This document shows, piece by piece, positions 1 through 64,000 of a DNA stretch of 64,000 bases. The DNA is taken from the IMG/VR virus record IMGVR_UViG_3300005613_000002, positions 62,001 through 126,000 of that record; one strand, written 5' to 3'. Within the stretch, counting starts at the first letter, position 1. Each line of letters begins with the position of its first letter. The notes beneath the pieces were generated by a model. The model did no database searches. It saw only the letters and a program-made list of their open reading frames with translations, and was not told the origin of the DNA. The translations under genes and the position numbers were made by a program.

Positions 1-605
1 TTCATAAAAACCCATAACTCATAAGTTAAGATATTAGCAAGAGGTCCTGCTGCAAAAAGAAATATTTTATCTTTAGAATTTTCATAATCTTTCATTATTT
101 CACTAAACACATTATAATCCTTTAACCATGCATCAGTACCAACATGATATGTTTTTTCAACATTAAATGGTAATAATGAAGTATCTGCCTTATCATTTAC
201 AACCATTACAATATCATGATTATTCATTTCTGGAACAAATTCAGATAAAAAACGTTTATAATTTGAATTAACATAAATATTTGCCCAAGTCAAATGTTCT
301 TCATCTTGACATGACTTAGTTTTCATATATTTATATTTTTCCTGACCAACACAACAAGGACATGCAATACCAATATAATATCCATCATCAGTTGTCGTAT
401 ATGAATATTCTAGTTTATTTCTAACACCAACATATTCATTCATATTTGGGTCATATCTAAATTCACCATTTTTTTGATTCCGTAAATCAATAAATTTATT
501 TTCTAATATCATTAATTCACCATCACCCCATCGTGACAATGAAAAATGTTCATTAGACTTAATTTTATTTAAAAACTTATCAAAATCACCACCAAATGTT
601 TTCAT
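1..605 (-). CDS. GT-D fold (DUF1792-like) glycosyltransferase, runs off the window edge
   Basis: Not in the ORF track. Hand translation from ATG 605 gives MKTFGGDFDKFLNKIKSNEHFSLSRWGDGELM...FLFAAGPLANIL. SxxRxGDGE and GPxA motifs are typical of GT-D. Confidence 0.7.
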   Translation of the reverse strand, partial: MKTFGGDFDKFLNKIKSNEHFSLSRWGDGELMILENKFIDLRNQKNGEFRYDPNMNEYVGVRNKLEYSYTTTDDGYYIGIACPCCVGQEKYKYMKTKSCQDEEHLTWANIYVNSNYKRFLSEFVPEMNNHDIVMVVNDKADTSLLPFNVEKTYHVGTDAWLKDYNVFSEIMKDYENSKDKIFLFAAGPLANILTYELWVFM

Positions 606-606
606 C

Positions 607-1341
607 TTATTTAATTTTATTTACAGTATCCCAACCACAATCAATACAATGAAAACAAACCTTATCTCTAACACCATAATGTGCGTTTTTTGTCCAAGAA
701 GCATTTTCATCATTACCAAATTTCATCCCAACTTTAAAATCTGAACTCCACAAATTTTTATTACTAATTGGATGTGGTGGGACAAATGTATTAATACCTC
801 CATACTTTTGTGCTAAATATGAAAACATAATATCTTCACCATTATCCCAAGTAAAAGGTTCTTCATACCATAAATATTTTGCCCATTCTTGTCTAAAAAA
901 CCAAGCATGACCAACTAAATCTACACGTTTTGTTTTATTTAATTGTTCACCATTCCATCCAATTTTATCGAAAGGTAAATATGATTTCCCTTTAATAATA
1001 ACACCACTACCACCAAGAATACCATTTGTTTCAGGATTTTCAATTGTTTCAAGACAATTCTTTAACCAATCTTTTTGTGGTATTGTATCATCATCAAACA
1101 TCGCAACATATGGAGTTTTCAATAATAATGGAACTGTAAATCTTCCAAAAAATTTAGTATTCCAATTACACGTATATGTTTTTATTTCTTTATCTTTTGG
1201 AAGATATTGTCCAACATCACTTTTATTATACCAAACATGAATATTTTCACTCTTTACTTCAATTGATTGATCTTTAATTGCTTGAATCTGTTGTTCAAGT
1301 GTGTGTGGTCTTTTATAAACATTTAATATTACACTTACCAT
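607..1341 (-). CDS. GT-A (family 2-like) glycosyltransferase
   Basis: N-terminal VSVILNVYKRP strand; YVAMFDDD DxD motif; GEDI motif. Confidence 0.8.
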   Translation of the reverse strand: MVSVILNVYKRPHTLEQQIQAIKDQSIEVKSENIHVWYNKSDVGQYLPKDKEIKTYTCNWNTKFFGRFTVPLLLKTPYVAMFDDDTIPQKDWLKNCLETIENPETNGILGGSGVIIKGKSYLPFDKIGWNGEQLNKTKRVDLVGHAWFFRQEWAKYLWYEEPFTWDNGEDIMFSYLAQKYGGINTFVPPHPISNKNLWSSDFKVGMKFGNDENASWTKNAHYGVRDKVCFHCIDCGWDTVNKIK

Positions 1342-2336
1342 AATTTACCTATATATTTTTGAGTATATACACCACCTTGCCCATCAATTCTAACATCACC
1401 ATGTAATTTTGAATCACCATTACCATCATGATAAACTAACGAATTTTCAGTTCTATATATCTCGTTATTTAAATAACCAATTGCGTCACCAATTTGAGTC
1501 CAAGCACGAACAGGGACTCCAGCTTTACAAACTTCATCAGCATTAACCTCAAGCATTTTATATTCCATAAACTCAATTACATCAATATCAATTAATGCAA
1601 TTCCATCAACAAAATGCTTATTTGACCACCAACTTTCGAATTCAGATGTTTCATTAAATGACCATAAATGTGGTGCTATCGCCATTATATTGCTGTTTTT
1701 TTCTTTTTTATTAAAAAATAAATCTGTTAATACATTTAAGAAATCTTTTGATAATATAAAATCATCATCCATCTGTAATACAGCATGACATTTTACTTCT
1801 TTTAAAATTTCCCACATCTGATTATAACAATACCAATGCAATACTTTTCCATTTGGTTTTTCATTTTTTATATAATGAATATTAGGATAAATATTAAGTA
1901 AATTATCATATCTTTCATCATCAGAACCATCATTTAATAATACTAATTTAAATGTATATTTTGTTGGTTCATTATATAATTGTGAAATAATTCTTTCTAC
2001 TTTTTCATATCTATTATATGATGGAATACATATTACAACATCAAAATCAACAAATGCTTTTTTTTGATATGGTGTTGGCATTAAGTTAACAACAACATCA
2101 TTTTTTATTTCACCCCTAAATTCTTTTTGAATTCTAATACCTTCCCTTCTTTTATTTCGTAAAAAAGGATTGGGTTGTTCATTCTTTAAAATTGGGATAG
2201 GTTTAGATTTATCTCCAAAAATTCTCCTACGATTTCTTTCATTCATGTTGTTCTTTTTTTCGATATACAAATTTTTATCATGTCTATGTTGTATCTTTTT
2301 AAGTATTAGTTCTTTTTTGTCAATTTTTTTTCTCAT
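1335..2336 (-). CDS. GT2 glycosyltransferase with basic N-terminal extension
   Basis: VVICIPSYNR, LLNDGSDD and LQMDDD motifs; about 90-aa K/R-rich N-terminus. Confidence 0.8.
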   Translation of the reverse strand: MRKKIDKKELILKKIQHRHDKNLYIEKKNNMNERNRRRIFGDKSKPIPILKNEQPNPFLRNKRREGIRIQKEFRGEIKNDVVVNLMPTPYQKKAFVDFDVVICIPSYNRYEKVERIISQLYNEPTKYTFKLVLLNDGSDDERYDNLLNIYPNIHYIKNEKPNGKVLHWYCYNQMWEILKEVKCHAVLQMDDDFILSKDFLNVLTDLFFNKKEKNSNIMAIAPHLWSFNETSEFESWWSNKHFVDGIALIDIDVIEFMEYKMLEVNADEVCKAGVPVRAWTQIGDAIGYLNNEIYRTENSLVYHDGNGDSKLHGDVRIDGQGGVYTQKYIGKLW

Positions 2337-2360
2337 AATTATAACTATATATTTAAATAG

Positions 2361-2987
2361 TTATAAAGAATGTTTTCGTCTTAATGCTGCTAATCCACTA
2401 TCTGTTCCTTTAGATGTTATACCTGAGTCAAGATAATAGGCATAAAATTTAAGATTTGGAACTAACACACCTTTTCCTCCATTTTTCACAATTGTTAACC
2501 AAATATCCCAATCTTGTAATCTTTTTAAATTTTCATCAAACATTGGAAAATTATCTCTCCTGATTAAAGACATTGTTGAAATATAATTCATTCCTTTTAA
2601 CACTTGTGCATTAAATGGTCTTGATGGAATTTGAAAATTACCATGCATAGGATGTGATTCTGGATGTAATACAATACCATGATAGCCAGTATATGAAAAT
2701 GCTGCTGTTTGATCTTTTATTAGCTTTTCATATAATGATTTAATGTAATTTTTCGGTAATAAAATATCATCATCACAGAAGAATACAAAAGGTTGTGTAG
2801 ATTTTTTAAATCCATCATTTCTTTTCTTTGGTGCTGTACCTTCATTATCATTAATAATAATTTCCATTACATCATTCGCTTCGATTAATGGTAAGACCAT
2901 ATTTGTGAAAAAATCCCTTCTACTTTTACTTAAAGGCACAATAACACTAATTGGTAATCCTTCTTCTACTTTATCTACTTTTATCAT
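2361..2987 (-). CDS. GT2 glycosyltransferase
   Basis: ISVIVP, KRNDG, FVFFCDDD and LQDWDIW motifs. Confidence 0.85.
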   Translation of the reverse strand: MIKVDKVEEGLPISVIVPLSKSRRDFFTNMVLPLIEANDVMEIIINDNEGTAPKKRNDGFKKSTQPFVFFCDDDILLPKNYIKSLYEKLIKDQTAAFSYTGYHGIVLHPESHPMHGNFQIPSRPFNAQVLKGMNYISTMSLIRRDNFPMFDENLKRLQDWDIWLTIVKNGGKGVLVPNLKFYAYYLDSGITSKGTDSGLAALRRKHSL

Positions 2988-3673
2988 TCTTCATAATTTA
3001 ATGGTAAATCATTTTTATATTTTTCAGCAAATTGCTTTCTATTTACTTCCCATTGCTCATTAGTCATACCTACTGACTTATGTAATATTCTAATATCAGT
3101 GGTTACACCAATATTACAACCATCTAAATAATTAGGTATGCAAAATGATAGATCATATAAATGAAAACCATTAAAATCTTCATCAAATTTATTTTCAATA
3201 TTATTACAATCAACAGCCATAAATAAACCATCAACAAGAACAACTGGTTTAATATATCCTGCAACAGGTTTTGCATATTCATTCACCCATGTATTAATAC
3301 CATCAGTATGTTCTACAACACCATACATTTTAGACCTATCATTCCACCACACACCATTTTCACCAAGATGTGGACTTCCAGCAACACCAATAATATCGAA
3401 ATCAAAATTATTAAATTTATTTAATAATAATTTACCCCAATTTTTAGTTTTAAATACAATATCATTATGACAAAACACCATAATTGCATCACTATTATTA
3501 TATTCACCTATTGCTTTGTTATAAATTTCTGTTAAACTATATTGATTAAAATTTTGATAACCATGAACAGTACATTTAACTTTACCAACAGTTTCTAAAA
3601 CATGATGATTAAATTTATGATTTTCTTCTTCAGTAAGATGTGAAGAATAAATTACAATTATATTATTTTTCAT
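2984..3673 (-). CDS. Glycosyltransferase-like protein (Glyco_tranf_2_5 type)
   Basis: SLTEIYNKAI, VFCHNDI, IIGVAG, VDGLFMA and FDEDFNGFHLYD motifs. Confidence 0.8.
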   Translation of the reverse strand: MKNNIIVIYSSHLTEEENHKFNHHVLETVGKVKCTVHGYQNFNQYSLTEIYNKAIGEYNNSDAIMVFCHNDIVFKTKNWGKLLLNKFNNFDFDIIGVAGSPHLGENGVWWNDRSKMYGVVEHTDGINTWVNEYAKPVAGYIKPVVLVDGLFMAVDCNNIENKFDEDFNGFHLYDLSFCIPNYLDGCNIGVTTDIRILHKSVGMTNEQWEVNRKQFAEKYKNDLPLNYEE

Positions 3674-3701
3674 TTATTATTAATTAAAATTATTGCAATT
3701 A

Positions 3702-3732
3702 CAAACTTACTAATTAATAATTAATATATCAA
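3702..3732 (-). promoter_or_regulatory. Bacteroidota-type housekeeping-sigma promoter for the glycosyltransferase operon
   Basis: Minus strand reads TTG-N20-TAAGTTTG, about 28 nt upstream of ATG 3673. Confidence 0.7.
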
Positions 3733-3739
3733 GTGTAAT

Positions 3740-4054
3740 TTATTGTGTTTTAAATTTAGTTAGAATTGCTTCATAATCAGCCTTAACCTTTGCAAGTGGG
3801 AATGGTATTCTAATTAATGCATTATCTGTAATATCAAATTCTGATACATATTCTGGATTTGCATATAAAATAAGAAAATCATAAAATGGATTTCCATAAT
3901 ATTTTTGTGATAATTTATCTAATCTACTAAAATCAGGATTCCAATTCTCATATTTATCACTTGAATTAATTGGTAAATTAACAAAAGGAATATCATCTTT
4001 TGTACCGTCATCATTTTCTAAAATTGAATATCTATTATAATCAGTATATGGCAT
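3740..4054 (-). CDS. Baseplate wedge protein, LysM-like (T4 gp53-like)
   Basis: RLDKLSQKYYGNP...ILYANP...IRIP pattern; lies downstream of baseplate and tape measure genes. Confidence 0.7.
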   Translation of the reverse strand: MPYTDYNRYSILENDDGTKDDIPFVNLPINSSDKYENWNPDFSRLDKLSQKYYGNPFYDFLILYANPEYVSEFDITDNALIRIPFPLAKVKADYEAILTKFKTQ

Positions 4055-4057
4055 CTT

Positions 4058-7000
4058 TTAATTTATTAATTTGTTTAATTTTTCTTTTTCAGTTGCCAAT
4101 ATACCTTTCATATAACTTTCTTGTTTATTTGCAACATCAGATGGTAATTTATACATACCTTCAGAACTAAAATTAGAGTTAGCATAATAATTAAATGATA
4201 CAGCATTTTGAAGTGCATCGATAGGTCCTTTCAACGATTGACCACCCATTACTTTCATACTTAATGTAACATTTGCCATCATTGGCTGCATTCCAAATCC
4301 TTCTGGATTCATATCCCAAGGACTATCAACATAATCAATATTTAAACTTTCAATAATTACTTTTGTATAAAAGAAATCACCAACTCTTAAAATACAAATT
4401 GGTTGACGACCAAAAACTGAATTTTTTGCTCTTGTAATATTATTATCATCAACTTGCACATCATATCTTAATGCAGCACCTTGTCTCATACATTGCTGTA
4501 AGAATGTTAACCTTTTATGAAAATCTTCAGGAGTTTGTGAATGAAATGCTGGATAAAAATTATTTTTATTAATTGAGCTAAAACCATTTAATATTGCACT
4601 TTCATCAGCAGTTCTTTCATTCATTAAACAATCCGAAGCATTATTTTTTTGTTTATTTTTCTCATTTTCTAATCCAACAATTTCATTATTGATATCATCA
4701 ATAGTTTTTTGTTCATCAGCAGTTAATGTTTTTGAAATATTATCAACTGATTTATCATTTCTAACTATTTTTATTTCTGAATATCTATCTTGTTTAGCTG
4801 ATTTAAGAGCAATTCCACTTACTGTAGCACCATCATCACTAGCTTTAGTACTACCTAAACTTTCTGTTGTAATTTCAACACCCATTTGATCTGGTGTTTT
4901 TCCAAATAATGCTAAAATTTTTCTTTCAATAAAATTCTTTGCAGCATCTGCCCTTCTTTGTCCTAATAATTCATTATATTCTGAGGTATATAATTTTGAT
5001 GCTGACCCAATAATTTCAATTTTATAATATTCTCTATCTTCTTCGTTTTCGAAAAATCTTTTTAATTCAGAAATTAAAGGAACTGTATTACCAAAAAAAT
5101 CAGTTTCAAAAACAGAAGTATATTGTGAATATGAATATGGTTTTGAAACTTCATAATAAGTCTTCCCACTAACATTTACAGTATTTAAATCACCAATATA
5201 AAATATATCTTTATTTAATCCATAATGAGTTAAATCAGTAGTTGTAATAATTTCAGGATGAATATCATATGAATTATCATACATAGTATCAATAATTGAA
5301 CTTAAATTATCACTTACTTTAGGTACATCATTTGGAAAATATATAGTAAATGTTTTAGAATTCTTATTTAAATTTGGTTGAATTGATTTATTATCGCCAA
5401 TAATTAATTCTTTCTTATTTTCAAGTTCTTTTATTTTTGCCTCTTGATTAGTTTGTGGTGTAATATTGGTCAATTTATCACCACCAAAAGCAAAGAATTC
5501 TGCAATATCTTTATGTGATGTTTTACTATCTTTATAATTTTTTACATGTGGTGGATAATCAATTAATAATGAAAAATTAAGCACAGCACTTCTTTCAGAA
5601 TTTTGATAATTATACATCGGCTCACCTCTACCAACCATAACTGTTGATTCAAATTTAGCATTAGTTGTTTCATTAATTTCTAATGCGTATGGTGGAAACC
5701 ACATTATACGTCCATTGAAAGGACCTACTTCACACACAGGAATTGGTGACCCAAATTCATCATCAATTATACCAACTCCATCTTTACTAATAACTCTAAC
5801 TGCAAGATTTTCAAGACTAAACATTAAATCTTTATTATTAATGTTTCCTTCTTTATCTAATATTGGGTGTATTCTAGGTAAAACTGAATCATATATTACA
5901 GAATTTTCATTTCCACCATATACTTTATTCCCATTAAATCTTATTGTTTTCGTAAATTTATCATATTGGTCAATTGCTGAATGTTGACGAGTACCTCTAA
6001 CACTGGTATTATCACTAGAATCAGCATATGTACTATCATTAGATTTAAATAAACCTGAACCATTAAAACCTGCAATCTTATCACCTTTCATAAAGGCTTT
6101 TCTTGTCATATCAACAATTTCACCCTGAGAAGCAATAACTAAATTTCTAGTATACTCTAATAAACCAGTTTTAACATTAAAATCTGTCTCAAATTTTGAT
6201 TCATCTACAGTAAATCCCTGATAATTATCACCCCTATATTGTGCACCTACATTATTAGTAATATCATCAATTCCATCTCTACCCCAAACAATTTTATTTT
6301 CATTATTATTTAAGTTTCCTCTAAATTCAGTTTCATCACCAATCCAATCATTTTGTCCAAATACCGAAGTATATGTATAATCTTTTTTTAATGGATTACC
6401 CATCCAATCAATAGCATCATCATTTGGTGCATAATCACCATTACTATAATCTGCTGAATTAAACATGTTTTGATTAGCTACATCATTAGAATATTCAGAA
6501 TTATTTAAATATTGAACAATAAACGATTTATATGGATAAAATCTATTATTGTTAAAATCAAAAAATTTCTTATTGTTTGATAATAATATATTTTTAGTTC
6601 CTTGTATTGATGTTTCTGCTTCATCAGCCTTATCATAATAAACAACATTATAAGCATCATTATTAGGTCTAAATCTATTATTATTTATTGATGTAAATAA
6701 AAATTTTAATTGACCAGTACCTGTATTATTTAAAAAATCATTATTATCTGCATCCTTAGTAAACGGATAATTTTTATTTGGGTAAAAACCAGTTACACTA
6801 TCAATAAAATTACTAAAACCTGTTTTATCTTCTTTTTTAGTAATATTATAATTAATTCTTTTAGTAAATAATTTAGTGTCTTTATTTCCATCAAACAAAT
6901 TAGACACATTCATTATTGGTAAATAATCTTGAGCAACACTTGAACCAGCGTTCATAGCAAATTGTCTACCTAACATCACTAAACCAATTTCACTTAATGG

Positions 7001-7234
7001 TGTTCTATTAACAACCAATCTACCATAAATCGTATTTTCAAGATTATATGATTTAAATGGTGTTAAAAGACTAGTAATACTACTAATTGCACTTACTGTT
7101 TTATCAACAGCACCATCATCATATGTTGGATACTCAGTATATGGAGTATATAAATTTCTAGTTACTAATGTATCTCTTATTTGATTAGTAGTAGTTAATA
7201 GATTAGATGTTGTGATATCTGATTGTGTTGCCAT
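4058..7234 (-). CDS. Large baseplate/tail-tube initiator-like protein with an inserted OmpA-C-like peptidoglycan-binding domain
   Basis: Tube-initiator-like motifs (VGRGEPMYNYQNSER; PICILRVGD...IIESLNIDY...WD) flank IIGSAS..YNELLGQRRADA..SLG..QDR. Start moved to ATG 7234 because a late motif lies at 7254-7261. Confidence 0.6.
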   Translation of the reverse strand: MATQSDITTSNLLTTTNQIRDTLVTRNLYTPYTEYPTYDDGAVDKTVSAISSITSLLTPFKSYNLENTIYGRLVVNRTPLSEIGLVMLGRQFAMNAGSSVAQDYLPIMNVSNLFDGNKDTKLFTKRINYNITKKEDKTGFSNFIDSVTGFYPNKNYPFTKDADNNDFLNNTGTGQLKFLFTSINNNRFRPNNDAYNVVYYDKADEAETSIQGTKNILLSNNKKFFDFNNNRFYPYKSFIVQYLNNSEYSNDVANQNMFNSADYSNGDYAPNDDAIDWMGNPLKKDYTYTSVFGQNDWIGDETEFRGNLNNNENKIVWGRDGIDDITNNVGAQYRGDNYQGFTVDESKFETDFNVKTGLLEYTRNLVIASQGEIVDMTRKAFMKGDKIAGFNGSGLFKSNDSTYADSSDNTSVRGTRQHSAIDQYDKFTKTIRFNGNKVYGGNENSVIYDSVLPRIHPILDKEGNINNKDLMFSLENLAVRVISKDGVGIIDDEFGSPIPVCEVGPFNGRIMWFPPYALEINETTNAKFESTVMVGRGEPMYNYQNSERSAVLNFSLLIDYPPHVKNYKDSKTSHKDIAEFFAFGGDKLTNITPQTNQEAKIKELENKKELIIGDNKSIQPNLNKNSKTFTIYFPNDVPKVSDNLSSIIDTMYDNSYDIHPEIITTTDLTHYGLNKDIFYIGDLNTVNVSGKTYYEVSKPYSYSQYTSVFETDFFGNTVPLISELKRFFENEEDREYYKIEIIGSASKLYTSEYNELLGQRRADAAKNFIERKILALFGKTPDQMGVEITTESLGSTKASDDGATVSGIALKSAKQDRYSEIKIVRNDKSVDNISKTLTADEQKTIDDINNEIVGLENEKNKQKNNASDCLMNERTADESAILNGFSSINKNNFYPAFHSQTPEDFHKRLTFLQQCMRQGAALRYDVQVDDNNITRAKNSVFGRQPICILRVGDFFYTKVIIESLNIDYVDSPWDMNPEGFGMQPMMANVTLSMKVMGGQSLKGPIDALQNAVSFNYYANSNFSSEGMYKLPSDVANKQESYMKGILATEKEKLNKLIN

Positions 7235-7642
7235 TAATATCTTATTATTTTTAATAAATACTTGTAATATTAAATTATTAAACATATTTTTACACTGCCA
7301 AAATCTACCCAAACCTCAACGCACAATATAAACTTATTTATCCTAAAACATTGTTGGGTATTAACCCAAGTGAAAAATTGAATGATAATAACTTGATCTA
7401 ACCAATCCAAATCAAAAGATTTGGATTTTTCCCTTAAATTGAGTATAATAAGTTAATGATTAAAATAGCGAATTTTAATGAGCATAGTATTCCTATTATT
7501 CAAATTGTTATTAGATTTGTAAAATTTAATAATCAAGTATGTAATTTTGTTTATTAAATTCGTAGAATTGAATAAAAAGACTTTTTGTGTATAAAGTGGA
7601 CTGGCTTATTAGACAGTTTGCTTTATTAAACGGAAAGTTCGT

Positions 7643-7673
7643 CAAAGTTACAAGAATTATTTTTAATAAACAA
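7643..7673 (-). promoter_or_regulatory. Bacteroidota-type promoter firing into an ORF-free intergenic region
   Basis: Minus strand TTG-N20-TAACTTTG. Confidence 0.6.
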
Positions 7674-7703
7674 GAGATTTTTAATTAAATTCAAAAAATA
7701 AAA

Positions 7704-10181
7704 TTATGTACCTGTTCCATAACCAATTTTAGCATCAACTTGTCTTTGTATTGCTGTTACTGGACGATATATTTTTTGCATAAATTTTTCACCATCAATA
7801 TTTAATGTAATATCACTAACTACTGCTACATTACTATCAGCAAATTCAACTTTTAATGGTTTTTTCAAAATATTTGCTAAGTCAGCTAACATTCCACCAC
7901 CTTTTGTATTTACTTTTGATATTGATTCGACAGCATTTTGTATTGCGATATAATCTTCTTTATTTCCAGTTAATACTGTGCTAATATTTTTAAATGCATT
8001 ACCAACTCTTGAAATTGCATCAGCATTTTTTGATATTGTTTTCATTGTTGCAGCAAATGTTAATAATCCTAATGCACCAACTGTAAATCCCATCATTGAA
8101 GCAGCTAACATTCCAACTCCTGCTCCTACTTTTATCATTGATTCACCAGCACCATTACTTTTTTCAATTAAATTTCCTAAACCTTCAGCCATTTGACCAA
8201 TTCCCCATGCAGCAATTCCAATACCAGCACCAACACCTAAAGCAGCAGCACCAAAAGCTAACATTGCTGGTGCAGCAGCAGTACCTGCCGTAGCAAACGC
8301 AAACATTGCAGGTACTAAAATTGCAACCATAGTACCACCAAGAATACCAATAGTACCATTCATCATTTTTAGTTTATCTACATCAACATCTTTAATTGCT
8401 TTTGCTAATTCACTAATACCTGCTGATGCTACACCAATACCAGCACCCACTCCAACGGCAGCAGCACCAACACCTAATCCACCTTTCATCATACCTGCAC
8501 CTCTACCAGCAGCTAATTTTCCCCTACCAGCCATTTGTGAACCAGATAAAGCAGAACCTCGACTTCCAATTCCACCAGTCAATTTATTTGCAGCACCTGA
8601 TGTTAAATTTCCAAATCCTTTTAATACAGTTTTCCATGCTAAAGCACCAGCTAATAATATACCACCAGCAGTAGCAACACCACCCCAACCACTTCCAGCA
8701 AGAGTTGACATCCAATCAGCAATAGGTCTTACCCATTCTAATGTTTTATTAACACCTCTTAATAATGGTAATAATGCACCTTTTAATGCATTTATTGTAT
8801 TTTTGAATACTTCATCAAATGTTTGTGCTTCTTTTGCTCTTTGTTGTAATGTTGTTTGTTCTTTCTGAAAAGCATTTGCTTGTTCACTAGTTAATTTACT
8901 AATATCTGTCATATGACCAGCAAGCATAACTTGGAATTTACCAGTTTTAGAATCCATCGTGGCAGCACCTTTAAGTAATTCCTTTTCACGCTTAGTTAAT
9001 CCTCTACCAGCTAATTGATTATCCATTATAGATAAATCAAGTCTTCTTTGTGCAATTTCAAACATTTCTTCTTTAGCAATACCTAAAGAATTTGCAACAT
9101 TTGATAATCTATCAACATCAGCAGGACTTATAAATTTTTCGAAGGTTGTTTTACCATCAGGACTTATTATTTTCCTTAAAGTATAAACTCCTTTAGTCAT
9201 ATTTGATATTTGTTCTGTAACCTTTTCTGGTTCATTACGAACCATATATAACCAACGGAGTGGGTCCATTTTTGCAAAATTACCACCCATTACTTGTAAA
9301 TTAGCACCTAATTCAATTACTTTTTCTAATCCTCTTGTTGCTTCAGCTACATTAAGAGCAGTTTCCATACTAACTCTAGTTTTTTCAGCATCTATAGCCA
9401 TAGTACTGAATGCTTTAACACCGTTAATAAATGTAAATGTTGATAATTTTTTGAAGTTTTTATTAATATTTGAAAGAATTTTAGTTGTATTAAGACCCAT
9501 AAGTTCAGATGTTTCTACAACACCTTGAACAAAATTCATAGTTCTTCTAACATCAATTCCCATATATTCAAATTGTGCAGCTAATTTTGTTGCTTGTTCA
9601 ACACCTAAACCAGTACCTCTACCAATAGTAGTTATATCTATCAGAGTTTCAGCCACTAAAGCACGTGCTCTGCCAGTTTCATCAGCAAAACCTTGTTGCA
9701 TTGTTCGAATATCTTCTAATGAACCACCTAAACTTGAAACGATTCCAACCGATTGTTCGAATGATTGTCTCATTAAATCAGCTTTTGCTCCCGACATTCC
9801 TAAATTAAGGATTGTTGATTTAATAATTTTATCTGAAGCTAATAAATAATCTAAACCAAGTTTAAATTGTCCAACAGTGAATTTTAATATACCTAATAAT
9901 TGTTGTCTAGTTCTAACCTCTTTTGAAACTTCAGAATTAACATTTCGTTGTTCATTTACAATTTTAGTTAATTCTTCTTTTTCTTGAGCAGTTAATGATG
10001 ATGCTTGTTTTCTTGATTCTAATACTAGTCTTTCTTGTTCAGTTTGGACTCTTTTTTGATTTGCAATATATTCTTCTTGAATTTTTATTCTATCATTAAA
10101 ATCAATAGCAGTATTTAATTGATTATTATAATCAACCTGTAAATCCCTCAATTGTTTTAAAAATTCTAATTTATCTGCCAT
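7704..10181 (-). CDS. Tape measure protein
   Basis: 825 aa; helical/coiled N-terminus; A/G-rich hydrophobic C-terminal half; lies between chaperone-like and baseplate genes. Confidence 0.8.
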   Translation of the reverse strand: MADKLEFLKQLRDLQVDYNNQLNTAIDFNDRIKIQEEYIANQKRVQTEQERLVLESRKQASSLTAQEKEELTKIVNEQRNVNSEVSKEVRTRQQLLGILKFTVGQFKLGLDYLLASDKIIKSTILNLGMSGAKADLMRQSFEQSVGIVSSLGGSLEDIRTMQQGFADETGRARALVAETLIDITTIGRGTGLGVEQATKLAAQFEYMGIDVRRTMNFVQGVVETSELMGLNTTKILSNINKNFKKLSTFTFINGVKAFSTMAIDAEKTRVSMETALNVAEATRGLEKVIELGANLQVMGGNFAKMDPLRWLYMVRNEPEKVTEQISNMTKGVYTLRKIISPDGKTTFEKFISPADVDRLSNVANSLGIAKEEMFEIAQRRLDLSIMDNQLAGRGLTKREKELLKGAATMDSKTGKFQVMLAGHMTDISKLTSEQANAFQKEQTTLQQRAKEAQTFDEVFKNTINALKGALLPLLRGVNKTLEWVRPIADWMSTLAGSGWGGVATAGGILLAGALAWKTVLKGFGNLTSGAANKLTGGIGSRGSALSGSQMAGRGKLAAGRGAGMMKGGLGVGAAAVGVGAGIGVASAGISELAKAIKDVDVDKLKMMNGTIGILGGTMVAILVPAMFAFATAGTAAAPAMLAFGAAALGVGAGIGIAAWGIGQMAEGLGNLIEKSNGAGESMIKVGAGVGMLAASMMGFTVGALGLLTFAATMKTISKNADAISRVGNAFKNISTVLTGNKEDYIAIQNAVESISKVNTKGGGMLADLANILKKPLKVEFADSNVAVVSDITLNIDGEKFMQKIYRPVTAIQRQVDAKIGYGTGT

Positions 10182-10205
10182 TATTAAACATTTACATATA
10201 AATAC

Positions 10206-10238
10206 AATAGTCCAAGTTTTTTAATGACTTGGACTATT
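10206..10238. repeat. Perfect 12-bp inverted repeat abutting the tape measure late promoter
   Basis: AATAGTCCAAGT-N9-ACTTGGACTATT; late motif at 10198-10205. Confidence 0.7.
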
Positions 10239-10400
10239 ACTATTTTTTAATCTTGCAGCTTCCTGCATTTTTTCGATTTCTTCATTTTCTTTTTGTAATA
10301 AAAACAAAAAGTGTCTTCTTCTGTAAATTGGCAGTCTTTCTACGTACTCTGCTTGAAACTTAGCGTGTTTGGTCAAAATATAAATTTCTTCATCGACCAT
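10221..10400 (-). CDS. T4 gp51-like hub/tail assembly protein (59 aa); probable -1 frameshift extension of the upstream gene
   Basis: Not in the track. MVDEEIYILTKHAKFQAEYVERLPIYRRRHFLFLLQKENEEIEKMQEAARLKNSNSPSH; this frame is open back to the T9 run at 10431-10439. Confidence 0.7.
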   Translation of the reverse strand: MVDEEIYILTKHAKFQAEYVERLPIYRRRHFLFLLQKENEEIEKMQEAARLKNSNSPSH

Positions 10401-10417
10401 TTTTTTGTAATCACCCG

Positions 10418-11317
10418 CTAGGTGCTTGGGAAAAAAAAATCTATGCCCACACTTAAATTCGTTTTAAATTTATAACCATCATTAGTCATAAATTCATATG
10501 CCATATCAACATCTGGTTTAACATCCATGATTTTTTTACGAATAGTGTACGCATCTAATGCTGGCATAGCATCAACAAATCTATCAATATATGATCTGTC
10601 ATCTTTTCCATTAATTGAAACAATACTTGCTTTTAGTTTTAACGTACTATATTGACTATAATCTTCACCATATGCTAATTTAATTTCTTCGGCTGATTTA
10701 TATATTTTTGAATCTTCACCATGACTAATTAATCTAATTATAACAGTTTTTTTACGCATTGGTATTTTTACTGAGAAATAACCTCTTTCATCAGGTTTTT
10801 CTTCAACTATTTTATATCTAAGTTTTAATAAATCTACTTTTGAATTAAATGGGATACCTGTTCTTGGGTCAACAACTTCTACAGAATAATCTGAACCATA
10901 ACTAGATGTACGTAAAAATAATAAAAGTGCATTTCTATCACCTTCTAATAAATCTTCAACTATAATTCCTTGAGATTTAATTTTTCTTTTTAATAACACA
11001 TCTAAAACAGTACCATTTTCGATTAATGATGGAGTTGTTAATAAATCTTCATCTTTAGATGTCATATATTCGATATTAACTTCAGAAACACCATTTGGGT
11101 AGTATAAACCATTTGATGGTAATTTAACTATTTCATATGATGTAATTAAATCAGGGTCAGTTTCTTTTGACATAGTTTTTTCATATTCATTAGCATTAAA
11201 GTTTGCTTTTGGAACAGAATCACCAACAACTGGGATATTATCGCCTGATTTATATTTATTTAGTGCATCAGCAATGCTTTCTTTTTTTGGTATATTATCA
11301 ATGTTTTCGTTTCCCAT
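10418..11317 (-). CDS. T4 gp26-like baseplate hub/tail assembly chaperone
   Basis: VKLPSNG, YMTSKDEDLL, GDRNALLLFLR..SYG motifs; C-terminal DFFFP. Confidence 0.75.
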   Translation of the reverse strand: MGNENIDNIPKKESIADALNKYKSGDNIPVVGDSVPKANFNANEYEKTMSKETDPDLITSYEIVKLPSNGLYYPNGVSEVNIEYMTSKDEDLLTTPSLIENGTVLDVLLKRKIKSQGIIVEDLLEGDRNALLLFLRTSSYGSDYSVEVVDPRTGIPFNSKVDLLKLRYKIVEEKPDERGYFSVKIPMRKKTVIIRLISHGEDSKIYKSAEEIKLAYGEDYSQYSTLKLKASIVSINGKDDRSYIDRFVDAMPALDAYTIRKKIMDVKPDVDMAYEFMTNDGYKFKTNLSVGIDFFFPST

Positions 11318-11430
11318 TATTATAGTTTTTTATATTTTATTATTGTTTTTAATAAATACTACAAAAAAAATTATTGAATTAATCAAGATATTTTATTTAA
11401 ATACGTATAAGTTAGTAAATAGTAAATAGT

Positions 11431-11709
11431 ATGAAAAATAATATATTAGTAATTTATGTTGGTGTAGCTGGTATTCGTGCTGAAGATATTCCTGAATATG
11501 TAAATAAGGTAGCAGCTAAAATTACACCAGTAACTTTTGAAGGTGAAATTATTTACATACCAATACAATCAAATGATACTAGAATAGAATGTGTAAATCC
11601 TAAATATATTACTGATATTGAATTGATTAATGAAAATAGAACAAAAATAAAAGAATTAAATGAAGAATTAAAATTTCAAATAAAACAATTAAAATCGAAT
11701 AAGAAATGA
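11431..11709 (+). CDS. Hypothetical protein
   Basis: 92-aa ORF overlapping the start of the next gene. Confidence 0.7.
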   Translation: MKNNILVIYVGVAGIRAEDIPEYVNKVAAKITPVTFEGEIIYIPIQSNDTRIECVNPKYITDIELINENRTKIKELNEELKFQIKQLKSNKK

Positions 11710-12443
11710 GTAAAAAAATAAAGGTTGGTATAGATATAAATGAAATTTTTAGAGCAAGATGGCTTCAATTTGATAGATTTTATGCACAGGAATTTGGTGA
11801 AGATGGTGTTCCTGATACACAACCATATGTGTATGATTTATTTAATAGTTATAAATTTGAAGACACAACTGAAACAATTAAGGAATTAAAAGAACCTGAA
11901 GATTTTCCTGAAAATATTAATCCAATTGATTATGAACTTAATGAAGAAGGTGAAGCACCAGCAGATGCTTTTTTATTTAAAAAACCTGAAGTTAATAAAT
12001 TAACTGCAAAAGAAGTTTATAATAGATTTATGTATGAAGATTTCCTTTTTGAACTTCATGCAAGTGCACCAATAATGTACAAGGGTATGGATTTACATGT
12101 TAATAATTTTTTAGAAAAATATAAAGACTCATGTGAATTTATTATTTATTCTGTTGAAAATAAATTCAGTATTCCACCAACATTATTCTTTTTAAGTAAA
12201 ATGTCATGTAGATTCAAAAATATTAAATTTATCGATAAATCTGTTGATGCTTTAAATGATGTTGATGTGTTAATTACTACTGACCCAGAAATATTATCAT
12301 TAGGTGTTCCTTGGGGTATGAAAATAATTAAAATGAGTAGACCATATAATAAAAAATTAAAATCAAATTCTATGGAAGCATTACAAATAGCTGATTTAAT
12401 TGATAATTTAGAATTTGAAAAAATAATTAAATACAAAAAATAA
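11706..12443 (+). CDS. HAD-superfamily 5'-nucleotidase-like protein (NT5C-like, degenerate)
   Basis: N-terminal VGIDINEI; DVLITTDP; KMSRPYN C-terminal motif. Confidence 0.55.
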   Translation: MSKKIKVGIDINEIFRARWLQFDRFYAQEFGEDGVPDTQPYVYDLFNSYKFEDTTETIKELKEPEDFPENINPIDYELNEEGEAPADAFLFKKPEVNKLTAKEVYNRFMYEDFLFELHASAPIMYKGMDLHVNNFLEKYKDSCEFIIYSVENKFSIPPTLFFLSKMSCRFKNIKFIDKSVDALNDVDVLITTDPEILSLGVPWGMKIIKMSRPYNKKLKSNSMEALQIADLIDNLEFEKIIKYKK

Positions 12444-12448
12444 TAAAA

Positions 12449-13627
12449 ATGAGTGAAGAATTAAATATAGCAACAAAACAAGCTGATTCTGAAAAAATAG
12501 AAAAAGTTAAATTATCTTTAGATAAAATAAAAAATAAAGAATCTAAATTTTTATTTTGTGTACCAGAATCACAAAGTCCTTCAGCAAGTGTTTATGAAAT
12601 TTATTTTCATGCAACAGTTGTAAAAAATATGGGATATAATGTAACTATTTTGGTTGAAAAAGGTGATTATGTTGCACCAAAATGGATTGAAAAAGAATTA
12701 ACACAGCATGAACATTTATCTTTAACAGACCCCAAATTAATGGTCGGTCCTGAAGACGTGATGATAATCCCTGAGATATATTCAAATGTAATGGAACAAA
12801 CTAAAAATTTACCATGCGTTAGAATTGGATTTTTACAATCAGTGGATTATATGACAAATAGTTTAATTCCCGGGACTGATTGGGCATCATTTGGAATTCA
12901 TGATATTATTACAACATCACAATCGCTTAAAGAACTATTTGAAACATTCTATGGGGAAACTAAATATAAAATTCAAACATATAATATTGGTATTCCTGAT
13001 TATTTTGAAAAATCAGATAAACCTCAAAAGCCAATAATTTCAATTATAGGTAGAAATCCAAATGAAATTTCAAAATTTGTTAAATTATTTTTTAGTAAAT
13101 ATCCACAATATAGTTGGGTTACATTTGACCCAATGTTAACTAAAAGTAAACCACCACAATCAATGCGTAGAGTTGACTTTGCAAAAAGATTGAAAGGAAA
13201 TTTTGCAGCAGTTTGGATTGATAGAATATCATCTTTTGGTACATTTCCATTAGAATGTATGAAATCTGGTGTAGTTCCAATTTGTTTTAAACCAGATATT
13301 ATCCCTGAATATTTAATTGAAAGAGATGAAAAAGGTGTTGCTAAAAAAATGGTTGAAGGTGCTGGTGTATGGACTGATAATTATTATGAATTACCAGTAC
13401 TAATGAATGATGTTTTAGTTAAGTTCCTAGATGATTCAATTTTACCAACACTATATGAATCAATGAATAATGTTGCTTCAAAATATACTCAAGAGGATTC
13501 AGAAAAACAATTAGTTGAAATATATCAAGGTTTTATTAATCAAAGAACTAGTTTGTTTGAACAGGCATTAACTACACCTGCTGAAGAAGTAAATGAAGTA
13601 GAAAAAAATAATAAAAAAGAAAAATAA
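12449..13627 (+). CDS. GT-B fold glycosyltransferase-like protein
   Basis: DVMIIPEIY; SSFGTFPLECMKSG matches the GT-B (E/S)xFGxxPLEAMxxG motif. Confidence 0.7.
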   Translation: MSEELNIATKQADSEKIEKVKLSLDKIKNKESKFLFCVPESQSPSASVYEIYFHATVVKNMGYNVTILVEKGDYVAPKWIEKELTQHEHLSLTDPKLMVGPEDVMIIPEIYSNVMEQTKNLPCVRIGFLQSVDYMTNSLIPGTDWASFGIHDIITTSQSLKELFETFYGETKYKIQTYNIGIPDYFEKSDKPQKPIISIIGRNPNEISKFVKLFFSKYPQYSWVTFDPMLTKSKPPQSMRRVDFAKRLKGNFAAVWIDRISSFGTFPLECMKSGVVPICFKPDIIPEYLIERDEKGVAKKMVEGAGVWTDNYYELPVLMNDVLVKFLDDSILPTLYESMNNVASKYTQEDSEKQLVEIYQGFINQRTSLFEQALTTPAEEVNEVEKNNKKEK

Positions 13628-13634
13628 AGTAACA

Positions 13635-14468
13635 ATGAATATATCAGTAATAATTCCAGTTCATAAATATGATGATAAAATTTCAACATATTTAAATAGT
13701 GTAATTGAATCAATAACAAAAAATGTAGGTGTAACTGAATTACCTCAAGTAATTATTGTTTATCCACCAGATATTGAAAAAGAAATTATAGGATTTAGAG
13801 ATAGTCAAGTCCGAAAATATGGTGATAAATTTTCTGAAGCTAAATATACTTTAGTGAAAAATGAAGATAAAACTGATTATCAATCACAGGTAAATTTAGG
13901 TGTTGAATATGTAAGCACTGATTATTTTTCAGTAATTGAATTTGATGATGAATTTAGTACCACTTATTTTAAAAATGTTGAACAGCATATAAACACATAT
14001 CAAGATGTTGATATTTTCTTATCAATGATAATTGAGGTTAATGATAAAAACGAAGGTATGAAATTAACTAATGAAACCGTATGGGCGCAACAATTTGTTG
14101 GTGAAAATGGTGAAATGGGTTATTTGAATGCAAAATCATTACAACAATATACAGATTTTAAATTATCTGGTGCTGTAATAAAAAAATCAGAATTTGAAAA
14201 TATTGGTAAATATAAATCAAATATAAAACTATCATTTATGTATGAGTTGTTGTTAAGGGCATTAAATAATGCGTGTAAAATATATACGATACCTAAAATC
14301 GGATATAAACATTTAGCAACAAGACCAGATAGTTTATTTGGTGAATATTCTAAATCAATGTCAATGAATGAAAGAAAATTTTGGTTTGATACAGCTAAGA
14401 ATGAGGCTAATTTTATTAATGATAGGGTTATTGATACATCACGTATAACTAAACAAATTGTTACATAA
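13635..14468 (+). CDS. GT2-like glycosyltransferase
   Basis: ISVIIPVH, QVNLGV, YFSVIEFDD motifs. Confidence 0.7.
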   Translation: MNISVIIPVHKYDDKISTYLNSVIESITKNVGVTELPQVIIVYPPDIEKEIIGFRDSQVRKYGDKFSEAKYTLVKNEDKTDYQSQVNLGVEYVSTDYFSVIEFDDEFSTTYFKNVEQHINTYQDVDIFLSMIIEVNDKNEGMKLTNETVWAQQFVGENGEMGYLNAKSLQQYTDFKLSGAVIKKSEFENIGKYKSNIKLSFMYELLLRALNNACKIYTIPKIGYKHLATRPDSLFGEYSKSMSMNERKFWFDTAKNEANFINDRVIDTSRITKQIVT

Positions 14469-14496
14469 AAATAAGACTATTAATTTTATGTAGATA

Positions 14497-15249
14497 ATGA
14501 AAGAAATTAAAAAAAGTACACCATATTTTGCTGAAAGGGAAGAACAAGCTGTAGCTGATTATATTAATTCAAACTCATTTGAGGAAAAGAATAAAATATA
14601 TAATGAGATACTGATTGAACCCTTTCGCAAAATGATTCAATCCATATTAAGAAGATATCCAATACATATTGGAAACTATGATATGGCAGAAGTAGAATCA
14701 AATGCATTAGCACATTTGATAGACCATATGGTTAAATTTAATCCAGATAAAATCACAAAATCAGGAAAAAAAACCAAGGCTTTTAGCTATTGTCAAACTA
14801 TAATTAGAAACTATTATAAAGACCATAGTAAAAAAAGTTATACTGAAAAGAAAATTAATCTATCTTTTGATGATTATGTTGATGAAATAAATAACAACAA
14901 TGAATTTGCATATGAAATTGAATTAGAATCACAACATCAACTTGAAAAATTGATTAATGAGGTAATATGTGAGATGGAGAAAATGATTGATGGTGAAACA
15001 CCGATGAAGAAAAATGAAATTATTGTTGGTGATGCAATTATTAACATCTTAAAATATTGGCATTTATTATTTTTGGAAGATAGTCCAGATGGGAAATATA
15101 ATAAAAAAGTAACTAATAAATTTCAAAAAAATAAAATATTATTTTATCTTAAAGAACAAACAGGATTAACAACTAAAGAAATTCGTATTGCTATTAAACC
15201 ATTTAAGGAAATTTATTTCTTAAAAAAAGTTAGTTATTTAGAGGAATAA
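14497..15249 (+). CDS. Phage late-transcription sigma factor (T4 gp55-like)
   Basis: PYF..EEQAV.DY N-terminus and KFNP...KAFSYCQTIIRNYY region-2-like motif resembling gp55 proteins. Confidence 0.65.
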   Translation: MKEIKKSTPYFAEREEQAVADYINSNSFEEKNKIYNEILIEPFRKMIQSILRRYPIHIGNYDMAEVESNALAHLIDHMVKFNPDKITKSGKKTKAFSYCQTIIRNYYKDHSKKSYTEKKINLSFDDYVDEINNNNEFAYEIELESQHQLEKLINEVICEMEKMIDGETPMKKNEIIVGDAIINILKYWHLLFLEDSPDGKYNKKVTNKFQKNKILFYLKEQTGLTTKEIRIAIKPFKEIYFLKKVSYLEE

Positions 15250-15309
15250 ATAAACATACAAATAATAAATTCCATCTAACTTGTATTTATATGTACTAAA
15301 ACTATTATA

Positions 15310-15690
15310 ATGGCAAGACCAATAAGAAAAAGAATAAAATTTGATGAAGATAGTGTTGAAAACTTACTTCAAGAAATCTATAATGATAGTCATAACATTA
15401 AAGCAAAAATAACTAGGTTATTTAATAAATGGGAAACTAAAGTTAAAGAAAATGGCGAAATTGCTGCTATTGGTGACCAGATTGTTAAATTAATAGCAGC
15501 AGAAGCAAAAAACCAAGACCAAAAAATCATGTTATTAAAATACTTAAAAGAAGTAGTGTTTGATAAGACTGGTGGAAAAGGTGAAGTAGTGAAGACTGAT
15601 GGTGAACAAACAATCTCTGCTGATAGAAGAAATGAATTATTAAATATAGTTCAAGAAGAAATCGAGAAAAAAGAGAAAGTATCTAAATAA
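15310..15690 (+). CDS. Hypothetical late protein
   Basis: Helical 126-aa ORF; late motif GTATTTATA at 15283. Confidence 0.75.
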   Translation: MARPIRKRIKFDEDSVENLLQEIYNDSHNIKAKITRLFNKWETKVKENGEIAAIGDQIVKLIAAEAKNQDQKIMLLKYLKEVVFDKTGGKGEVVKTDGEQTISADRRNELLNIVQEEIEKKEKVSK

Positions 15691-17021
15691 TGAGTTTATC
15701 TGACGACAAAAGAAATGTTTTTACTACTATTGGTGCTTATACCTCTTTTATGAAGCAGGAGAAGCCACCAAAAAGGGGTGAGATATATCCATCAATTAAC
15801 AATAAAAATGATGTAGTTCCATTTCTATTAGATACATTAAAAACAATTGCAGGTAGTGAAGCATTAAAAGGTTTAATTGGAGGAATGTTTACTGAATTAA
15901 TTGATGATTCAGAAGCAAAGATGAAGACTGTCTTAAAAAAACAATTCATTCAACCAAATTCAGATGACCAAATTCCTGCTGATTTTAATAATAATGGTAT
16001 TGATGTACCTGTAAAAGATATTGATGTTACAGGTAAATTAAAAATAAATCCCAATTCGGATAGTGGAAAGATGTTGTTTGATAATAATAAACCAAATTTT
16101 GATAAAACAGCATATGATGCAATATTAAATAATGGTACTACACAATCTTTTGCTGGTATAGATATTAATTATAGTGATACTACTGATAGTTTTAATTTTA
16201 AACCAACTGATGGAAGTGTTAATATTGGTCAATATTTTACTGATTATATTGATAATACTGAAATAGTTAATAAAGATGAATTATTAACAACTGTAATGGA
16301 TAAAATTTATGGTACATTATCAAGTGAAAATAATAAAACACCTGATGAAGTATTACAAGAATTAGAAATCGATAAATTATTAAATCAAGCACTAGATGCT
16401 GATGATTCTTTCGAAATTAGTCCAGCAGATTTTGATGAACTAATAAATACTTCAGAACAAATATCAAATGGTGCTGTAGAATATGATATGGGTTGTGGTT
16501 TATTATCATCATCACTATCATTTGATTCATTAAAGGATTTATTAAATAATTTTTCAGGGTCAACAGACCCATTTTATATTGGTAATATAATTGAAGATAC
16601 TATTGTTCAAAGTTCAAGTGGTGATACAACTACTGAAGAAACAACAGAAGAAAATAATGCAACAATAAAAGATGGTTTTTTTCAAAAATTAATTAAATTA
16701 TTCACAACTAAATTATTATTTTTTTTAACGGCATCACCACAAATTAGAACACTATTAGCTATTTTAAGTTCGTTTCAAAATAATGGTACTGTTATGATTG
16801 AATCAGCTAAAAATGATTTAAAAAAATTTAAAACATTTATTCTTTGTTTAGCTAAAGAAATATTAAAAATGGTGAGTGAATTTATTTTCATGTTAGCAAT
16901 TGGATTGTTGATTGAATTATTAACACCAGTAATAAAAAAAATAGTAAAAGAAAAGGTTAATCAATTTGTTAAAATAATAAAAAGTTTAACTCCAGCGAGT
17001 AAAATTATTGATACAACATAA
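15690..17021 (+). CDS. Hypothetical (probably virion-associated) protein
   Basis: 443-aa ORF in the late operon preceding the gp5-like gene. Confidence 0.7.
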   Translation: MSLSDDKRNVFTTIGAYTSFMKQEKPPKRGEIYPSINNKNDVVPFLLDTLKTIAGSEALKGLIGGMFTELIDDSEAKMKTVLKKQFIQPNSDDQIPADFNNNGIDVPVKDIDVTGKLKINPNSDSGKMLFDNNKPNFDKTAYDAILNNGTTQSFAGIDINYSDTTDSFNFKPTDGSVNIGQYFTDYIDNTEIVNKDELLTTVMDKIYGTLSSENNKTPDEVLQELEIDKLLNQALDADDSFEISPADFDELINTSEQISNGAVEYDMGCGLLSSSLSFDSLKDLLNNFSGSTDPFYIGNIIEDTIVQSSSGDTTTEETTEENNATIKDGFFQKLIKLFTTKLLFFLTASPQIRTLLAILSSFQNNGTVMIESAKNDLKKFKTFILCLAKEILKMVSEFIFMLAIGLLIELLTPVIKKIVKEKVNQFVKIIKSLTPASKIIDTT

Positions 17022-17022
17022 T

Positions 17023-17430
17023 ATGGCAATGGATTTTAGTAATATAGATGATATAGTTGGTGGATTTACAAAAGTATTAAGTCTTTCCTCAGTAGGAGGT
17101 CCGCCACCAGTACCAACACCATTAATATTAATTGGTGTACCTTTACGTACTGGTTTATCACCAACTAAAATTGCGTCAAGAATTATCGCAAGAAAAAGTG
17201 AAGCTGGATTACCTGTTGGAGTTTTACCATCGGGTAATGTTAATCCAGATGAAATAATGGAACGAATTAGAGTTGAGGAAATTATTAATGCGTTTCAACA
17301 AGAAGCTATTATAACGGTGGCTATACCTCCCGGGATTACTCTCACAGCAGCAGGTATTTCACCAACAGGACCTGTATCAGTTTTTGGGTCAACTGTAATA
17401 TATTCAAAAGGTTATGGAGTAATACAATAA
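17023..17430 (+). CDS. Hypothetical baseplate-associated protein (possible spike tip)
   Basis: P/G-rich beta-type C-terminus; two genes upstream of the gp5-like spike. Confidence 0.5.
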   Translation: MAMDFSNIDDIVGGFTKVLSLSSVGGPPPVPTPLILIGVPLRTGLSPTKIASRIIARKSEAGLPVGVLPSGNVNPDEIMERIRVEEIINAFQQEAIITVAIPPGITLTAAGISPTGPVSVFGSTVIYSKGYGVIQ

Positions 17431-17636
17431 TGAAAGATTTAAAAAAATATACACCAACAGAATTATTAAAAATGATTAACGAAACTAAAGATAATCATAA
17501 TAATTTAAAAGAAGAAATAGTAAGTGATACATACAAAATGGATGAACTTGAAAAAAATATTAATTCAAAACTTGATATTTTAGATAAATATGAAAAAGAT
17601 TATATTACATTATTAGAAGAAATAAATAGTAGATAA
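17430..17636 (+). CDS. Small coiled-coil hypothetical protein
   Basis: 68 aa; TAATG coupling on both sides. Confidence 0.7.
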   Translation: MKDLKKYTPTELLKMINETKDNHNNLKEEIVSDTYKMDELEKNINSKLDILDKYEKDYITLLEEINSR

Positions 17637-18526
17637 TGGCATTTGATAAACATGAAATACATACATCAAATTCTTATAAAAAAGAAGGAAGTATACATAA
17701 AATCACCAGAACAATATATTATGGTGAGGTAATTTCTATTGATGACCCAACTGAGGGTGGTAGGATTAAGGTAAGAATTCTAAGTTTTGATAATAAAACA
17801 GCAAATGCTGATTTACCTTGGTGTTACCCTATGTTACCTAAATTTTTCCATATATATCCACAAATTGGTGAAATGGTTCGAATTTTCATTGAAGATATTA
17901 AATATCCTGAAATGAGTAGATTTTGGCAAGGTAGTGTTATATCACAACCACAAAAAATTGGATTTGATTCAGTATATACGGCATTATCAACAACTAATTA
18001 TCCATCAACTAATCCTGAACCAGCACCATCAACTAATCCTGATGCTATTGGTGTTTTTCCTAGAAAAGATGATGTTGCACTTATTGGTAAAGTTAATACA
18101 GATGTAATTTTAAGGACAAATGAAGTACATATACGTGCTGGTAAACATGAAAACGGTGATATTTTAAAATTAAATACAAAAAATCCTGCTCAAATTACTA
18201 TGGTCTTCGAAAGTGTTGAAGATAAGGATGAATATCAAAGCAGTACAATTATAACTAGTGATAAAATAGCATTATTATCACATACAGGTAATCCACAATT
18301 TAAATCAACAAAATTAGAAGCTAAAGATAGAGAAAGAATTTTCAATGAGGGTCATTCATTAGCCAGAGGTGATGTTTTAGTTGAAGCATTAGTGATAATA
18401 CGGAATGCATTGATTAACCATATTCATGGATATTCTGGTGTTGCTGCTGATAAAACAGCAATAATTAATGATTTAGAAAAAATTGATCTTACTTCAATAC
18501 TTCAAGAAAATATTGTTATTAATTAA
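17636..18526 (+). CDS. Baseplate central spike, gp5/gpV-like OB-fold, no lysozyme domain
   Basis: YYGEVISIDDP..GRIKVRI..LPWCYP..P.IGE.V OB-fold; C-terminal NHIH metal-binding motif. Confidence 0.8.
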   Translation: MAFDKHEIHTSNSYKKEGSIHKITRTIYYGEVISIDDPTEGGRIKVRILSFDNKTANADLPWCYPMLPKFFHIYPQIGEMVRIFIEDIKYPEMSRFWQGSVISQPQKIGFDSVYTALSTTNYPSTNPEPAPSTNPDAIGVFPRKDDVALIGKVNTDVILRTNEVHIRAGKHENGDILKLNTKNPAQITMVFESVEDKDEYQSSTIITSDKIALLSHTGNPQFKSTKLEAKDRERIFNEGHSLARGDVLVEALVIIRNALINHIHGYSGVAADKTAIINDLEKIDLTSILQENIVIN

Positions 18527-18547
18527 AATTTGAGTATTTTTGTTTTA

Positions 18548-19339
18548 ATGGATATTCAATTAGAAATACCAACCGAGTTATTTACGTCATTTAACGAGGT
18601 TAAATATTATGATGAACCACATAAATATTATGTAGGTAATAAAGAATTGGTTTCAGTTACAACACTTCTACATAAATATCAAGAAGAATTTGATGAAGAC
18701 TATTGGTCTGAATATAAAAGTAACCAATTTGGGATAAAAAAGCACCACGTTTTAAGAGCATGGGACTTTATTAATAAAAAAGGTACAATTAAAGGTTCAG
18801 CAATTCATGATTATACTGAAAATTTATTCATTAATAAAAAATTTGAATACCCAAGACAAAAAATATTTAATGAATTTGGTTTTGACCCTGTTACTATTGA
18901 ATATGAAATAACAAAGAAACATGTTGATAAATTTTATTCTGATTCGTATGGTAAATTAATTCCAATTAAAACTGAATTAGTTGTTTATGATAAAATTGCA
19001 CTTATTGGTGGAATGGTTGATATGTTATTTTATAATGTAAGAGCTGGTGAGTTTCAAATTTTTGACTGGAAAACAAATAAGAATTTTACAAATTCAACTA
19101 ATAGAAGATTAAAAAATAATTTATATGTTTTAAATGATTCTGATTTAACAATATATTCATTACAATTAGGATTATATAAATATATAATTGAAAAATATAC
19201 ATCAATTAAATTAGGAAAATCATATTTAGTATGGTTTTCACATAATAATCCAACATATAAAATAATTGAAACTAAAGATTTAACATATTTTGTTGATATT
19301 GTAATACAAAATAGAATTAATGAAATTAAAGTAGTTTAA
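18548..19339 (+). CDS. PD-(D/E)XK exonuclease (RecB/Cas4-like)
   Basis: SVTT, GSAIH, E..V, GMVD, IFDWKTNK and YSLQLGLY motifs; host-type promoter TTG-N19-TATTTTTG at 18513-18542. Confidence 0.8.
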   Translation: MDIQLEIPTELFTSFNEVKYYDEPHKYYVGNKELVSVTTLLHKYQEEFDEDYWSEYKSNQFGIKKHHVLRAWDFINKKGTIKGSAIHDYTENLFINKKFEYPRQKIFNEFGFDPVTIEYEITKKHVDKFYSDSYGKLIPIKTELVVYDKIALIGGMVDMLFYNVRAGEFQIFDWKTNKNFTNSTNRRLKNNLYVLNDSDLTIYSLQLGLYKYIIEKYTSIKLGKSYLVWFSHNNPTYKIIETKDLTYFVDIVIQNRINEIKVV

Positions 19340-20012
19340 ATTTTTCACGTTTACGACTTAAAGAAATATTAATTGAATCATTATATAAATATTTATGAAA
19401 TGTATTTAAATCTTTTTTATTTGTTATTCTTATTTGTGATGAAAACCCACCTCTACTAGTTATTATTCTTTCTTTATATTTATTAATTCCAATTTCATTA
19501 AATAATTTAATAATAAAATACCAATCTTGTTCTTTATGTCCAGTAAATGCTATTGAATGATGTCCTTTAGGAATTATTGTAACAGAACCATCACCATCAA
19601 AAAAACCTCTAAACCATAATTGCTTTTCAATATTATTTAATTTTGATAATATCTTATCTGGTGATTTTATTTTATTTCTATAATTATTTTCAATTAAAAA
19701 CTCCCCTAATTCTCTATTTGAAGTCCAATTTACTTCAAGAATATTATTTTTTTTAGTAAATGACCCTTGATTTCTTGTCTCATAAATTCCCCAATCACCA
19801 GTGTTAAGAAAAATTTTTCTAAAAAAAATATTATCTTCTTTTTTTGTTGAATGTTTAATTTGTGGTGTTTTTGCTTTATTATTAGCAAAAATGACACTAC
19901 CATCTGCCCATAATAACCCAAGTAAATATGCGTGTGATAATGTTTCCACATTAATAAAGTCAATTGCTGATACTTTTTTTATTTTCATTTGAAATTTGTT
20001 TACGATTCCCAT
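19326..20012 (-). mobile_element. Free-standing double-motif LAGLIDADG homing endonuclease
   Basis: AYLLGLLWADGS and WFRGFFDGDGS motifs; C-terminal LSRKREKF. Confidence 0.85.
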
Positions 20013-20024
20013 TTATATGTTTAA

Positions 20025-20055
20025 TTAAAGCCACATAAAGTGGCTTTGATTTTTT
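20025..20055. terminator. Hairpin/terminator after the tail tube gene
   Basis: TTAAAGCCAC-ATAAA-GTGGCTTTGA. Confidence 0.6.
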
Positions 20056-20072
20056 AATTATTATATTAATAA

Positions 20073-20564
20073 TTAGAGATTTAAAATACATCTCCAAGGT
20101 TGTAATTCAAGAGTTATAGTTGATAATTCATCATTACTATAGTCATTATCACCAAAATCAATTGAAGTTATCATACATTGCTCTAAGAAAAACTTAGCAA
20201 CTTCAATACCTGTTGGGTCTAATTCTTTTAATAAAATATTTTTCTTGTAACCTGCTGCATAACCCATACGTCCTGTAAGTGATTCTGCATGTAAACGAAC
20301 CCACTCCATGAGTTGTTGTGATGTTGAAGGACCGATTGGGTCTAAGAACGTCACACTCATTGATTCCCAAGTATATCTACCAGCTACGTAATTTTGTTCA
20401 TTCATAAATGGTATTGGGACAGAGTTTATTTTCATTGTAGGTCTTTTAAATTTTTGAACCTTCCAAACTTCAATTCCTAATTCATCAGCAAATTCAGCGA
20501 AAAATCGGTTTATTCTTTTTGGTTCATATTCGAATGGGATACCCCTTATCATTTCTCCTGCCAT
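20073..20564 (-). CDS. gp19: Tail tube protein
   Basis: EPKRINRF, YVAGRYTW, GYAAGYKK and LDPTG motifs; directly follows the sheath gene. Confidence 0.9.
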   Translation of the reverse strand: MAGEMIRGIPFEYEPKRINRFFAEFADELGIEVWKVQKFKRPTMKINSVPIPFMNEQNYVAGRYTWESMSVTFLDPIGPSTSQQLMEWVRLHAESLTGRMGYAAGYKKNILLKELDPTGIEVAKFFLEQCMITSIDFGDNDYSNDELSTITLELQPWRCILNL

Positions 20565-20655
20565 AATATATCGTTTTAATTGTGTTTTATTTTAATATAA
20601 ATACTATGTGTATCGAAAAACATTTTAATAATTATATCAATAACCATTAAATAAT

Positions 20656-20685
20656 AAAAAAGAGCAACTAATGCTGCTCTTTTTT
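20656..20685 (-). terminator. Intrinsic terminator after the sheath gene
   Basis: AAAAAAGAGCA-N8-TGCTCTTTTTT. Confidence 0.7.
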
Positions 20686-20706
20686 ATATTAATCAATTTG
20701 GTGTAA

Positions 20707-23511
20707 TTATGCACCAACATCTGAGAAGGATGCTCCAGATGGAGTTATTGTGAATGTAATTCCAATAAATTCAACTGCTCTTGTTGGTTTTAAGAATATT
20801 TCACCATATAATTCATTTCTGTCTTTAGATTCAGTAGTATTATTACTGTCATCCATTTTTATCCTAAATTCTTGCAAACCTCTTTCTCTTTTTATTGTAT
20901 CCAAAATTGGTGTTGCTTTAGATAAGAATTGGTCAATAGTTGTTTGGTCATTTTGTTCAAATACTAATCTAATTGCAATATTAGCAATAAGAACTTTAAT
21001 TTGAAGTAATAATCTACGAACATTAATTCTATCAAGTGCACTTTCTTTTACTTGAAGTGTTTTTTGTCCGAATATTGCAGTACCAACATCAGCATAATCA
21101 GCCATTGGATTGATTCTACCTTCATATAAAGTATCACGTGCTTCTTGTGAAAGTTTATATTTAGATTTCCTTGCGTTTGTAACACCACGGTTTAAACCAG
21201 CAGGTGAGAACCAAGGGAATTTAGTATTATCAGTAAATGCCATTGCTCTAACTACTTCACCTGTTGGTGGAAGATAAACATTAACATTATTCTCGGTATC
21301 TCTCATTTGAATCCAAGGAAAATAAGTACATGAATAGCTTGAATCAACATCAGCAGTATCGAGTAAATCAACAATATCTTCGGAAGCAATAACATCAGCT
21401 TTTCCACCATCACCAATAGTTAATGAAACATCAACATCTGGAGAATCAATAATATATAAACTATCAGTTCTTTGCGTTTCAATCATTTCAATAATGTCTT
21501 GAACCAAAATATTTTCATCAGACCAATTAATACCCGGAGTTGCAAACAAATTAATTGTTATTTCTTCTGGGTTAGACATAGTATTTACAGCAGTTTCCCA
21601 TGCTTGGAAATCATTTGTTGGGCTTCCGTTTGGTGTTACACCATCATAAAGACCATTTAAACGATATAAATCACCAGTTGAACGTTCAGTTCTGTTTTCA
21701 TCCCAACCATCAAAACCTTTTGAAGGAACTAAAGTAAATTTTCTAGTATTAATATCATAATATTCAGCAGTTGCATCACTTATTACATCTTCAACAGTTT
21801 GGAAATTACCATCACCACTATCAAAAGAATAACCATTTGATGTAACACCAGATGCATCAACATCCATGTGGAAACCTTTAGATTTTACGTGTGTTCCAGT
21901 ACTTTCTTGTCCATTAAAATTGAATAAATTTTGGTTAATTCCAGTTCCAATTACACCTGTCGCATCATAACCGTTTTCAGAAACACCTAAATATACTTTT
22001 TTTACTCTTTCATCATCATTATATTTAGTTTTATAGAATATTTTTGGTGCAGTACCATCAACACTTCCACCAGTATTAGAAATTTCATAATTATTCAACA
22101 TATATCCTTCAAAACCAGCAGGGAAGTCAGTAATACTTAAATCATCAGCAACTTCAATCATAATATATTCACTCATTAAATCGTATTCACCATCAGTTGT
22201 ACCTATTCGTTGTGCAATATAATTAGTTTCACCTTTAATTAAATTACATCTAGTGAAGGATTCTAAAACTGTAACATCATCATCAGTATCATAAAAATCA
22301 CGGATATATATATCAAATTCTAATGTTGATGGATTAATATTTGCAATACTAATTTTAATTTCCTTATTAGCATCATCACCGTCTGATATACTAACAAATT
22401 TAAATAATCTACTTACTGCACTACCTTTAACCTGAGAAACAACCCAAGGTGTTTCAGGAGTTTTAAATTGTGTTTTATAATTAGTGAATGCATCTGTATC
22501 ACATTCGATTAAAGTACTTGAAATACCAAATCCATAAGATGAAAGAGTACCAATTCCATAACTAGTTAATCCTGAAGTACCAGAATAATTAAGTATAGAA
22601 TCACCATCAGCATCCAATTTTTTTATTAAATCAGGATAAACTGCTTCAACCCATATTTTAGTTGTTTTATCTTTAGGTTCACTACCAATTACATTAGGTA
22701 GGTAACTACTTGAATCAGGATTTAATGAAACTGTATGTGTTTCTTTAGTTGTTCCACTTGTTGCAGTTATTTTGAAAGTCTCAAACATGTCCCCAATTCC
22801 TAATATTGTTGAATTTCCTGAGATTGCAACAGATGTTGTATCGAATTTAGTTGTCGGTGATGCGTTAAGATTATCAATAACATAACCTCTACTTCTAACA
22901 ATAGCTAATACCATATTACTATAATCAGTATTTTCTGTTGCTGTAAATGTTGTTGCTGTTACAGATACTACACCAGCACCAGTACTTGCAGAGTATGATG
23001 TGCATGTAAATTGATATGATGTGCCAGTAAAATCAGTATCATTAATTTTTTCAAATCCAGTAAATGTTGTTCCAGTATCGCCAGTTTGATTAATACCGAC
23101 ACCTAAATATTCGTTATCAGTAAATGATGCAGTTGATACAGAACTTGTACCACTACTTATTGTTGTTGGGTCAACACCAGCATCTAAGTTAATAGTCCAT
23201 GCTTTACCAGCATCATAACCACTAAGTCCCAATATTCTAGTTACCCACAATTGATTTGATTCTTCAAGATATGAATTAGCTACATATGGTAATTGATATT
23301 GAAGATTTCCATTTGAAAATCTATTTACACTTTGACCACCAAATCTATTACTGAAATCTGTTTTGTCTTGTATGTAAACTGGTTCAAAGGCAGGTCCTTT
23401 AAGGGTTTCTCCAACAAGACCTAATGTTGTTATTCCTACATTACGTGTTACAAATGTTAAGTCACGCTCTTTAAATTTTACACCCGGAGAGGTGAATACA
23501 AATTCTGCCAT
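20707..23511 (-). CDS. gp18: Contractile tail sheath protein
   Basis: SPGV..ERD, GETLKGP, PWFSPAGLNRG, FGQKTLQ, DRINVRRLL and KPTRAVEFI motifs. Confidence 0.95.
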   Translation of the reverse strand: MAEFVFTSPGVKFKERDLTFVTRNVGITTLGLVGETLKGPAFEPVYIQDKTDFSNRFGGQSVNRFSNGNLQYQLPYVANSYLEESNQLWVTRILGLSGYDAGKAWTINLDAGVDPTTISSGTSSVSTASFTDNEYLGVGINQTGDTGTTFTGFEKINDTDFTGTSYQFTCTSYSASTGAGVVSVTATTFTATENTDYSNMVLAIVRSRGYVIDNLNASPTTKFDTTSVAISGNSTILGIGDMFETFKITATSGTTKETHTVSLNPDSSSYLPNVIGSEPKDKTTKIWVEAVYPDLIKKLDADGDSILNYSGTSGLTSYGIGTLSSYGFGISSTLIECDTDAFTNYKTQFKTPETPWVVSQVKGSAVSRLFKFVSISDGDDANKEIKISIANINPSTLEFDIYIRDFYDTDDDVTVLESFTRCNLIKGETNYIAQRIGTTDGEYDLMSEYIMIEVADDLSITDFPAGFEGYMLNNYEISNTGGSVDGTAPKIFYKTKYNDDERVKKVYLGVSENGYDATGVIGTGINQNLFNFNGQESTGTHVKSKGFHMDVDASGVTSNGYSFDSGDGNFQTVEDVISDATAEYYDINTRKFTLVPSKGFDGWDENRTERSTGDLYRLNGLYDGVTPNGSPTNDFQAWETAVNTMSNPEEITINLFATPGINWSDENILVQDIIEMIETQRTDSLYIIDSPDVDVSLTIGDGGKADVIASEDIVDLLDTADVDSSYSCTYFPWIQMRDTENNVNVYLPPTGEVVRAMAFTDNTKFPWFSPAGLNRGVTNARKSKYKLSQEARDTLYEGRINPMADYADVGTAIFGQKTLQVKESALDRINVRRLLLQIKVLIANIAIRLVFEQNDQTTIDQFLSKATPILDTIKRERGLQEFRIKMDDSNNTTESKDRNELYGEIFLKPTRAVEFIGITFTITPSGASFSDVGA

Positions 23512-23806
23512 GTTTATAAATTATTAGTTATTTTTATTTTTTTATTTTAAATCTAATTCTTATTCGAATCGTTTAAAATAAATACTGAAAAATAACGCAA
23601 AAGGTGATTTATTTTAATTATTACAATTCTGCAACACTACGTCATAACTCAATTTTCTCACTAATTTCAAGTTTTTATATTCAAATTTTTCATTTTTTTT
23701 GATTTTTTAATTTAAATTTTGATTTATTTTGTAAATTTTTTTTTTTAAAATAAATCATTAATGTGTGATTTTTATTGGTTTAGTATTTATAAAAAACAAT
23801 AAAATA

Positions 23807-25927
23807 ATGAATAAATCACAAAAAATACTTTTTAATGATAGTGTCAAAGGTAATAATATGCACTTTAAAGTTAAATTGGAACAAAATGTTAATAATGTTC
23901 AATTTCTCAGCATGGATGTAAGTACTGAAGATGTATATCAAGATTTTAATTCAGATTATGGAGTTTTAGTTGGTAGAGTGATTGCCAATGATGGGATAGG
24001 TATTCCAAATGCTAAAATTAGTGTATTTATTCCGCTTAGTGATGATGATTCAACAGATAGTGAAATAAGTAGTATCTATCCATATAAAACACCTAGAGAA
24101 AAAAATAATGAAGGAAAAAGATATAATTTATTACCACGTGTTTCTAAAATAGACCCAATAACTAATCAATGGAAACCAAAACAACCATTTGGGTCATTAC
24201 CAATTAAAGAAGAAATTATTACAAATCCAGAATATCTTGATGTATATAAAAAATATTACAAATACACAGCATTAACAAACAATGCTGGTGATTATATGAT
24301 ATTTGGAGTTCCAATTGGAACACAAACTGTACATTTAAGTGTTGATATTACTGATATTGGTGAATATAGTATGAATCCTGCATCTATGGTTGTTAATTTA
24401 GGTTATTCAGCTAATTTATTTACTGATAATAATACAAAAATTAAAGAAAGTAAAGATTTGAATGATTTACCTAATATTGAAACACAAGAAATTTCAGTTG
24501 AAATAATTCCTTTTTGGGGTGATGCTGAAAATTTTGAAATAGGTATAACACGTCAAGATTTTAGGATTCGTTCTGTTTTAAATAAAACATTTGTTTTATT
24601 TGGAACTTCTTTTACTGATGGAAATGATTCAATGTGGGGTCATGATTATCGTAGTGATAGAAGTATAAGAGAATTTTATAGGATTAGACCTGATTGGATG
24701 GATAATTTAGGTATGGCAACCAAAAGAACAGCGAATGTAACAGAAAGTATATATTATTATCCACCAGAAATTAGTGATGAAACTATTGATGGTTATAGTG
24801 TTGACCCTATTAATCAAATGAGAAAATTAGATTCTTCAGAATATACTGTTCATAAAAGAAATGGTGACTTTGTATATATTCTTAGTTGTAATAGAAATAG
24901 AGTAATTACTGGTGAAAATGGTGAGGAAGTTCCAGTACCATACGATTCAAATGAGGGTGTTTTTACTGAATTTAGAGGGTTCGTTGTTTTAGAAATAGAA
25001 GATTCTGAAGCACCAATGGAATTTTCAAGTAAAATTGGAACAAATGCAGTATTAAAGCCATATAGATATAAATTAAAATTTCCACAACATGCTGGAAAAA
25101 ATCAAAGCTTCGAACCAACTGAAAGTCGAACTAATGATAATTGGAGAAATGAAAATTTTAAATTTGAAGGCGGGAAAATTTATAGTTTTTCACGATTTAA
25201 TGGGATTATATATAATAATGGAAATACTAGTGATGTAGATCAATATAATGATTATACTGATAATTTTTTTGGTGGTGATAGACATAATTATTTAAGAGGA
25301 AGTATTGAAACTAATGTGAATAATGTCGGTATTATTATGAATTCAAGTTTCACTTATGATGATGAATATTATAATCATGGTCAATATGAATTTCCAACAA
25401 ATTGTGTTGCTTCTGATGGTTTTTCTTTTTTTGGTGGAAATTGGATGAATCTATGTGTTCATTTTCCACAACTCGGATTTTTAGAAAGGGGTAGTAGTGG
25501 AACTAGAGATACTTATACAGCAGATCATTTTGCTAGACAAAAAGAAAATGATGAAGAATATAATTCATTTTATTTAACAAACAATTCACAAGATATTGTC
25601 GGTGGTTATAAAAATACCAAATTTTTTGCACGTGCAGATTTTAATTGGACTGATATAATAGAAGTCCCAATTACTGATATTAATTTAATGATTGATGAAT
25701 CTAAAGGGTTTATTGATACTGGAAGTACTGTATATACTGGAAGTACTTATAGAAATGGAATTAATATTCCAGATAGTGGCGATTGGGTAGAAGCGTGTCC
25801 TTTTGATGGTGGAAAAATAAATTGTATTCCAACTAATCCTGTAGACCCAAATACATATTTTTATAAAGGATATGATGAATCTGATTGTATTCAATATTTG
25901 ATTGATTTAGGTATTGTTGATAATTAA
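23807..25927 (+). CDS. Virion structural protein (carboxypeptidase-regulatory-like beta domain)
   Basis: GVLVGRV..GIPNAKISVF; TNNAGDYMIFGVPIG; late motif at 23783 supports start 23807. Confidence 0.6.
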   Translation: MNKSQKILFNDSVKGNNMHFKVKLEQNVNNVQFLSMDVSTEDVYQDFNSDYGVLVGRVIANDGIGIPNAKISVFIPLSDDDSTDSEISSIYPYKTPREKNNEGKRYNLLPRVSKIDPITNQWKPKQPFGSLPIKEEIITNPEYLDVYKKYYKYTALTNNAGDYMIFGVPIGTQTVHLSVDITDIGEYSMNPASMVVNLGYSANLFTDNNTKIKESKDLNDLPNIETQEISVEIIPFWGDAENFEIGITRQDFRIRSVLNKTFVLFGTSFTDGNDSMWGHDYRSDRSIREFYRIRPDWMDNLGMATKRTANVTESIYYYPPEISDETIDGYSVDPINQMRKLDSSEYTVHKRNGDFVYILSCNRNRVITGENGEEVPVPYDSNEGVFTEFRGFVVLEIEDSEAPMEFSSKIGTNAVLKPYRYKLKFPQHAGKNQSFEPTESRTNDNWRNENFKFEGGKIYSFSRFNGIIYNNGNTSDVDQYNDYTDNFFGGDRHNYLRGSIETNVNNVGIIMNSSFTYDDEYYNHGQYEFPTNCVASDGFSFFGGNWMNLCVHFPQLGFLERGSSGTRDTYTADHFARQKENDEEYNSFYLTNNSQDIVGGYKNTKFFARADFNWTDIIEVPITDINLMIDESKGFIDTGSTVYTGSTYRNGINIPDSGDWVEACPFDGGKINCIPTNPVDPNTYFYKGYDESDCIQYLIDLGIVDN

Positions 25928-25947
25928 TATTTTGGTATTTATATTCA

Positions 25948-27102
25948 ATGGATAAGCAAATTAAAATATTACTTAATAGTGAACAGAATATTGATTCAGT
26001 TAATCTTGATATGCACGATAAAATTGAATTAGGTGTATTATCTAAAGAAATTACTGAATATAATATTAGAAATGTTGTTAATGCTACGGAAGTGTTTGAT
26101 GATGAAAGAGAAGCAAACCCAATATATAGAATATATGGTAAAATTGAATATTTGTCATTATTAAATGGATTAAAATTAGATTATGATGAATTTGAGGATT
26201 TTTTTCTCCCACAAACAACTGATAGTAAAAATATTTTAAATAGTTTTGATTTTTATTTAATTAGACCAGCATCATCAGGATATACAAACACAAGCGAGAA
26301 TGAGTATATTCGATATTTTGAAGTTATTGCTACACCTAACGATTTTGAATTATTTCCAGTTGGTTTTTCAAATAATGTTTATGGTGAACAAGGATATTCA
26401 TTTAATTATAGTGTTGATATTGATGTTTCTGAATATTATGACCATTTTGGTTTTCCTGTGACAGATTTATTTTTATATGCACAATATAAAAAATCACCAA
26501 ACGAAACATTATTATTTACTGATTGGTCAAGTACTGGTACTACTCAAGAAAATATGATATCTAAAACATTAAATGTTGGTGATTATGTTGAAACATTTAA
26601 TAATTTACGTATTGGTGATTTAATTGAATATAGTAAATTAATATTTTTACAAGAACAATTAACAGAACAATCATTTTATATTATAACCCCATATTTAATT
26701 AGTGGTGTTTCAACTACATTAAAATGGGAATATAAACCATTTATAGCAATTAATCTTAGAAATTTAAGCAATAGTTATTATAATGCAAATACAGGCAGTA
26801 CATCATATGAATTAGTGCAATCAATACCTTCATATGCTACAGATATTGATTCAGGAAATTTTGTCTGGAGAAATATAATGATTGAAGATTATATTGACCC
26901 TCTAACAGGAATTGGAACTAATCATCCATTTGTGAATAAAAAGAGATATGTGTTTTCATCTATTATTTTAGATATTATACCTGATTTAACTGATGATTTA
27001 ACTAGAATAGCATTTGATGAAGTTTGGTTTACAAGAAATAGAATTGGAAGTAAAATAACACCATACGGTGATATAGATAATATTGGAAAACCATGTTTAT
27101 AA
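25948..27102 (+). CDS. Hypothetical virion structural protein
   Basis: 384 aa, aromatic-rich; late motif at 25935. Confidence 0.6.
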   Translation: MDKQIKILLNSEQNIDSVNLDMHDKIELGVLSKEITEYNIRNVVNATEVFDDEREANPIYRIYGKIEYLSLLNGLKLDYDEFEDFFLPQTTDSKNILNSFDFYLIRPASSGYTNTSENEYIRYFEVIATPNDFELFPVGFSNNVYGEQGYSFNYSVDIDVSEYYDHFGFPVTDLFLYAQYKKSPNETLLFTDWSSTGTTQENMISKTLNVGDYVETFNNLRIGDLIEYSKLIFLQEQLTEQSFYIITPYLISGVSTTLKWEYKPFIAINLRNLSNSYYNANTGSTSYELVQSIPSYATDIDSGNFVWRNIMIEDYIDPLTGIGTNHPFVNKKRYVFSSIILDIIPDLTDDLTRIAFDEVWFTRNRIGSKITPYGDIDNIGKPCL

Positions 27103-27899
27103 AACAAAAAAAATTAAATAACGGTGTTGATGGTTACATAAAGATTAATTTAAAATCTAGTAACGATTTTCTTGGTGTTCAACAAGAAATTGACGATTTA
27201 ACAGAATTTAAATCTGTTGATTTAATTAATTCAGCTACTGATGTGGAAAAATTGAAATTTAAATTAGACCCAACAATTCCTCTAACTGTATTAATGTTTC
27301 AATTTAGTGGTGTAACTTCTTTTTTAAATGCAGGTTTTACTGATGTTGAGATTTCAGGTGGGAGTCAGAATATCCGTAATAGTTTTTTTATTTTAGATTT
27401 TTATGATACGTTTGACCAAAATATACAAACAAAAATATTTAAAACATATTTAACAAAAATTGATGATGAACCGATATATAATGTTAGTTCAAACACAAGT
27501 AATCAATTGTATTATTGGTATGTACCTGTATCACTTATTGAAAGTAATACAGGTGATACAACAATTGGATATGTGAAATTTAGTTTTTATAATGCAAAAA
27601 CTGGTAGTGTTGCATTATTTTATAACAATGATAATTCATTATTAACTACACCAGAAAAATATTATTTTAAATCTGAATTAAATTTTATAAATAGAACATG
27701 GAAATTTGTTGACTCTAATTTAGTTGTCGGTGTTGAACAATCTTATAGTAGTTCTAATAACTATAATGATAGAGTTGATGATACATTTGATAAAACAGAA
27801 TTATTAACTGAGGTATTTCCAACTGGTGATAGTTATAATTATAGAACAAATAAATATGAAAATATTGATGAAAACGATACTACAACTAGTAGGAGATAA
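27093..27899 (+). CDS. Hypothetical virion structural protein
   Basis: 268 aa; overlaps the previous late gene. Confidence 0.6.
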   Translation: MFIKQKKLNNGVDGYIKINLKSSNDFLGVQQEIDDLTEFKSVDLINSATDVEKLKFKLDPTIPLTVLMFQFSGVTSFLNAGFTDVEISGGSQNIRNSFFILDFYDTFDQNIQTKIFKTYLTKIDDEPIYNVSSNTSNQLYYWYVPVSLIESNTGDTTIGYVKFSFYNAKTGSVALFYNNDNSLLTTPEKYYFKSELNFINRTWKFVDSNLVVGVEQSYSSSNNYNDRVDDTFDKTELLTEVFPTGDSYNYRTNKYENIDENDTTTSRR

Positions 27900-28664
27900 T
27901 TACGTAATAGTGTAACCAATTTTTGTTTTCCTAACTGATTTAGAAATTTCGAAATCTTTTTCATCTTGTATAAAACCCATTACTTTAATTGCGTATTTAG
28001 AAACAAAATATCTATCACCATCAATATTTTCAATTGGATTTGATTCCGCAAATCCTTCAAAATTTATTGGTATTGGATTTCCTTTCACAAATAAATAATC
28101 TTGACGTGATGCAAAATTTTTCAACACTTGTTCGTCATATTTATTTACATCAACTCTATATTTAGTAAATAAAGTTATTTCAAACACTAAATCAACATTT
28201 GTTGGTTCAGGCATTTTAAATAATAAATATATAACTTCACCATTATCTAAAATAGGAACATTTAAATATCTAAATTTACGTGGTTGTGGAATTCTATATT
28301 TAGTACCTAGTCTTGTCCCGGGTAGTTTATTAATTCGTCTAACTGTAACATATGGTGTGGGTACATTTTTATCGTTATCCATAAATTTCCAAGTCTTTGA
28401 AAATTCACCCCAACGGTCATTATCTAAATAAAATGTTGGAACAGGTTTATTATCAATAACTAATTTCATTCCATCTAAATTCACATAATCAAATAGAGCT
28501 TGATCTAAATCTTCAATTAATATAGTTTTAGGTAAATATTTAGTTTTAGTATCAGTTTCACGCATTAATTCTTCAATGCGTTCTACACCATAATTAAGAT
28601 ATTCATTTCCAACATTAGGTGGATTAGTATCATGTGTTATTTTAACTTTTTTCGGAAGTGACAT
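27900..28664 (-). CDS. Tail terminator/completion protein (gp15-like)
   Basis: VPT...DRW...PYVTVRR...MPEPTNVDLVFEI pattern; late motif at 28679. Confidence 0.65.
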   Translation of the reverse strand: MSLPKKVKITHDTNPPNVGNEYLNYGVERIEELMRETDTKTKYLPKTILIEDLDQALFDYVNLDGMKLVIDNKPVPTFYLDNDRWGEFSKTWKFMDNDKNVPTPYVTVRRINKLPGTRLGTKYRIPQPRKFRYLNVPILDNGEVIYLLFKMPEPTNVDLVFEITLFTKYRVDVNKYDEQVLKNFASRQDYLFVKGNPIPINFEGFAESNPIENIDGDRYFVSKYAIKVMGFIQDEKDFEISKSVRKTKIGYTIT

Positions 28665-28688
28665 GTTATTTTTTTTATATAAATACTG

Positions 28689-28719
28689 TTTGTTTTTAAT
28701 TATTAATTGATTATATTTG
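28689..28719 (+). promoter_or_regulatory. Bacteroidota-type promoter for the KTSC-dut-thyA operon
   Basis: TTTG-N19-TATATTTG, full consensus. Confidence 0.75.
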
Positions 28720-28736
28720 TTAAAAGATTAATTGAT

Positions 28737-29069
28737 ATGCTAATAGAACGTAAAGAATATTTAGATACCGATGGTAGTGTTGGTTACATCGAAGCAATTT
28801 TTGATTCAACCAATATTTTGAGAGTAACATTTTTTCCAAAATCTGAAAGATTGTATATTGCTTTTAGTAGAGGCAATACATATTCTTATCCAAATTTCAC
28901 TGAAAAGTTATACACTGAATTTGAAGAATGTGAATCACAAGGTAAGTTTTTTAATACAAAAATTAATAGAAATAAAAACCATCCTTCACGTAAAGAATTT
29001 ACACTATATCCTACAGAACTGTTGGAATTAAAAGAAATAGTGAAGAACAAAATAGATGATGATGATTAA
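28737..29069 (+). CDS. KTSC-domain protein
   Basis: STNI...LYIAF..GNTYSY...SQGKFFNTKI. Confidence 0.75.
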   Translation: MLIERKEYLDTDGSVGYIEAIFDSTNILRVTFFPKSERLYIAFSRGNTYSYPNFTEKLYTEFEECESQGKFFNTKINRNKNHPSRKEFTLYPTELLELKEIVKNKIDDDD

Positions 29070-29358
29070 ATTTAGTGTTAATGAGTATTATAATTTAGTA
29101 ATACTATTAAAACAAGCATTATTATTTTATGCTGATAAAGAAAATTATGGTGAATCTAAAAGTTCACCAATATTAATTGATAGAGGTTCACAAGCGCAAT
29201 TTGTTCTTAAAAGTATTACTGATTTAGAAGAAATGTATATGGATACAATAAAAGACCATAAAAATTTATCAGAATCAGAAATGTTAAAAGATTTTAGTGC
29301 TAATGATGAAAATGAATCATTGGCGAATTTAATTAAACAATTTAAAGAAGAAAAATAA
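29056..29358 (+). CDS. Hypothetical protein
   Basis: 100-aa ORF in the operon. Confidence 0.65.
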   Translation: MMMIKFSVNEYYNLVILLKQALLFYADKENYGESKSSPILIDRGSQAQFVLKSITDLEEMYMDTIKDHKNLSESEMLKDFSANDENESLANLIKQFKEEK

Positions 29359-29429
29359 TGAAGATTAAAATTATCATGTGTTTATTGTTATTTTCAATAA
29401 CACCGAGTATTTATTCTAAAATAAATATT

Positions 29430-30065
29430 ATGGTTGAAAAAAAATGTTTAAATCCAGAATGTAATAAATTATTTTCAGTTATTAATAGTAGAAAAGATTC
29501 TGCAAAATTTTGTTGTAAGGAATGTGCTAATTTAAATTTAACAGGAAAACCAAATACAATTTGTACTGAATGCAATAAACCATTTCATTTAAAAGAATCA
29601 TCAAAAAAAAGATATAAAAGAACTCATGGTTATTTTTGTTCAACTAAATGTGTTGCTGATTTTAGAAAAAAAGCATATCTTGGAGAGAATAACCCTAATT
29701 TTAGAAATACTACTCATGACGGTGGTTATTTATTAAGTAATTTACCTAAATTTGGTAGAATAAAATTACATCATAAAGTTGTTTTTGAATTACTTAAAAT
29801 TGATAAAATACCTGAAAAATATTGTGTGCATCATAGAGATTGTAATATAAATAATAATGATGAAGAAAATTTAGTTTTATTAACATTAAGTAATCATAGA
29901 TGGTTACATAAAAATTTTGGTAACGCTACATTATGGGCATATTCGCAAAATAAGATTTCATTATACGAATTATGTGATTGGTGTAAGAATCCAGAAAAAG
30001 CAATGAGATTATTACCATTAAATATTATTAAACAAAAAGAAAATATTCATGAAATTATTAGTTAA
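29430..30065 (+). mobile_element. HNH homing endonuclease with Zn-ribbon repeats
   Basis: CxxC pairs, GENNPNF (NUMOD-like) and VHHRDCNINNNDEENL..H..LH HNH motif; own late motif at 29407 suggests start 29430. Confidence 0.85.
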
Positions 30066-30522
30066 ATATCATAATTCAAATTGTCATTTAGAGCAACATG
30101 GTAATTGGGTAGATTTAAAATCAGCAGAAAATATAAAAATTAAAAAATTTGAAAATAGATTAATTTCATTAGGTGTATCAATACGTTTACCTAAATATTA
30201 TCAAGCAAATATTGTTCCCAGAAGTGGAACTTATAAAAAATATAAAATTATTCAGGCTAATCATTATGGTATTATTGACGGTCCTGATAAAATTTCAGAT
30301 GGTTATTCTGGAAATAATGATATTTGGATGTTTAATGCAATTGCTTTAGATAATGTAGAAATTAATAATGGTGATAGAATTTGTCAATTTGAAATAAGAC
30401 CTACAATGGTTGCACCTTGGTTTATTAAATTAAATTGGATTTTTAATAATAAAATTAAAATTATTGTGGCTCAAGATTTAAAATCTGATGATAGAGGTGG
30501 TTTTGGTAGTTCAGGAAAATAA
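30049..30522 (+). CDS. dut: Trimeric dUTPase
   Basis: VDL, PRSG, GIID..Y.G, GDRICQF and RGGFGSSG motifs. Confidence 0.92.
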   Translation: MKLLVKYHNSNCHLEQHGNWVDLKSAENIKIKKFENRLISLGVSIRLPKYYQANIVPRSGTYKKYKIIQANHYGIIDGPDKISDGYSGNNDIWMFNAIALDNVEINNGDRICQFEIRPTMVAPWFIKLNWIFNNKIKIIVAQDLKSDDRGGFGSSGK

Positions 30523-30549
30523 AATAAATAAAAATAATATAATAAAAAA

Positions 30550-31674
30550 ATGAGTGAATCATATCAAGTACAGTATGCGGACATTTTAGATAAATTAATA
30601 AATGAACCGAGAAAAAAAAGACCATCACGAATAGGTAATATTCGTAGTAATTTTGTTGAATTAATGCGAGTTGATTTAACAAAAGAATTCCCATTGATGG
30701 ATTTAAAGAAAATTAAATTCAGTAATATTTTACATGAATTACTATGGTTTATTCATGGTGATACACATATTAAATATTTAATTGATAATGGGTGTAATAT
30801 TTGGACAGATGATGCATATAGATATTATTGTGAACAACTAACAAGAAAAAGGGAAGATTATGTTGAATTATATGGTGATAACCCAAATCTTGCAGGAAAA
30901 ACTCCTGATGATTTATTTAACCCAATAAGTAAAGAAAAATTCATCAAATTAGCAATAAATGGTAAAGGGGAAAATCATTATGGTGAGTTAGATAGGGTTT
31001 ATGGTAAACAATGGCGTGAATTTAATGGTAAGACAGATCAATTACAAAAATGTATTAATACGTTAATGACGAATCCTGATGATAGGAGAATGATTGTTTC
31101 TGCACATAATCCAACTGATATTGAAGATGAAATTGTTGGATTACCAAGTTGTCATAATATGTTTCAATTTTATACAATTCCATTAACATTTGAGGAAAGA
31201 TTGAAAATCAAAGAAGAAAAATACCCAATTGATACTGATGATTTAGATACCGAAGAAAAACTAGATAGATATAAGATTCCAAAATTTTATCTCTGTACAT
31301 GGTTTAATATACGTTCTAATGACTTTTTCTTAGGACAACCATATAATATGGCATCTTATGCGTTATTAACTCATATCGTTGCTAATGTTGTTAATATGAT
31401 ACCTAAAGAAGTAGTTTGCACTGCTATTGATTGTCATTTATATGAAGCACATATTGATGCATCAGAAAAATATCTTAAAAGATTTGAAAAAATTATGAAT
31501 GATAATCATATTTTTGGTAGAGGAATAAAAACTACACCAAGTGATGTGACTTATTGTAAATCAAAATTACATATTAAAAGAGATTTAAAATCAATTGATG
31601 ATGTAACTGCTGATGATATTAAATTGATTGATTATAATCCGCAATCATTTATTAAAGCACCATTATTAACTTAA
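30550..31674 (+). CDS. thyA: Thymidylate synthase
   Basis: ELLWF, IW..DA, YGKQWR, PDDRR, LPSCH, RSND.FLG.PYN and HLYE.H motifs. Confidence 0.95.
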   Translation: MSESYQVQYADILDKLINEPRKKRPSRIGNIRSNFVELMRVDLTKEFPLMDLKKIKFSNILHELLWFIHGDTHIKYLIDNGCNIWTDDAYRYYCEQLTRKREDYVELYGDNPNLAGKTPDDLFNPISKEKFIKLAINGKGENHYGELDRVYGKQWREFNGKTDQLQKCINTLMTNPDDRRMIVSAHNPTDIEDEIVGLPSCHNMFQFYTIPLTFEERLKIKEEKYPIDTDDLDTEEKLDRYKIPKFYLCTWFNIRSNDFFLGQPYNMASYALLTHIVANVVNMIPKEVVCTAIDCHLYEAHIDASEKYLKRFEKIMNDNHIFGRGIKTTPSDVTYCKSKLHIKRDLKSIDDVTADDIKLIDYNPQSFIKAPLLT

Positions 31675-31713
31675 TTTATCATGTGTGAGAAATTGACAAA
31701 ATAAAGTCATCTA

Positions 31714-31944
31714 ATGTTATATCTAATAATACTATTATTAATTATAATAGTTCTTTTATTATCATTAGGTCTATTTTTCTTTATAAAGAAAAATTTATAT
31801 CTTTCTGATAAGGAAATTGAATTTATTATATTCGTTATAGATATATATGAACAATATAGTGATGATTTAGGTATACAGTCTAAAGAACAACATAAGAAAC
31901 TTGTACTTGAATTAAATAAAATAAAGAAAAAATTAAAAAGATGA
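31714..31944 (+). CDS. Small membrane protein
   Basis: N-terminal transmembrane helix. Confidence 0.65.
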   Translation: MLYLIILLLIIIVLLLSLGLFFFIKKNLYLSDKEIEFIIFVIDIYEQYSDDLGIQSKEQHKKLVLELNKIKKKLKR

Positions 31945-32147
31945 TGGATAATAATAAAAAAAGACATGTTTTTAAAACAATCTCATGGAGAATTATTGCC
32001 ACATTGACTACAATAATTATTTCAGTTATTATCACAAAAAGTATTCAAATTGGTTTAGGTATTGGGATTACTGAATTTATTGTGAAAATGTTTCTTTATT
32101 ATTATCATGAGAGATTTTGGTTTAAGAAAATTAGATTAAAAACATAA
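31941..32147 (+). CDS. DUF2061-like membrane protein
   Basis: KTISWRIIATLTT...YYYHERFW. Confidence 0.75.
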   Translation: MMDNNKKRHVFKTISWRIIATLTTIIISVIITKSIQIGLGIGITEFIVKMFLYYYHERFWFKKIRLKT

Positions 32148-32149
32148 AA

Positions 32150-32287
32150 ATGGAAGAAGCTAAAATAATAAAAAAAGTGCTTAAAGAATTAAAAATTCAA
32201 ATTAGTGATGTTAAATCAATTAATATTAAATGGGAAAAAGTTTTAAATGATAGAGCATTTCCGAATATAGAAATAGTTTTAAAATAA
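32150..32287 (+). CDS. Small hypothetical protein (45 aa)
   Basis: Not in the track; MEEAKIIKKVLKELKIQISDVKSINIKWEKVLNDRAFPNIEIVLK, ending at a terminator. Confidence 0.55.
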   Translation: MEEAKIIKKVLKELKIQISDVKSINIKWEKVLNDRAFPNIEIVLK

Positions 32288-32315
32288 AAAGGAGGGTATT
32301 GATACCCTCCTTTTT
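32287..32315. terminator. Bidirectional terminator
   Basis: AAAAGGAGGGTAT-TG-ATACCCTCCTTTT between convergent genes. Confidence 0.85.
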
Positions 32316-32317
32316 AT

Positions 32318-32869
32318 TTAATTCCCTTTTGTTTCATATAAAAATGGAATAACATCCTCTTTTACTGGAACACCAGTGATTCGTTTCCAATATGGTTTGA
32401 ATCCACCAATTGTTTTCTTTGTTTCATCAGTAATATTATTAGCACTTTCAACTTCATAATATCTATTTTTTTCACCACTCATATTATATTCAACAATATC
32501 ACCACGATCAATTTCAATTTTTTTTTCTTCTAATTCTTTAAGATAAACACCGAAACTAATAATACCAGTATCATCACGACTAATCCCACCTTGAGCAGCA
32601 CCATAATATTCTTGTTGCCCATTATCAATATTAACCATTACGCTTATGCGCACTGGTTTCATAAACTTTTTATCTTTAGCTTTTGCTTGACCATATAGTG
32701 AATGAGATTTAGTATCAATTATGTTTATTTTATGAATAATAACTTCCTGTGCATTATCTGTTTGTAAGAAGTTTCGACCATACATAACATCTAAATCAAA
32801 CGAATTATCAGTCATAAATAATCCAAATCTATCATCTTCCAAATTTATTACTTGTTTTTTCTTTCTCAT
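32318..32869 (-). CDS. Head completion/neck protein (gp14-like)
   Basis: SLYGQA..KKF..PV, GDIV...YYEV pattern; in an operon with the gp13-like gene. Confidence 0.6.
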   Translation of the reverse strand: MRKKKQVINLEDDRFGLFMTDNSFDLDVMYGRNFLQTDNAQEVIIHKINIIDTKSHSLYGQAKAKDKKFMKPVRISVMVNIDNGQQEYYGAAQGGISRDDTGIISFGVYLKELEEKKIEIDRGDIVEYNMSGEKNRYYEVESANNITDETKKTIGGFKPYWKRITGVPVKEDVIPFLYETKGN

Positions 32870-33354
32870 TATGAAATTATTTTATACCCATCACTTTCAA
32901 CATTATTTAAATCTTTAATAAAATTTCGATATTGTTTATTTACAGCATTTGGTGGAACATTAGACCTATCAATACCAGTTTCAATATCATTACGAATTCT
33001 TTCATTACATATTTCAGGGTCAACATTGAATATTTTCGCAAATGCATCAAAATCTAATTCAGTGTTTTGTTTAATATAATCTAACATTCGTTTTCTATGA
33101 GAAGAATTAACATTAGTAGCATCAAATATCACACTATTTCCATCATTTATTGCTTTAATTGTTCTTTGAAAAGCAATTGGAAATACATCTTTATTTCTTG
33201 ATTGGTTTGAAACATCACCAGTTAATTCTCTACGAATATCATCAGGCGAAATAATTTCATACCCTAAATCTACAAGAGATTTAATCCATCTGGACTTTCC
33301 ACTTCCAGAAATACCAATAGGAATTATAAATTTTGGTTTAAAATTTTCTATCAT
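32869..33354 (-). CDS. Polynucleotide-kinase-like P-loop kinase (AAA_33)
   Basis: GISGSGKS, SPDDIR, DATN..R and R..VP motifs. Confidence 0.8.
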   Translation of the reverse strand: MIENFKPKFIIPIGISGSGKSRWIKSLVDLGYEIISPDDIRRELTGDVSNQSRNKDVFPIAFQRTIKAINDGNSVIFDATNVNSSHRKRMLDYIKQNTELDFDAFAKIFNVDPEICNERIRNDIETGIDRSNVPPNAVNKQYRNFIKDLNNVESDGYKIIS

Positions 33355-33373
33355 TTCAAATTATTTACATTTA

Positions 33374-34048
33374 TTATCTTTTTCTTTCAACAGGCACACA
33401 GGCTTCACCATTTTCATTTAATAATTTACTTAAATCACTAGCATAAATAAATCCCTCTCCATTCACACCCCAAGTTTCACCCCATGAATTATGTAATCTT
33501 ATTATTGGGTCTGATAACATTTCCCAATGCCAACCATTTCTTTTCCTTACTTGAATTCCATTAGCTAAAATAGCATGACCACCAGCTAATTCACCAGTTG
33601 GATAAATAAACCCATCATCATCAGTATCAAACATTCCACTATACCAATTCACACCTAAAACAATAGGACCGTGATTTGATAACGTATTCATCACATCCTC
33701 AATACCAAATGCCCAACGATATTCACCCATAAACCCAATGCTATTTATTGTTTTAGCACCAGCAATAACACTAGTTCCATCATATTCAGTACCAGCCCAA
33801 GAATCCCATTGTTGAGCAGCATAATAGACAGTTTTTGCTGTATTATTAGTTACTGGTATTTTATATGGTATAGCATTTAATTCATGACTCCAAGCAAACC
33901 CAACACAAGCACCTTCACTTCCTTGGTCTAATAGTTCTTTACATTTCCAAACCTTATTTTTTAATTTTGTTGATGTTAATACTGATGAAATTGGGTAGTT
34001 TCTACTTCTATCATCAAATCTTACTTCTCTATCTAATTTTCTTTTCAT
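33374..34048 (-). CDS. Papain-like (C1) cysteine peptidase
   Basis: DQGSEGACVGF, GGHAI and HNSWG..WG..G catalytic motifs. Confidence 0.85.
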   Translation of the reverse strand: MKRKLDREVRFDDRSRNYPISSVLTSTKLKNKVWKCKELLDQGSEGACVGFAWSHELNAIPYKIPVTNNTAKTVYYAAQQWDSWAGTEYDGTSVIAGAKTINSIGFMGEYRWAFGIEDVMNTLSNHGPIVLGVNWYSGMFDTDDDGFIYPTGELAGGHAILANGIQVRKRNGWHWEMLSDPIIRLHNSWGETWGVNGEGFIYASDLSKLLNENGEACVPVERKR

Positions 34049-34053
34049 ATCTA

Positions 34054-35175
34054 TTAAATTGGTATTATTGGGAACATTGGTGGTTGATAACCACGTTCTT
34101 TATTTACATTTTCAGCAATTTTTGCTCGTTTTTCAGTTAAATTAACTTGACTAATATTATCTAATTGTTCTAATATTTTCTTTTCAGTATCTTCTTTTAA
34201 TTTAGTACCTTCATCAAGTAAATGACGATAATCCATCGTTAATTGCTTTTCAGCAACACCAAGTTCACCAGTATAAAAACCTCTAATTCCACCGATTACC
34301 ATTTTTACTTTAGCAATCAAAAAATCTCTTATTTGTTGACGTGCAACATCATTTAAATTAGACCATTGTAACACTTTTGTTGGTGCATCAGATGGTAGTT
34401 TAACAATATCACTATTTTCTTCTAAACATTTATCTCTATCACCTTCACCATTAATATCATAATACCAATACCAAACCTTTCTACCACTACAATGTTTACC
34501 CCATGATGAACCAATTTCATGACGATCATTTGGCATAGGGTACAAATGTAACATTTTTTCGCCAGTCGCCAAACCTGTTATACGATATGTTAATGTTGAT
34601 TGTAAAACTCTCTGTTTCATTCTTCTGTCTTGTGCAGATAATAAAGTAGAAAATGTTGGTTGAACATATAATGCTGGTCTTCCTAAATATGACATTCCCA
34701 TCATTCCAGCACTCCAAGCATTCAATGCGAATGGGTCAACCAAACCACCATCAATTGGTGGTGGTGTTTCCCATAATACTTCATTAACTTCACGTCCTTT
34801 TGGAATAATATAATGTTGAGTGAATTCAGTAGTAGTAATAAAATCTCGTTTTAATTCCCAACCATAGGCAGATGGTGAATTAGTACCCAAGCCAACTTGT
34901 TTTGAGTAAGCATAAGTGAATGATTCCATGTATTTGTTTGATTTAGTTGTAAAAGCTGAAAGAAAATCACTATTTTCTTTATCTAAACCTTCCAAACCAA
35001 TCCATTGTTGTTGAATTAACCAATCATTTAGTATTGATGAATAATCTTCAACTACCATTTCTAAATATGAATCCATCATTTCATCCTTTAATTCGAAAGG
35101 TCTCAATGGAAAACCTAATTCATGTTTTATTTTTAGGTATAATTTATTTTTATCAACTGTTGTTATTAATGCCAT
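34054..35175 (-). CDS. Neck protein (gp13-like)
   Basis: IKHELGFP...EL..E N-terminus; AKVK..IG.IRG C-terminus; late motif at 35202. Confidence 0.75.
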   Translation of the reverse strand: MALITTVDKNKLYLKIKHELGFPLRPFELKDEMMDSYLEMVVEDYSSILNDWLIQQQWIGLEGLDKENSDFLSAFTTKSNKYMESFTYAYSKQVGLGTNSPSAYGWELKRDFITTTEFTQHYIIPKGREVNEVLWETPPPIDGGLVDPFALNAWSAGMMGMSYLGRPALYVQPTFSTLLSAQDRRMKQRVLQSTLTYRITGLATGEKMLHLYPMPNDRHEIGSSWGKHCSGRKVWYWYYDINGEGDRDKCLEENSDIVKLPSDAPTKVLQWSNLNDVARQQIRDFLIAKVKMVIGGIRGFYTGELGVAEKQLTMDYRHLLDEGTKLKEDTEKKILEQLDNISQVNLTEKRAKIAENVNKERGYQPPMFPIIPI

Positions 35176-35190
35176 AATTTTATATCTTTG
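35160..35190 (+). promoter_or_regulatory. Bacteroidota-type promoter for the helicase operon
   Basis: TTG-N20-TATCTTTG. Confidence 0.65.
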
Positions 35191-35224
35191 TGTTCTTTCT
35201 TATAAATACATTAAGAGTTACATT

Positions 35225-35908
35225 ATGCATACAATTGAATATGAAATAAAATTAAATGACCAAAAAAGACCATATGTTGAGTTATCTGAAAATTATGAGG
35301 ATAAACCAGTAGATAAATTTTTTGCGATTGAATTAGCAACATATTTGATTAAAAATTCATTCAATAATAATTCACATGTTCTTGATGATGAATCAAGAAA
35401 TGAATTAACAAAATCACTTGAATTTTTATTAGATATTGGTGATAAAATGGCTGAAATTGTTTTTGATGATATGAAAGCTCTTGGTGAGTTGGATTTATAT
35501 TTATTTAAAAGTTATCATGTTAAGGTTAAATCACTTGAAGAACGTAATAATATTGATGAATTTGTTGCATATAATGATAAAATATTTGAAAAAAAAGTAG
35601 GGTTAAAAGTATTTGTTGAAGACGAATCAACAATATTTATTTTAGAAAGAAACAACGAGGGTGAATATTGGGAAGAAGTATGTAAACAAGAAATTAACCC
35701 ACCACATTTACAAAACCTAAAAAATAATCCAGATTACTATACCCCAAAAGAATCTGATTTAAAAGTTGGTGATGATATTATTATAGGAACTTATGCTTCA
35801 GATTGTCATGGTAGTCCAACCATTAGATGGTTGGAAACAACAATAGAAGGTTTACCTTTTTCTCAATATTATAGTGGTTATGTTACATGTAGAAAATTAA
35901 TTAAATAA
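35225..35908 (+). CDS. Hypothetical protein
   Basis: 227-aa ORF coupled to the helicase gene. Confidence 0.7.
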   Translation: MHTIEYEIKLNDQKRPYVELSENYEDKPVDKFFAIELATYLIKNSFNNNSHVLDDESRNELTKSLEFLLDIGDKMAEIVFDDMKALGELDLYLFKSYHVKVKSLEERNNIDEFVAYNDKIFEKKVGLKVFVEDESTIFILERNNEGEYWEEVCKQEINPPHLQNLKNNPDYYTPKESDLKVGDDIIIGTYASDCHGSPTIRWLETTIEGLPFSQYYSGYVTCRKLIK

Positions 35909-37392
35909 TGGGTTTTAAATTAACACAAGAACAAATAAGAATTTTTACGTTTGTTGATAAACGACACGAAAATATATTAATTAAAGCATTTGCTGGTACT
36001 GGTAAAACTTCAACTATTGTTGAAGCAGTTAAACTATTACCAAAAGATAAATCTATAATGTTTTTGGCATTTAATAAACATATTAAAGAAGAATTAACAA
36101 CTAAATTACCTGATTATGTTAGATGTTATACCACTTATGGTTTGGGCGTGTCAGCAATTAAACGAAAATATGGTGATAGTATTCAATTTGACGAATTTAA
36201 AATTGATAAAATTATTCAGAAAAAAGCAAAATCTTGGAAATTAGATGAAGAATTTAAAGATGATGAAGAAATATCAATTTATTTAAATTCCATAAAAAAA
36301 TTAGTTAATTTATGTAGATTAACATTAACATTAAAAGCAGATTTTATTCCATATATAGCTGATAGATATGAAATAAAAATTAAGAAGTCAAAAGATATTA
36401 AACGTGTTTTAAAAGTATTAGATACAGCAACAAACGATAGAAAGTTTTTTGATTATACTGATATGATCTATTTACCTGCAATAGATAATTCAATTTGGTT
36501 TTTCCCTCAAGATTATGTGTTTGTTGATGAAGTACAAGATTTAAATCGTTGTCAAATTAAAATAATCGAGAAAATATTAAAACGTGATAGAAAAACAAAA
36601 AAACTTAAAGGTAGATTAATTTCTGTTGGTGATTTTTTTCAGGGGATTTATGGTTTTAATGCTGCTGATGAAAAATCATTTGAATGGTTCGAGAAATTCC
36701 CAAATACTAAAGTATTACCATTATCTGTGTCTTTTAGATGTTCAAAAAATGTTATAAAAAAGGCACAAGAAATAGTACCAAATATTAAAGCAATGGATAA
36801 TGCTCCAGATGGTGATGTTAGAGAGGGTGATGTACTTAATGAAGCAGAAAGTGGTGATTTTGTCGTGTGTAGAACAACTATGCCTTTAGTTAAACTATTT
36901 TTTGAATTTTTATCACAACATAAAAAAGCCGTTATTAAGGGTAGTGATATTGGTGTGCATTTAATTGAATTAATTGGTAAGATCAATAATCTTGATAAAT
37001 TAAAAACATTCTGGGAATCAGAGTTATTTAAATTTAAAGAAGAATTAAAAGCAACAGGTATATTAAACCCAAGTGAACATAGTGGATATGCTGTTCTTGA
37101 AGATAAAGTAATGACTTTATTGTTTTTATCTAAAGTAGCTAACAGTATTGATGATTTAAAACTAAAAATTCGCACTATTTTTACTGATGAAATTGAAGGG
37201 ATTTGTTTAAGTACAGTACATAAGGTAAAAGGACTTGAAGCTGATAGAGTTTTCATTATTAGACCTGATTTATTACCAATGCAGAGTGCTAGAAGTTGGC
37301 AACATATCCAAGAAAAAAATTTAGAGTATGTGGCATATACTCGTGCTAAATTAGAGTTAATATTCGATAAAAATTGGACTGATGAAGGTTAA
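35908..37392 (+). CDS. UvrD/Rep-like superfamily 1 helicase
   Basis: AFAGTGKTST, VDEVQD, VGD.FQGIYGF, SFRC, STVHKVKGLEAD and YVAYTRAK motifs. Confidence 0.9.
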   Translation: MGFKLTQEQIRIFTFVDKRHENILIKAFAGTGKTSTIVEAVKLLPKDKSIMFLAFNKHIKEELTTKLPDYVRCYTTYGLGVSAIKRKYGDSIQFDEFKIDKIIQKKAKSWKLDEEFKDDEEISIYLNSIKKLVNLCRLTLTLKADFIPYIADRYEIKIKKSKDIKRVLKVLDTATNDRKFFDYTDMIYLPAIDNSIWFFPQDYVFVDEVQDLNRCQIKIIEKILKRDRKTKKLKGRLISVGDFFQGIYGFNAADEKSFEWFEKFPNTKVLPLSVSFRCSKNVIKKAQEIVPNIKAMDNAPDGDVREGDVLNEAESGDFVVCRTTMPLVKLFFEFLSQHKKAVIKGSDIGVHLIELIGKINNLDKLKTFWESELFKFKEELKATGILNPSEHSGYAVLEDKVMTLLFLSKVANSIDDLKLKIRTIFTDEIEGICLSTVHKVKGLEADRVFIIRPDLLPMQSARSWQHIQEKNLEYVAYTRAKLELIFDKNWTDEG

Positions 37393-37403
37393 ATATTTTA
37401 ATA

Positions 37404-37691
37404 ATGAAGTGGATAATTAGTGTTAAAGACGATAAATCTAAAAGAATTTCAATTAATTATAACCCAATTGATGAAATTTTAATATTTATTGGACAATGTA
37501 AATTAAGTAATGCTGGTTGGACTGATTTTACTAGTCATTTTATCCCAACTGAGGATATTGGGTTGAAAAAAATTCAGGATATGTTAGTTAGTACACATAA
37601 TAAACTTATTGAAAGATTTGATATATATACTAATCTAAATAATGGATTGAGTATTATTGGTGAAGTTGATTTTTCTATGAATGAGACATAA
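37404..37691 (+). CDS. Hypothetical protein
   Basis: 95-aa ORF. Confidence 0.65.
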   Translation: MKWIISVKDDKSKRISINYNPIDEILIFIGQCKLSNAGWTDFTSHFIPTEDIGLKKIQDMLVSTHNKLIERFDIYTNLNNGLSIIGEVDFSMNET

Positions 37692-37718
37692 AAAAAGTGG
37701 TCAAATTTGACCACTTTT
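37691..37718. terminator. Bidirectional terminator after the capsid gene
   Basis: Palindrome AAAAGTGGTCAAATTTGACCACTTTT. Confidence 0.8.
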
Positions 37719-37743
37719 AATATATATGTTAATCTACTATTGA

Positions 37744-39429
37744 TTACTGTAAGTCACCTATTCCGAATGTTTGAAGTCCATCGCAATAGATACGTCCATA
37801 GTAACGGTTTAATACCATTTTCTTAGCATAACGAGTCATGATACCACGTATTGGTGTGAAATCGAATGGGTTATACATTACAGGTGTTAACTGCATTGGC
37901 ACGTAAGGTGCGTAAATATAACCAGTCTCTAAAATACTTGTTCCTTTATGACCAATAAGCACAGTGTTAGCTGGTGAATAAGGGTCACGATATACTTGAT
38001 ATCTACCACTAAGTGAACCGATTTTCTCAATACCCATGTTGTATTTATCTTGCTCTGGAGAAGCATTAGATACATGGAAGTATTCAAGGTCATCAAATAC
38101 TGCACTAACCTCTGGAGAAACAACTACCCAAGATGCTCCACCACGAAGTGTTGCTTTATGGATTTGTGCTGAAATCTGGTTAATTTTAGTAATCAACGTT
38201 TGATTCCAATCTTTTTGTGTTCCGTAATATGTGTTTGCTTGTCTACGAAGACCATTATAATCCCAACGAGCAGTCCATGCAGCACCTCTACGTAAATCAC
38301 GAAGGATTTCACGGTCAATCTCTGCTGCCATTTGTTCTGATAATAAAGCAGTTAATTCTGCTTCAGCATCAATGTTGTGGAATGCACTAACGTCTTGTGC
38401 TAATTCAGGAGTCCACATAGCTCTCATTTTACGAGTTTCTACTGATACAGTTACTTGGTCAAGTTGGAAAGTTACCTCTGCCATTCTTGAATCTTCTTCC
38501 ATATCAGAATAAGTTCTATATTCGTAATTAAATGTTACACCACTTGTTGCAGCACTTAATGCTTGGTAACCATTTGTTCCTGCATATTGTACATCAACTA
38601 CAAGTGTAATTTTACCTGTTGTATCAACAATTGCTTGTCCATATTTTTGTACTTTAATATTGAACGGAAGTGAAGTTCCAGCAGCAAGTGATTGGTCAGT
38701 AAATCCAGCAGGAGCACTTAATGCTTCATCAGCACTAATTTTTAAACTTGCAAGGAATGATTCAGTATCCATTGGAACACCAGCAGGTCCTACCAATTTA
38801 CCTGTATCAGACACTAAGAATCCAGTAATATATACTTGTGCGAATTTATCGCCAATTTCATAAGCAGTAACAGCAGTTGTAGCACCAGTATGAGTTGTCA
38901 TATCACCTTTTGAACGATCAAATAATGATTCACCTTCTTCAGCATATTCTGTTGCATAGAAAGAATCGTACAATGATTTAGTCTCAAATTGAGTTCTTGA
39001 TGTTTCAGCTTTATCAGCAGAGTTTCCATAAGCACCATTTGGTGATGTGTGTTTATCTCCCGGAGTTGTAGTAGTAGTTGAACTTTCTACTCTAGTACTT
39101 GTTTTTGGGTTGATGTAATACAATTTACCAATTGGTAAGTTTAACGCTTGTACTGATACAATATCATTTGCTAAAAGTTTAGCAAATACCCTACGAATTA
39201 CAGGGAATGCAACAGTTTCAAATTGTCCACTGTTTGATGAATCTGAAGACTCATTAATCATATGAGATAACTGGTTTTCGAATAACTGAGCACAGTTTTC
39301 TTTTACGTTACCTTCTAATCCTTCTAACAAACCAATTTTTTCCCAACGGTTTGTAGTAATTTCTCTTTGTTCACGAAGTTGTTTTAATCCAATATTACCA
39401 ACATCCGCACTTTCCATTAAAAATCCCAT
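37744..39429 (-). CDS. gp23: Major capsid protein (T4 gp23-like)
   Basis: LFENQ, DIVSVQ, RKMRA.WTPELAQD, EIDREI, YIYAPYVP and GIMTRYA motifs. Confidence 0.95.
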   Translation of the reverse strand: MGFLMESADVGNIGLKQLREQREITTNRWEKIGLLEGLEGNVKENCAQLFENQLSHMINESSDSSNSGQFETVAFPVIRRVFAKLLANDIVSVQALNLPIGKLYYINPKTSTRVESSTTTTTPGDKHTSPNGAYGNSADKAETSRTQFETKSLYDSFYATEYAEEGESLFDRSKGDMTTHTGATTAVTAYEIGDKFAQVYITGFLVSDTGKLVGPAGVPMDTESFLASLKISADEALSAPAGFTDQSLAAGTSLPFNIKVQKYGQAIVDTTGKITLVVDVQYAGTNGYQALSAATSGVTFNYEYRTYSDMEEDSRMAEVTFQLDQVTVSVETRKMRAMWTPELAQDVSAFHNIDAEAELTALLSEQMAAEIDREILRDLRRGAAWTARWDYNGLRRQANTYYGTQKDWNQTLITKINQISAQIHKATLRGGASWVVVSPEVSAVFDDLEYFHVSNASPEQDKYNMGIEKIGSLSGRYQVYRDPYSPANTVLIGHKGTSILETGYIYAPYVPMQLTPVMYNPFDFTPIRGIMTRYAKKMVLNRYYGRIYCDGLQTFGIGDLQ

Positions 39430-39453
39430 TTTTTATTTATTTTAAATTTTGTT

Positions 39454-40992
39454 TTAAATTATTTTTTTACCTCTATTTTCTACGTATTCGATAAGTTTTT
39501 TCATTTTATTAATGTGTTCATCATTTTCGTAGGCTTTTGTTTCTACAACTTCATCAAGTTTTTGTTTTGATGATGGTTGAATTGAGGTTGATACTTTTGT
39601 TTCAACACTTTCAGTTATTGTTTTCTTACTATCTTTCATTTCTGAAAGGAATGTTTTGTAAGTTTCTTGTGATTCTGAAATTGTTTCAACTTTTTTAAAT
39701 CCATTGATGATATTAATTTTATCATCTTGAGTTAATGCTAAACTCTCATTTACTAATAGGTTATTCACATGAGCCAAATTAGTATTGAAAATTGCCATCT
39801 CTTTCAATTGGTTACGATACTTTCCAAGTGCATTTTTGTAGCTTTCAACTAATGTTGAAACAGATGTTTTATATTTTTTAGATTCGTTTAATTTTTTTGT
39901 TAATTTTTTGTTTTCTTCAATTAAACTACCTAATTTTACATCAGATTCTTTAAAACGTCTTCGTTCTGTTTCAGCAGTACTTAAATAATCAGTTTTGGGA
40001 ATCACACTTTGTATTCCTTTACCTGCTGAATGTGATACACCATGCGCTTCATCAACTTCATCAGGTGTAGCACCTAAAACTGCGTTAATATCATCATCAG
40101 TAATTTCATCTGTGCTTTCTTCTTCTTCTAAACTAGTCGTTACTCCACCATCAACAGGACTCACCACATCTGTATTAATTTCTTCAGATTCAGTTTGAGC
40201 ACTACCCATGTTTTTTATCATTTCATCTAATTTATTTCTCATGCTAATTAATTCAGAAAACGGGTCACCATTTTGATTTTCAGGTGAACCAATACTTACG
40301 GGTTGAGCACCAGTATTAATTTCTTCGCCCAATTCTTCCATTTGTGTTATTTCTGATTCGATTTCATCAATTGAGATTACGTCATCATCATCAGCATTTT
40401 CCAATGCGCTACCTACACTATTAATATCAAGCTCTGATATATTAAATTCTTCTTTAATATTTGAAATTGGTTTTCCGCTTGTAGGACCTTTAAGTTTCTC
40501 TTTAAATGCGTCACCTTTAGCTGTTTCGCCTTTAGCTTGATTTGGAGTTTCACCTTCAACATCAGCCATAAATCCTTTTTCACGTTCTTCTTCGATAGGT
40601 TGTTTCACTTTTGATTTTTTTTCAAAAGGGTCACTTTTACCAACAGTATTAGTAACTTTAACATCTTCCTTTACTTCTTTTGGTTTTTCTTCGAAGGGTT
40701 CACCATTTCCAACAGTGTCTACGACCTTTACGGTCTCTTTAACTTCCTTTGTCATATCAGATTCTTTTTTTGATTTAGTATCATCCAAATTGGATTCTTT
40801 TGCTTCATCTATTTTTTTATAAGACTCTTTAGCTATATTATTTTTATTTAATTCTTCATTTAATAACTCATTAAACTTTTCAGGAAATTCAGTTGACAAT
40901 TTTTTTAATGCATTTTTATCTGCTGCTTCCTTTATTGCATTATAGTCAGCTAATGCTTCTTTAATTATTGTAGTTTTAATTTCTTTTGCCAT
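39454..40992 (-). CDS. Prohead core/scaffold protein (gp22-like position)
   Basis: Acidic, low-complexity, coiled-coil C-terminus, many I/L-x-E sites; lies between protease and capsid genes. Confidence 0.75.
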   Translation of the reverse strand: MAKEIKTTIIKEALADYNAIKEAADKNALKKLSTEFPEKFNELLNEELNKNNIAKESYKKIDEAKESNLDDTKSKKESDMTKEVKETVKVVDTVGNGEPFEEKPKEVKEDVKVTNTVGKSDPFEKKSKVKQPIEEEREKGFMADVEGETPNQAKGETAKGDAFKEKLKGPTSGKPISNIKEEFNISELDINSVGSALENADDDDVISIDEIESEITQMEELGEEINTGAQPVSIGSPENQNGDPFSELISMRNKLDEMIKNMGSAQTESEEINTDVVSPVDGGVTTSLEEEESTDEITDDDINAVLGATPDEVDEAHGVSHSAGKGIQSVIPKTDYLSTAETERRRFKESDVKLGSLIEENKKLTKKLNESKKYKTSVSTLVESYKNALGKYRNQLKEMAIFNTNLAHVNNLLVNESLALTQDDKINIINGFKKVETISESQETYKTFLSEMKDSKKTITESVETKVSTSIQPSSKQKLDEVVETKAYENDEHINKMKKLIEYVENRGKKII

Positions 40993-41106
40993 GTCGTTAA
41001 ATATCGTATTGTAATAGTTTAATTTAATATAAATACATATTCTTTATAAAAAAGTATGATTTTATGTTAAAAACTTGTTTTTTTAATTTTTTTTATTATG
41101 TAATTT

Positions 41107-41811
41107 TTATAATAATAAAAATTTATCAGTCGCTGTAATTATTTTAGAATCATCTTCTTTAAGATAAATTCCATTCTTATTTTTATATGTTTCACCGAAA
41201 TTTGTCACACCTTTTTCTGCTGGAAATAAGTATGCTCCGGGAGTACTAGGAGTTGCAACTAAATCAAACCCAATTAATTCGAAATCATTTTGAACTAAAT
41301 TTTCACCATTGATTTCTTTAAGAGTACCAACACCACGTGATGATATACCTAACTTAATTTTATTTTGTAAGTATAAAATTATCTTATCACCAATAACTGA
41401 AACGATTCCCATTTTAATAAATCCGGGACTTACAATAATTTTCAATTGTCCATATAAAACATTCTCATGTTCACCATTTCCCCACCAAATTTTAGTAACC
41501 ATGTGAGAAATGTTTTGTAATGAAATAATGCTACTATCTGGATGATCTGCTTCAGATACTGCACTATTGTTATTTACTAATTGTTCATATTCTTGAACTT
41601 GAGCAATTAATACATCTTTAGGGTAAATTCTACCATTTTTATTTTTAACTCCCCATTTTTGTAAAATACAATTAATTAAAACTGGCTTATTTGGTTCTAA
41701 TACAAATGATTCATTTATTAATGTTGGGTTTAAATCTGAATTTATAAATCCAGCATCATGTTCGATTAATATACCAAATCCTTGTTCACCTGATTGTAAT
41801 ATCTTGCTCAT
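41107..41811 (-). CDS. gp21: Prohead protease
   Basis: NKNGRIYP, EADHP, SH, GISSRGVG and DLVATPSTPGA motifs. Confidence 0.92.
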   Translation of the reverse strand: MSKILQSGEQGFGILIEHDAGFINSDLNPTLINESFVLEPNKPVLINCILQKWGVKNKNGRIYPKDVLIAQVQEYEQLVNNNSAVSEADHPDSSIISLQNISHMVTKIWWGNGEHENVLYGQLKIIVSPGFIKMGIVSVIGDKIILYLQNKIKLGISSRGVGTLKEINGENLVQNDFELIGFDLVATPSTPGAYLFPAEKGVTNFGETYKNKNGIYLKEDDSKIITATDKFLLL

Positions 41812-41987
41812 GTTTATTATCTTTCTATATAAATAGTTCGAATTATTGCTTTTTAACTTTTTCTGTTTTAGTTATTTTCTTTTGTGTGTTAATATCTTCA
41901 CTAATACCACTATTGATGAATAACTTAGCCTCTAAAATCATTGATAATTTATCAATGATTGAATTGATTTCATTAAGTTTTTTTAAT

Positions 41988-42416
41988 TTATTCATCATCA
42001 ATACTTTTAACCCCAAATCTTTTTATTATGTTATGAATTTCATTTAGTTTTAACATAATTTTACTCGATTCAACATCAGTTACTTTTTCGTTTAAATCCA
42101 ACAGTTTTGATACACCACCCAATACTTTCAATGTTTCTTTTTCTGATTCGAACCACTGACGACTACGTTCTTCATCACGTTTATTTGAATTAATTCTAAT
42201 CTTTTCAATTTGTTTAATATGTATTTTACTTAATTCATCAATTCTTTTAACATAATTTTTTTCAATTGAAATCCGTTTTTTAGTTGCAGTTTTATTATAC
42301 AACATAAATGAAACCATAACTAAAATTGTTATAATTACAAGCATAACAAATAAATAGATAAATATTTCTTGACAATTTTGGTTTTTTATTAAATCTAAAG
42401 GCGTTGATAAATTCAT
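41988..42416 (-). CDS. Single-TM late protein, holin/antiholin candidate
   Basis: One hydrophobic helix followed by a coiled coil; late-type motif at 42437. Confidence 0.4.
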   Translation of the reverse strand: MNLSTPLDLIKNQNCQEIFIYLFVMLVIITILVMVSFMLYNKTATKKRISIEKNYVKRIDELSKIHIKQIEKIRINSNKRDEERSRQWFESEKETLKVLGGVSKLLDLNEKVTDVESSKIMLKLNEIHNIIKRFGVKSIDDE

Positions 42417-42501
42417 ATGTATATAGTATTATAAGGATAAATAGTTTGAAAACTCTTAATAGTTTTTGATTTTTTACTTATATTGTATTTATATAAAAAA
42501 A

Positions 42502-45500
42502 ATGACGAACGTTTTAGAACATAAAAGTATAATGTATATTGATGACCCAAATGGTATCAATGTAAATACTGATATAATTAATGGTATTCCACAATATCAA
42601 GATATGCATATATATGCTGAACTAACAGCAGTTAGAAAAGGTAGAAGTGTAATTACTATTGGTGATGATTTTGAAACTGATGATACTTTTAATGTTAATT
42701 TCATTGGAGTTAATCAAAATGAAGATAATCCAAATAATATGAGTTTTAGTACCAATTACTATGACGGTAGTACTGGTTCAAATGAAAAACAAATGGAATC
42801 GTTTGGTATTAGCAATATTAAAGTTACAGTTAATTCATCATACGTTCCACAAATTAATATACAATTTATTGATTTTAGAGGTTTATCATTTTTTAATCAA
42901 GAAAATTCACCATATAGAATATTATTTGATTTCCCACCACCAATATTCAACTTAAAAATTAAGGGTTATTATGGAAGAACATTAGAATATAATTTACATT
43001 TAGTTAAATATGATACTGAATTTAAATCAGATAATGGTAATTTTATTATTGATGCACAATTTGTCGCATTAACATATGCACCATTAACTGATATATTATT
43101 TAGATATATTACAAATATGCCATTGACTGTTAACAAGGAATCGTTAACTTCAAATACTAGTGATAAGCCAAAAAATACCAATGAATTAATGCTGAAAATA
43201 CAGAATTTATATTCTGAAGCAAATAAATTAATTGATAAGTCAGAAGAAAAAATAAAATATGATGAAGCATTGGTTGAATATGGTAAGATAGAATCAGCAA
43301 TTAATCTATTAGAAAATTATAAAAATATTTTAAAAGAAAAAGGCACACCAATTTTATTTCAAAAACACACAAAAGGCACATATGATTCATCTATACCAAT
43401 CCTTGATAGTGATTTTGATTTGATTGAAGGTTATCCAACAACTGTTGGTGAAATTGAAAAGTTAGAAAAAATAAAAGATTATAATTCAACAATTAAATCA
43501 CAAAAAAATTCAGTTACATCAGATAAAACAAATTCTAAATTATTTGTTGGGTATTTGGGTGCAGCAAATAATAGTAAACAAAATGAAATGTTGTTGGAAT
43601 TTAAAAATAGATTATCATCATCATCAATTGCTTTGGTTTCTGAAAATAGTATCGGAAGTCCTGAAATTATTAATGATGCATTAATACCAACATCAACAGT
43701 AACAATAAGTTCGTATTTTGTTATTGATATAACAACATTTTATGTTGAATTATATAGAAAGAAATTAGAAGTTATTGAAAAAAGGAAAAATTTATCAAAA
43801 TCAATTAATTTGATGATAAATAATTCAATTTTACAAAATCTTGGTATGATACCAACGATATATAATATATTTAAAATTATTTTAGATGATGTTGATGATT
43901 TTTTTGATATATTAAAGAAAACATCGGTTGATGCTGAAAATCATCATAATAAATTTAAATCTGAAATTATTTCTAAAATAGCACCAAACGATAATCAAAG
44001 TGGTTCTGAATATTTATATCCTTTTCCATTGATTATAAAAAATGAAGTTGGTCATTGTTTTAATAGAGAAGTAAGGACATCACCAAAAGAAATTAATGAT
44101 GTAATATCTGAACCATTTCCTGAAAGTAAATTGATAATGGAATTTATTGAAAGTTTTAATAAACAAAAACAATTTGCTATTGATTTTAAAGCGAGAACAA
44201 ACGTAAATGATGATGGTACTGCAACATGGATTCCAGTTTCACCTTTAGATTCAACATTAGGTGATGTAAGTCCTGTTTCACCATATGCTGGTAGAGTTGG
44301 AAATATCGATAATGTTCTCCAAACATTATTAGAAAGATTTTATATTCTAACACAATATTCAATTGGTAATGATTTTTATGATACTAACGATGTTAGCAAT
44401 CCAAATGCTTCTAAATATTATATTGATTTATATTCATATTCAGAAGCATTAAATATTGCATTATCTGTTAGTAATACAAATGTTTCAAATAATTTAATTG
44501 ATTTTGCTAAAAAATATTCAAAAGAAAATAGAATTCAATATTTTTATGATTATTTAGATAGTAATATAAATATTAATAACTACAGTAAACTTGATAATTA
44601 TTACGTTATTGATGGAGTTTATTATGTTGATAAAAGTAATAGTTCATATAAAGGGACAACTCTTTATCGACCTGAGATTCAACTACAAAACATACAACAA
44701 GATGATGATAATCCGCTATCAGTTTTTTTAACTGAGGTAAATAAAAAACAGAAAACAGGTTCTTGGTTTTGGAATAGGACTAAATTACCTGAATCAGCAT
44801 ATTTATTTACTAAAGAAAATGTACTTTACATTAAAGACGCACCAGTAAGTGGTGGGGAAATTGATGATAATCCAGATATCGTTTCTACTAGATTTTTAAC
44901 AAAAGCATCATTAATTGAAGATATTGGTGAATCTAATACTGGACTTCCTGATTCAATAAATAAAACATTATATGATGGATATGTAAACATATTATTAACT
45001 GAAGGTAATAGTGGTTTTAGTAAAATTCCAAATACTAATAAAAAAGTGAATATTAGTTCTAGTGATAATTTCATTGTAAATAATTTTATTAATATGATTA
45101 CTATTTGGTCTAATGAATTAGGTGTAAATGATGGTAATTTATACGATGATGTAATTAATAATTCTAGCGAATTAAGTGCAACTATTATATTATCTAATTT
45201 TGGTTTTACATTAAGTTGTTATAATTTATATCCTAAATATTTAAATGAAAGCATATTTCAAACACCAGCAGCAATTGAAGTACCTAGTTATATAGCATTA
45301 TATATTGGTTCACTAGTTAATGCAACAACTAATGGTAGATTAGATGAATTATTAAATTATTTTTCTGGTGGTAGTGGTTATAATTTAACTAGTAAAGGGT
45401 ATTATATTTTTGCCGATATTTATGACATTAATAATTATTTATCTGATGTTGATAAAACTTATTATAAAGATTTATACGATAATTGGTATTCTAATGGTTA

Positions 45501-47445
45501 TAGCAATATTAGAGAAAGTCTAAAAGATTTATATGATGAAATATATAATAATTCATCAGCAAGAAATAATTCAACACTTAAAACTTCATTATATAAATAT
45601 GCATTAAGTCCTGAACGTGTAATGGCTGATAAAAGTAAAAATTATTATGATAATATTTTAGCACCACTATTAGAAAGAAGGAACATCATTGTTTATAGTC
45701 AAAACACATTTAAAAGATATATAACAGACAATAACACTGTTTTTGAACCATTAAAAACAGTGAACGATAATAGTGTAATTGGTGATGGGGTAAAGAAAAA
45801 AGCTAATGATGTATTCTTTGCTAATTTTTTCACTAAATTAGCAGAGATATTAACTGAAAAAAATATCGATATTGCTGAAGAAGATAATGAAAGGAAAAAA
45901 ATATCTGGTGATGAAGATGTAACAACACAGTTATATTATTCATTTAAAAATATTAATGACAAATGGTTAAGTAATCCAAATAAAAATTTTGGTGGGTCAA
46001 GTGGTTATCCTTCAAATAGAGATGGTAGAAAATTGATTGATTCGTTTGCGTTTATTGATAGAGCAATGAACCCTATTGGTGATACTATCATAAACCCTGA
46101 AATATTGTTAGAATTGTTTGAAGATACTAATGTTTCAGTTTTTAGTGTGTTAGCTCAATTATTATCGATGAATGGTTTTGAATTTTTTCCGCTTCAAAAT
46201 TTTATGACTCATAGTAGAGAAAGTTGGGGGGATTCATTCAAAATTGACCCAAGTGGTCTTGTAACAAAAAGAGATGCATTTATATGTATGTATATTGGTG
46301 GTAGTTCTAGTTATCCTAGTAATATTAGTAAAAATGGGTTTATTAATGATGGAATTATTGATATTACAGATACTGATGCAGTTGATTTTAACGTAGAAAG
46401 TACAGATTGTAATACTAAGACTGAATATGATAATCAAGTTGCAAATAATATAGATTTTCCATATCAACAAGTACGTGCATTTAGAGTGAAATTTGGTGAA
46501 CAAAATCAGTCTATGTTTAAAGATATTAAAATTAATAGTAAAGAATTTCCTGAAACAAATGAATCATTACAAATTTTATCAAGATTAGCAGGTGATTTAG
46601 GAAAAACAAAACCAATACCTAAAGGACAAAATTTATATAATTTATATGAGAATCGTGCATATAGTGCAGCAATAACTGGTCTTGGTAATGCAATGATTCA
46701 ACCAACACAGTATTTTCAATTAGATAATGTGCCATTATTTAATGGCGCATATTTAATATTGTCTGTTGAACATGATATTAGTCAAAATAAAATGTCAACA
46801 ATGTTTTCAGGTACTAAAATATTAAAGTATCCAATCCCAAAGGTTACGAATCCAGCAGCAGTAATGGGTTTTGATATTGGTAGTTCTGATGTAACTGATT
46901 GGGATGCATTAAATGATAGTACACCAACAACTAATGATGGGAATGAAGATTTAATATCTGAATCTACTCCTGAAATAAATGGTTATATTCAATTAAATGC
47001 ACCAATTGCTCCATCAAAAGTTAGATTTACTGGTGATTATGGTGATGTTAGAAGTACTGGTCATATACATCGTGGACTTGATTTTGCAGCAAATGCTGGT
47101 ACTGAAATATGGGCAGTTGCAGATGGTGAGATAGTACTTAAATATTATAGTGAAAGTTATGGTAATAATATTGTAATTGACCACGGTAATAATCACTATT
47201 CGCAATATGCACACATGTTAGATTCATCACCAAATGTTAGTGTTGGTGATGAAGTGGAGGCTGGTGAAACTATTGGTCATTGTGGAACAACTGGAAAACC
47301 GAGTACTGGAACACACTTACATTTTGAATACAGAATAGGTGCAGGTGGTGGTAGCAAAACAGGTACTAAACAAGCTGTAGACCCAAAACCATATCTACAA
47401 ACATCAATGAAGTATGTATGGAAAAGTAATAAATTAACAATATAA
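42502..47445 (+). CDS. Giant baseplate hub-like protein with C-terminal M23 peptidase
   Basis: Hub-like GLGNAMIQPTQYF..FNGAYLILSVEH motif; M23 HRGLDF, YAHM and HLHFE motifs; late motif at 42485. Confidence 0.75.
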   Translation: MTNVLEHKSIMYIDDPNGINVNTDIINGIPQYQDMHIYAELTAVRKGRSVITIGDDFETDDTFNVNFIGVNQNEDNPNNMSFSTNYYDGSTGSNEKQMESFGISNIKVTVNSSYVPQINIQFIDFRGLSFFNQENSPYRILFDFPPPIFNLKIKGYYGRTLEYNLHLVKYDTEFKSDNGNFIIDAQFVALTYAPLTDILFRYITNMPLTVNKESLTSNTSDKPKNTNELMLKIQNLYSEANKLIDKSEEKIKYDEALVEYGKIESAINLLENYKNILKEKGTPILFQKHTKGTYDSSIPILDSDFDLIEGYPTTVGEIEKLEKIKDYNSTIKSQKNSVTSDKTNSKLFVGYLGAANNSKQNEMLLEFKNRLSSSSIALVSENSIGSPEIINDALIPTSTVTISSYFVIDITTFYVELYRKKLEVIEKRKNLSKSINLMINNSILQNLGMIPTIYNIFKIILDDVDDFFDILKKTSVDAENHHNKFKSEIISKIAPNDNQSGSEYLYPFPLIIKNEVGHCFNREVRTSPKEINDVISEPFPESKLIMEFIESFNKQKQFAIDFKARTNVNDDGTATWIPVSPLDSTLGDVSPVSPYAGRVGNIDNVLQTLLERFYILTQYSIGNDFYDTNDVSNPNASKYYIDLYSYSEALNIALSVSNTNVSNNLIDFAKKYSKENRIQYFYDYLDSNININNYSKLDNYYVIDGVYYVDKSNSSYKGTTLYRPEIQLQNIQQDDDNPLSVFLTEVNKKQKTGSWFWNRTKLPESAYLFTKENVLYIKDAPVSGGEIDDNPDIVSTRFLTKASLIEDIGESNTGLPDSINKTLYDGYVNILLTEGNSGFSKIPNTNKKVNISSSDNFIVNNFINMITIWSNELGVNDGNLYDDVINNSSELSATIILSNFGFTLSCYNLYPKYLNESIFQTPAAIEVPSYIALYIGSLVNATTNGRLDELLNYFSGGSGYNLTSKGYYIFADIYDINNYLSDVDKTYYKDLYDNWYSNGYSNIRESLKDLYDEIYNNSSARNNSTLKTSLYKYALSPERVMADKSKNYYDNILAPLLERRNIIVYSQNTFKRYITDNNTVFEPLKTVNDNSVIGDGVKKKANDVFFANFFTKLAEILTEKNIDIAEEDNERKKISGDEDVTTQLYYSFKNINDKWLSNPNKNFGGSSGYPSNRDGRKLIDSFAFIDRAMNPIGDTIINPEILLELFEDTNVSVFSVLAQLLSMNGFEFFPLQNFMTHSRESWGDSFKIDPSGLVTKRDAFICMYIGGSSSYPSNISKNGFINDGIIDITDTDAVDFNVESTDCNTKTEYDNQVANNIDFPYQQVRAFRVKFGEQNQSMFKDIKINSKEFPETNESLQILSRLAGDLGKTKPIPKGQNLYNLYENRAYSAAITGLGNAMIQPTQYFQLDNVPLFNGAYLILSVEHDISQNKMSTMFSGTKILKYPIPKVTNPAAVMGFDIGSSDVTDWDALNDSTPTTNDGNEDLISESTPEINGYIQLNAPIAPSKVRFTGDYGDVRSTGHIHRGLDFAANAGTEIWAVADGEIVLKYYSESYGNNIVIDHGNNHYSQYAHMLDSSPNVSVGDEVEAGETIGHCGTTGKPSTGTHLHFEYRIGAGGGSKTGTKQAVDPKPYLQTSMKYVWKSNKLTI

Positions 47446-47474
47446 AAAAAGACCTGCATTGCAGGTCTTTTTTT
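47444..47474. terminator. Bidirectional terminator
   Basis: AAAAAAAGACCTGCA-T-TGCAGGTCTTTTTTT. Confidence 0.85.
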
Positions 47475-48249
47475 ATAATATTTCTTTTTTTAATTCATAT
47501 AGACTTAAAATATCGTTATCAACATTTACTTTATCATATTTCATTTCTTTTATTTTTTGAATTGCCTTTTTAATGTTATCTTCAACATTTTCATTATTAG
47601 CACCTTCTAATAATTTTAAGTTTTCATCTTTTAAAGATTCAAGTAAATCTTCCTTTTCAATATTATTAAATTTTATTAATTTCTGCAATAATCTTTTATC
47701 TTCCTCATTTAAACTCCCATATTTCTCATTATATTTATTAATTGCAATTTCAACAATATTTTCGTTAATGAGGTCATTTTTACTGTTTTTTATTATATTA
47801 TCCTTTGGTGTTTTTATATGATTTAAAACGAATGAATAAGATTCGTCAATTTTATTAACATCTACATCATTATTATCAATTAATGATTGTTCAATTAATG
47901 TGAATATTGACTCATATAAAGTAATCTTATTTTCATCATCATAATTTATATTTTCATTTAAAAATGATTTCAATTTTTCATGTTCTTTTTCAATTTCTTC
48001 AATCGTATAGATTTCAAATAAATTAATATTATTATCAATATAACGTGATGCAGCTAAATCATCATCAATATGTTTATTTTCAATATTATTAAAAATTTTA
48101 AATTCTAATTGTAATATTGGTGAATCTTTAACTATTTCAAAAAATTCAGTGATGTTATTTTTTGATTCATCTAAATTCTTATTAAAATAAGAATCTTTTA
48201 GTTTATTTGAAATTATATAATTAATAATCCCTATGTTTAATTTTTCCAT
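47473..48249 (-). CDS. Hypothetical head-associated protein
   Basis: Follows the portal gene; late motif at 48270; several LNE/INE sites. Confidence 0.65.
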   Translation of the reverse strand: MEKLNIGIINYIISNKLKDSYFNKNLDESKNNITEFFEIVKDSPILQLEFKIFNNIENKHIDDDLAASRYIDNNINLFEIYTIEEIEKEHEKLKSFLNENINYDDENKITLYESIFTLIEQSLIDNNDVDVNKIDESYSFVLNHIKTPKDNIIKNSKNDLINENIVEIAINKYNEKYGSLNEEDKRLLQKLIKFNNIEKEDLLESLKDENLKLLEGANNENVEDNIKKAIQKIKEMKYDKVNVDNDILSLYELKKEIL

Positions 48250-48305
48250 ACTGTTGTCTTAATTTTAATATAAATACTTTTATTAGTAATTAAAAACGAA
48301 TCTTG

Positions 48306-50303
48306 TTATTTTTTTTCAATATCATCAACATTTAAATCATTTAGATCAACATCTTCGATATTATCAGTTTTCTCAACAGTATTAATACTGTCTGAATTTT
48401 CTAATAAAACATTTATCTCATTAACCATATTATTTGCTTTATTATTTAGTTTATCGTTTGTTTTCTCATTTTCATTAATAAGTTTTTTATTGATAACCTC
48501 ATTTTTTGTCTTATTAGTTCCAGCAAAAACTAATTTTTCAACATGATTATTAAATTCTTCTTCACTTAATTTACTTTGCACTTCAGCTAATGGTGATATG
48601 CCTCCTGCTGGTTCACTACCAACCATTCCTCCTGCTGGTGGTGCATCACCCATTCCACCACCTAATGGTTCATCACTCATAGGTGCATCACCTATTGGAG
48701 CACCACCATCTGGTGGTAATTCACCTTGTTCTGTCCCACCTGACATTTCAATAGCACCTTCTGGTTCACCAAATCTTTTATCAATATCACTAAATAAACC
48801 AGTTTTCTTAATAATTACTGGTGCATCGGCTAGTTCTTGTTGAACAACTTTTTCCATTTTTTGATGCTTTAAATCTTCAACAATTTGATTATCACTCATG
48901 TTAAAGACTAATCGTTTTGCATTTGTATGTGACATGGCAGCAATACCGCTTTCACCACGAGTTAATTCAGTATATGTTTGTGCCTTATCACGCATTAACT
49001 CAGATTTCATCATTTCTTGTTGAGTTGATGGATTGGTTAATGTTAGTTCAAAACTACTCACATCTTCCCCACTATAACCCAATAAATATAAATGAATCAT
49101 TGCCATTTTATTGAGTTCTTGAATAATTGCTTGTTGAATTCGACTTACTTTTTTCGCAAAACGTATATCATATTGTGCCATATTTTTACCACCACCAGAT
49201 GCATCTTGGAAACTTAAAAATGGCTTTGGAACACCTAATCCCATAAATAAATTATCACGAAGATATTCAATATCCTGTATGGCATCTAGGTTTGATGCCC
49301 CCGGGAGAGTATCAATACCTGTTTGAGTATTTGCGTTTCTTACTGGTAGAAAATAATCTTCATCATTACCTAATATGTTGAAACGATAATCAATTTGACC
49401 ATCATTCGGTGAAACTTGAGCAACTTTTTTAAATTTGGTAGCAACTTTATAGATATAATCCTCGATATCGTCTTCATCAATATTACCAACATCAATTTTA
49501 AATACTTTTTTCTCACCAGCACGAATAATACGATAAGTTAACATAGCATCTTCAGCCATAACTAATTGTCTAAAAACTCTACGAATTTTATTTAATACTG
49601 ATGAACCATATGGTAAATATTTATCATCACCCAATAATCTAAAATGTGCAATTTCAAAAACATTAAATTCATCACCAGTCATTCTTTCTTTAAACATAAC
49701 CGATGGTTTACCATTTTGAATTCTTTCAAATCTTTCTATTTCATAATTAACTAATTGTTTTACATGAGTAATTCCTTTTTTTCTTTCACCATAAAGTAAA
49801 ACAAAGTTATCACCATACTTTACAGTATTTCTAACCCAAAATGGTAGATTAACATTCACATTTACAATATCATAGAAAAATTCTTCTAATAAAAGTTTTA
49901 TCCTTTCTTTATTTGAAAAAATATTTAACATTTTCCCATTAATCCCAATAGTTGTTGCTTCTTCCATAAATAAATCCAAGGCACTTGAAATAATTGGATA
50001 ATATTCCATACCCTCATAATCAATATATGCTGGAAGTCTAGCTGCTTCATATTGTAATGCTTTTTGGAATCCTCTATCAGTAGTACGGAAAAATTTATTT
50101 TGGAGTTCTCTTTTTTGTTGTAATTCTAATCCTTTTTTATGTATATCTTCGGGACTATTACCTTTAATTATAATTTTAGCTTCTTTTGAAGTTGGTGTTG
50201 ATTTTGATACATTTGGTTGTGCATCTGGCGTGTCAAAACCACCCATATTAAAGAATTGGTTGATTTCTTGATATATTGTTCCCTTTTTTTCTTTATTAGC
50301 CAT
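48306..50303 (-). CDS. gp20: Portal protein
   Basis: QLVMAEDAMLTYRIIRA.EKKVFKIDVGN, EDYFLP, IDTLPG and DIRFA motifs. Confidence 0.93.
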   Translation of the reverse strand: MANKEKKGTIYQEINQFFNMGGFDTPDAQPNVSKSTPTSKEAKIIIKGNSPEDIHKKGLELQQKRELQNKFFRTTDRGFQKALQYEAARLPAYIDYEGMEYYPIISSALDLFMEEATTIGINGKMLNIFSNKERIKLLLEEFFYDIVNVNVNLPFWVRNTVKYGDNFVLLYGERKKGITHVKQLVNYEIERFERIQNGKPSVMFKERMTGDEFNVFEIAHFRLLGDDKYLPYGSSVLNKIRRVFRQLVMAEDAMLTYRIIRAGEKKVFKIDVGNIDEDDIEDYIYKVATKFKKVAQVSPNDGQIDYRFNILGNDEDYFLPVRNANTQTGIDTLPGASNLDAIQDIEYLRDNLFMGLGVPKPFLSFQDASGGGKNMAQYDIRFAKKVSRIQQAIIQELNKMAMIHLYLLGYSGEDVSSFELTLTNPSTQQEMMKSELMRDKAQTYTELTRGESGIAAMSHTNAKRLVFNMSDNQIVEDLKHQKMEKVVQQELADAPVIIKKTGLFSDIDKRFGEPEGAIEMSGGTEQGELPPDGGAPIGDAPMSDEPLGGGMGDAPPAGGMVGSEPAGGISPLAEVQSKLSEEEFNNHVEKLVFAGTNKTKNEVINKKLINENEKTNDKLNNKANNMVNEINVLLENSDSINTVEKTDNIEDVDLNDLNVDDIEKK

Positions 50304-50380
50304 TTTATAATTTTTTATATTTTTTTATAAATACTTTCATTTTTGCGAAAAGTACACTTTTAGATAAATACATTTAAATT

Positions 50381-52426
50381 TTAGTTTTTCTTATTTAATC
50401 CATCAAACAACCAAGCATTAGTAATATGTTGATTTAAAGGTGAAGTACTATTTAATGATGATAAATTACTATTTTTATTTTTATCTTTTTTTGACATTTG
50501 ACTTATATCATTATTTGTTATAATAGCATTTAATAGTTTTTCAGTTATTCCTTTATTTTGTTTAAATCTAGCCATATCAAAATTTAAAACAAACAAACCA
50601 ATAGATAATCCCATTATTGAATCATCATGGAATGAACGTTTATGATCTGCAACCCTATTTCCAGCCACTGTAACGAATGTTTTTAGTTCATTTAATAATC
50701 TGAATGATCTAATTATTACATCCTCTAAATGGATAGCTCTCTGCAATTCAAGCAATACTGATGGTCGATTATTACCGATAAAGAATCCGGGTATTAAATC
50801 AACATTCACAATAGCACCATCTGACATTATTTTTTGACCTTTTTTTATGTAACCTTGTAATCTATCTCTCGATGGCTTATGTGATACTTCAGCATAATGG
50901 ACGTTTTCATAACCAATTTCAAGTAGTTTTTCAACTGTTTGAACACCATAACCACCAGTAATATCAACAACACAATATGCATCATTATATCGTTTTCCAT
51001 ATTGATATGAAATTTCAGCAAGCATTTGTGGAGTTACTTTACCATAATATTCAGCAACTTGTTCAACTTTATGTCTTTTTATTTTTACTTTTTTTGTTTT
51101 ACCATTTTTTGTGATTTCTTTATTTTCAATAATTTCAATAGTTTTTAATATGTTAATTGTTGAATTATCCTCCCCATGTCCCGGAGATGCATCAATAGCC
51201 ATTATATAATCTTCACCAACTATTGAATCCTCCCAAATCCACATATTTTTATCTAAATATTCTTGACGTATTGGTGGTTTAATTTCATCATCTTGAATTC
51301 TTTTAAGGTATTCTTCAGCGATAAAATTATCACCAGACCCAAGGAATGAACATAATAATTCTTGTGCAATTTTACGCATATCACCATTTGCATCTCTAAC
51401 TTGTTCTTCAAACCAAGGTGAACTTGCTTCCCAACCTTCATCAGCTAATTCAATTCTTCTTTCATTATCCCAACCTTCATCAGGTAATTCAATTACGTTT
51501 TCCTTTCCTTTATTTTTTAACCAAACTAATTCTTTATTATATCGTGGGTCATTATACCACCATAATTCAACTGCTTTAAAATTATTTTCACCTCTACGTG
51601 CACCATCAAAAGTTTTATAGAAAACAGCATCTAATCCAGATGGTGTACTAACCATAATGGCAGAACCACCAGTTTGTAATGTTGGTTTTGCTGATGTCCA
51701 GAATTTATCACCTTTTTCAGTCCAAGCAGTTTCATCCCAGAATAGTAATGTTGGTGTATAACCACGAAGTCCTTTAGATGAAAACGCACCTAATGATGAA
51801 CCATTATCATATCTTTTTAATTTTTGAGTATCTTTAAATTTATCATCAGATTCTTTACCTGTTTTTGGTCTTAAAAAATCTGGACATCCTTCGATAAACA
51901 TAACAACATCATTCATTAATTCATCACGTGCAGTTTCTAATTTATCAGCAACGATAGCAACACTACGATTTAAGTTAAACATCACATACCAAGCAATATA
52001 TGCACAAGTTGTTGTTGAAATACCTGCTTGACGATATTTATTGGCTACTACGAATCTATTTTTTGTGAAAGTATTAACTAGTTTATTTTGGAAATCGAAA
52101 AGTTTAAAATTAACAATCAAACCTGAAATCCCTTGTGTTTGGTCAAAGATTGTTAAATATGTTTCAATGAAATATACAGGGTCAGTAGCGCATTTCACAA
52201 ATTCACGTTCTTTTTCATCAATAGTTAAATCACTAGCTTTAACAGCAATCCCATCACTATTAATTACAATTGGCTCAAGTTTACCACTTTTTTTTCTAAT
52301 ATCCTCTGCTAATTTTCTTCTTGATTCTTTTTCTTTTTCTCTTTGAAGATTATATGGCACAACTGGAATATGTTCAGGGAAACTATCATCTTTAATTGGA
52401 GTGATTTTTTCTTTTCTACTTTCCAT
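50381..52426 (-). CDS. terL: Terminase large subunit (T4 gp17-like)
   Basis: KCATDPVYF, KYRQAGIST, LFWDETAW, VSTPSG, QELLCSFLGSG, AIDAS.G.GED and HDD motifs. Confidence 0.95.
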   Translation of the reverse strand: MESRKEKITPIKDDSFPEHIPVVPYNLQREKEKESRRKLAEDIRKKSGKLEPIVINSDGIAVKASDLTIDEKEREFVKCATDPVYFIETYLTIFDQTQGISGLIVNFKLFDFQNKLVNTFTKNRFVVANKYRQAGISTTTCAYIAWYVMFNLNRSVAIVADKLETARDELMNDVVMFIEGCPDFLRPKTGKESDDKFKDTQKLKRYDNGSSLGAFSSKGLRGYTPTLLFWDETAWTEKGDKFWTSAKPTLQTGGSAIMVSTPSGLDAVFYKTFDGARRGENNFKAVELWWYNDPRYNKELVWLKNKGKENVIELPDEGWDNERRIELADEGWEASSPWFEEQVRDANGDMRKIAQELLCSFLGSGDNFIAEEYLKRIQDDEIKPPIRQEYLDKNMWIWEDSIVGEDYIMAIDASPGHGEDNSTINILKTIEIIENKEITKNGKTKKVKIKRHKVEQVAEYYGKVTPQMLAEISYQYGKRYNDAYCVVDITGGYGVQTVEKLLEIGYENVHYAEVSHKPSRDRLQGYIKKGQKIMSDGAIVNVDLIPGFFIGNNRPSVLLELQRAIHLEDVIIRSFRLLNELKTFVTVAGNRVADHKRSFHDDSIMGLSIGLFVLNFDMARFKQNKGITEKLLNAIITNNDISQMSKKDKNKNSNLSSLNSTSPLNQHITNAWLFDGLNKKN

Positions 52427-52469
52427 TTATAATTTTTTATAATAAATACTTAAACTATTTAAAACCGCA

Positions 52470-52503
52470 AGGCACGTTATAAATCCATTGTTATAACGTG
52501 CCT
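52470..52503. repeat. 13-bp perfect inverted repeat upstream of terL
   Basis: AGGCACGTTATAA-N8-TTATAACGTGCCT. Confidence 0.75.
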
Positions 52504-52569
52504 CGAAAACCTTTTCTTCCTAATATGGTAAGATAGGCAAATAATAAATATGATATAAATTTTTAAAAA

Positions 52570-53058
52570 TTAAAGTATTATTGATGATGTTTCAATAAAT
52601 TCATTACCTTTTAAAATAATACTTCTTGATTCAAGTACTTCTTTAATTGTTTTCAATGTCATTCCATAGTGGAAAACTAATAATGGAATATCATCATTAT
52701 TAGTATCAGAGTTAAACATTTTATCATAACTACTAACATTATGATTATCATCATCTTTTTCAGTTTCATAAGCTAGGGCATGAATATTATGAAAACCATG
52801 CATATATTCTCTATCAACTGCTTCGTGTAAACAAAATAAATCAAAAGATTTTGTTTTTAAATTTAAAACATCATTTATATATTCATCAGTTGGTGGTATT
52901 GCATTATCACAAGCAGGTGAATTATCCCAACACCAACCTTCTATATCAATATTTGATTCATCAAGAGAAAAAATAAATTCATATAAACCCTCATTTTTTG
53001 AATTATAACCAATTTTTAAAACATATATAAGTTTTAGTTTATCATCACTATATTCCAT
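52570..53058 (-). CDS. Hypothetical late protein
   Basis: Start moved to MEYSDD because a late motif lies at 53072. Confidence 0.65.
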   Translation of the reverse strand: MEYSDDKLKLIYVLKIGYNSKNEGLYEFIFSLDESNIDIEGWCWDNSPACDNAIPPTDEYINDVLNLKTKSFDLFCLHEAVDREYMHGFHNIHALAYETEKDDDNHNVSSYDKMFNSDTNNDDIPLLVFHYGMTLKTIKEVLESRSIILKGNEFIETSSIIL

Positions 53059-53086
53059 GTTATTTTTTTTCATAAATACTATAAAC

Positions 53087-53124
53087 AAAAAAAGCTATAA
53101 TACTCAAAGTATTATAGCTTTTTT
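53087..53124 (-). terminator. Intrinsic terminator
   Basis: AAAAAAGCTATAATACT-CAA-AGTATTATAGCTTTTTT. Confidence 0.8.
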
Positions 53125-53141
53125 ATGATTGTGTTTTATGA

Positions 53142-55193
53142 TTATTTTTTTATAACATTTTTATAGTTATCAAATTGTTCATCAATTAATTTATCTAATT
53201 TTTTTAATGAATCAGATTTTTTATCTTCATTAATTACTGCTTTTCTTAAACCTGCTCTTTCTTCAAGTCTTGCCCTGATATATTTTCTTACTTTTAATTC
53301 ACTTTCATTCATTGAAATATTAACAGATTTATCAGGATTAACATTAATATCAACACCTGTTGTTGGTGCACCATCTGGTTTAATAACACCACCACCTAAT
53401 GGCTGTGCTTCTGGAGCAAACCCAACTTCATCAGTTTTATCTTCAATAGCATCTAAATCAACATCATCTTCTTTTATCATTGGTTGTACTTCAATACTTG
53501 CAGGGTCTGTCATTCCTTCTCTTTGTAATCCACTACCTGCTGTAGTTCCACCAACATTAGCATCTTTACCAGTTCTAACTTGATTAGAAATTCCAGCAAT
53601 TAATTTTTGTGTGTCAACAGGTTCTTGACCTGCTTTTGTTAGTCTTGTGTTTAATGACGCAACTTGTGACCCTAAATCATTAGCTAATTTTTCTAATTTT
53701 TGTATTTCACCTTTAACTTCACCACTATGGTATGTCTGACTAATTGCTGTTCCAGCATCTTTAGCTGCTTGAACACCTTTTTGTGCTGCACCACCTATTG
53801 CTTGTCCAGCATCTTTAGCTACACCACTTATTGCTTGTCCAGCACCTTTAACTGCACTACCAACTGCTTGTCCACCTTTTTTTATACCACTAACTGCTGC
53901 ACCACCTAATGATTTTAATCCACCAAATAATTCATCTAATTTTGCTAAATTTTCATCATCATTACTTTCATTCATTCCATCAACATATGGTGTTAATTTT
54001 TCAGCATATTCATCATGACCATATTCGTTTTTTAATGAATCTAACATGTTTGGATTAATTACTTTAATAACTAAAGCAACACCTTCAAGGTCACCATCAT
54101 TCATTCCATCATTATGGGCATTAGCATATCCACTTACTAAATTATTCACTTCATCTTCACCACATTCTCTAAGTGCATCAGCACTTCCATAACCTCTTGA
54201 TTCCGCATATTTTCCAAAACTTCCACATTCACTACAACTTTCTTCTTCAATTTCATCTGGTGGTAATGTATCGCCTAAATCTTCCATATCTTCAGGTGGT
54301 ACAACTTTAAGGATTAAATTTGCAATTTCTTTCCTGTCTTCAATTTCAAGTTCTGGTAATTTATCTTTAAATGATTGGATTAATGATTTAAGATATGATT
54401 GTGATTGTGATGGTTCTAAATCAGTTTTTCTAATTGTATTAGTGATTTTCCCAATAGATTTTTCAAGTTCTCTTGTTGATTCATCTTTTTCTTCACCATC
54501 AACATTATCTGTTGATGTTTCTTCACTATCATCTGTAGTTTCTTCACCTTCTACATCGGTAGTTTCTATTTCTTCTTCACCAGTACCACCATCAGCAGGT
54601 AATCCCGTGTCATCATTAGCTGGTTCAGTTTCCACACTATCAACATCAGTAGTTTCAACATCTGGTTCACTTACATCAGCAGCAGGTAATTCAGCATCAT
54701 CACTAGCTGGCTCAGACTCAAAACCAGCAGCAATTTCATCGCTTGCTGGTTCAGCATTAGCAGTAGCTGCATCTAAATCATCTAATTTGCTTTCAGCATT
54801 ACTAATTTCAATATCTGCTTTATCTTCATTTAATTTTTCTTTTCCACCATTAATATTTGGTTTAAGATTATTGGCTTCATTAATAGTATGCATAAGCATA
54901 TTCCTATTTTTATCAGCTTCATGTAATGATTTATACTGGAAATTGGTAATGTTAGACAATCCACCAATATATGCGAAATCAGATACATTTGGGTCGGTTT
55001 TTGTACCAGCTTTTTTTATGAAGTAATTATGGTTTTCTTTAATTATTCCATAATTTATACCATCTGCTGCTGTTTTATAGTCGATTAATGTACCTAAACT
55101 ACGATTTACTGATTCCTTTATTGTTTTTTTATTTACTTCAGCTAAATTTTTAAGTCTGTCGTAATACGCATCTTTTGATGTATGTTTTTTCAT
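53142..55193 (-). CDS. Acidic putative internal head protein with amphipathic 11-mer repeats
   Basis: D/E-rich linker, many I/L/M-x-E sites, GQA-type repeats; late motif at 55236. Confidence 0.6.
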   Translation of the reverse strand: MKKHTSKDAYYDRLKNLAEVNKKTIKESVNRSLGTLIDYKTAADGINYGIIKENHNYFIKKAGTKTDPNVSDFAYIGGLSNITNFQYKSLHEADKNRNMLMHTINEANNLKPNINGGKEKLNEDKADIEISNAESKLDDLDAATANAEPASDEIAAGFESEPASDDAELPAADVSEPDVETTDVDSVETEPANDDTGLPADGGTGEEEIETTDVEGEETTDDSEETSTDNVDGEEKDESTRELEKSIGKITNTIRKTDLEPSQSQSYLKSLIQSFKDKLPELEIEDRKEIANLILKVVPPEDMEDLGDTLPPDEIEEESCSECGSFGKYAESRGYGSADALRECGEDEVNNLVSGYANAHNDGMNDGDLEGVALVIKVINPNMLDSLKNEYGHDEYAEKLTPYVDGMNESNDDENLAKLDELFGGLKSLGGAAVSGIKKGGQAVGSAVKGAGQAISGVAKDAGQAIGGAAQKGVQAAKDAGTAISQTYHSGEVKGEIQKLEKLANDLGSQVASLNTRLTKAGQEPVDTQKLIAGISNQVRTGKDANVGGTTAGSGLQREGMTDPASIEVQPMIKEDDVDLDAIEDKTDEVGFAPEAQPLGGGVIKPDGAPTTGVDINVNPDKSVNISMNESELKVRKYIRARLEERAGLRKAVINEDKKSDSLKKLDKLIDEQFDNYKNVIKK

Positions 55194-55270
55194 TTTTTTG
55201 TTTTTATATTGACTATTATATGATTTACATTTTTTATAAATACTTAATTGATAATAAAAAAGTTATTTTA

Positions 55271-55519
55271 TTAGATTATTTCATAATTTTCATTCATTAT
55301 GTTATACTTGACTAACATATTAAAAACTCTGGGAGTTATTAAATCTTTTCTTTGATAATTATCAATAACTGATTGATTTACTTTAGTCTGTGAAACATTT
55401 TCATTCAACATTTTCGAGTTTCTATGTAAATGCTCCAATATTTCATAAAAGGTATTATCAGATTTCTTCCTATCGATAAATTCAACTAATTGTTCTTTTT
55501 TAACTATAAACTTTTTCAT
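55271..55519 (-). CDS. Hypothetical protein
   Basis: 82-aa ORF. Confidence 0.65.
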   Translation of the reverse strand: MKKFIVKKEQLVEFIDRKKSDNTFYEILEHLHRNSKMLNENVSQTKVNQSVIDNYQRKDLITPRVFNMLVKYNIMNENYEII

Positions 55520-55522
55520 TTA

Positions 55523-56287
55523 TTAAATATTGAGTTCATCTAAACTTAATTCATTTTGTAGATAACCATTCTTTAATTCAACCATTTTTTCAAGATAACC
55601 AGTATTTCTTAACACTTTAAAAACTAGATTTTCAACAGAATATTCACCACCATTTTCTAATCCTGTTTGTCTATATTTTTTTATTTTATCTTTAATTTGT
55701 TCATATTTTTCTAACCAATTATCTTTATTTTTATTAGACTCTAAATCGTCAATAGCATTCATAAAATCTGCTGATTTTAATTTAATATTGGCAGTATCAA
55801 TATTGACAATTTTTTTTGTTGGTTTGTTAATCCATTGATTATTCATTAATGAATAGATTCCTGACGAATGATGCAATTCGCTTTTATCTTGAAAATATAG
55901 TTCAACATCATGCCCTTTTACTTGTATTGGAAGTTTTTCTTTCCATAATTGTTTTTTTAGTTTAAGGAAATCAGCAACAAATTCTTTATTTTCGGATATT
56001 TGTGAATAATCTAAAACAATATGAATATCTAAATCTGAATTTTCATTATAATTAAAGTTAGCCATACTACCAGTAAGTGTTATATCATTAAATTTTAAAT
56101 TTTCAACATTTGAAAACTCAATGAATCTTTTAGCATTAAGCAGTAATGTTTTTCTAACATCAGATTTAAGTTTATCATCTTCCCAAATAAGTGGAGATAG
56201 TTCATCATGTAATTGGATAGATGTTACATCAACACTATCAGGTTCAATCACTTCTTTAATGATATCACTAATGTTTATTTTATTCAT
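55523..56287 (-). CDS. Pol-beta-superfamily nucleotidyltransferase
   Basis: LTGSMANFNY...SDLDIHIV, VELY.QD and GEYSVENLVFK.LR motifs. Confidence 0.8.
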   Translation of the reverse strand: MNKINISDIIKEVIEPDSVDVTSIQLHDELSPLIWEDDKLKSDVRKTLLLNAKRFIEFSNVENLKFNDITLTGSMANFNYNENSDLDIHIVLDYSQISENKEFVADFLKLKKQLWKEKLPIQVKGHDVELYFQDKSELHHSSGIYSLMNNQWINKPTKKIVNIDTANIKLKSADFMNAIDDLESNKNKDNWLEKYEQIKDKIKKYRQTGLENGGEYSVENLVFKVLRNTGYLEKMVELKNGYLQNELSLDELNI

Positions 56288-56323
56288 GTTTTCTATAATT
56301 ATAACACTTAATATAATCAGTTA

Positions 56324-56764
56324 TTAACCAACGGTTGGAATAGATTTAACAGGAACGTTAGGTTTAGTTTCATCTAATTCTTCCTTATCATCATCTTTTT
56401 TTTCTTCTTTTGGTTTTTCATCATCTTTTTCGTCATCATCCTTTTTCTTATCAAAATTCCACTCTTGTAGATTTTCTTCAGGAGATGTGTTATTATCTAT
56501 TTCAACACTTGCTTCTTCTTCTTCTTCACCAGTTGCATCACCTCCATTAACTAATGTATATAATTCTCCAACTTTTTCTTTTAGTTCATCATATTTTTGC
56601 TCAATTGTTTTTTCTTCAACTTCGGGAGTTTCAGTTGCATCAATTTCAACACTTGCTGGTTCTGCTGGTAATTCATTATCGAAATTTTCGTTTAAACTAG
56701 GCTTAAATGTTTTATCTAATTTATGCATTACTTCGAAAAGTCTTTTTTTATCGTTTTTTTTCAT
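56324..56764 (-). CDS. Acidic putative internal head protein
   Basis: KRLFEVM...SLNE N-terminus, acidic body; late motifs at 56791 and 56860. Confidence 0.6.
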   Translation of the reverse strand: MKKNDKKRLFEVMHKLDKTFKPSLNENFDNELPAEPASVEIDATETPEVEEKTIEQKYDELKEKVGELYTLVNGGDATGEEEEEASVEIDNNTSPEENLQEWNFDKKKDDDEKDDEKPKEEKKDDDKEELDETKPNVPVKSIPTVG

Positions 56765-56917
56765 AATTATGATTTTATATTTTTATTATTATAAATACAC
56801 ATTATTGATGAATTTAACCCACTATTCATCTATTCATCATAATAAATGTGTGATTTTATATAAATACGCAATTTTAAATTAAAATCATATAGTATTTATT
56901 ATAAATTCTTGAGTAAA

Positions 56918-58231
56918 ATGAGTTTAGATTGTTTAAATAGTATAATTACAGATAATTTAGCAATTCACATTGACCTAACTGACAGTAAATCATGGAATTT
57001 AAATACTGATTTAATTGTTAATAGTTTAAATAAGTGGAATGAGGCAATTTCTGATGATATTGATCTAATTGACTTTGGATTAACAGGTTTTGATAATGGT
57101 AGAGTGGATTCTATGAATTCAGGAATAACATTAACTCAAAATGATAATAAATTAACACTTAATAGAGTTGGGTATAATGATATTAGTGGTGGTACTTATT
57201 ATAGTGGATATACTGTTACATCACATAGTGGTGCATCAGTAGGTAATTATTTTTCATTAAATGGTGGATATCTTCAAGGTTTTTTTAAATTAGAAGATTA
57301 TGATTTCGAATTATTTCCACCTCGATATAATAGTGGTATTACTATTGAAACAGTGATTGAAATATTACCAGAATCTGAAGGTACATTCTTTTTAATGGGT
57401 GTTAGAGCAGAAGATAAATATAATTCATTTTTTAGTGGTGAGACAACAATAACTGGAACAACTGAGGTATCATATGGCGGTAACTCAACTGGTCAATCAA
57501 TTCAATTTAGTGGAATCACAACAAGTGAAGATAATTATTTGGTATCATATGATGAAGATGAAGTAAATCTGAGTTCGTTCAAACAACCAGAATATAAAGA
57601 GTTTACAATATTTGATGAACCAATACAAGTTGATAATATTGGAAATAATATTATTTCGTTTGATATAACTGATTTAAAGAAGTTAAAATATAGATATGTT
57701 AATTCTGACGGTATTTTAGTTCAAAATGAATCATCTAATTCTATAAGTAGAACTGGTTGGACTATAATTGATATTGTATTTAAGCCATATTCGATTATTA
57801 ATGAATATGACCCAACAATTTATAAATGTTATGATAGAAGGAAAGGTGATCTTATTTTTTATGTAAATGGTAGAGTATTTTGGAAGATAAAAGATTTTGA
57901 TGAATTTTATTTTATTGGAATTAATAATGATAAAGAAAAACAATTAGGTGTTCCATATAATATTAGTTGGGGTGGTGGTTCATTTGGTTTGAAACATTCT
58001 TGGCATTTTAATAATTTCAATCGTAATGAAATTATACAAGATGAAACAAAAAATGATTTATTTATTGAAAAATATTTTAATTCATCATTTATTGGAAACA
58101 TACAAAAATTAAGAATATATGATACAGCATTATTATCAAACGAAATATTAAATAACACAATTATTGAATCTAAAAACAATACTTATTATAATATTTCCGT
58201 TTCTAAAGGTGGTAGAATAATATATAGATAA
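56918..58231 (+). CDS. LamG/concanavalin-like virion protein
   Basis: ITIET, FYVNG and FIGNIQKLRIYDTAL LamG-type motifs; late motif at 56892. Confidence 0.6.
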   Translation: MSLDCLNSIITDNLAIHIDLTDSKSWNLNTDLIVNSLNKWNEAISDDIDLIDFGLTGFDNGRVDSMNSGITLTQNDNKLTLNRVGYNDISGGTYYSGYTVTSHSGASVGNYFSLNGGYLQGFFKLEDYDFELFPPRYNSGITIETVIEILPESEGTFFLMGVRAEDKYNSFFSGETTITGTTEVSYGGNSTGQSIQFSGITTSEDNYLVSYDEDEVNLSSFKQPEYKEFTIFDEPIQVDNIGNNIISFDITDLKKLKYRYVNSDGILVQNESSNSISRTGWTIIDIVFKPYSIINEYDPTIYKCYDRRKGDLIFYVNGRVFWKIKDFDEFYFIGINNDKEKQLGVPYNISWGGGSFGLKHSWHFNNFNRNEIIQDETKNDLFIEKYFNSSFIGNIQKLRIYDTALLSNEILNNTIIESKNNTYYNISVSKGGRIIYR

Positions 58232-58287
58232 TAACAATCACTTGACAACAAAAAAAATTATAGTTATTTTTATACAAAAATATTAAT

Positions 58288-58530
58288 ATGACAATATTAT
58301 CAGAAATATATGCAGGTTGGAAGAATTTCATTTTCGAAAATCCAAATGTTGAAGCCGAAGCAAAAAGAAGAATTGAAATTTGTACAGGAAATGAAGAAAA
58401 AAATATAAAAAAGTGTGACCACTTTAGAAATAATAAAACTTGTGCTAAATGTGGTTGTTATATGCCAGCTAAAGCTAGAAGTCCAAAATCTCGTTGTCCT
58501 GTTGGTAATTGGAAGTTAAGGTCTGTTTAA
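58288..58530 (+). CDS. Small Cys-rich Zn-binding protein (DUF6171-like)
   Basis: RRIEIC...C...CAKCGC.M..KAR....CP.G.W; near-consensus host promoter at 58242-58272. Confidence 0.65.
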   Translation: MTILSEIYAGWKNFIFENPNVEAEAKRRIEICTGNEEKNIKKCDHFRNNKTCAKCGCYMPAKARSPKSRCPVGNWKLRSV

Positions 58531-58938
58531 TGTTATTACATATGTGTCTTCTAAGGACACACCTTTAAATTCGTTGGATTTTAATGTTGTTTTATTAAAT
58601 GCGTCAATTATTACAGTTTCGTTGTTTACTTGTAGTTTAAGTTTTCCACTTACACATATAATAGTATGTATATAATCCCTTTTTTCTAATTCTAATACAG
58701 TACCTTTTGGGATAAAATGAAAAACCGTTATATCTTCTGGTTTTTCATTATCGTTTATTGTTTTATATCTAATTTCATCATTATGGTTACAATTTTCCCA
58801 ATTAGTAAAAAATCTAATAACAATCCCATCATCAATATCATGGACGCTTGGAATTTCTATTTTACTTAAAAGTTGTGCTTCCTTTTTATCAATTAAAAAA
58901 TTAATCTTATCTAATATTTTTTGTTTTTCAACGTTCAT
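58516..58938 (-). CDS. Cupin-like hypothetical protein
   Basis: FHFIPKG...IICVSGKLKL...SLEDT beta-barrel pattern. Confidence 0.45.
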   Translation of the reverse strand: MNVEKQKILDKINFLIDKKEAQLLSKIEIPSVHDIDDGIVIRFFTNWENCNHNDEIRYKTINDNEKPEDITVFHFIPKGTVLELEKRDYIHTIICVSGKLKLQVNNETVIIDAFNKTTLKSNEFKGVSLEDTYVITLNRP

Positions 58939-58941
58939 ATT

Positions 58942-59541
58942 TTAACAAAATTGAGATATTGCTGATTTATTTATATTATCACGTATGTCCATAGTAGTTT
59001 CAGTTGAAATAAAACCACTTACATATTCTCTAATAAATAAATTTTTTATATTTATAGGTGCTTTTTCAAAAGCTAAAAATTTTAGTTCCTCACCATCATC
59101 ACTAAATAATGATATTTCGATATCCTCCCAATTAATATAATTAAACCAAGCATTACCTGATGGTGGCGTATTATAATCACCACTATCACTTTCACCACTT
59201 GCTGTTACACTAATATTACTACTATTAAATTCTAATGCTAGTTTTATTGGGTCTTTATTTGAATCATATAAATATTCAATATTAAGTCCATATTCAATAG
59301 TAATATTATTCATTTCATCGTAACTGGATTCAAAATCTCCACCTATTGATGCATTAGTTGTTTCAATTATTTTAATTTTGTTATTTTGCCTTAATAGCGA
59401 GTCACAAATAAATTGTTTTTGTAATTCCTCATTGTTAAGTAAGTCAATGTATTCTTGATATTTAACATTTGTGTCATTATTAAGAAAATCAAAATTGTTG
59501 ATTTCTTCGGTTATAATTTTTTGAAAATTAATTTTATACAT
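58942..59541 (-). CDS. Hypothetical late protein
   Basis: KIITEEI N-terminus; late motif at 59558. Confidence 0.65.
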   Translation of the reverse strand: MYKINFQKIITEEINNFDFLNNDTNVKYQEYIDLLNNEELQKQFICDSLLRQNNKIKIIETTNASIGGDFESSYDEMNNITIEYGLNIEYLYDSNKDPIKLALEFNSSNISVTASGESDSGDYNTPPSGNAWFNYINWEDIEISLFSDDGEELKFLAFEKAPINIKNLFIREYVSGFISTETTMDIRDNINKSAISQFC

Positions 59542-59741
59542 TGATTATAATTTTGTAATAAATACTCATAATTTTTATTAAATCGAAAAAAAATATTAAA
59601 AATCATTGTATTTATAATTGAAAAATGACTGCGCTTGCTTAATCAATGAATTAAGTTACGTTTTCTATGACAAATTAGCATGATTTTTTTAATTTTATAG
59701 CCAGATAGTGGTTACGTGAAATTTTAAACTTAATAATTTAT

Positions 59742-59776
59742 AAAAATGCATCAAATTTAGGGTGCATTTTTTTTTT
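59742..59776 (+). terminator. Intrinsic terminator closing a short transcript
   Basis: AAAAATGCATC-N8-GGTGCATTTTT followed by a long T run. Confidence 0.75.
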
Positions 59777-59809
59777 ATTATTATTTATATAAAATAATAT
59801 AGTTAAATA

Positions 59810-60301
59810 ATGAAGATAATTGGAGAACACACACATAATTTTTCTGCATTAATGATACAATTAGGAATGCATATTGACCATTTAATAAATGGGAATCCTA
59901 TTAATGGTAGAGTCTATAATCATATATTAATTGAACATGATGGTTATGTATATGAAGCAATTGGTCATGGTGTGGTAAAATGGACATTAGCAGAACACAA
60001 TGCACAACGTAAAGTTAAAAATCATTGTAAACGAATTGAATTTAATCTCGATCTAACTAAAATTGAATTACATAAAGCATTAAGTTATTTAGAAAATCAA
60101 AAAGGTAAAAAATATGAATATGCTAATTTTTATTGGCATTTAAAAAAAATATTCACTAATAAATGGAAAGGTGATAAAACTGATAAGAAATTATATTGTA
60201 CTGAATTGGTTATCCGTGCTATGAATTTTACTGGAAAATATAATATTGACCCATATTTAAATCCAATTGAAATTAGAGAACTACTAAGAATTATTATTTA
60301 A
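59810..60301 (+). CDS. Permuted papain-like (YaeF/YiiX, NlpC/P60 superfamily) amidase
   Basis: NHILI..YEA..GV before KGKKYE and LYCTELV (His precedes Cys). Confidence 0.7.
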   Translation: MKIIGEHTHNFSALMIQLGMHIDHLINGNPINGRVYNHILIEHDGYVYEAIGHGVVKWTLAEHNAQRKVKNHCKRIEFNLDLTKIELHKALSYLENQKGKKYEYANFYWHLKKIFTNKWKGDKTDKKLYCTELVIRAMNFTGKYNIDPYLNPIEIRELLRIII

Positions 60302-60345
60302 AAATGAAAAATAATATAAATTTTTATTATTTTTTTTAAAAAGTA

Positions 60346-60375
60346 TTGTATTTATGATTTTAATGCGTATATTTG
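60346..60375 (+). promoter_or_regulatory. Host-type promoter (with overlapping late motif) for the leader/tRNA operon
   Basis: TTG-N19-TATATTTG; GTATTTAT at 60348-60355. Confidence 0.75.
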
Positions 60376-60406
60376 CATTATAATTTAGTGTTTAACAATT
60401 AGTATT

Positions 60407-60490
60407 ATGAAAAATTTAGTGAACATACAGCATCAACCCGTACAACATCCACAGGATATCGTTGAATGGGTAGATTATGTTCAAACTTAA
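60407..60490 (+). CDS. Attenuator leader peptide rich in Gln/His/Pro
   Basis: MKNLVNIQHQPVQHPQDIVEWVDYVQT*; 8 of 9 consecutive codons (60428-60454) are Q/H/P, matching the downstream tRNAs. Confidence 0.85.
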   Translation: MKNLVNIQHQPVQHPQDIVEWVDYVQT

Positions 60491-60520
60491 ATTTTTCCGA
60501 GAGAAGTTTTAATTTAGGGC

Positions 60521-60556
60521 AAAAAGTTCCATTCTATTTAGAGTGGAACTTTTTTT
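60521..60556 (+). terminator. Attenuator terminator upstream of the first tRNA
   Basis: AAAAAGTTCCATTCT-ATTT-AGAGTGGAACTTTTTTT; its 5' arm can alternatively pair with GAATGGG at 60464-60470. Confidence 0.85.
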
Positions 60557-60563
60557 GTTATAT

Positions 60564-60658
60564 CTGGGATTGAACGAGTGGTTGAAGTTACCAGCCTTGG
60601 AAACTGGTGAGGGCGATAAGATGGTTGTCCTCCGTGGGTTCGAACCCCACATCCCAGA
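60564..60658 (+). tRNA. tRNA-Pro(UGG) on a Ser-like class II scaffold
   Basis: Acceptor CTGGGAT/ATCCCAG, A73; anticodon arm CCAGC-CTTGGAA-ACTGG; 8-bp variable stem; T arm GTGGG-TTCGAAC-CCCAC. Confidence 0.8.
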
Positions 60659-60660
60659 CA

Positions 60661-60803
60661 AATGAATAATGGTAGTGTTAATATTATATATGGAGTAACT
60701 TGATGAATCCTTGAAGGAACGCTTGGTGAAAAATAGTAAAAGTATATAACAACAACACGCTAGTCGAAGATGACTGGAGTTATAGGCGAAAATCCTATTC
60801 ATT
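60661..60803 (+). ncRNA. tRNA-like structured ncRNA 1
   Basis: End pairing AATGA/TCATT; ATAATGGTA D-loop-like segment; long helix GTGTT..TTATATA/TATATAA..AACAC; hairpin CTAGTC/GACTGG; T-arm-like ATAGG-CGAAAAT-CCTAT. Confidence 0.55.
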
Positions 60804-60815
60804 GTTTATAAATAT

Positions 60816-60901
60816 GGTGATTGTTGCAGAGTGGTCAAATGCGCCAGATTGTGGTTCTGGTATCCGAAAGGATTTCGTGGGTTCGAAACCCATCATTCAC
60901 C
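60816..60901 (+). tRNA. tRNA-His(GUG) on a Tyr-like class II scaffold
   Basis: G-1:C73; anticodon arm CCAGA-TTGTGGT-TCTGG; variable arm ATCC-GAAA-GGAT. Confidence 0.85.
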
Positions 60902-60908
60902 CAAAAAT

Positions 60909-61021
60909 AATTAGTTACCCTGCTTGTTCCGTATGGGGTTATAAAAATACATCAATTAACGGAACTCATGATGGAGTCCTTGCCAAGAAAGTAGGATAAA
61001 GATGTTAGATATTAACTAATT
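60909..61021 (+). ncRNA. Structured ncRNA 2, possibly pseudoknotted
   Basis: Closing stem AATTAGTTA/TAACTAATT; GTTCCGT/ACGGAAC; TCCT/AGGA hairpin; loop ACATC can pair with GATGT. Confidence 0.5.
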
Positions 61022-61030
61022 TATAAATAT

Positions 61031-61105
61031 CGGGTAGTTATGCAGATGGCTATACAACGATGCCTTGGACGCATCGGTTCGCAGGTTCGAATCCTGCCTA
61101 TCCGA
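61031..61105 (+). tRNA. tRNA-Pro(UGG), atypical D arm, A37
   Basis: CGGGTAG/CTATCCG, A73; CGATGC-CTTGGAC-GCATCG; GCAGG-TTCGAAT-CCTGC. Confidence 0.75.
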
Positions 61106-61113
61106 CATAATAT

Positions 61114-61186
61114 AGAGTAGTAGCGCAGTTGGTAGCGTACTGCATTTGGGATGCAGGGGTCGCAGGTTCAAGTCCTGTCTACTCTA
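61114..61186 (+). tRNA. tRNA-Pro(UGG), class I, G37
   Basis: AGAGTAG/CTACTCT, A73; CTGCA-TTTGGGA-TGCAG; canonical D and T arms. Confidence 0.88.
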
Positions 61187-61188
61187 CT

Positions 61189-61260
61189 GTGTTAGTAGCA
61201 TAACTGGCTAATGCGCCACACTGTGAATGTGGAGAATAGGGTTCGAGTCCCTCTAACACC
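61189..61260 (+). tRNA. tRNA-His(GUG), class I, A37, 4-bp T stem
   Basis: GTGTTAG/CTAACAC, C73; CCACA-CTGTGAA-TGTGG; AGGG-TTCGAGT-CCCT. Confidence 0.8.
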
Positions 61261-61266
61261 CAACTT

Positions 61267-61350
61267 AGTCCTATGGTGGAATTGGTAAACACATCGTCCT
61301 TTGAAGGCGACACCCGAAAGGGTTTGTAGGTTCGAGTCCTACTAGGATTG
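61267..61350 (+). tRNA. tRNA-Gln(UUG) on a Leu-like class II scaffold
   Basis: AGTCCTA/TAGGATT, G73; D arm GTGGAATTGGTAAACAC; TCGTC-CTTTGAA-GGCGA; variable arm ACCC-GAAA-GGGT. Confidence 0.85.
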
Positions 61351-61383
61351 CAAAAGTGTGAAAAACATACTTTATTAAGACGA

Positions 61384-61471
61384 AAGAAGATTCAGAGATG
61401 GTTGACATTCATGTAACCAATAGCTCGATAATGGTAGGGTTATAGTGAAAAGTGATAATAATCTTCTTCCA
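61384..61471 (+). ncRNA. Structured ncRNA 3 ending in CCA
   Basis: Closing stem AAGAAGATT/AATCTTCTT + CCA; hairpin TGGTT-G-ACAT/ATGT-AACCA; ATAATGGTAG shared with ncRNA 1. Confidence 0.5.
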
Positions 61472-61505
61472 ATATGAAGTACAAGTATTGGATAGTCTTT
61501 TTTAT

Positions 61506-61580
61506 TGCCCATTGGTGTAATTGGCTAACACATCTGATTTTGATTCAGAAGACTTATAGGTTCGAATCCTATATGGGCAA
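61506..61580 (+). tRNA. tRNA-Gln(UUG), class I, A37
   Basis: TGCCCAT/ATGGGCA; TCTGA-TTTTGAT-TCAGA; ATAGG-TTCGAAT-CCTAT. Confidence 0.9.
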
Positions 61581-61633
61581 CTTTTCTCTTGCTACTTATT
61601 ATTTTTTTAATTATATTTATGAAAAATATAATT

Positions 61634-61831
61634 ATGGATGCAGAAGAACTATTGAAATATCTAAAAAAATGTGTTGAAGACCTAAATTTAGGTTATGAAC
61701 CAATTATAACTCCAACAAAGTCAGACCCAAGAAAATATCAAACAGATGTGTCTATTATTGTTATGGAAAAAGCATTGGTGGGTAATAGACCAATATTCAA
61801 AATAAACGTAAAAGATTTAATAAAAGGATAA
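61634..61831 (+). CDS. Hypothetical protein
   Basis: Likely start MDAEELL; first ORF after the tRNA array. Confidence 0.6.
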   Translation: MDAEELLKYLKKCVEDLNLGYEPIITPTKSDPRKYQTDVSIIVMEKALVGNRPIFKINVKDLIKG

Positions 61832-61832
61832 T

Positions 61833-62117
61833 ATGATTTACAAACTAAAACATGTTCCAACTGGTTTATATTATCAACCACATAGACATCGAGGTAGCAA
61901 TTTAAGTAAAAGAGGTAAAATTTATCAAACTTCTACTCATGGTCTATCATCAGCATTTAAAAATAAAAGAGCAACATTTACTGTTTATTGTGAAAAAGAT
62001 AGTCGCATATATAAATTATGTAATAATATTTTAAATTTCGAAGATTATAGATTTTCATATAATCAAGTAAAAGCTGAAACAAAAGTAAGTGATTGGATAA
62101 TTGAAGAAATTAAATAA
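61833..62117 (+). CDS. Hypothetical protein
   Basis: 94 aa, YKLKHVPTGLYY...LSKRGKIY. Confidence 0.65.
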   Translation: MIYKLKHVPTGLYYQPHRHRGSNLSKRGKIYQTSTHGLSSAFKNKRATFTVYCEKDSRIYKLCNNILNFEDYRFSYNQVKAETKVSDWIIEEIK

Positions 62118-62122
62118 AAACA

Positions 62123-62521
62123 ATGAAATATAATTTATTCTTAGATGATGTTAGAAACCCGATTGATTGTGTATACTACATGTATACACCAATATATACT
62201 AGTGTTGACTGGGTGATAGTTAGAGATTATAATTCTTTTATTAAAATAATTAAAGAAAATGGTTTACCTGAAATAATCTCCTTCGATCATGATTTATCTG
62301 ATGAACATTATGACCCAAAAATGTATCATGAATCATATGATGAATTATATGATTCATTTAAAGAAAAAACTGGTTACGAATGTGCTAAATGGTTGGTAGA
62401 TTATTGTATTGATAATAATGAATTTCTACCAAAAAAAATATTAGTACATTCAATGAATCCTATTGGTAGACGAAATATTGAGTCTTATTTCGAATCATAT
62501 AATAAATCATTAAAATTATAG
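62123..62521 (+). CDS. Cyclic-phosphate-processing receiver (cREC)-domain protein
   Basis: LFLDD.R.P, ISFDHDL, KTGYECAKWL and VHSMNP.G motifs. Confidence 0.75.
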   Translation: MKYNLFLDDVRNPIDCVYYMYTPIYTSVDWVIVRDYNSFIKIIKENGLPEIISFDHDLSDEHYDPKMYHESYDELYDSFKEKTGYECAKWLVDYCIDNNEFLPKKILVHSMNPIGRRNIESYFESYNKSLKL

Positions 62522-62590
62522 TTTAATAATTATTTTATTAAGTTCTTAATTTTTATATTTTCTTTTGTATTTATTTAAAAACACAATATT

Positions 62591-64000
62591 ATGAAACATA
62601 CAAGAGAAGCAATAGGAGTAACATATGATGAATTAACAACTTTAATTGGGTCTGCTAGTTTAACTGTAGGACAAACATATAAAATTACTGATTATCAAAC
62701 TGTTCATTATTTAATTGATGGTGATGGTGGTGATGTGGTTTTAGAAGGTGGAACAGGTGATACTGTCGTTCATACAGGAAATACTGAGGCATTAGTTGTA
62801 ACAGCACTTACTGGTGAAGAATTATCACCAATTGCATATAGTGAAGAATATCTATATGATATTATTCATTATGATTGGAATCCTAATAATTGGTTGTTTG
62901 ACTTAGGTTTTAGTGCTTATGATGAAGCAGTAGTAACAGGATTTAAAGGTGTTATTTATTATAGAGAAGACACACAAAATAATAATATTTTCGGATATGA
63001 TTTCCGTAATGTAATGAATCGTAGATGGGTATTGGATTATGGAGAATGGACAGGTACAACAACATATAATTTTGCTGATAAGGTTCAAGTAGAAGGTGAT
63101 GGTCTTTATATGTCAACAAAAAATAATAACACAGACAATGCAGTTAGTGCTACAACATATTGGGATAAAATTGTTGATTATTCTAATTATTCATATTGGT
63201 GTTTAAATTCTGGTGATGCACAAGATATTGAAGATTATATTGATTCATTAACATTTAATGATAGTGAAGGTTCTTATGAGGATATTGTGAAAAATAATAT
63301 ATTCACTACAAATAAAGACAATACAGACATAGGAATGAGTCCAACTAATTCTATTTTGGATAATAATGTGTTTTATTTATTAGATGATGGAGCATTTAAT
63401 TTATCAGGTAATAAGTTTGGTGTTTATTTTCAATGTAACACTATTGATGGGAATTATTTCAATAATAACTCATTAGGTAATAATTGTAGTTCAAACACTA
63501 TAAGTCGTAATTTTGAGAATAATAAAATTGAAAATTCATTTAATGGTAATTTTATTGGTTATTCTTTTGATTCTAACATTATAGGAAATTATTTTCAAAC
63601 TAACACAATTGGAAGTGGTTTTGGTAAAAATTTAATTGGGAATTATTACCAAAATAATATAATTTCTGATGGTTTCATAAGTAATATAATTGGAAATTAC
63701 TTTTCAGGAAATGATGCAATTGGAAGTGATTTTGCTGAAAACTCAATTGGTAGTGATTTTCAAAGTGTTGAAGTTGGGACTGGATTTACTAATAACACAA
63801 TAGCAAATAGTTTTAAAAGTTCTTTTACTGTTGATGATTTCCATAATAATACAATAAAAGATGATGTTACTAGCATTAATTTTGCTTCAATGACACATGC
63901 TTATGAGGATTATAATTGTGAAGTGTTTTTAACTGCTAATGATGATTATAGATTATCATATTTTAATGCAAGTGATGTGCTTACTATTGTAGCTACAACA
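62591..64000 (+). CDS. Tail fibre/spike-like beta-helix protein, runs off the window edge
   Basis: Not in the track. MKHTREAIGVTYDELTTLIGSASLTVGQTYKITDYQT..., later tandem F.xNxIG repeats; late motif at 62567. Confidence 0.7.
   Translation, partial: MKHTREAIGVTYDELTTLIGSASLTVGQTYKITDYQTVHYLIDGDGGDVVLEGGTGDTVVHTGNTEALVVTALTGEELSPIAYSEEYLYDIIHYDWNPNNWLFDLGFSAYDEAVVTGFKGVIYYREDTQNNNIFGYDFRNVMNRRWVLDYGEWTGTTTYNFADKVQVEGDGLYMSTKNNNTDNAVSATTYWDKIVDYSNYSYWCLNSGDAQDIEDYIDSLTFNDSEGSYEDIVKNNIFTTNKDNTDIGMSPTNSILDNNVFYLLDDGAFNLSGNKFGVYFQCNTIDGNYFNNNSLGNNCSSNTISRNFENNKIENSFNGNFIGYSFDSNIIGNYFQTNTIGSGFGKNLIGNYYQNNIISDGFISNIIGNYFSGNDAIGSDFAENSIGSDFQSVEVGTGFTNNTIANSFKSSFTVDDFHNNTIKDDVTSINFASMTHAYEDYNCEVFLTANDDYRLSYFNASDVLTIVATT

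What the first reader, a model, noticed from the sequence alone, without database searches (positions are those of the whole stretch)
7254..62574. Late promoter is GTATTTAT(A), the reverse complement of T4's TATAAATA
Seen: (G/C)TATTTAT lies on the coding strand shortly upstream of nearly every structural gene. Plus strand: 15283, 23783, 25935, 29407, 42485, 56892, 59608, 60348, 62567. Minus strand: 7254, 10198, 11352, 20597, 23578, 28679, 35202, 41029, 41829, 42437, 48270, 50327, 52442, 53072, 55236, 56791, 59558. Its orientation follows the gene, and it does not mark the metabolic operons. Inference: it is read by the gp55-like sigma at 14497-15249, which has altered specificity. It may already be noted in related phages.
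Basis: partly seen in the sequence, partly recalled or inferred. Interest (0 to 1): 0.6.

Follow-up and report, generated by a model that had tools for sequence, protein, structure and literature searches.

The report
Late promoter of a jumbo phage
An 8-base signal, GTATTTAT, sits just upstream of the virion genes of a 322-kb T4-related giant phage and its many uncultured relatives, and is most likely the switch for late genes, read by a very divergent T4 gp55-like sigma factor encoded in the same window.

Summary
All 26 listed sites are real. GTATTTAT is the top strand-specific 8-mer upstream of genes in the whole 321,624-bp genome: 56 sense, 9 antisense, 5 expected. Of its 92 copies, 61 lie within 80 nt upstream of a same-strand start (P about 1e-50). 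The raw count is not unusual; the placement is.

The logo is (A)GTATTTAT-N3-AAA with no -35 element. The conserved A five bases after the motif coincides with the ATG of several genes, so it is probably the transcription start.

The motif stays the top upstream 8-mer in 80 related contigs. Its core, TATTTAT(A), marks structural genes in distant relatives and in the cultured Flavobacterium phage vB_FspM_immuto.

The ORF at 14497-15249 is a sigma factor. It has a sigma region 2 fold, it ties with T4 gp55 for the best structural match, and its profile matches gp55 at 84% probability. It also carries an extra C-terminal domain. No gp33 or gp45 was found, and two ECF-like sigmas are encoded elsewhere.

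The "reverse complement of T4" reading is true letter for letter but probably meaningless. On the same strand TATTTATA matches TATAAATA at 6 of 8 positions.

No RNA data exist, so both promoter function and the sigma assignment are inferred. I rate this a new variant of a known kind.

The parts
14497..15249 (+). Candidate late sigma factor (P0001, 250 aa): sigma region 2 domain (about residues 7-120) plus a helical C-terminal domain (about 136-250)
   Evidence: In P0001 itself, Pfam Sigma70_r2 reaches only E 0.089, but 28 of 80 family members hit it. The PDB profile search returns sigma factors, including gp55. AF2 pLDDT is 90.7. VIA-align gives gp55 7d7c_F Z 9.8; sigmaE/RpoS/SigW region 2 domains give Z 8-9 at rmsd 2.7-3.3. 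hhalign against 10 gp55 sequences: probability 84%. The C-terminal domain folded alone gives no clear match; sigma4 rows score only Z 5.1-5.6.
7254..7261 (-). GTATTTAT, 19 nt before the ATG of the ORF 4058-7234 (1058 aa, no family hit); heads the minus-strand operon running to the window start
10198..10205 (-). GTATTTAT, 16 nt before ORF 7704-10181 (825 aa)
11352..11359 (-). GTATTTAT, 34 nt before the baseplate hub-like gene 10418-11317
   Evidence: phrog_150; PF12322 in the relatives' orthologue
15283..15290 (+). GTATTTAT, 19 nt before ORF 15310-15690. Heads the operon 15310-19339, which includes a gp5-like baseplate hub/lysozyme. The site is conserved in relatives while the upstream flank varies.
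20597..20604 (-). GTATTTAT, 32 nt before ORF 20073-20564 (163 aa)
23578..23585 (-). GTATTTAT, 66 nt before the tail sheath gene 20707-23511
   Evidence: (phrog_23, E 1e-60)
23783..23790 (+). GTATTTAT, 16 nt before ORF 23807-25927 (706 aa); divergent partner of the sheath promoter
25935..25942 (+). GTATTTAT, 5 nt before the ATG of ORF 25948-27102 (nearly leaderless)
28679..28686 (-). GTATTTAT, 14 nt before ORF 27900-28664
29407..29414 (+). GTATTTAT, 15 nt before an HNH homing endonuclease ORF (29430-30065), inside the dUTPase/thymidylate synthase operon
35202..35209 (-). GTATTTAT, 26 nt before ORF 34054-35175; heads the minus-strand operon down to 32318
41029..41036 (-). GTATTTAT, 36 nt before ORF 39454-40992, which is followed by the gp23-like major head protein 37744-39429
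   Evidence: (phrog_138, E 2e-67)
41829..41836 (-). CTATTTAT, 17 nt before the prohead protease gene 41107-41811
42437..42444 (-). CTATTTAT, 20 nt before ORF 41988-42416
42485..42492 (+). GTATTTAT, 9 nt before the 1647-aa ORF 42502-47445, which has a C-terminal peptidase/lysin domain; divergent partner of 42437
48270..48277 (-). GTATTTAT, 20 nt before ORF 47473-48249
50327..50334 (-). GTATTTAT, 23 nt before the portal gene 48306-50303; a second copy lies at 50364-50371
   Evidence: (phrog_213)
52442..52449 (-). GTATTTAT, 15 nt before the large terminase gene 50381-52426
53072..53079 (-). GTATTTAT, 13 nt before ORF 52570-53058
55236..55243 (-). GTATTTAT, 42 nt before ORF 53142-55193 (683 aa)
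56791..56798 (-). GTATTTAT, 26 nt before ORF 56324-56764; a second copy lies at 56860-56867
56892..56899 (+). GTATTTAT, 18 nt before ORF 56918-58231; divergent partner of 56860/56791
59558..59565 (-). GTATTTAT, 16 nt before ORF 58942-59541
59608..59615 (+). GTATTTAT with no ORF of 50 aa or more within 100 nt; divergent partner of 59558; target unknown
60348..60355 (+). GTATTTAT with no ORF close by; a cluster of 7 tRNA genes starts 209 nt downstream (60564-61581)
62567..62574 (+). GTATTTAT, 16 nt before ORF 62591-end of window

Best explanation
GTATTTAT, more fully (A)GTATTTAT-N3-AAA, is the -10-like core of a single-element late promoter class. The phage is a 322-kb T4-superfamily jumbo phage whose host is probably a member of the Bacteroidota.

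Proposed mechanism: host core RNA polymerase is redirected to these sites by the phage protein encoded at 14497-15249. This is a highly divergent sigma whose region 2 domain is homologous to that of T4 gp55. Transcription starts at the conserved A four to five bases downstream of the octamer. That gives very short or absent leaders, which fits a genome without Shine-Dalgarno sequences.

The sigma gene does not itself carry the motif, so it would be made earlier and then switch on virion, lysis and homing-endonuclease genes.

Shown:
- the motif's placement, orientation and conservation;
- the sigma fold and the homology to gp55.

Inferred:
- that the motif is a promoter;
- that it is late;
- the position of the start site;
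- that this sigma, rather than another factor, reads it.
For: Placement and architecture:
- It is the top unsupervised upstream 8-mer with an approximately 6:1 strand bias. 61 of 92 copies lie within 80 nt upstream of same-strand starts, P 8.6e-51.
- The logo shows no -35 element. An A occurs at the 5th base after the motif in 63 of 71 intergenic sites, and in 81 of 93 distinct sites in relatives whose sigma is 60-72% identical.
- Several genes, here and in distant relatives, have their ATG exactly at or next to that A.
- In the window, 10 of 18 genes that lead a divergent unit carry it, often on both sides of a junction.

Target genes:
- Sheath, portal, large terminase, prohead protease, baseplate hub, the major head protein operon, a tail fibre and an amidase.
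- The motif is nearly absent from genome 183-261 kb. That stretch of small genes uses a different, bipartite promoter.

Conservation:
- It is the top upstream 8-mer in 51 and in 29 related IMG/VR loci.
- The site downstream of the sigma gene is conserved while its upstream flank is not.
- The core (C/A)TATTTAT(A) lies upstream of structural genes in relatives whose sigma is 35-45% identical.
- In the cultured Flavobacterium phage immuto, TATTTATA occurs 12 times upstream of structural-region genes against 0.6 expected.

Sigma identity.

Link between the sigma and the motif:
- Immuto has a clear homologue, gp118 (hhalign 99.7%).
- Immuto has the motif but no canonical Sigma70_r2 gene.
- The window genome's other promoter class, TGTAAC-N16-CGTATAA, has the typical ECF architecture and so plausibly accounts for the two ECF-like sigmas.
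- No phage RNA polymerase subunits were found.
Against: - There is no transcript evidence of any kind. No RNA run holds this phage.
- The sigma-motif link rests on co-occurrence and elimination only.
- Two ECF-like sigmas are encoded elsewhere in the genome.
- P0001 has an extra C-terminal domain of unresolved fold that could be a sigma4-like domain. A sigma4 domain would normally imply a -35 element, and none is seen.
- The motif resembles the Bacteroidota housekeeping -7 element TAnnTTTG at 6 of 8 positions, so host sigma A is not excluded.
- Some motif-bearing genes are not late-type: the ribonucleotide reductase large subunit, an SbcD-like exonuclease, and a tRNA nucleotidyltransferase/RNA ligase fusion.
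- The modal 14-17 nt spacing to the ATG could also fit an RNA-level signal.
Confidence: 0.6

Rival explanations
1. The motif is a late or middle promoter, but it is read by one of the two canonical ECF-like sigma factors (genome 185699-186265 and 294176-294742) and not by the protein at 14497-15249.
For: - Both are clear Sigma70_r2 proteins with region 4.
- There is precedent, from my own knowledge, for phage ECF-like sigmas using a single extended -10 element (phiEco32 gp36).
- The three jumbo relatives tested (G001-G003) each carry 2-3 such sigmas.
Against: - The genome has a separate promoter class with the classic ECF layout, TGTAAC-N16-CGTATAA: 44 sense against 3 antisense. That class would be their natural target.
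- Flavobacterium phage immuto keeps the TATTTATA motif upstream of virion genes and has a P0001 homologue, but no detectable Sigma70_r2 gene.
Confidence: 0.12
2. The motif is read by the host's own primary sigma as a variant of the Bacteroidota -7 element. Timing would be set by a phage activator or by DNA replication or modification, and the protein at 14497-15249 would have another role.
For: - TATTTATA matches TAnnTTTG at 6 of 8 positions (my comparison; the consensus is from established knowledge of Bacteroides and Flavobacterium promoters).
- The host is probably Bacteroidota. The closest cultured relative infects Flavobacterium. Only 3% of genes have SD-like tetramers. A TTTG-N19-TATATTTG site heads the thymidylate synthase operon.
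Against: - No -33 TTTG partner appears in the logo.
- The final G of the host element, which is conserved there, is absent.
- The motif is almost missing from the 183-261 kb block of small genes.
- A conserved sigma family co-occurs with the motif across 35-100% identity.
Confidence: 0.15
3. The motif acts at the RNA level, as a processing site or a translation-initiation enhancer in an organism without Shine-Dalgarno sequences, and not as a promoter.
For: - There is a modal spacing of 14-17 nt from the motif's end to the ATG: 24 of 61 sites.
- The genome lacks SD sequences.
Against: - The spacing ranges from 4 to 79 nt. In several genes the ATG begins 4-5 nt after the motif, which leaves no room for a 5' UTR element.
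- The motif occurs on both sides of divergent junctions, where transcription must start.
- It precedes a tRNA cluster and heads multi-gene operons rather than every gene.
- It is absent from hundreds of genes in the 183-261 kb block, which also need translation.
Confidence: 0.05

Closest known systems
Bacteriophage T4 late promoter TATAAATA, read by gp55 with gp33 and the gp45 sliding clamp
   Same: - A single AT-rich octamer of -10 type, with no -35 element, on the coding strand upstream of virion, lysis and homing-endonuclease genes.
- The phage belongs to the T4 superfamily: gp23-like head protein found in 2535 phage records, and T4-type baseplate, sheath, portal and terminase.
- The candidate sigma shares the region 2 fold and detectable profile homology with gp55.
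- The family's nearly invariant Tyr98 aligns with gp55 Tyr97, which stacks on the flipped base at -12 (PMC7892883). The residue-level alignment is tentative.
   Different: - The consensus is TATTTATA with a 5' G. It differs from T4's octamer at the two central positions, one of which (-9) is a flipped, pocket-bound base in T4 (PMC7892883).
- T4's own octamer is not enriched in sense orientation.
- The inferred start lies about 2 nt closer to the octamer than in T4.
- The sigma is 250 aa, with an extra C-terminal domain in place of gp55's short clamp-binding tail.
- Single-sequence and PHROG searches do not link it to gp55.
- No gp33 or gp45 was detected.
Late promoters of other T4-like phages (cyanophage and other 'exo-T-even' variants of TATAAATA)
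   Same: The same kind of lineage-specific drift of a one-element late promoter within the T4 superfamily.
   Different: The variants I know of (from my own knowledge and the reviews PMC2988020, PMC1524935, PMC3037559, which I did not re-read in detail) keep the AAATA core. Here the centre is TTT. I found no paper describing this motif.
Group 2 jumbo phages of Iyer et al. 2021 (gp23-type capsid, no phage RNA polymerase, phage-encoded sigma factors)
   Same: A gp23-type capsid, no RNA polymerase subunits detected, and several phage sigma factors (PMC7824862).
   Different: That survey reports gp33 orthologues in group 2 phages. None was detected here by tblastn with T4 gp33. It does not describe promoter motifs.
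Bacteroidota housekeeping promoter (-33 TTTG / -7 TAnnTTTG)
   Same: An AT-rich element starting with TA, lying unusually close to the start site; the host is probably from this phylum.
   Different: There is no -33 element. Positions 6 and 8 differ (A and A/T in place of T and G). The motif is restricted to late-type genes.

Membership tests
T4-type late promoter | A single conserved octamer of -10 type with no -35 element | tested here: met
   Logos of 71 genome sites and of 93 distinct sites in relatives show information only in the octamer and at A-rich positions 4-6 nt downstream.
T4-type late promoter | Consensus TATAAATA on the non-template strand | tested here: not met
   The consensus is GTATTTAT(A). 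TATAAATA occurs 18 times in sense against 46 in antisense upstream of genes. The same-strand match is 6 of 8.
T4-type late promoter | Precedes late (virion, lysis) genes and is absent from early genes | tested here: met
   It precedes sheath, portal, terminase, protease, hub, head operon, tail fibre and amidase genes. Only one copy lies in 183-261 kb. A few non-structural genes also carry it.
T4-type late promoter | Transcripts start a fixed short distance downstream, late in infection | not testable with these tools
   No RNA run holds the phage. The start is inferred from the conserved A and from ATGs placed 4-5 nt after the motif.
gp55-type late sigma | Sigma region 2 homology domain | tested here: met
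   Region 2 domains of sigmaE, RpoS and SigW align over residues 7-120 with Z 8-9 and rmsd 2.7-3.3; gp55 chain 7d7c_F gives Z 9.8 with 120 of 137 residues aligned.
gp55-type late sigma | Sequence homology to gp55 itself | tested here: inconclusive
   Profile-profile against 10 gp55 sequences: probability 84%, E 7e-6, 113 collinear columns. Against T4 gp55 alone the probability is only 23%. There is no PHROG hit, and tblastn with gp55 finds nothing in the genome.
gp55-type late sigma | Minimal architecture (about 185 aa, no region 4) with a C-terminal clamp-binding tail | tested here: not met
   The protein is 250 aa with a confidently folded helical C-terminal domain of about 115 aa. The fold of that domain is unresolved; sigma4 rows score only Z 5.1-5.6.
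gp55-type late sigma | Works with the gp33 co-activator and the gp45 sliding clamp | tested here: inconclusive
   Pfam gp45 models (PF09116, PF02916) and tblastn with T4 gp33 find nothing. These proteins diverge fast, so absence is not shown.
ECF (group 4) sigma, as an alternative filing for P0001 | Region 2 plus region 4, and a bipartite -35/-10 promoter with AAC and CGT motifs | tested here: not met
   The motif has no -35 partner. The ECF-type bipartite promoter exists in this genome as a separate class. Region 4 of P0001 is not demonstrated.
Bacteroidota sigma A promoter | -33 TTTG plus -7 TAnnTTTG | tested here: not met
   There is no TTTG upstream in the logo, and the octamer differs at two positions. 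Genuine candidates of this type occur elsewhere, for example upstream of window 28737.

The most novel reading that the evidence does not exclude
A large, globally distributed clade of T4-superfamily phages has replaced the T4 gp55/gp33/sliding-clamp late system. The clade includes uncultured 300-365 kb jumbo phages from digesters and sediments, and cultured Flavobacterium phages. In this reading the replacement is a self-sufficient two-domain late sigma (the P0001 family) that reads TATTTATA and starts nearly leaderless transcripts. Late transcription in this clade would then not be coupled to DNA replication, and the two central T's would report a re-tooled base pocket in region 2.
Probability: 0.25. 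Interest if true: 0.65.

Novelty: new variant of a known kind. Interest (0 to 1): 0.45.

Why it matters
- It gives a ready sequence rule for annotating late transcription units and start codons in hundreds of uncultured jumbo phage contigs that otherwise have almost no functional annotation. The sigma family has 929 close relatives and 629 representatives at 50% identity.
- It assigns a function to a protein family that is annotated as 'hypothetical' even in cultured Flavobacterium phages.
- It offers a natural comparison for how gp55-type sigmas recognise the -10-like element. Compared with T4, two central bases differ, one of them a flipped base in the T4 structure.
- A culturable system exists in which to test it: Flavobacterium sp. 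LMO8 with phage vB_FspM_immuto.

Tried and rejected
- A near-identity DNA search of phage GenBank records found nothing.
- PHROGs gave no hit for P0001 or its operon neighbours.
- A single-sequence PDB search gave only noise.
- Foldseek gave no match with E below 0.001, although sigma factors dominated its list.
- Folding the C-terminal domain alone and searching 48,161 PDB representatives gave no clear fold. I do not claim it is sigma4, nor that it is new.
- Pfam models found no multisubunit RNA polymerase.
- T4 gp45 (Pfam), gp33 and gp55 (tblastn) were not found in the genome. BLASTP of the small ORF after the sigma against gp33 gave nothing.
- The search for sequencing runs found only two DNA runs with 5% of the sampled words and no RNA run. 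I therefore did not use read laying, and there is no expression evidence.
- Rfam found nothing in the relatives' sigma genes that carry an insertion.
- 'Chance AT-rich word' is rejected on placement statistics, not on count.
- Four literature searches found no description of this motif. The library lacks most subscription journals.

Full report
**What the window is.** The window is bases 62,001-126,000 of a complete 321,624-bp virus record with direct terminal repeats and 27.5% G+C. It carries the virion module of a T4-superfamily myovirus.
- The major head protein is gp23-like. It gives tblastn hits in 2535 phage records, including T4-like coliphages and cyanophages.
- Tail sheath, portal, large terminase, prohead protease and baseplate hub genes are all present.
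- The closest cultured relative is Flavobacterium phage vB_FspM_immuto.
- Only 3% of genes have a Shine-Dalgarno-like tetramer, against 10% in a within-gene control.
- A TTTG-N19-TATATTTG site of Bacteroidota type heads the thymidylate synthase operon.

The host is therefore probably a member of the Bacteroidota. This is an inference.

**The observation.** The word is not unusually frequent. [GC]TATTTAT occurs 35 times against about 20 expected in the window. Genome-wide, GTATTTAT ranks only 34th of 168 words of the same composition. What is exceptional is where it sits.
- Of the 92 genome copies, 71 are in the roughly 10% of the genome that is intergenic.
- 61 lie within 80 nt upstream of a start codon on the same strand (P 8.6e-51).
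- I counted all 8-mers in the 80 nt upstream of 498 crude gene calls, with no motif assumed beforehand. GTATTTAT came first: 56 sense, 9 antisense, 5.2 expected.
- In the window, 10 of the 18 genes that lead a divergent transcription unit carry it. Several junctions have one copy facing each way: 23578/23783, 42437/42485, 56860-56791/56892 and 59558/59608.

**Anatomy.** The logo of the 71 intergenic sites is (A)GTATTTAT, three unconstrained bases, then an A-rich triplet. Its middle A is present in 63 of 71 sites. Nothing resembling a -35 element is seen, only a faint T-rich patch 13-15 nt upstream.

The same logo comes from 93 distinct sites in relatives whose sigma is 60-72% identical: A in 81 of 93.

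The distance from the octamer to the ATG peaks at 14-17 nt and ranges from 4 to 79 nt. In several genes here, and in distant relatives, the ATG begins 4 or 5 nt after the octamer, exactly at the conserved A. That is what a leaderless transcript starting at that A would look like. I therefore predict the start site 4-5 nt after the final T. This places the octamer at about -12 to -5. The prediction is an inference and can be tested directly.

**What it marks.** In the window it heads the units containing:
- the sheath, portal, terminase, protease and baseplate hub genes;
- the operon with the major head protein;
- a 1647-aa protein with a C-terminal lysin domain;
- many unannotated large proteins.

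It is absent from the heads of the sigma/glycosyltransferase operon (11431-15249), the helicase operon (35225-37691) and the KTSC/dUTPase/thymidylate synthase operon (28737-31674).

One site (29407) sits inside the last of these, in front of an HNH homing endonuclease. Two homing endonucleases outside the window also carry it. From my own knowledge, T4 homing endonuclease genes are often late-expressed too.

Site 60348 precedes a cluster of seven tRNA genes.

Outside the window the motif also precedes a tail fibre and an amidase. It precedes some non-structural genes as well: a ribonucleotide reductase subunit, an SbcD-like exonuclease, and a tRNA nucleotidyltransferase/RNA ligase fusion. So 'late' fits well but is not exclusive.

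The motif has a single copy in genome 183-261 kb. That is a block of about 200 small genes that uses a different promoter.

**Conservation.**
- The sigma-like protein has 929 close relatives, many on 300-365 kb contigs.
- In 80 IMG/VR loci around its homologues, GTATTTAT is again the top upstream 8-mer. In the 72-81% identity group (L014-L064) it scores 184 sense, 15 antisense, 10.8 expected. In the 60-72% identity group (L065-L093) it scores 85, 9 and 5.5.
- Downstream of the sigma gene, the octamer and the 15 nt after it are conserved while the upstream flank varies freely.
- In relatives whose sigma is only 35-45% identical, the core persists as (C/A)TATTTAT(A) directly upstream of gp25-like, gp13-neighbouring and other structural genes.
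- In the annotated structural region of Flavobacterium phage immuto, TATTTATA is the top upstream 8-mer, with 12 occurrences against 0.6 expected. It lies in front of the terminase, portal, sheath, tube and hub genes.

**The sigma.** The ORF at 14497-15249 (P0001) has no PHROG hit, and its Pfam Sigma70_r2 hit is sub-threshold at E 0.089. Deeper evidence is consistent.
- 28 of 80 diverse family members hit Sigma70_r2, the best at E 5e-7.
- A family profile finds almost only sigma factors in the PDB, including T4 gp55.
- The AlphaFold model has pLDDT 90.7. Its best structural matches are all sigma factors. gp55 (7d7c_F; Z 9.8, 120 of 137 residues) ties for first place, and isolated region 2 domains fit at rmsd 2.7-3.3.
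- A profile-profile comparison with ten gp55 sequences gives 84% probability and E 7e-6 over 113 collinear columns starting at the N-terminus.
- In that alignment the family's nearly invariant Tyr98 falls on gp55 Tyr97, the residue that stacks on the flipped -12 adenine (PMC7892883). At this level of similarity the residue mapping is tentative.

The protein is not a minimal gp55. It has a confidently folded C-terminal domain of about 115 aa whose fold I could not assign. I also found no gp33 or gp45.

**Which factor reads the motif.** This is the weakest link. The genome encodes two canonical ECF-like sigmas. It has no detectable RNA polymerase subunits. Three observations favour P0001.
- The genome has a second, bipartite promoter class, TGTAAC-N16-CGTATAA(T), with 44 sense against 3 antisense. 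Its layout is that of ECF promoters, so it is the natural target of the ECF-like sigmas.
- Phage immuto has the motif and a clear P0001 homologue (gp118; hhalign 99.7%), but no detectable Sigma70_r2 gene.
- The P0001 gene is not itself preceded by the motif, as expected for the factor that turns the class on.

Host sigma A remains possible, because the octamer resembles the Bacteroidota -7 element.

**The 'reverse complement of T4' idea.** TATTTATA is indeed the reverse complement of TATAAATA, and 41 of 71 sites continue with A. However, sigma region 2 binds the unwound non-template strand and inserts individual bases into pockets. In T4 these are the bases at -12, -9 and -8 (PMC7892883). A reverse complement therefore has no special meaning.

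Read on the same strand, the two octamers agree at six of eight positions and differ only at the two central ones (AA in T4, TT here). The simpler description is a T4-type late promoter with two central substitutions plus a 5' G.

T4's own octamer is not used. It occurs 18 times in sense against 46 in antisense upstream of genes, and the antisense hits are the other strand of the TATTTATA sites.

**Novelty and verdict.** Phage late promoters and phage sigmas are well known, and jumbo phages of this group are known to encode sigmas (PMC7824862). I found no description of this motif or of this sigma family's role.

I rate it a new variant of a known kind. It is solid as a sequence finding and unproven as a mechanism. 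A cultured phage-host pair is available for the decisive 5'-end mapping and in vitro tests.

My confidence that the motif is a promoter element of a late-type class is about 0.8. My confidence that the protein at 14497-15249 reads it is about 0.55-0.6.

Noticed in passing
genome 186-272 kb (outside the window); inside the window only the CGTATAA half occurs, about 11403-11410 and about 14441-14448 (+): A second promoter class is strongly strand-specific: TGTAAC-N16-CGTATAA(T), 44 sense against 3 antisense. It has the classic ECF-sigma layout and is concentrated in a block of about 200 small genes where GTATTTAT is nearly absent. Two canonical ECF-like sigma genes lie at genome 185699-186265 (+) and 294176-294742 (-). 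Together with the late class, this suggests a sigma cascade.
   Followed up: partly
window about 28690-28736 (+), upstream of ORF 28737-29069: A TTTG-N19-TATATTTG site matches the Bacteroidota housekeeping promoter consensus. It heads the KTSC / HNH / dUTPase / thymidylate synthase operon. This is a hint at the host phylum and at how early genes are read.
   Followed up: partly
window 60564-61581 (+): A cluster of seven tRNA genes (Pro x3, His x2, Gln x2) lies here. Several are unusually long (85-96 nt). The cluster is 209 nt downstream of the GTATTTAT at 60348.
   Followed up: no
L019 1386-2499, L020, L021, L027 6389-7434, L039, L040, L047, L059: In several relatives the sigma gene's match spans 1045-1125 bp instead of 750 bp. 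The gene is therefore interrupted by an insertion of about 300-370 bp (intron, intein or small mobile ORF?). Rfam finds no known family there.
   Followed up: partly
whole genome; examples at window 25935 and 42485, and in L095 and L096: Only 3% of genes have a Shine-Dalgarno-like tetramer. Several genes have their ATG 4-5 nt after the octamer, which implies leaderless or nearly leaderless late mRNAs.
   Followed up: partly
window 19326-20012 (-) and 29430-30065 (+); genome 157234-157935 and 163751-164575: Homing endonuclease genes (LAGLIDADG, HNH, GIY-YIG-like) are scattered through the genome. Three of the four have their own GTATTTAT site.
   Followed up: no
genome 12430-17862 (-), outside the window: A 1810-aa ORF combines tRNA nucleotidyltransferase and RNA ligase domains. 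It is preceded by GTATTTAT at 18 nt, which is an unusual fusion for a late-type gene.
   Followed up: no
window 15310-15690 (+): A small conserved ORF (126 aa) always follows the sigma gene or lies close to it, also in phage immuto (gp117), and has the best-conserved late promoter. It shows no similarity to T4 gp33 by BLASTP, and its role is unknown.
   Followed up: partly

What the first reader, a model, noticed from the sequence alone, without database searches (positions are those of the whole stretch)
10221..10450. Probable programmed -1 frameshift fusing gp26-like and gp51-like ORFs just upstream of the tape measure gene
Seen: the coding strand reads GAT TTT TTT TTC CCA AGC ACC TAG, a T9 run giving X XXY YYZ heptamers. 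The -1 frame (TTT CCC AAG CAC CTA GCG GGT GAT TAC AAA AAA ATG GTC...) is open into a 59-aa gp51-like ORF. A GC-rich mini-hairpin (CACCT-AGC-GGGTG) lies just 3' of the slip site. Established: lambda G/GT-type tail assembly chaperones use a -1 frameshift at exactly this genomic position. Inference: gp26/gp51-like proteins here are the G/GT equivalent of T4-like phages.
Basis: partly seen in the sequence, partly recalled or inferred. Interest (0 to 1): 0.72.

Follow-up and report, generated by a model that had tools for sequence, protein, structure and literature searches.

The report
Frameshifted tail chaperone, gp26/gp51 family
A 322-kb phage very probably makes a short and a long form of its tail-assembly chaperone from one gene by slipping back one base on a run of T's, and the protein belongs to the family of phage T4 gp26 and gp51, which suggests that T4, the textbook exception to this frameshift, does the same job with two genes.

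Summary
On the minus strand a 299-aa ORF (11317..10418) ends GAT TTT TTT TTC CCA AGC ACC TAG. The -1 frame is open from the T9 run (10439..10431) to 10221, which would give a 365-aa long form.

In 58 distinct related phage contigs (55-71% protein identity) several features are kept:
- The run is always T8 or T9, with seven T and the following CCC invariant.
- The 0-frame stop lies 10 nt after the run in 54 of 58.
- The -1 ORF is always open and encodes a highly conserved 66-75-aa helical domain.
- Codon periodicity in the -1 frame starts upstream of the downstream ATG.

The ORF is a PF12322 protein (T4 gp26/gp51 family). Its C-terminal domain has a tail-assembly-chaperone fold (YqbN Z 6.5, HK97 chaperone Z 5.3), and it sits directly upstream of a tape-measure-like gene.

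The extension is related to the C-terminal tail of T4 gp51 (hhalign E 6.6e-5). Distant relatives reach the same extension by +1 shifts, as a separate gene, or through a second paralogue fused in frame.

Its mini-hairpin is not conserved. Ribosomal slippage cannot yet be separated from transcriptional slippage.

The parts
10418..11317 (-). Short-form chaperone ORF (299 aa), T4 gp26/gp51 family. Residues about 60-296 are the conserved body, residues about 175-275 have a tail-assembly-chaperone-like fold, and the ORF ends ...VGIDFFFPST*.
   Evidence: ORF list and translation. PF12322 E 2.6e-7, 31 bits against a cut-off of 24.5, and phrog_150 'baseplate hub'. 860 homologues of about 295-320 aa. 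AlphaFold model pLDDT 77. VIA-align top hits YqbN 3klu Z 6.5, 3fgx Z 5.9, HK97 chaperone 2ob9 Z 5.3, 5ir0 Z 4.9, and the next hit Z 3.6.
10428..10441 (-). Slip site GAT-T9-CCC core. The T9 run is 10439..10431. The in-phase heptamers are T_TTT_TTT (10439-10433) and T_TTT_TTC (10436-10430). The CCC (10430-10428) is the first new-frame codon after the Phe codons.
   Evidence: Sequence. In 58 relatives, 7 T and the CCC are invariant and the run is T9 in 48 and T8 in 10. Three variants (T8C4, T8C5) keep both frames by compensating run lengths.
10418..10420 (-). 0-frame stop TAG, three codons after the Phe codons. It is embedded in the conserved Leu-Ala codons (CTA GCG) of the -1 frame.
   Evidence: The stop (TAG 54, TAA 4) lies 10 nt after the run in 54 of 58 relatives.
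10221..10439 (-). -1 frame coding region of the long form (72 codons plus TAA). The extension domain FFFP-KH-LAGDYKKMVDEEIYILTKHAKFQAEYVERLPIYRRRHFLFLLQKENEE... is predicted to form three helices. The long form is 293 + 72 = 365 aa.
   Evidence: Translation. The frame is open and conserved in 59 of 59 sequences, 66-75 aa, mean column identity 69%. Entropy by codon position between the 0-frame stop and the ATG is 0.23, 0.17 and 0.95 bits. AlphaFold pLDDT 88.6 with helices 5-25, 30-35 and 38-67. Related to the T4 gp51 C-tail by hhalign: score 32.9, E 6.6e-5, controls at most 14.2.
10221..10400 (-). The 59-aa ORF as a gene caller would list it (ATG 10400). It is most probably not an independent gene but the distal part of the extension.
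   Evidence: No Pfam or PHROG hit. The ATG is replaced in L033, L082, L091 and L087. Small ORFs of 51-79 aa are what public gene calls hold for this domain.
10412..10424 (-). It is present in the window but is not a conserved element.
   Evidence: 76% of cells are paired against 75% in shuffles (105 of 500 shuffles reach it), and the outer pairs are broken in 11-13 of 32 sequences. RNAalifold finds no conserved structure 3' of the site, -0.09 kcal/mol. The window fold has z -0.66.
10206..10238 (-). 13-bp hairpin overlapping the stop codon of the extension, followed by GTATTTATA. It is a terminator- or attenuator-like element between the chaperone and tape-measure genes.
   Evidence: A hairpin at the same place with different, compensating stem sequences, followed by TTTTGTATTTATA, is seen by eye in most of the 59 related loci.
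7704..10181 (-). Probable tape measure protein (825 aa).
   Evidence: Position directly after the chaperone genes, as in annotated relatives. The N-terminus is coiled-coil-like and there are Gly/Ala-rich hydrophobic segments. Weak similarity to a Flavobacterium phage tape measure, 22% over 440 aa, E 0.05. The nearest named ESM-Atlas clusters are tape measure proteins, PF10145 in 71 of 100 and PF20155 in 27 of 100, score 0.94. No Pfam or PHROG hit.
20073..20564 (-). Tail tube protein (163 aa), the expected partner of the extension. It is context, not part of the recoding site.
   Evidence: phrog_4542 E 7.7e-24. PF06841 weak hit, E 1.4e-3.
20707..23511 (-). Tail sheath (934 aa), context.
   Evidence: phrog_23 E 1.2e-60.

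Best explanation
The gene at 11317..10418 (minus strand) encodes the tail-assembly (tape-measure) chaperone of a 322-kb contractile-tailed phage.

Most ribosomes read it in frame and stop at TAG 10420-10418, which gives a 299-aa short form. A minority slip back one base while decoding the Phe codons of the T run (T_TTT_TTT or T_TTT_TTC, 10439-10430). They then read CCC AAG CAC CTA GCG... in the -1 frame and finish at TAA 10223-10221. This gives a 365-aa long form that carries an extra three-helix domain of about 69 residues.

By analogy with lambda G/GT and P2 E/E+E', the shared part holds the tape measure protein (the 825-aa product of the next gene). That part includes a domain with the fold of known tail assembly chaperones. 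The extension would recruit the tail tube protein, and neither form should stay in the virion.

Shown: the anatomy, its conservation, the coding signature of the -1 frame, the family (PF12322, T4 gp26/gp51), and the fold likeness.

Inferred: that the shift is made by the ribosome, that it is a minority event, and what each part binds.
For: Anatomy and frames.

Conservation in 58 distinct relatives:
- T8 or T9 is always present, with 7 T plus CCC invariant.
- The 0-frame stop is 10 nt after the run in 54 of 58.
- The -1 ORF is open in all.
- Three variants change the T-run and C-run lengths together, which preserves both frames.

This invariance holds against 82% TTT, 6% CCC and 64% third-position identity elsewhere in these genes.

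The -1 frame shows codon periodicity in the six codons between the 0-frame stop and the ATG: 0.23, 0.17 and 0.95 bits. The ATG is lost in L033, L082, L091 and L087.

The long architecture exists as a plain in-frame protein, P0126. It lies next to a short paralogue, between the tube gene and a long ORF in the tape-measure position (859 aa, not itself tested). Its junction has no homopolymer.

Family and fold: PF12322. In a search of 48,161 PDB chains the top hits are YqbN Z 6.5, 3fgx Z 5.9, HK97 tail assembly chaperone Z 5.3 and 5ir0 Z 4.9. All align to residues about 175-275, and the next hit is Z 3.6.

Synteny (sheath, tube, gp26-like, small alternative-frame ORF, tape measure) in Microcystis, Flavobacterium, Listeria and Bacillus phages.

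Evidence for the ribosome:
- Every relative keeps an in-phase X_XXY_YYZ heptamer.
- 10 of 58 have only T8.
- The first T of T9 follows ordinary Asp codon usage (88% GAT here against 77% elsewhere).
- Distant lineages shift at Phe codons without any homopolymer (TTC TTT CGT, TTT CTT TGG, TTT CTA).
Against: - No protein or RNA data exist. Only two DNA metagenome runs hold 5-7% of the sampled words, so they carry relatives only.
- No conserved stimulatory RNA structure or Shine-Dalgarno-like element was found. This would fit a low-efficiency site but also fits transcriptional slippage.
- The run is always at least 8 T, longer than the 7 needed for ribosomal slippage.
- The extension can exist as a free-standing gene in some lineages (L112, L119), so an independently made 59-aa product cannot be excluded.
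- The complex prediction for extension plus tube gave no answer.
- The tape-measure identity of the next gene rests on position, composition and weak similarity.
- In this genome the tube gene is not adjacent. About 8 kb of opposite-strand genes and an HNH endonuclease lie between.
Confidence: 0.6

Rival explanations
1. Transcriptional slippage. RNA polymerase stutters on the A9 template run and adds one U to a fraction of transcripts. Standard translation of those mRNAs then gives the same 365-aa long form. It could act alone or together with ribosomal slippage.
For: The window has T9 and 48 of 58 relatives have T9. None has fewer than 8 T. No conserved RNA stimulator lies downstream. T9 runs are otherwise depleted in the window, as expected if such runs are error-prone. 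Established knowledge, not tested here: runs of about 9 A or T support productive slippage in Thermus dnaX, Shigella mxiE and IS elements, reviewed in PMC5009743.
Against: 10 of 58 relatives have only T8. The first T of the run behaves as a neutral Asp third position. Distant relatives reach the same extension from sites with no homopolymer. An in-phase heptamer is kept in all, including the T8C4 and T8C5 variants, although coding constraints would keep the phase anyway.
Confidence: 0.25
2. No fusion. The 59-aa ORF is an ordinary small gene translated from its own ATG (10400) with an A-rich leader. The T run is only the codons of a conserved Phe-Phe-Phe motif.
For: The ATG is kept in 54 of 58 relatives. 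In two distant lineages the extension domain is a separate gene with its own ATG and an extra N-terminal segment (L112, L119). Public gene calls list it as small ORFs.
Against: - The -1 frame is under coding constraint upstream of the ATG, up to the slip site: L-A-G-E/D-Y-K-K with third-position wobble.
- L082 and L091 have no ATG, GTG or TTG at or next to the position of that ATG.
- The two Phe codons are TTT in 58 of 58 against 82% usage elsewhere.
- In the +1 clade the alternative ORF opens only 20 nt before the stop and has no start codon for 24-32 codons.
- In-frame fusions exist in nature: P0126 and T4 gp51.
Confidence: 0.07
3. Artefact or decay. A homopolymer length error in the assembly, or a recent frameshift mutation, has split one gene.
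For: Homopolymers are error-prone in sequencing.
Against: The same split, with the 0-frame stop at the same place, occurs in 58 independent assemblies from many samples and in hundreds of homologues of about 300 aa. The 0-frame tail P-x-x-stop is itself maintained.
Confidence: 0.01

Closest known systems
Phage lambda G / GT tail assembly chaperones (-1 frameshift at G GGA AAG; Levin 1993, Xu 2004, 2013, 2014, as summarised in PMC5009743)
   Same: The gene lies directly upstream of the tape measure gene. A slippery heptamer sits a few codons before the stop of the upstream ORF. The short and long products share an N-terminal part. The frame relation is conserved in relatives. No strong RNA stimulator is present.
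   Different: The protein family differs (PF12322, usually annotated 'baseplate hub'), and a body of about 115 residues precedes the chaperone-fold domain. The slip sequence is a T run. The tube gene is not adjacent in this genome. Partners and ratio are untested.
Phage P2 E / E+E' (contractile-tailed phage; -1 shift on a T run, TTTTTTG; Christie et al. 2002, recalled from memory, and mentioned for efficiency in PMC5009743)
   Same: A myovirus with a -1 shift on a run of T within Phe codons, upstream of the tape measure gene.
   Different: No sequence relation was tested here. P2 E is a small protein, whereas the present short form is 299 aa.
Phage T4 gp26 (208 aa) and gp51 (249 aa), 'hub assembly chaperones' (PMC3004832)
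   Same: Same Pfam family: gp26 E 8.8e-64, gp51 E 3.9e-52, window protein E 2.6e-7. gp26 stops at the same point as the window's short form..EFFELL* against ..DFFFPST*. The extra C-terminal tail of gp51 aligns with the extension, hhalign E 6.6e-5 and colinear after the FF position.
   Different: T4 has two separate, divergently transcribed genes and no slippery run (GAG TTC TTT GAG TTA CTA TAA). T4 gene 26 is followed by gene 25, not by the tape measure gene 29. T4 also makes an internal-start product, 26'.
Solved chaperone folds: HK97 tail assembly chaperone (2ob9), B. subtilis YqbN (3klu; an XkdN-like prophage chaperone, from my own knowledge; the XkdN-like term is used in PMC11948020), lactococcal phage p2 ORF12 (3d8l)
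   Same: Residues about 175-275 of the model superpose on them: Z 6.5, 5.3 and 2.8. The first two are among the top four of 48,161 chains.
   Different: Z values are below 8 and sequence identity is 11-12%. This is fold likeness only. No Pfam chaperone family matched.
+1 frameshift sites of the RF2 (CUU UGA) or Listeria phage PSA type (PSA reference listed in PMC9024508)
   Same: Distant relatives of this gene reach the same extension in the +1 frame at YTT TGG or TTT C contexts.
   Different: The window itself uses -1. The +1 events are inferred from ORF geometry only.

Membership tests
G/GT-type tail assembly chaperone pair made by programmed frameshift | The gene pair lies between the tail tube gene and the tape measure gene | tested here: met
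   It lies directly upstream of the 825-aa tape-measure-like gene. The tube (phrog_4542) and sheath genes are on the same strand 9.6 kb upstream, separated by an HNH endonuclease and an opposite-strand block. In relatives the order sheath, tube, gp26-like, small ORF, tape measure is contiguous.
G/GT-type tail assembly chaperone pair made by programmed frameshift | [quoted passage not shown] | tested here: met
   T_TTT_TTT and T_TTT_TTC lie 3-5 codons before the TAG. The -1 frame is open for 72 codons.
G/GT-type tail assembly chaperone pair made by programmed frameshift | The slip site and frame relation are conserved among homologues despite sequence divergence | tested here: met
   58 of 58 distinct junctions keep them, and -1 frame periodicity begins upstream of the ATG.
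G/GT-type tail assembly chaperone pair made by programmed frameshift | Two proteins with a common N-terminus are made in a set ratio | not testable with these tools
   No proteomic or RNA data are available. The sequencing runs found hold only relatives, as DNA.
G/GT-type tail assembly chaperone pair made by programmed frameshift | The common part binds the tape measure, the extension binds the tube protein, and both are absent from virions | not testable with these tools
   The complex prediction for extension plus tube gave 'no answer'.
G/GT-type tail assembly chaperone pair made by programmed frameshift | Chaperone fold of the common part | tested here: inconclusive
   Top four of 48,161 chains: YqbN Z 6.5, 3fgx Z 5.9, HK97 chaperone Z 5.3, 5ir0 Z 4.9, with the next hit at Z 3.6. 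All are below Z 8, and the Foldseek E-values are 0.15-0.66.
PF12322 T4_baseplate (T4 gp26 / gp51) | Match to the family model above the curated cut-off | tested here: met
   31 bits against 24.5, residues 61-255. The same family is precomputed on nearly all listed homologues. BFVD fold hits to 'baseplate hub assembly protein, T4-like' reach E 1e-15 and below.
PF12322 T4_baseplate (T4 gp26 / gp51) | The short form ends at the gp26 C-terminus, and the extension corresponds to the extra tail of gp51 | tested here: met
   The FF motif aligns with the gp26 end. hhalign of the extension profile against 91 gp51 homologues gives score 32.9, E 6.6e-5, probability 64%, at gp51 columns 213-252. The reversed control scores 12.8 and 20 shuffles score at most 14.2. 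hmmsearch E 0.013. This is moderate, not strong, support.
Transcriptional slippage site | Homopolymer of about 9 or more A or T | tested here: inconclusive
   The window has T9, as do 48 of 58 relatives. The other 10 have T8.
Transcriptional slippage site | Length-heterogeneous transcripts | not testable with these tools
   No RNA run holds the sequence.
-1 frameshift sites with a 3' RNA stimulator or a 5' Shine-Dalgarno-like stimulator (dnaX / IS type) | A conserved hairpin or pseudoknot a few nt downstream, or an SD-like element upstream | tested here: not met
   RNAalifold gives -0.09 kcal/mol. The mini-hairpin is no better than shuffles. Upstream, only the GG of a Gly codon is conserved (alignment). 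No Rfam family matches.

The most novel reading that the evidence does not exclude
PF12322, the T4 gp26/gp51 family annotated as 'baseplate hub', may be the tape-measure chaperone family of T4-like and many other contractile-tailed phages. Its two-product logic (a short form, and a long form with a helical extension) would be ancestral and realised in interchangeable ways:
- a -1 slip on a T run (this phage clade, and Stenotrophomonas jumbo phage RAS14);
- a +1 shift at the same conserved Phe-Phe position (Microcystis, Flavobacterium, Bacillus, Listeria and Streptococcus phages and several metagenomic clades);
- the extension as a separate gene;
- two paralogous genes.

On this reading T4 uses the last solution, with gp26 as the 'G' and gp51 as the 'GT'. 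That would explain why T4 is the noted exception to the conserved tail frameshift, and why gp51 acts catalytically and is absent from virions.
Probability: 0.5. Interest if true: 0.75.

Novelty: new member of a known kind. Interest (0 to 1): 0.62.

Why it matters
The conserved G/GT frameshift of long-tailed phages is a textbook case of recoding, and T4 is cited as the exception (PMC5009743). [quoted passage not shown]

This locus shows a gp26/gp51-family gene in the chaperone position using exactly that frameshift logic. It gives a concrete, testable model for T4: gp26 as the short chaperone, and gp51 as the long chaperone with a tube-recruiting tail.

For annotation, hundreds of 'baseplate hub subunit' genes and the orphan 50-80-aa ORFs after them in myovirus and jumbo-phage genomes would be re-read as one recoded chaperone gene.

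The switches between -1, +1, split and duplicated solutions within one family would also be a useful natural series for studying how recoding sites evolve.

Tried and rejected
- Nucleotide search against 50,697 phage records found no match. tblastn with the extension found none either.
- BLASTP of the extension against whole T4 gp51 or gp26 gave only insignificant hits, E 0.35 and 8. The low-diversity extension alignment against single gp51 by hhalign gave nothing at the tail. The relation appeared only with a diverse extension profile against a gp51 family profile.
Rfam held nothing.
- The complex prediction for extension plus tube gave no answer, and I do not use it as evidence either way.
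- Public reads: only two DNA metagenome runs with 5-7% of the words and no RNA.
- Scans for relatives of the in-frame fusion P0126 and its short neighbour found nothing. That two-paralogue locus therefore rests on one contig.
- My recollection that cyanophage 'gp51' ORFs are small was not confirmed. The +1 clade extension hit only Microcystis and Flavobacterium phages.
- Six paper searches returned no paper describing a frameshift in gp26-family genes. Subscription papers such as the 2016 T4 baseplate structures were not readable.
Full report
**What is there**

The genes of this region lie on the minus strand. An ORF of 299 codons runs from ATG 11317 to TAG 10420-10418 and ends GAT TTT TTT TTC CCA AGC ACC TAG.
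- The T9 run is 10439..10431.
- In the phase of the ORF it offers two canonical X_XXY_YYZ heptamers, T_TTT_TTT and T_TTT_TTC.
- The -1 frame reads FFFPKHLAGDYKKMVDEE... and stays open to TAA 10223-10221.
- The 59-aa ORF of the ORF list (10400..10221) is the ATG-started part of this frame.
- A shift on the run would give a 365-aa protein (293 + 72 residues) beside the 299-aa one.

The next gene on the strand starts 39 nt later and encodes 825 aa.

**Is it more than chance?**

The run alone is not. T9 is expected 24 times in a shuffled window of this composition and is seen 7 times, so such runs are avoided. An open -1 frame of 72 or more codons at the end of a long ORF is found in 3 of 57 ORFs here, with a median of 3 codons.

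The weight comes from relatives.
- The protein has 860 homologues, nearly all 295-320 aa, many on contigs of 320-360 kb.
- The window belongs to a complete 321,624-bp virus record with terminal repeats.
- I fetched 92 related loci and obtained 58 distinct junctions at 55-71% protein identity.

All 58 junctions have T9 (48) or T8 (10). Seven T and the following CCC never vary. The 0-frame stop lies 10 nt after the run in 54. The -1 frame is open in all and encodes a 66-75-aa sequence that is highly conserved, with mean column identity 69%.

For comparison, elsewhere in these genes Phe is TTT in only 82% of codons, Pro is CCC in 6%, and third positions are 64% identical to the window. Three sequences have T8C4 or T8C5 instead of T9C3. 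These are paired length changes that keep both frames.

**The downstream ORF is read from the slip site, not from its ATG**

- In the six -1 frame codons between the 0-frame stop and the ATG (A-G-E/D-Y-K-K), column entropy is 0.23, 0.17 and 0.95 bits for codon positions 1, 2 and 3. This is a coding signature upstream of the ATG.
- The conserved Leu of this frame is encoded by YTA overlapping the TAG or TAA stop.
- The ATG is replaced in four relatives. Two of them (L082, L091) have no alternative start codon at or next to that position.
- A search of 1.84 billion representative proteins with the 70-aa extension found nine small ORFs and one 289-aa protein, P0126. In P0126 the extension follows a gp26-like domain in frame.
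- The P0126 junction DNA has no homopolymer, so this is not a run-length error.
- Immediately upstream in that contig lies a second, 265-aa gp26-like paralogue. It ends at the usual ..LFWP.. position. The gene order there is sheath, tube, short paralogue, long paralogue, then a 349-aa ORF and an 859-aa ORF, neither tested here.
- That locus is known from a single contig.

**What the proteins are**

- The 299-aa protein matches PF12322 (T4_baseplate) above the curated cut-off, and PHROG 150 'baseplate hub'.
- An AlphaFold model (pLDDT 77) finds many 'baseplate hub (assembly) protein' models of myoviruses in BFVD.
- Against the PDB, Foldseek gives no significant hit. Its best meaningful one is the HK97 tail assembly chaperone.
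- A full VIA-align pass over 48,161 chains ranks B. subtilis YqbN (Z 6.5), 3fgx (Z 5.9), the HK97 chaperone (Z 5.3) and a Vibrio PICI protein (Z 4.9) first. All align to residues about 175-275, and the next chain is at Z 3.6. Lactococcal phage p2 ORF12 appears lower, at Z 2.8.
- YqbN is, to my knowledge, the XkdN-type chaperone of a defective prophage. The term is used in PMC11948020.
- These Z values are modest, so I treat the chaperone fold as likely, not proven.
- The extension is predicted with pLDDT 88.6 to form three helices.
- The 825-aa protein has no Pfam or PHROG hit. It does have the composition of a tape measure, weak similarity to one, and tape-measure clusters as its nearest named neighbours in the ESM Atlas.
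- Tube and sheath genes lie 9.6 kb upstream on the same strand, separated by an HNH endonuclease gene and a block of opposite-strand genes.

**The wider family**

In cultured phages with about 25-33% identity the order is sheath, tube, PF12322 gene, small unannotated or 'hypothetical' ORF, tape measure. These are Microcystis Mel-JY01, Flavobacterium immuto, Listeria LIS04 and Bacillus HSE3; for Streptococcus GXN1 only sheath and the PF12322 gene are annotated, and Stenotrophomonas RAS14 has no named genes around it.
- All 0-frame products end a few residues after a conserved F-F/L-W/F-P motif.
- A homologous extension (L-x-x-D/E-Y ... E-I ... G-x-F ... M-P-x-x-x-R-R ...) follows in another frame.
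- The frame is -1 in RAS14 (T7 run) but +1 in the others, at TTT TTT TGG, TTT CTT TGG, TTT CTA and TTC TTT CGT CCC.
- In a metagenomic +1 clade the alternative ORF opens only 20 nt before the 0-frame stop (GCT TCT TTT GGC CTG ACG AAT GA). It has no ATG, GTG or TTG for 24-32 codons in most of the clade's distinct sequences, which excludes independent initiation there.
- In two lineages the extension is a separate gene with its own ATG.

**T4**

- T4 gp26 (208 aa) and gp51 (249 aa) both match PF12322 over its whole length, E 8.8e-64 and 3.9e-52, and are paralogues, BLASTP E 2e-6.
- gp26 ends ..EFFELL*, aligned with the window's ..DFFFPST*. It has no slippery run and is followed by gene 25.
- gp51 continues for about 46 residues beyond this point.
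- A profile of 34 diverse extensions finds that tail as its best non-self hit among 526 ORFs, E 0.013.
- Profile-profile comparison with 91 gp51 homologues aligns extension columns 26-66 with gp51 213-252. The score is 32.9, E 6.6e-5, probability 64%. The reversed control scores 12.8 and 20 column shuffles score at most 14.2.
- The match is colinear with the position of the FF motif. Support is moderate.
- The literature held here calls gp26 and gp51 'hub assembly chaperones', with gp51 essential, absent from the particle and of unknown function (PMC3004832). It states that G-T frameshifting is conserved in long-tailed phages 'except T4' (PMC5009743).
- Six searches returned no paper linking this family to a frameshift. 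Subscription papers could not be read.

**Mechanism and rivals**

I commit to a low-level -1 ribosomal slip on the Phe codons as the main route to the long form (confidence 0.6 for the whole statement). That some recoding event fuses the two frames I hold at about 0.85-0.9.

Transcriptional slippage on the T9 run is a serious rival (0.25).
- For it: the run is never under 8, and I found no conserved stimulatory structure.
- Against it as the selected mechanism: T8 in 10 relatives, the neutral-looking first T, and homopolymer-free shift sites in distant relatives.

Independent initiation without fusion (0.07) and artefact (0.01) are disfavoured by the evidence above.

Function is inferred from lambda G/GT: the common part on the tape measure, the extension on the tube. 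The one computational test gave no answer.

**Verdict**

The kind of system is known, so the window's site is a new member of a known kind. Its family membership, the family-wide switching of recoding direction, and the proposed reading of T4 gp26/gp51 as a G/GT pair encoded by two genes raise its interest.

Noticed in passing
window 10206-10238 (minus strand), and the same position in loci L022-L101: A 13-bp hairpin overlaps the stop codon of the extension ORF and is followed by GTATTTATA, about 40 nt before the tape-measure ATG. By eye, most of the 59 related loci show a hairpin there with different stem sequences that compensate each other, always followed by TTTTGTATTTATA. It looks like a conserved terminator or attenuator, perhaps with a promoter motif, between the chaperone and tape-measure genes. 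Its 5' arm encodes the conserved C-terminal ..RPR of the extension.
   Followed up: partly
window 32518-32526: This is the only other T9/A9 run inside a long ORF. It reads A9 on the coding strand of the minus-strand ORF 32869..32318 (183 aa). T9 runs are otherwise depleted in the window (7 hits against 24 expected).
   Followed up: no
window 11431-20012: The sheath-tube module and the chaperone-tape-measure module are contiguous in relatives but are split here. An HNH endonuclease gene (20012..19326) and about 8 kb of opposite-strand genes lie between them. The block includes an exonuclease-like gene, a glycosyltransferase-like gene and a baseplate-like gene.
   Followed up: partly
window 607-3673: Four consecutive glycosyltransferase family 2 genes lie on the minus strand, downstream of baseplate-like genes.
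   Followed up: no
window 4058-7312: A 1084-aa ORF after the tape-measure-like gene has a sub-threshold OmpA-like (peptidoglycan-binding) match at residues 750-824. It may be a hub or cell-puncturing protein. The 391-nt stretch 7313-7703 between it and the tape-measure gene holds only a 46-aa ORF.
   Followed up: no
L016 (T4) 5803-6090: The annotated internal-start product 26' of T4 (95 aa) covers roughly the part of gp26 that corresponds to the chaperone-fold domain of the window protein. T4 may therefore make three products of this family: gp26, gp26' and gp51.
   Followed up: no
gp51 homologues P0131-P0222: All carry a precomputed second Pfam family, PF28602, besides PF12322. That model is not in the local Pfam copy, so I could not test whether it covers the C-terminal tail and would hit the extension.
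   Followed up: no
L124 4001-4870 (P0126), junction near residue 217: At the junction of the in-frame long paralogue, the -1 frame reads ..NIWFRFEKR followed by two stops. This resembles the usual short-form ending of Firmicute-phage relatives (..EFFRPKFR*). It may be a relic of an earlier shifted arrangement.
   Followed up: no

Follow-up and report, generated by a model that had tools for sequence, protein, structure and literature searches.

Putative codon-matched leader attenuators preceding tRNA gene arrays in a giant uncultured phage

In Proteobacteria, several amino-acid biosynthetic operons are controlled by leader-peptide attenuators (trpL, hisL, pheL and leuL, and the multivalent thrL and ilvL), in which a promoter-proximal short ORF with a run of regulatory codons is followed by three mutually exclusive pairings (1:2, 2:3 and 3:4) that end in an intrinsic terminator. 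The pheM leader of the E. coli pheST operon similarly appears to adjust phenylalanyl-tRNA synthetase to the availability of its cognate charged tRNA. T-box riboswitches also use a terminator/antiterminator switch to report the state of a specific tRNA, but they bind uncharged tRNA directly, without a ribosome. Why phages carry tRNA genes, and how they regulate them, has been debated for decades, the competing ideas being codon compensation, replacement of degraded host tRNAs, and evasion of anticodon nucleases. Phage tRNAs have been proposed to replace host tRNAs that have been cleaved (PMC10264068, PMC11464382, PMC11555353). We did not find a description of attenuator-controlled tRNA genes in our literature searches.

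We analyzed a 64,000-nucleotide stretch of an uncultured phage genome (IMG/VR record IMGVR_UViG_3300005613_000002, positions 62,001 to 126,000), hereafter the window. An earlier note had described, from the sequence alone, a tRNA array behind a short ORF rich in Gln, His and Pro codons and a terminator, and had interpreted it as a ribosome-mediated attenuator. We confirmed every coordinate in that description. The features of the locus, all on the + strand, are as follows.

60345..60375 (+), promoter-like element of Bacteroidota type: (A)TTG at 60345-60348, a 19-nt spacer, and TATATTTG at 60368-60375; its function is inferred
60407..60490 (+), leader ORF, 27 codons, ATG to TAA
60428..60454 (+), proposed sensor tract, 8 of 9 codons Gln/His/Pro (CAG CAT CAA CCC GTA CAA CAT CCA CAG; QHQPVQHPQ)
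60409..60497 (+), leader hairpin (1:2, the anti-antiterminator), which encloses the whole ORF and has at its base an A5U3AG/CUA3U5 helix followed by U residues, a possible pause signal
60436..60446 (+), region 1 core inside the sensor tract (ACCCGT.ACAAC), which pairs with region 2
60461..60471 (+), region 2 (GTTGAATGGGT), which pairs either with region 1 or with the 5' arm of the terminator
60521..60556 (+), intrinsic terminator: 5' arm 60521-60535 (region 3, including TCCATTC at 60528-34), loop 60536-39, 3' arm 60540-60554 (region 4), T7 run 60550-60556
60564..60659 (+), tRNA-Pro (UGG), 96 nt, with a 24-nt extra arm (46.7 bits)
60817..60902 (+), tRNA-His (GUG), 86 nt, with an extra arm (45.3 bits)
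61031..61106 (+), tRNA-Pro (UGG) (34.4 bits)
61114..61187 (+), tRNA-Pro (UGG) (67.8 bits)
61189..61261 (+), tRNA-His (GUG) (59.2 bits)
61267..61351 (+), tRNA-Gln (UUG), 85 nt, with an extra arm (54.7 bits)
61506..61581 (+), tRNA-Gln (UUG) (64.8 bits)
62123..62521 (+), a context gene, not part of the attenuator, with a cREC_REC domain (cyclic-phosphate-processing receiver, an RNA-repair-associated family; Pfam PF20274, E = 1.2e-23)

All seven tRNAs (Pro-UGG x3, His-GUG x2 and Gln-UUG x2) were called by ARAGORN, and all scored above the Rfam tRNA gathering threshold. Apart from tRNAs, the only Rfam hits between 59500 and 62500 at E <= 1 were three at chance level, so no known leader, T-box or other cis-regulatory family was detected. 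The terminator (15-pair stem at 60521-60554, -17.3 kcal/mol) ends 7 nt before the first tRNA, which leaves no room for a promoter between them. There is likewise no room for one in L006 and L007 (L numbers denote the sequences used for comparison). The leader folds into one long hairpin with a minimum energy of -30.5 kcal/mol, containing the pairs TGAACATA/TATGTTCA, ACCCGT/ATGGGT and CAAC/GTTG. Its z-score against dinucleotide shuffles was -4.4, or -6.8 with the terminator included. The alternative pairing of GAATGGG (60464-70) with TCCATTC (60528-34) is the minimum-energy fold when region 1 is masked and the 3' arm of the terminator is absent. Taken alone, however, this duplex is weak (-8.5 kcal/mol, p = 0.10 against shuffled arms) and is the weakest of the set examined. 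Analysis of repeats and folding in the inter-tRNA spacers gave nothing conclusive.

The codon content of the leader exceeds chance. Of 127,948 nine-codon windows in six frames, only 3 loci reach 8 of 9 Gln/His/Pro codons, and this is the only one next to tRNAs. The enrichment is confined to the ATG frame (9 own-set codons against 2 and 1 in the other frames) and exceeds nucleotide shuffles of the ORF (p < 0.0002). Part of the Gln/Pro richness (CAA CCC C) is nevertheless forced by complementarity to region 2. The promoter is the least certain part of the locus. It lies about 30 nt before the ORF and fits a Bacteroidota-type TTG-N19-TAnnTTTG (60346-48 and 60368-75), but a sigma-70 scan did not call it, and neither TAnnTTTG nor TTTG-N18-21-TAnnTTTG was enriched in the window. 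Its support comes from conservation of the block upstream of all variants of this leader (leader 1), while the flanks diverge.

The earlier note proposed asking whether leader codons co-vary with array anticodons in related phages, and the comparison supports the attenuator interpretation. We found 12 distinct DNA variants of leader 1 in related ~320-kb jumbo-phage contigs and metagenomes, one of which (L030) was found without using any leader-1 pattern. A loosened DNA pattern applied to metagenomes returned 120 rows, but most were an unrelated repeat family in two samples (Ga0123355, Ga0123357), and about 10 loci were useful. A scan of genome contigs for leader 1 gave zero hits, and deposited phage genomes contained no homolog of leaders 1 or 2, only tRNA-level matches. 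The nearest isolates were only 35-38% identical (a Microcystis phage and Flavobacterium phages), so the host stays unknown. All 12 variants have a run of 6-9 Gln/His/Pro codons in permuted order, and wherever the contig extends far enough, only Pro/His/Gln tRNAs are called in the downstream array. The distance from ATG to region 2 is 45, 48, 51 or 54 nt in 11 of 12 variants. In L123, a +1 frameshift after the tract changes the peptide but keeps the region-2 nucleotides, so the 3' part is constrained as RNA and the tract is constrained as codons. In some relatives, 150-320 nt lie between the terminator and the first tRNA (a small ORF in L009 and L103 and a structured spacer in L003), and this could hide another promoter.

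The same genomes hold two more leader families of the same design. Leader 2 (L002:6818-6934 in this phage, plus 7 other variants) has a 10-of-10 window of Asp/Glu/Val/Leu/Ala/Trp codons and no Gln/His/Pro codons. It precedes arrays of those six specificities in L024, L030 and L103, and in L007 apart from one tRNA of unassigned anticodon. Leader 3 (L153:19035-19115, plus 3 variants) has 7-8 of 10 Tyr/Lys codons and precedes Tyr/Lys arrays. The matrix of enrichment by leader and array is diagonal, with values of x4.7, x2.0 and x2.6 on the diagonal and x0.9 or less off it. Enrichment of own-set codons in the ATG frame exceeded nucleotide shuffles in all 21 leaders tested (p <= 0.018). Other tRNA-related genes in the same region are a T4 Rnl1-type RNA ligase, the cREC gene and a tmRNA.

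We next examined whether the mutually exclusive structures are conserved. The RNAalifold consensus of leader 1 keeps the terminator and the inner 1:2 helix. Equilibrium folding of the full leader with a masked ribosome footprint still gave the terminator in most variants, and read-through would therefore have to be kinetic, as in trp. That analysis unrealistically allowed helices to close around the ribosome, and we replaced it with a co-transcriptional test and a duplex test. With region 1 masked and the 3' arm absent, region 2 paired with the 5' arm of the terminator in 10 of 11 variants, with energies of -16 to -26 kcal/mol against -13 to -19 for the terminators. A terminator is present in all 24 leaders with available downstream sequence, and in 19 of those 24, across the three families, the duplex between region 2 and the 5' arm beat shuffled arms at p < 0.01. 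Compensatory changes were also seen. GAATGGGG/CCCCATTC becomes GAGTGGGG/CCCCACT in L072 and L090, and in family 3, L157 has a different terminator and its leader carries the matching GAGACTG. Formal covariation in leader 1 is thin, however: there is one compensatory pair, probably one event, and it does not exceed the shuffles. The stop codon lies 7-12 nt after the region-2 duplex in 10 of 12 leader-1 variants, so a terminating ribosome would cover it. In the window the distance is 16 nt, and re-formation of 1:2 behind the ribosome has to be invoked, a step that is inferred.

We consider ribosome-mediated transcription attenuation of a tRNA operon the likely explanation, although the evidence is entirely computational and leader translation, stalling-dependent read-through and the promoter are inferred. 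In this model, transcription starts at the conserved promoter-like element and a ribosome begins translating the leader. If aminoacylated tRNA-Gln, -His and -Pro are plentiful, the ribosome runs through the tract to the stop codon, region 2 (GTTGAATGGG) is either covered by the terminating ribosome or re-paired with region 1, the terminator forms, and transcription ends before the first tRNA. If decoding of Gln/His/Pro codons is slow, the ribosome stalls on the tract and holds region 1. Region 2 then pairs with the 5' arm of the terminator as that arm emerges, the terminator cannot form, and RNA polymerase reads into the tRNA genes, whose products relieve the stall and close a negative-feedback loop on decoding capacity. 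The other two leaders would gate their own arrays in the same way.

What this circuit evolved to sense is less clear. The earlier note suggested loss of tRNAs to a host anticodon nuclease, but this specific trigger remains unsupported, and the only evidence for it is contextual. A T4 Rnl1-type RNA ligase lies directly upstream of the Lys/Tyr leader, and the cREC gene lies beside array 1 (with a homolog between arrays 1 and 2 in L007). As T4 Rnl1 is likely to act in repairing tRNA-Lys cut by PrrC, tRNA damage may be part of the role of this region. Alternatively, the leaders may simply balance supply and demand, if late-gene translation from an AT-rich phage genome outruns the host pool of certain tRNAs or if host shut-off by the phage depletes them; amino-acid starvation would then trigger the system as a side effect. 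The sensor would read decoding speed only and could not distinguish a missing tRNA from a cleaved or uncharged one. Gating of all three arrays, covering 11 amino acids, looks more like general homeostasis than a response to one nuclease of narrow specificity. Most specificities are present in two or three gene copies. We hold this alternative only tentatively.

Two other readings appear very unlikely. The short ORFs could be ordinary micro-protein genes with their own terminators, the arrays being expressed by leaky read-through or from other promoters and the codon match being coincidence or a by-product of base composition. Phage genomes are full of small ORFs, the MKNL N-terminus is conserved, and leader 2 is hydrophobic, resembles a transmembrane helix and could be read as a small membrane peptide. 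However, three unrelated peptides each match their own array and not the others, the permuted order, frame specificity and L123 frameshift argue against it, and complementarity between the 3' part of a leader and its own terminator has no role for a plain gene terminator. The locus could instead be a translation-independent RNA element, either a processing or pause signal or a T-box-like riboregulator binding tRNA or a protein directly, with the C/A-rich tract acting as an RNA motif. The leader hairpin is indeed unusually stable, and the tract codons are by definition complementary to the anticodons of the downstream tRNAs. A conserved ATG, an in-frame stop and indels in multiples of three are not expected of an untranslated element, though, and the own-set signal vanishes in the other two frames.

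It is probable that a clade of ~320-kb uncultured phages runs much of its tRNA complement as self-balancing modules, in which the ribosome itself measures the functional concentration of each tRNA group and sets its transcription. This would be the first case, in any organism, of leader-peptide attenuation controlling tRNA genes. In its strongest version it would be an inducible rescue circuit that fires when host defences cleave tRNAs, working together with the neighbouring Rnl1-type ligase and the odd extra-arm tRNA copies. Such attenuators would show that the phage makes tRNAs on demand, would extend a textbook mechanism to tRNAs, to phages and to a host lineage where attenuation is little studied, and would provide compact, programmable sensors of tRNA availability. 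The combination of short ORF, terminator and matched tRNA set would also give annotators a recognisable signature for tRNA arrays in metagenomic phage genomes.

As in phages that counter PrrC with Rnl1/Pnkp, or PARIS, retron and anticodon-nuclease defences with their own tRNAs, a large phage here carries tRNAs together with a T4 Rnl1-type ligase. Studies of those systems appear to concern which tRNAs phages carry and how they resist cleavage, and our searches did not turn up demand-sensing transcriptional control of phage tRNA arrays. T-boxes have a specifier loop and a conserved T-box motif, neither of which was detected here with the Rfam model, and the conserved ORF points to a ribosome-mediated mechanism. 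Like pheM, the proposed attenuator controls a component of the translation apparatus, but pheM is cellular, controls a synthetase and senses one amino acid, whereas here tRNA genes would be controlled, three to six specificities would be sensed at a time, and several parallel units occur in one genome. The biosynthetic attenuators share with this locus the short ORF, the regulatory codons, the three pairings, a stop codon placed so that a terminating ribosome occludes region 2, and, in thrL and ilvL, the sensing of several amino acids by one leader. No sequence similarity to them was detected in the Rfam search, the element is in a phage, and its promoter type suggests a Bacteroidota host. The genes downstream of the terminator are tRNA genes only, rather than genes for enzymes that make the amino acid, and the loop would therefore feed back on tRNA supply rather than amino-acid supply.

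The window belongs to IMGVR_UViG_3300005613_000002, a 321-kb contig of about 27% G+C with a T4-type portal and a tail sheath, that is, an uncultured jumbo myovirus. Its nearest isolates, a Microcystis phage and Flavobacterium phages, share only 35-38% portal identity. The earlier note had described a tRNA array behind a leader-peptide attenuator, and we confirmed that all of the sequence features it listed are present:

60346-48 and 60368-75, a promoter-like element fitting the Bacteroidota pattern TTG-N19-TAnnTTTG
60407-60490, a 27-codon ORF
60428-60454, the tract QHQPVQHPQ within that ORF
60409-60497, one long leader hairpin that encloses the ORF (z = -4.4)
60521-60554, a 15-pair terminator stem, followed by seven T residues ending at 60556
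seven nucleotides later, seven tRNA genes that are only Pro-UGG (3), His-GUG (2) and Gln-UUG (2)

The promoter is not a sigma-70 match. Since the Bacteroidota motif is not enriched in the window, support for this element comes only from its conservation in relatives.

Notably, one copy each of tRNA-Pro, -His and -Gln in this array (60564-60659, 60817-60902 and 61267-61351) carries a 13-24-nt extra stem-loop in the variable region, giving total lengths of 85-96 nt, although these amino acids normally have short-arm tRNAs. Long-arm tRNAs were also seen in loci L014, L030, L081, L103, L123 and L157; relatives have the same for Asp (86 nt), Glu (91), Val (87), Trp (84) and Lys (85), often beside a normal-length copy. 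Conversely, some tRNAs with Leu anticodons are only 74-76 nt long (L153:9585-9660, in a locus of this phage beyond the window, and in L007, from a relative). Each long-arm tRNA in the window is followed by a 128-157-nt spacer that is not a tRNA (60660-60816, 60903-61030 and 61352-61505), of which only the third folds better than shuffles (z = -2.9).

To determine whether the codon tract is more than chance, we examined 127,948 nine-codon windows in six frames. Three loci reach 8 of 9 Gln/His/Pro codons, and only this one lies in a short ATG-started ORF next to tRNAs. Gln, His and Pro together make up 7.6% of the phage's proteins and 9 of the 26 leader residues. The signal is confined to the ATG frame (9 own-set codons against 2 and 1 in the other frames). 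It also exceeds nucleotide shuffles of the ORF itself, so a C/A-rich composition does not explain it.

Searches with a neighbouring protein and a leader DNA pattern, together with a metagenome scan, recovered 12 distinct DNA variants of this leader (leader 1). One of them, L030, was found through a different element and therefore without selecting on leader 1. When the pattern was loosened, it also hit more than 80 copies of an unrelated repeated element beginning MKNLVSSYT in two metagenomes (L034-L152, from samples Ga0123355 and Ga0123357), which has nothing to do with the phage leaders. All 12 variants keep the ATG, and all have a run of 6-9 Gln/His/Pro codons whose order differs between variants (for example PQPQQHP, QPQHQPQ, QPHPQQP and HPQPQQHPH). 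Of the eleven whose sequence reaches that far, ten have a strong terminator, while variant L100 has a weaker one with a five-pair G-C stem. In every variant with enough downstream sequence, only Pro/His/Gln tRNAs are called in the array; the short contig of L100 shows only Pro and Gln. Unlike the window's array, the Pro/His/Gln arrays of relatives have protein-coding ORFs of 221-282 aa within them or at their end (L003:2111-2800 on the minus strand, L003:2861-3709 and L007:10037-10702). Two of these are Cys-rich and may be homing-endonuclease-like. In L003, a 308-nt spacer with higher G+C (L003:1575-1882) lies between the terminator and the first tRNA (z = -3.1); it ends in a T-arm-like hairpin and has no Rfam match.

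The distance from the ATG to region 2, the segment that can pair with either the tract or the terminator's 5' arm, is 45, 48, 51 or 54 nt in 11 of the 12 variants. The exception, L123, has a +1 shift after the tract that changes the peptide and moves the stop into region 2, yet leaves the region-2 nucleotides intact. So the tract is constrained as codons and the 3' part is constrained as RNA. No variant contains a Pro-Pro pair, the Pro codons of the tract always being separated by Gln, His or Val codons. This would avoid polyproline stalls unrelated to tRNA supply, although that purpose is inferred.

We next examined whether the leader can fold as a switch. The RNAalifold consensus keeps the terminator and an inner helix between the tract (CC and CAAC) and region 2 (GTTG..GG). 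When region 1 was made unavailable and the terminator's 3' arm was left out, the minimum-energy fold paired region 2 with the terminator's 5' arm in 10 of 11 variants, with energies of -16 to -26 kcal/mol against -13 to -19 for the terminators. However, with the full leader at equilibrium the terminator wins in most variants, so antitermination would have to be kinetic. A duplex test against shuffled arms gave p < 0.01 in 19 of 24 leaders across all three leader families (the other two are described below), but the window's own 2:3 duplex is the weakest of the set (-8.5 kcal/mol, p = 0.10). Variants L072 and L090 changed GAATGGGG/CCCCATTC to GAGTGGGG/CCCCACT, keeping the pair; formal covariation in leader 1 amounts to one pair and does not exceed shuffles. 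In 10 of 12 leader-1 variants the stop codon lies 7-12 nt after region 2, inside the footprint of a terminating ribosome.

The decisive comparison was with other arrays in the same genomes. Just past the window's end, at L002:6818-6934 (about 650 nt beyond position 64000), the same phage has a second promoter-like element, a short ORF and a terminator (leader 2). These are followed by Asp, Asp, Glu, Leu, Glu and, further on, Val, Leu, Ala, Ala and Trp, with one tRNA of unassigned anticodon between the two Ala genes. Eight variants of this leader all contain a window of 10 consecutive residues drawn only from Asp/Glu/Val/Leu/Ala/Trp (core ..VLLWDDAE..), and none contains Gln, His or Pro. In L024, L030 and L103 the arrays behind them hold exactly those six specificities, and in L007 the same six plus one tRNA of unassigned anticodon. 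The 3' end of these leaders (GTCGGG) is complementary to the 5' arm of their own terminator (CCCGAC).

A third unit (leader 3) lies at L153:19035-19115, about 11 kb past the window's end. It has four Tyr and five Lys codons among its first 15 codons and a terminator, and it precedes Tyr, Lys, Tyr, Lys. A tRNA-like sequence with normal D and T arms but a roughly 20-nt anticodon loop (L153:19401-19476), which ARAGORN does not call, lies between this terminator and the first tRNA-Tyr. ARAGORN also reports tRNAs with two-base anticodons at L153:12015-12088 and L007:8297-8371. Three relatives, found through the adjacent ligase gene, have Tyr/Lys-rich leaders ahead of Lys/Tyr arrays. L157 has a different terminator stem, and its leader carries the matching complement. 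Across the three families the enrichment matrix is diagonal: leader 1 has Gln/His/Pro at x4.7 over background, leader 2 has its six amino acids at x2.0, and leader 3 has Lys/Tyr at x2.6, with all off-diagonal values at x0.9 or less. A blind scan of all retrieved loci for a short ORF, terminator and tRNA found only these three families.

What such a circuit senses is decoding speed, and it cannot by itself distinguish tRNA loss, tRNA damage or lack of charging. The earlier note had proposed that the trigger is a host anticodon nuclease, which is plausible but not shown. The supporting context consists of RNA-repair and ribosome-rescue genes lying among the arrays:

window 62123-62521, a cREC_REC domain protein (E = 1.2e-23) beside array 1, the Pro/His/Gln array
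L153:17799-18887, a T4 Rnl1-type RNA ligase (PF09511, E = 4.8e-18) directly upstream of leader 3
L153:14038-14398, a phage-encoded tmRNA

General balancing of supply and demand is at least as likely. We are fairly confident that the element works as an attenuator, and less so of any particular trigger.

Four literature searches, covering leader peptides with tRNA genes or tRNA operons with attenuation, and phage tRNAs with anticodon nucleases, returned no description of attenuator-controlled tRNA genes. No homolog of leaders 1 or 2 exists in 50,697 deposited phage genomes, and no match to leader 1 exists in the bacterial genome collection. The architecture satisfies every sequence-level criterion of a leader-peptide attenuator, which is a known mechanism. 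What is new is the target, the tRNAs themselves: stalling at codons read by an array would open that array, and its products would relieve the stall.

Follow-up and report, generated by a model that had tools for sequence, protein, structure and literature searches.

A tRNA operon of a 322-kb phage that mostly carries A in place of G37

Introduction

In ribosome-mediated transcription attenuators such as trpL, hisL, leuL, ilvL, pheL and the pheST leader, a short ORF carries a run of regulatory codons, an intrinsic terminator lies before the controlled genes, and a strand inside or near the ORF can pair with the 5' arm of the terminator. Such leaders are known to respond to loss of m1G37, the methylation introduced by TrmD at a G37 that follows G36, since unmethylated G37 lowers ProRS charging and de-attenuates leuL and ilvL (PMC8384417). 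In trmD-deficient E. coli, G36-A37 variants arise when Arg tRNAs are recoded to CCG, and these bypass the deficiency (Clifton et al., 2021, PMC8643618). Phage tRNAs with anticodon-loop substitutions at nuclease sites, evading host tRNA nucleases, are an established idea (van den Berg et al., 2023, PMC10264068).

Here we analyzed a 64,000-nt stretch (hereafter the window) of the IMG/VR virus record IMGVR_UViG_3300005613_000002 (positions 62,001 to 126,000), which contains a block of tRNA genes for Pro, His and Gln. A first-pass annotation, made from the sequence alone, had pointed out that all seven anticodons end in G36, that five of the tRNAs have A37, and that the codons of a preceding leader all start with C, and had inferred that the shared vulnerability of this trio might be the G36-G37 motif, either as a nuclease target or through loss of methylation, which the A37 variants would bypass.

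Results

Seven tRNA genes behind a leader ORF

The observation on the tRNAs proved correct. ARAGORN and Rfam RF00005 both find seven tRNAs (Pro x3, His x2, Gln x2; Table 1), with Rfam scores of 34.4-67.8 bits, all above the gathering score of 29, and position 37 is A or G exactly where the annotation had placed it. Only the first His and the third Pro tRNA carry the G36-G37 motif of TrmD substrates. Of the nine control codons of the leader, however, eight are CAN or CCN and one GTA interrupts the run. CCC makes up 2.2% of the phage's Pro codons and CAG 10% of its Gln codons, whereas CCA/CCT, CAT and CAA are used almost exclusively.

TABLE 1. Features of the Pro/His/Gln tRNA block and its surroundings, in window coordinates.
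Position	Strand	Feature	Details
60368..60375	+	TATATTTG, Bacteroidota-type -7 promoter element (TAnnTTTG)	39 nt upstream of the leader ATG; the same motif lies 56-73 nt before the other three leaders; genome-wide frequency 0.0008 per nt
60407..60490	+	Leader ORF MKNLVNIQHQPVQHPQDIVEWVDYVQT	P/H/Q are 9 of 26 residues against a 7.6% background; conserved in at least 10 related phages
60428..60454	+	Control codons 8-16	CAG CAT CAA CCC GTA CAA CAT CCA CAG
60463..60471	+	Putative antiterminator strand UGAAUGGGU	Can pair with the 5' arm of the terminator (7 bp, -8.5 kcal/mol, weak in this phage); sequestered by the control-codon region in the free RNA
60521..60561	+	Intrinsic terminator	15-bp hairpin plus T-run, 3 nt before the first tRNA
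60564..60659	+	tRNA-Pro(UGG), 96 nt	Loop CTTGGAA, A37 at 60601; long variable arm; C1-G72/A73
60660-60816		Spacer	Not conserved in eight relatives
60816..60902	+	tRNA-His(GUG) (60817-60902 with encoded G-1 at 60816)	Loop TTGTGGT, identical to the host loop, G37 at 60854; long variable arm (GAAA tetraloop)
60903-61030		Spacer	Not conserved in eight relatives
61031..61106	+	tRNA-Pro(UGG)	Loop CTTGGAC, A37 at 61069; C1-G72/A73 as in host tRNA-Pro; 3' half 85-89% identical to tRNA-Pro of T5-like, rV5-like and FelixO1-like phages
61114..61187	+	tRNA-Pro(UGG)	Loop TTTGGGA, identical to the host loop, G37 at 61150; A1-U72
61189..61261	+	tRNA-His(GUG)	Loop CTGTGAA, A37 at 61226; no encoded G-1 (T at 61188)
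61267..61351	+	tRNA-Gln(UUG), 85 nt	Loop CTTTGAA, A37 at 61304; long variable arm (GAAA tetraloop)
61352-61505		Spacer	Not conserved in eight relatives; the only notably structured spacer (z=-3.1)
61506..61581	+	tRNA-Gln(UUG)	Loop TTTTGAT, the host loop TTTTGGT with only G37 changed to A; A37 at 61543
62123..62521	+	cREC_REC (cyclic-phosphate-processing receiver) domain protein	Family linked to RNA repair; PF20274, E=1.2e-23

Four tRNA blocks with matching leaders

The grouping of Pro, His and Gln as an odd trio comes from the window edge, since the window stops inside a 37-kb tRNA island of a complete 321.6-kb jumbo myophage with about 46 tRNAs and a tmRNA. The island holds four tRNA blocks, each following a promoter, a short leader ORF and a terminator, and each leader is rich in exactly the amino acids whose tRNAs follow (whole-peptide enrichment p=8e-5 for the Q/H/P leader and p=5e-4, 4e-3 and 1.4e-6 for the others). 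The three further leaders, for D/E/L/V/A/W/M, for K/Y and for C/I/S/N/F/G/T/R, would sense codons starting with G, A and U. All four leader types recur before the same tRNA sets in eight relatives, and the Pro/His/Gln block and its leader are conserved as a unit in all relatives examined, with synonymous and order changes in the leader.

Antiterminator duplexes beat shuffled sequences for three of the four leaders, but not for the Q/H/P leader of this phage (shuffle p=0.16). In relatives, GAATGGGG is an 8-nt exact repeat of the terminator 3' arm, which is conserved in a different reading frame in G004 (genomes of our comparison are given as G numbers) and covaries in the sister phage G006 (GAACGGGG with CCCCGTTC), indicating conservation at the RNA level. 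Equilibrium folding with a simulated stalled ribosome always keeps the very stable terminators, and the antiterminators show only in truncated, co-transcriptional-style folds. We also tested whether the conserved CCC-C in the leaders of relatives would let a +1 shifted ribosome run into the terminator, but the +1 frame stops at inconsistent places, and before the terminator in this phage, so that frameshift sensing was rejected.

A likely host among Bacteroidota

Several lines of evidence point to Bacteroidota as the likely, though only inferred, host phylum. Only 2 of 196 ORFs have a Shine-Dalgarno-like motif, the -14 to -10 region is A-rich and -3 is usually A, TAnnTTTG motifs precede all four leaders, most non-G36 anticodon loops are identical to Bacteroidota loops, and the nearest cultured major capsid protein is from a Flavobacterium phage. 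Host identification through mis-binned contigs, in contrast, gave inconsistent labels (Paceibacterota, Bacteroidales and Terriglobales).

The first-pass annotation had named A37 in host His and Gln tRNAs as part of what would refute its interpretation, but this is not the case in the sampled Bacteroidota, where G37 is found in His (29/29), in all Pro sampled, and in Gln(UUG) in nearly all matches in 112 of 121 genomes. The Gln figure stems from a pattern search, since a BLAST search with a host Gln tRNA reached only 6 of 61 genomes. A phage-like Gln query found no host tRNA. Arg-ACG, Arg-CCG, Leu-UAG and Leu-GAG are also G37 in a 31% GC Bacteroidales MAG.

A37 after G36 across the phage and its relatives

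G36 is automatic for Pro, His and Gln tRNAs, and five A37 out of seven is not unusual against this phage's own set, where 39 of 46 tRNAs have A37, but it is unusual against the probable host phylum. Across the genome 8 of 10 G36 tRNAs carry A37, including Leu(aag), Arg(gcg) and Arg(tcg) in other operons of the island, and A37:G37 among G36 tRNAs is 7:2, 11:2, 10:2, 5:1, 7:2 and 6:3 in six relatives. The phage differs from host position 37 almost only in this class, as 2/7 G36 tRNAs but 24/27 other tRNAs are the same as in the host (Fisher p=0.0035), and pooled over seven phages the figures are 14/54 against 172/185. The pattern is not without exceptions: nearly every relative keeps a host-like G37 tRNA-Pro, so that G37 copies are not purged, G006 has G37 in all 14 G36 tRNAs and G007 in 10 of 14, and T4 and Cellulophaga phage phi17:2 use G37. 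The Q/H/P leader also exists, unchanged, in G006, and the putative attenuator is therefore not tied to A37.

The A37 tRNAs keep the cloverleaf through 13-19 compensatory pairs across relatives, with 97-99% of cells paired, and the A37 Pro tRNAs have host-like acceptor identity, which contradicts the possibility that they are decayed pseudogenes. AT mutational pressure as the cause of A37 was likewise rejected, as there is no correlation with island GC content (41% in G013 with A37:G37 of 10:2, 27% in G007 with 4:10). A phage-encoded TrmD does not explain the difference between G37-rich and A37-rich phages either, since no PF01746 match was found in G000, G004, G005, G006, G007 or G013, and no phage gene was found that bears on TrmD or on S-adenosylmethionine supply. 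The single radical-SAM ORF (genome 222577-222840, 240 aa) is too small to suggest an RlmN-type enzyme.

The same A37 in Pro and Leu(UAG) occurs in unrelated cultured phages, namely T5-like BF23, GAP31, Wc4 and Vibrio phage D419, whose enterobacterial and Vibrio hosts use m1G37 there. The long-arm tRNA-Pro had no match in the cultured-phage collection.

Discussion

What the sequences establish is that the region is the first of four tRNA operons in the island, that its genes carry Bacteroidota-type expression signals, that each operon consists of a promoter, a leader ORF built from codons for the amino acids whose tRNAs follow, an intrinsic terminator and tRNA genes, and that the A37 bases are one instance of a class-wide rule, by which in this phage and most of its relatives tRNAs with G36 (Pro, His, Gln, Leu-CUN, Arg-CGN) carry A37 where the likely hosts carry G37, while one host-like G37 copy of Pro, and often of His, is kept. 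The function of these elements, on the other hand, is inferred from sequence alone. In our view the leader would act by classical ribosome-mediated attenuation, in which a shortage of charged Pro-, His- or Gln-tRNA stalls the ribosome on codons 8-16, frees the GAAUGG(G) strand to pair with the 5' arm of the terminator and lets RNA polymerase read on into the tRNA genes. The replacement of G37 would remove the motif that TrmD must methylate, so that the phage-made tRNAs would not depend on host m1G37 methylation, unmethylated G37 tRNAs being poorly charged and prone to frameshifting. We regard this combined reading as tentative (probability roughly 0.45), also because positions 32 and 38 usually change together with 37, which is more than bypassing TrmD would need.

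The interpretation of the first-pass annotation is thus supported in part: a link to the TrmD motif is plausible, but a special vulnerability of Pro, His and Gln as the reason for their grouping behind a leader sensing only C-starting codons, although the block is conserved as a unit, is already contradicted by the A37 tRNAs of other operons, the three other leaders and the presence of the leader in the all-G37 phage.

Alternatively, a host anticodon nuclease or another tRNA-targeting defence might recognise loops of the host type (U32, G36-m1G37, Y38), and the phage might supply resistant replacements with C32/A37/A38 loops, switched on through the attenuator when the host tRNAs disappear. 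Induction on demand would fit a sudden depletion of tRNAs, the island carries a T4 Rnl1-type RNA ligase, a P-loop kinase-like protein, methyltransferases and the cREC_REC protein, which together look like a tRNA-repair kit, and positions 32, 37 and 38 flip together, and repeatedly, in two His lineages, which looks like an arms race. We nevertheless consider it unlikely, although our data do not separate a nuclease target from loss of methylation: no nuclease specific for G36-G37 or m1G37 is known to us or turned up in the papers we read, the retained G37 copies with host-identical loops would be as vulnerable as the host tRNAs, a change spanning five amino-acid families defined only by G36 matches the TrmD determinant better than any characterised nuclease, and the same A37 occurs in phages of very different hosts. 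Slightly less likely still is decoding tuning or tolerated drift, by which gene conversion, duplication and anticodon remoulding within a dense tRNA array, together with tuning of loop strength for A/U-ending codons, would spread A37 with no link to TrmD or defence, C32-A37-A38 being the generic loop frame of most tRNAs in the island. CTNNNAA is indeed the commonest loop of the phage, its codon usage would fit, and mixed intermediate loops exist (CTGTGGA, TTTTGAA, CTTTGGA). However, the lack of correlation with GC content, the near restriction of the departure from the host to the G36 class, the retention of A37 through extensive compensatory evolution and its independent origin in unrelated phage families all speak against it.

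It is possible to speculate further, although we consider this unlikely, that these jumbo phages run a demand-driven tRNA replacement system, in which four attenuators each sense depletion of the very tRNA species their operon encodes, and in which the replacements for all C-starting codons have been rebuilt as G36-A37, often with C32/A38 and sometimes on a long-arm scaffold, so as to work when the host's m1G37-bearing tRNAs are disabled, either by a defence nuclease reading the G36-m1G37 loop or by collapse of TrmD or S-adenosylmethionine-dependent methylation during infection.

If the main reading holds, phage tRNA genes would be regulated, switched on when the matching host tRNA runs short, rather than simply expressed, which bears directly on the long-running question of why phages carry tRNAs. 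Avoidance of G37 after G36 would be a general design rule of phage tRNAs, also seen in T5-like and other model phages, tying them to an essential bacterial enzyme and antibiotic target and yielding natural tRNA-Pro variants that should work without m1G37. Both ideas are accessible in tractable systems, such as T5 or BF23 in E. coli and reporters in Flavobacterium or Bacteroides.

Comparison With Described Systems

With the attenuators of the trpL and leuL kind the locus shares the short ORF with its run of regulatory codons and the terminator before the controlled genes, and a putative antiterminator strand may pair with the terminator's 5' arm, though the predicted pairing is weak in this phage. 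It differs in that tRNA genes rather than biosynthetic or synthetase genes would be controlled, in that several amino acids would be sensed at once, matched to a multi-tRNA operon, in the presence of four such units in one phage, and in its Shine-Dalgarno-less, Bacteroidota-type setting, and we found no paper describing such an arrangement.

As in the phage tRNAs discussed by van den Berg et al. (2023, PMC10264068), the phage copies differ from host tRNAs inside the anticodon loop and tRNA-repair genes lie nearby, but the change is class-wide and sits at position 37, the TrmD target, rather than at a known cleavage site, and no cognate nuclease is known. The variants of Clifton et al. (2021, PMC8643618) likewise read C-starting codons with A37 and work without m1G37, yet they stem from laboratory evolution of Arg tRNAs by anticodon mutation, whereas natural phage tRNAs are involved here, including tRNA-Pro, whose G37 is otherwise nearly universal.

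The tRNA sets of T5-like phages (BF23), Vequintavirinae (GAP31) and Ounavirinae (Wc4) share A37 in Pro(UGG) and Leu(UAG) (loops CTTGGAT, CTTAGAA) as well as the similarity in the 3' half of tRNA-Pro (Table 1), but differ in that their hosts already have A37 in His and Gln. Finally, like type II tRNAs (Leu, Ser, bacterial Tyr) and allo-tRNAs with long variable arms, three of the seven tRNAs (60564, 60817 and 61267) have a long arm, with a 3-bp D stem, an 11-nt D loop and a 4-9-bp variable-arm hairpin, but they do not qualify as type II tRNAs, since the anticodons and acceptor-end identity marks are those of Pro, His and Gln (C1-G72/A73 for Pro; G-1/C73 for His). The arm loops are GAAA tetraloops.

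The Pro/His/Gln tRNA block and its leader

ARAGORN and Rfam agree on seven + strand tRNA genes between 60564 and 61581, three for Pro(UGG), two for His(GUG) and two for Gln(UUG), and their anticodon loops show A at position 37 in five and G in two, exactly as described in the first-pass annotation. Upstream lies a 27-codon ORF, whose codons 8-16 read CAG CAT CAA CCC GTA CAA CAT CCA CAG, followed by a 15-bp hairpin plus T-run. The initial observation is thus confirmed, except that one GTA codon interrupts the run of codons starting with C.

Features of the tRNA block, of the surrounding island and of the rest of the genome. Window coordinates refer to bases 62001-126000 of the virus record; L271 and L272 are further stretches of the same genome, outside the window (L271:653 is genome 126653, L272:532 is genome 146532).
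Feature	Window	Genome or stretch	Strand	Remarks
Leader ORF	60407-60490			27 codons
Hairpin plus T-run	60521-60561			15 bp
tRNA-Pro(UGG)	60564-60659		+	A37; type II shape
tRNA-His(GUG)	60817-60902 (60816 counting the encoded G-1)		+	G37; loop TTGTGGT; type II shape
Spacer 2	60903-61030			80% identical over 84 nt to an uncultured 636-kb phage (LR756504)
tRNA-Pro(UGG)	from 61031		+	A37
tRNA-Pro(UGG)	from 61114		+	G37; loop TTTGGGA
tRNA-His(GUG)	61189-61261 (T at 61188)		+	A37; no G-1 encoded
tRNA-Gln(UUG)	61267-61351		+	A37; type II shape
Spacer 3	61352-61505			strongly structured (z=-3.1), ends in a T-run
tRNA-Gln(UUG)	61506-61581		+	A37
tRNA island		122.5-159.6 kb		37 kb
Further leader ORF plus terminator unit		L271:653-766 (genome 126653-126766)
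Further leader ORF plus terminator unit		L271:11005-11085 (genome 137005-137085)
Further leader ORF plus terminator unit		L272:532-669 (genome 146532-146669)
tRNAs of type II shape for Trp, Cys, Asn and Met		130867 (Trp), 146751 (Cys), 147846 (Asn), 43835 (Met)
Second tRNA-Asp		127057-127129		T37; loop CTGTCTA
tmRNA		L271:6007-6369 (genome 132007-132369)		Rfam 94 bits
tRNA with anticodon CTA		L272:13544-13617 (genome 159544-159617)		amber suppressor type
T4 Rnl1-type RNA ligase, two methyltransferases, P-loop kinase-like protein, YqeY-domain protein and cREC_REC protein	62123-62521	L271:9768-10856, L271:8222-9762, L272:2487-2912, L272:5676-6074
TnpB/IS605 OrfB-like gene		L271:15835-17133		Cas12f1-like TNB domain
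Odd tRNA-like genes		129984-130057, 151233-151303, 137366-137450, 148146-148268		one with a 6-nt and one with an 8-nt anticodon loop; two Rfam tRNA matches with insertions, not called by ARAGORN

Three of the seven tRNAs, like those for Trp, Cys, Asn and Met elsewhere in the genome, are built on a type II shape, with a 3-bp D stem and a long variable-arm hairpin that often carries a GAAA tetraloop, although their acceptor ends fit the anticodon; this shape is conserved in relatives. The His lineage to which tRNA-His 61189 belongs also lacks an encoded G-1 in the related phages G004, G005, G006 and G007, while 27 of 28 sampled host His genes encode it. Neither spacer 2 nor spacer 3 is conserved in the eight close relatives.

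Genomic context and probable host

The window is part of a complete 321,624-bp virus record with direct terminal repeats. Its GC content is 27.5%, and it encodes tail sheath, major head, portal and terminase proteins, which identifies it as a myophage. The seven tRNAs form the first block of a tRNA island with 44 tRNAs for all 20 amino acids, a CTA suppressor tRNA and a tmRNA, and the impression of an odd Pro/His/Gln trio is therefore largely an effect of the window edge. TAG still ends 14 of 200 long ORFs, so that this simple count gives no sign of recoding. The RNA ligase, the methyltransferases, the P-loop kinase-like, YqeY-domain and cREC_REC proteins together look like a tRNA-repair and tRNA-handling kit; the TnpB/IS605 OrfB-like gene also lies inside the island, and HNH and GIY-YIG endonuclease-like genes lie between tRNAs. 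The phage belongs to a large family of 300-365-kb uncultured phages with major capsid protein identities of 73-88%, and all relatives examined carry the same Pro/His/Gln block. The second tRNA-Asp with T37 is conserved across relatives as well (G020, G010 and contig C135 of G021).

We take the host phylum to be Bacteroidota with good, though not full, confidence. Only 2 of 196 long ORFs have a Shine-Dalgarno-like motif, the upstream regions are A-rich at -14 to -10 and -3 is usually A, and the motif TAnnTTTG precedes all four leaders described below. Most non-G36 anticodon loops are identical to Bacteroidota loops, and the nearest cultured capsid relative is a Flavobacterium phage at 40% identity. 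Labels from mis-binned contigs, however, were inconsistent. One GenBank record labelled as a Candidatus Paceibacterota MAG scaffold (JBAZIW010000001.1, 362,763 bp) has the same length and the same capsid-gene range as the IMG/VR phage genome G005, and is evidently a phage and not a bacterial scaffold.

Matched leader ORFs precede four tRNA blocks

Each of the four tRNA blocks is preceded by a promoter motif, a short ORF and a strong terminator, and each ORF is enriched in the amino acids whose tRNAs follow, as tested on whole peptides without a chosen core.

Amino-acid enrichment of the four leader peptides.
Leader	Enriched amino acids	Count	p	tRNAs that follow
1	P, H, Q	9/26	8e-5	Pro, His, Gln
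2	D, E, L, V, A, W, M	23/37	5e-4	Asp, Glu, Leu, Val, Ala, Trp, Met
3 (MKTNKTYYGYKSYKK...)	K, Y	9/25	4e-3	Tyr, Lys
4	C, I, S, N, F, G, T, M, R	36/44	1.4e-6	Cys, Ile, Ser, Asn, Phe, Gly, Thr, Met, Arg

In each leader a segment 16-22 nt before the stop codon is complementary to the 5' arm of the terminator. For leaders 2-4 this predicted pairing is far better than in shuffles, and it forms in folds of transcripts truncated before the 3' arm, whereas for leader 1 it is weak (-8.5 kcal/mol, p=0.16). Comparative data improve the case for leader 1: in relatives the ORF contains GAATGGGG, an exact copy of the 3' arm of the terminator, G004 conserves this string in a different reading frame, and G006 changes it to GAACGGGG together with a change of CCCCATTC to CCCCGTTC in the terminator. 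All four leader types recur before the same tRNA sets in eight relatives. We found no paper describing leader-peptide control of phage tRNA operons. That every sensed codon starts with C, as the first-pass annotation had stressed, therefore simply reflects which tRNAs sit in this operon, and the set of four matched, putative attenuators is the larger finding.

Position 37 in tRNAs with G36

Within the phage 39 of 46 tRNAs have A37, so that five of seven is not an enrichment in itself. What is unusual is A37 after G36, which is found in eight of the ten G36 tRNAs, including Leu(aag), Arg(gcg) and Arg(tcg) in other operons. Among the G36 tRNAs of the relatives the ratio of A37 to G37 is 7:2 in G004, 11:2 in G005, 10:2 in G013, 5:1 in G003, 7:2 in G010, 6:3 in G002, 4:10 in G007 and 0:14 in G006, without correlation with GC content.

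In sampled Bacteroidota, tRNA-His has G37 in 29/29 genomes and tRNA-Pro in every case. Gln(UUG) has G37 in almost all real-looking matches from 112 of 121 genomes, while two genomes have A37, and a Bacteroidales MAG of 31% GC has G37 in Arg-ACG, Arg-CCG, Leu-UAG, Leu-GAG and Pro-GGG. The circumstance named beforehand as speaking against a TrmD-linked reading, namely that host His and Gln tRNAs already have A37, therefore does not apply to the likely host. Position 37 equals that of the host in 24/27 non-G36 tRNAs but in only 2/7 G36 tRNAs (Fisher p=0.0035), and pooled over seven phages the figures are 172/185 against 14/54.

The loops of the two G37 tRNAs of the window are identical to host loops, and Gln 61506 has the host loop with only G37 changed to A, while the other A37 loops also change positions 32 and 38. 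The A37 tRNAs are under structural selection, with 13-19 compensatory pairs, and the A37 Pro tRNAs carry the host C1-G72/A73 marks. In two His lineages the G37 and A37 states flip repeatedly among phages.

Why G37 may be avoided

The class defined by the change, G36, is exactly the determinant of TrmD (PMC8643618). Unmethylated G37 lowers charging by ProRS and stalls ribosomes, and loss of m1G37 opens the leuL and ilvL leaders (PMC8384417), whereas A37 Arg tRNAs recoded to CCG rescue trmD-deficient E. coli (PMC8643618). We therefore tentatively favour independence from methylation, with a probability of about 0.45. While the arrangement of the four blocks with their matched leaders and the occurrence of A37 after G36 are shown by the sequences, both attenuation and independence from TrmD are inferred. 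Escape from a nuclease is the rival reading, which we consider less likely; it draws on the T4 Rnl1-type RNA ligase, the kinase-like protein, the methyltransferases and the cREC_REC protein in or beside the island, and on the coordinated changes at positions 32, 37 and 38. Against both models speak the retention of host-like G37 copies and G006, which is entirely G37. No phage trmD was found in the six phage genomes searched. The interpretation offered by the first-pass annotation is thus partly supported: a link to the G36-G37 motif is plausible and now backed by host and family data, but its framing as a vulnerability specific to Pro, His and Gln is wrong.

A37 after G36 in cultured phages

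The 3' half of the A37 tRNA-Pro matches tRNA-Pro genes in 510 cultured-phage records. Avoidance of G37 was not discussed in the papers we searched and read. Among the cases checked, T4 and Cellulophaga phage phi17:2 keep G37, whereas the T5-like phage BF23, Cronobacter phage GAP31, Pectobacterium phage Wc4 and Vibrio phage D419 have A37 in both Pro(UGG) and Leu(UAG), and G37 avoidance is thus recurrent but not universal.
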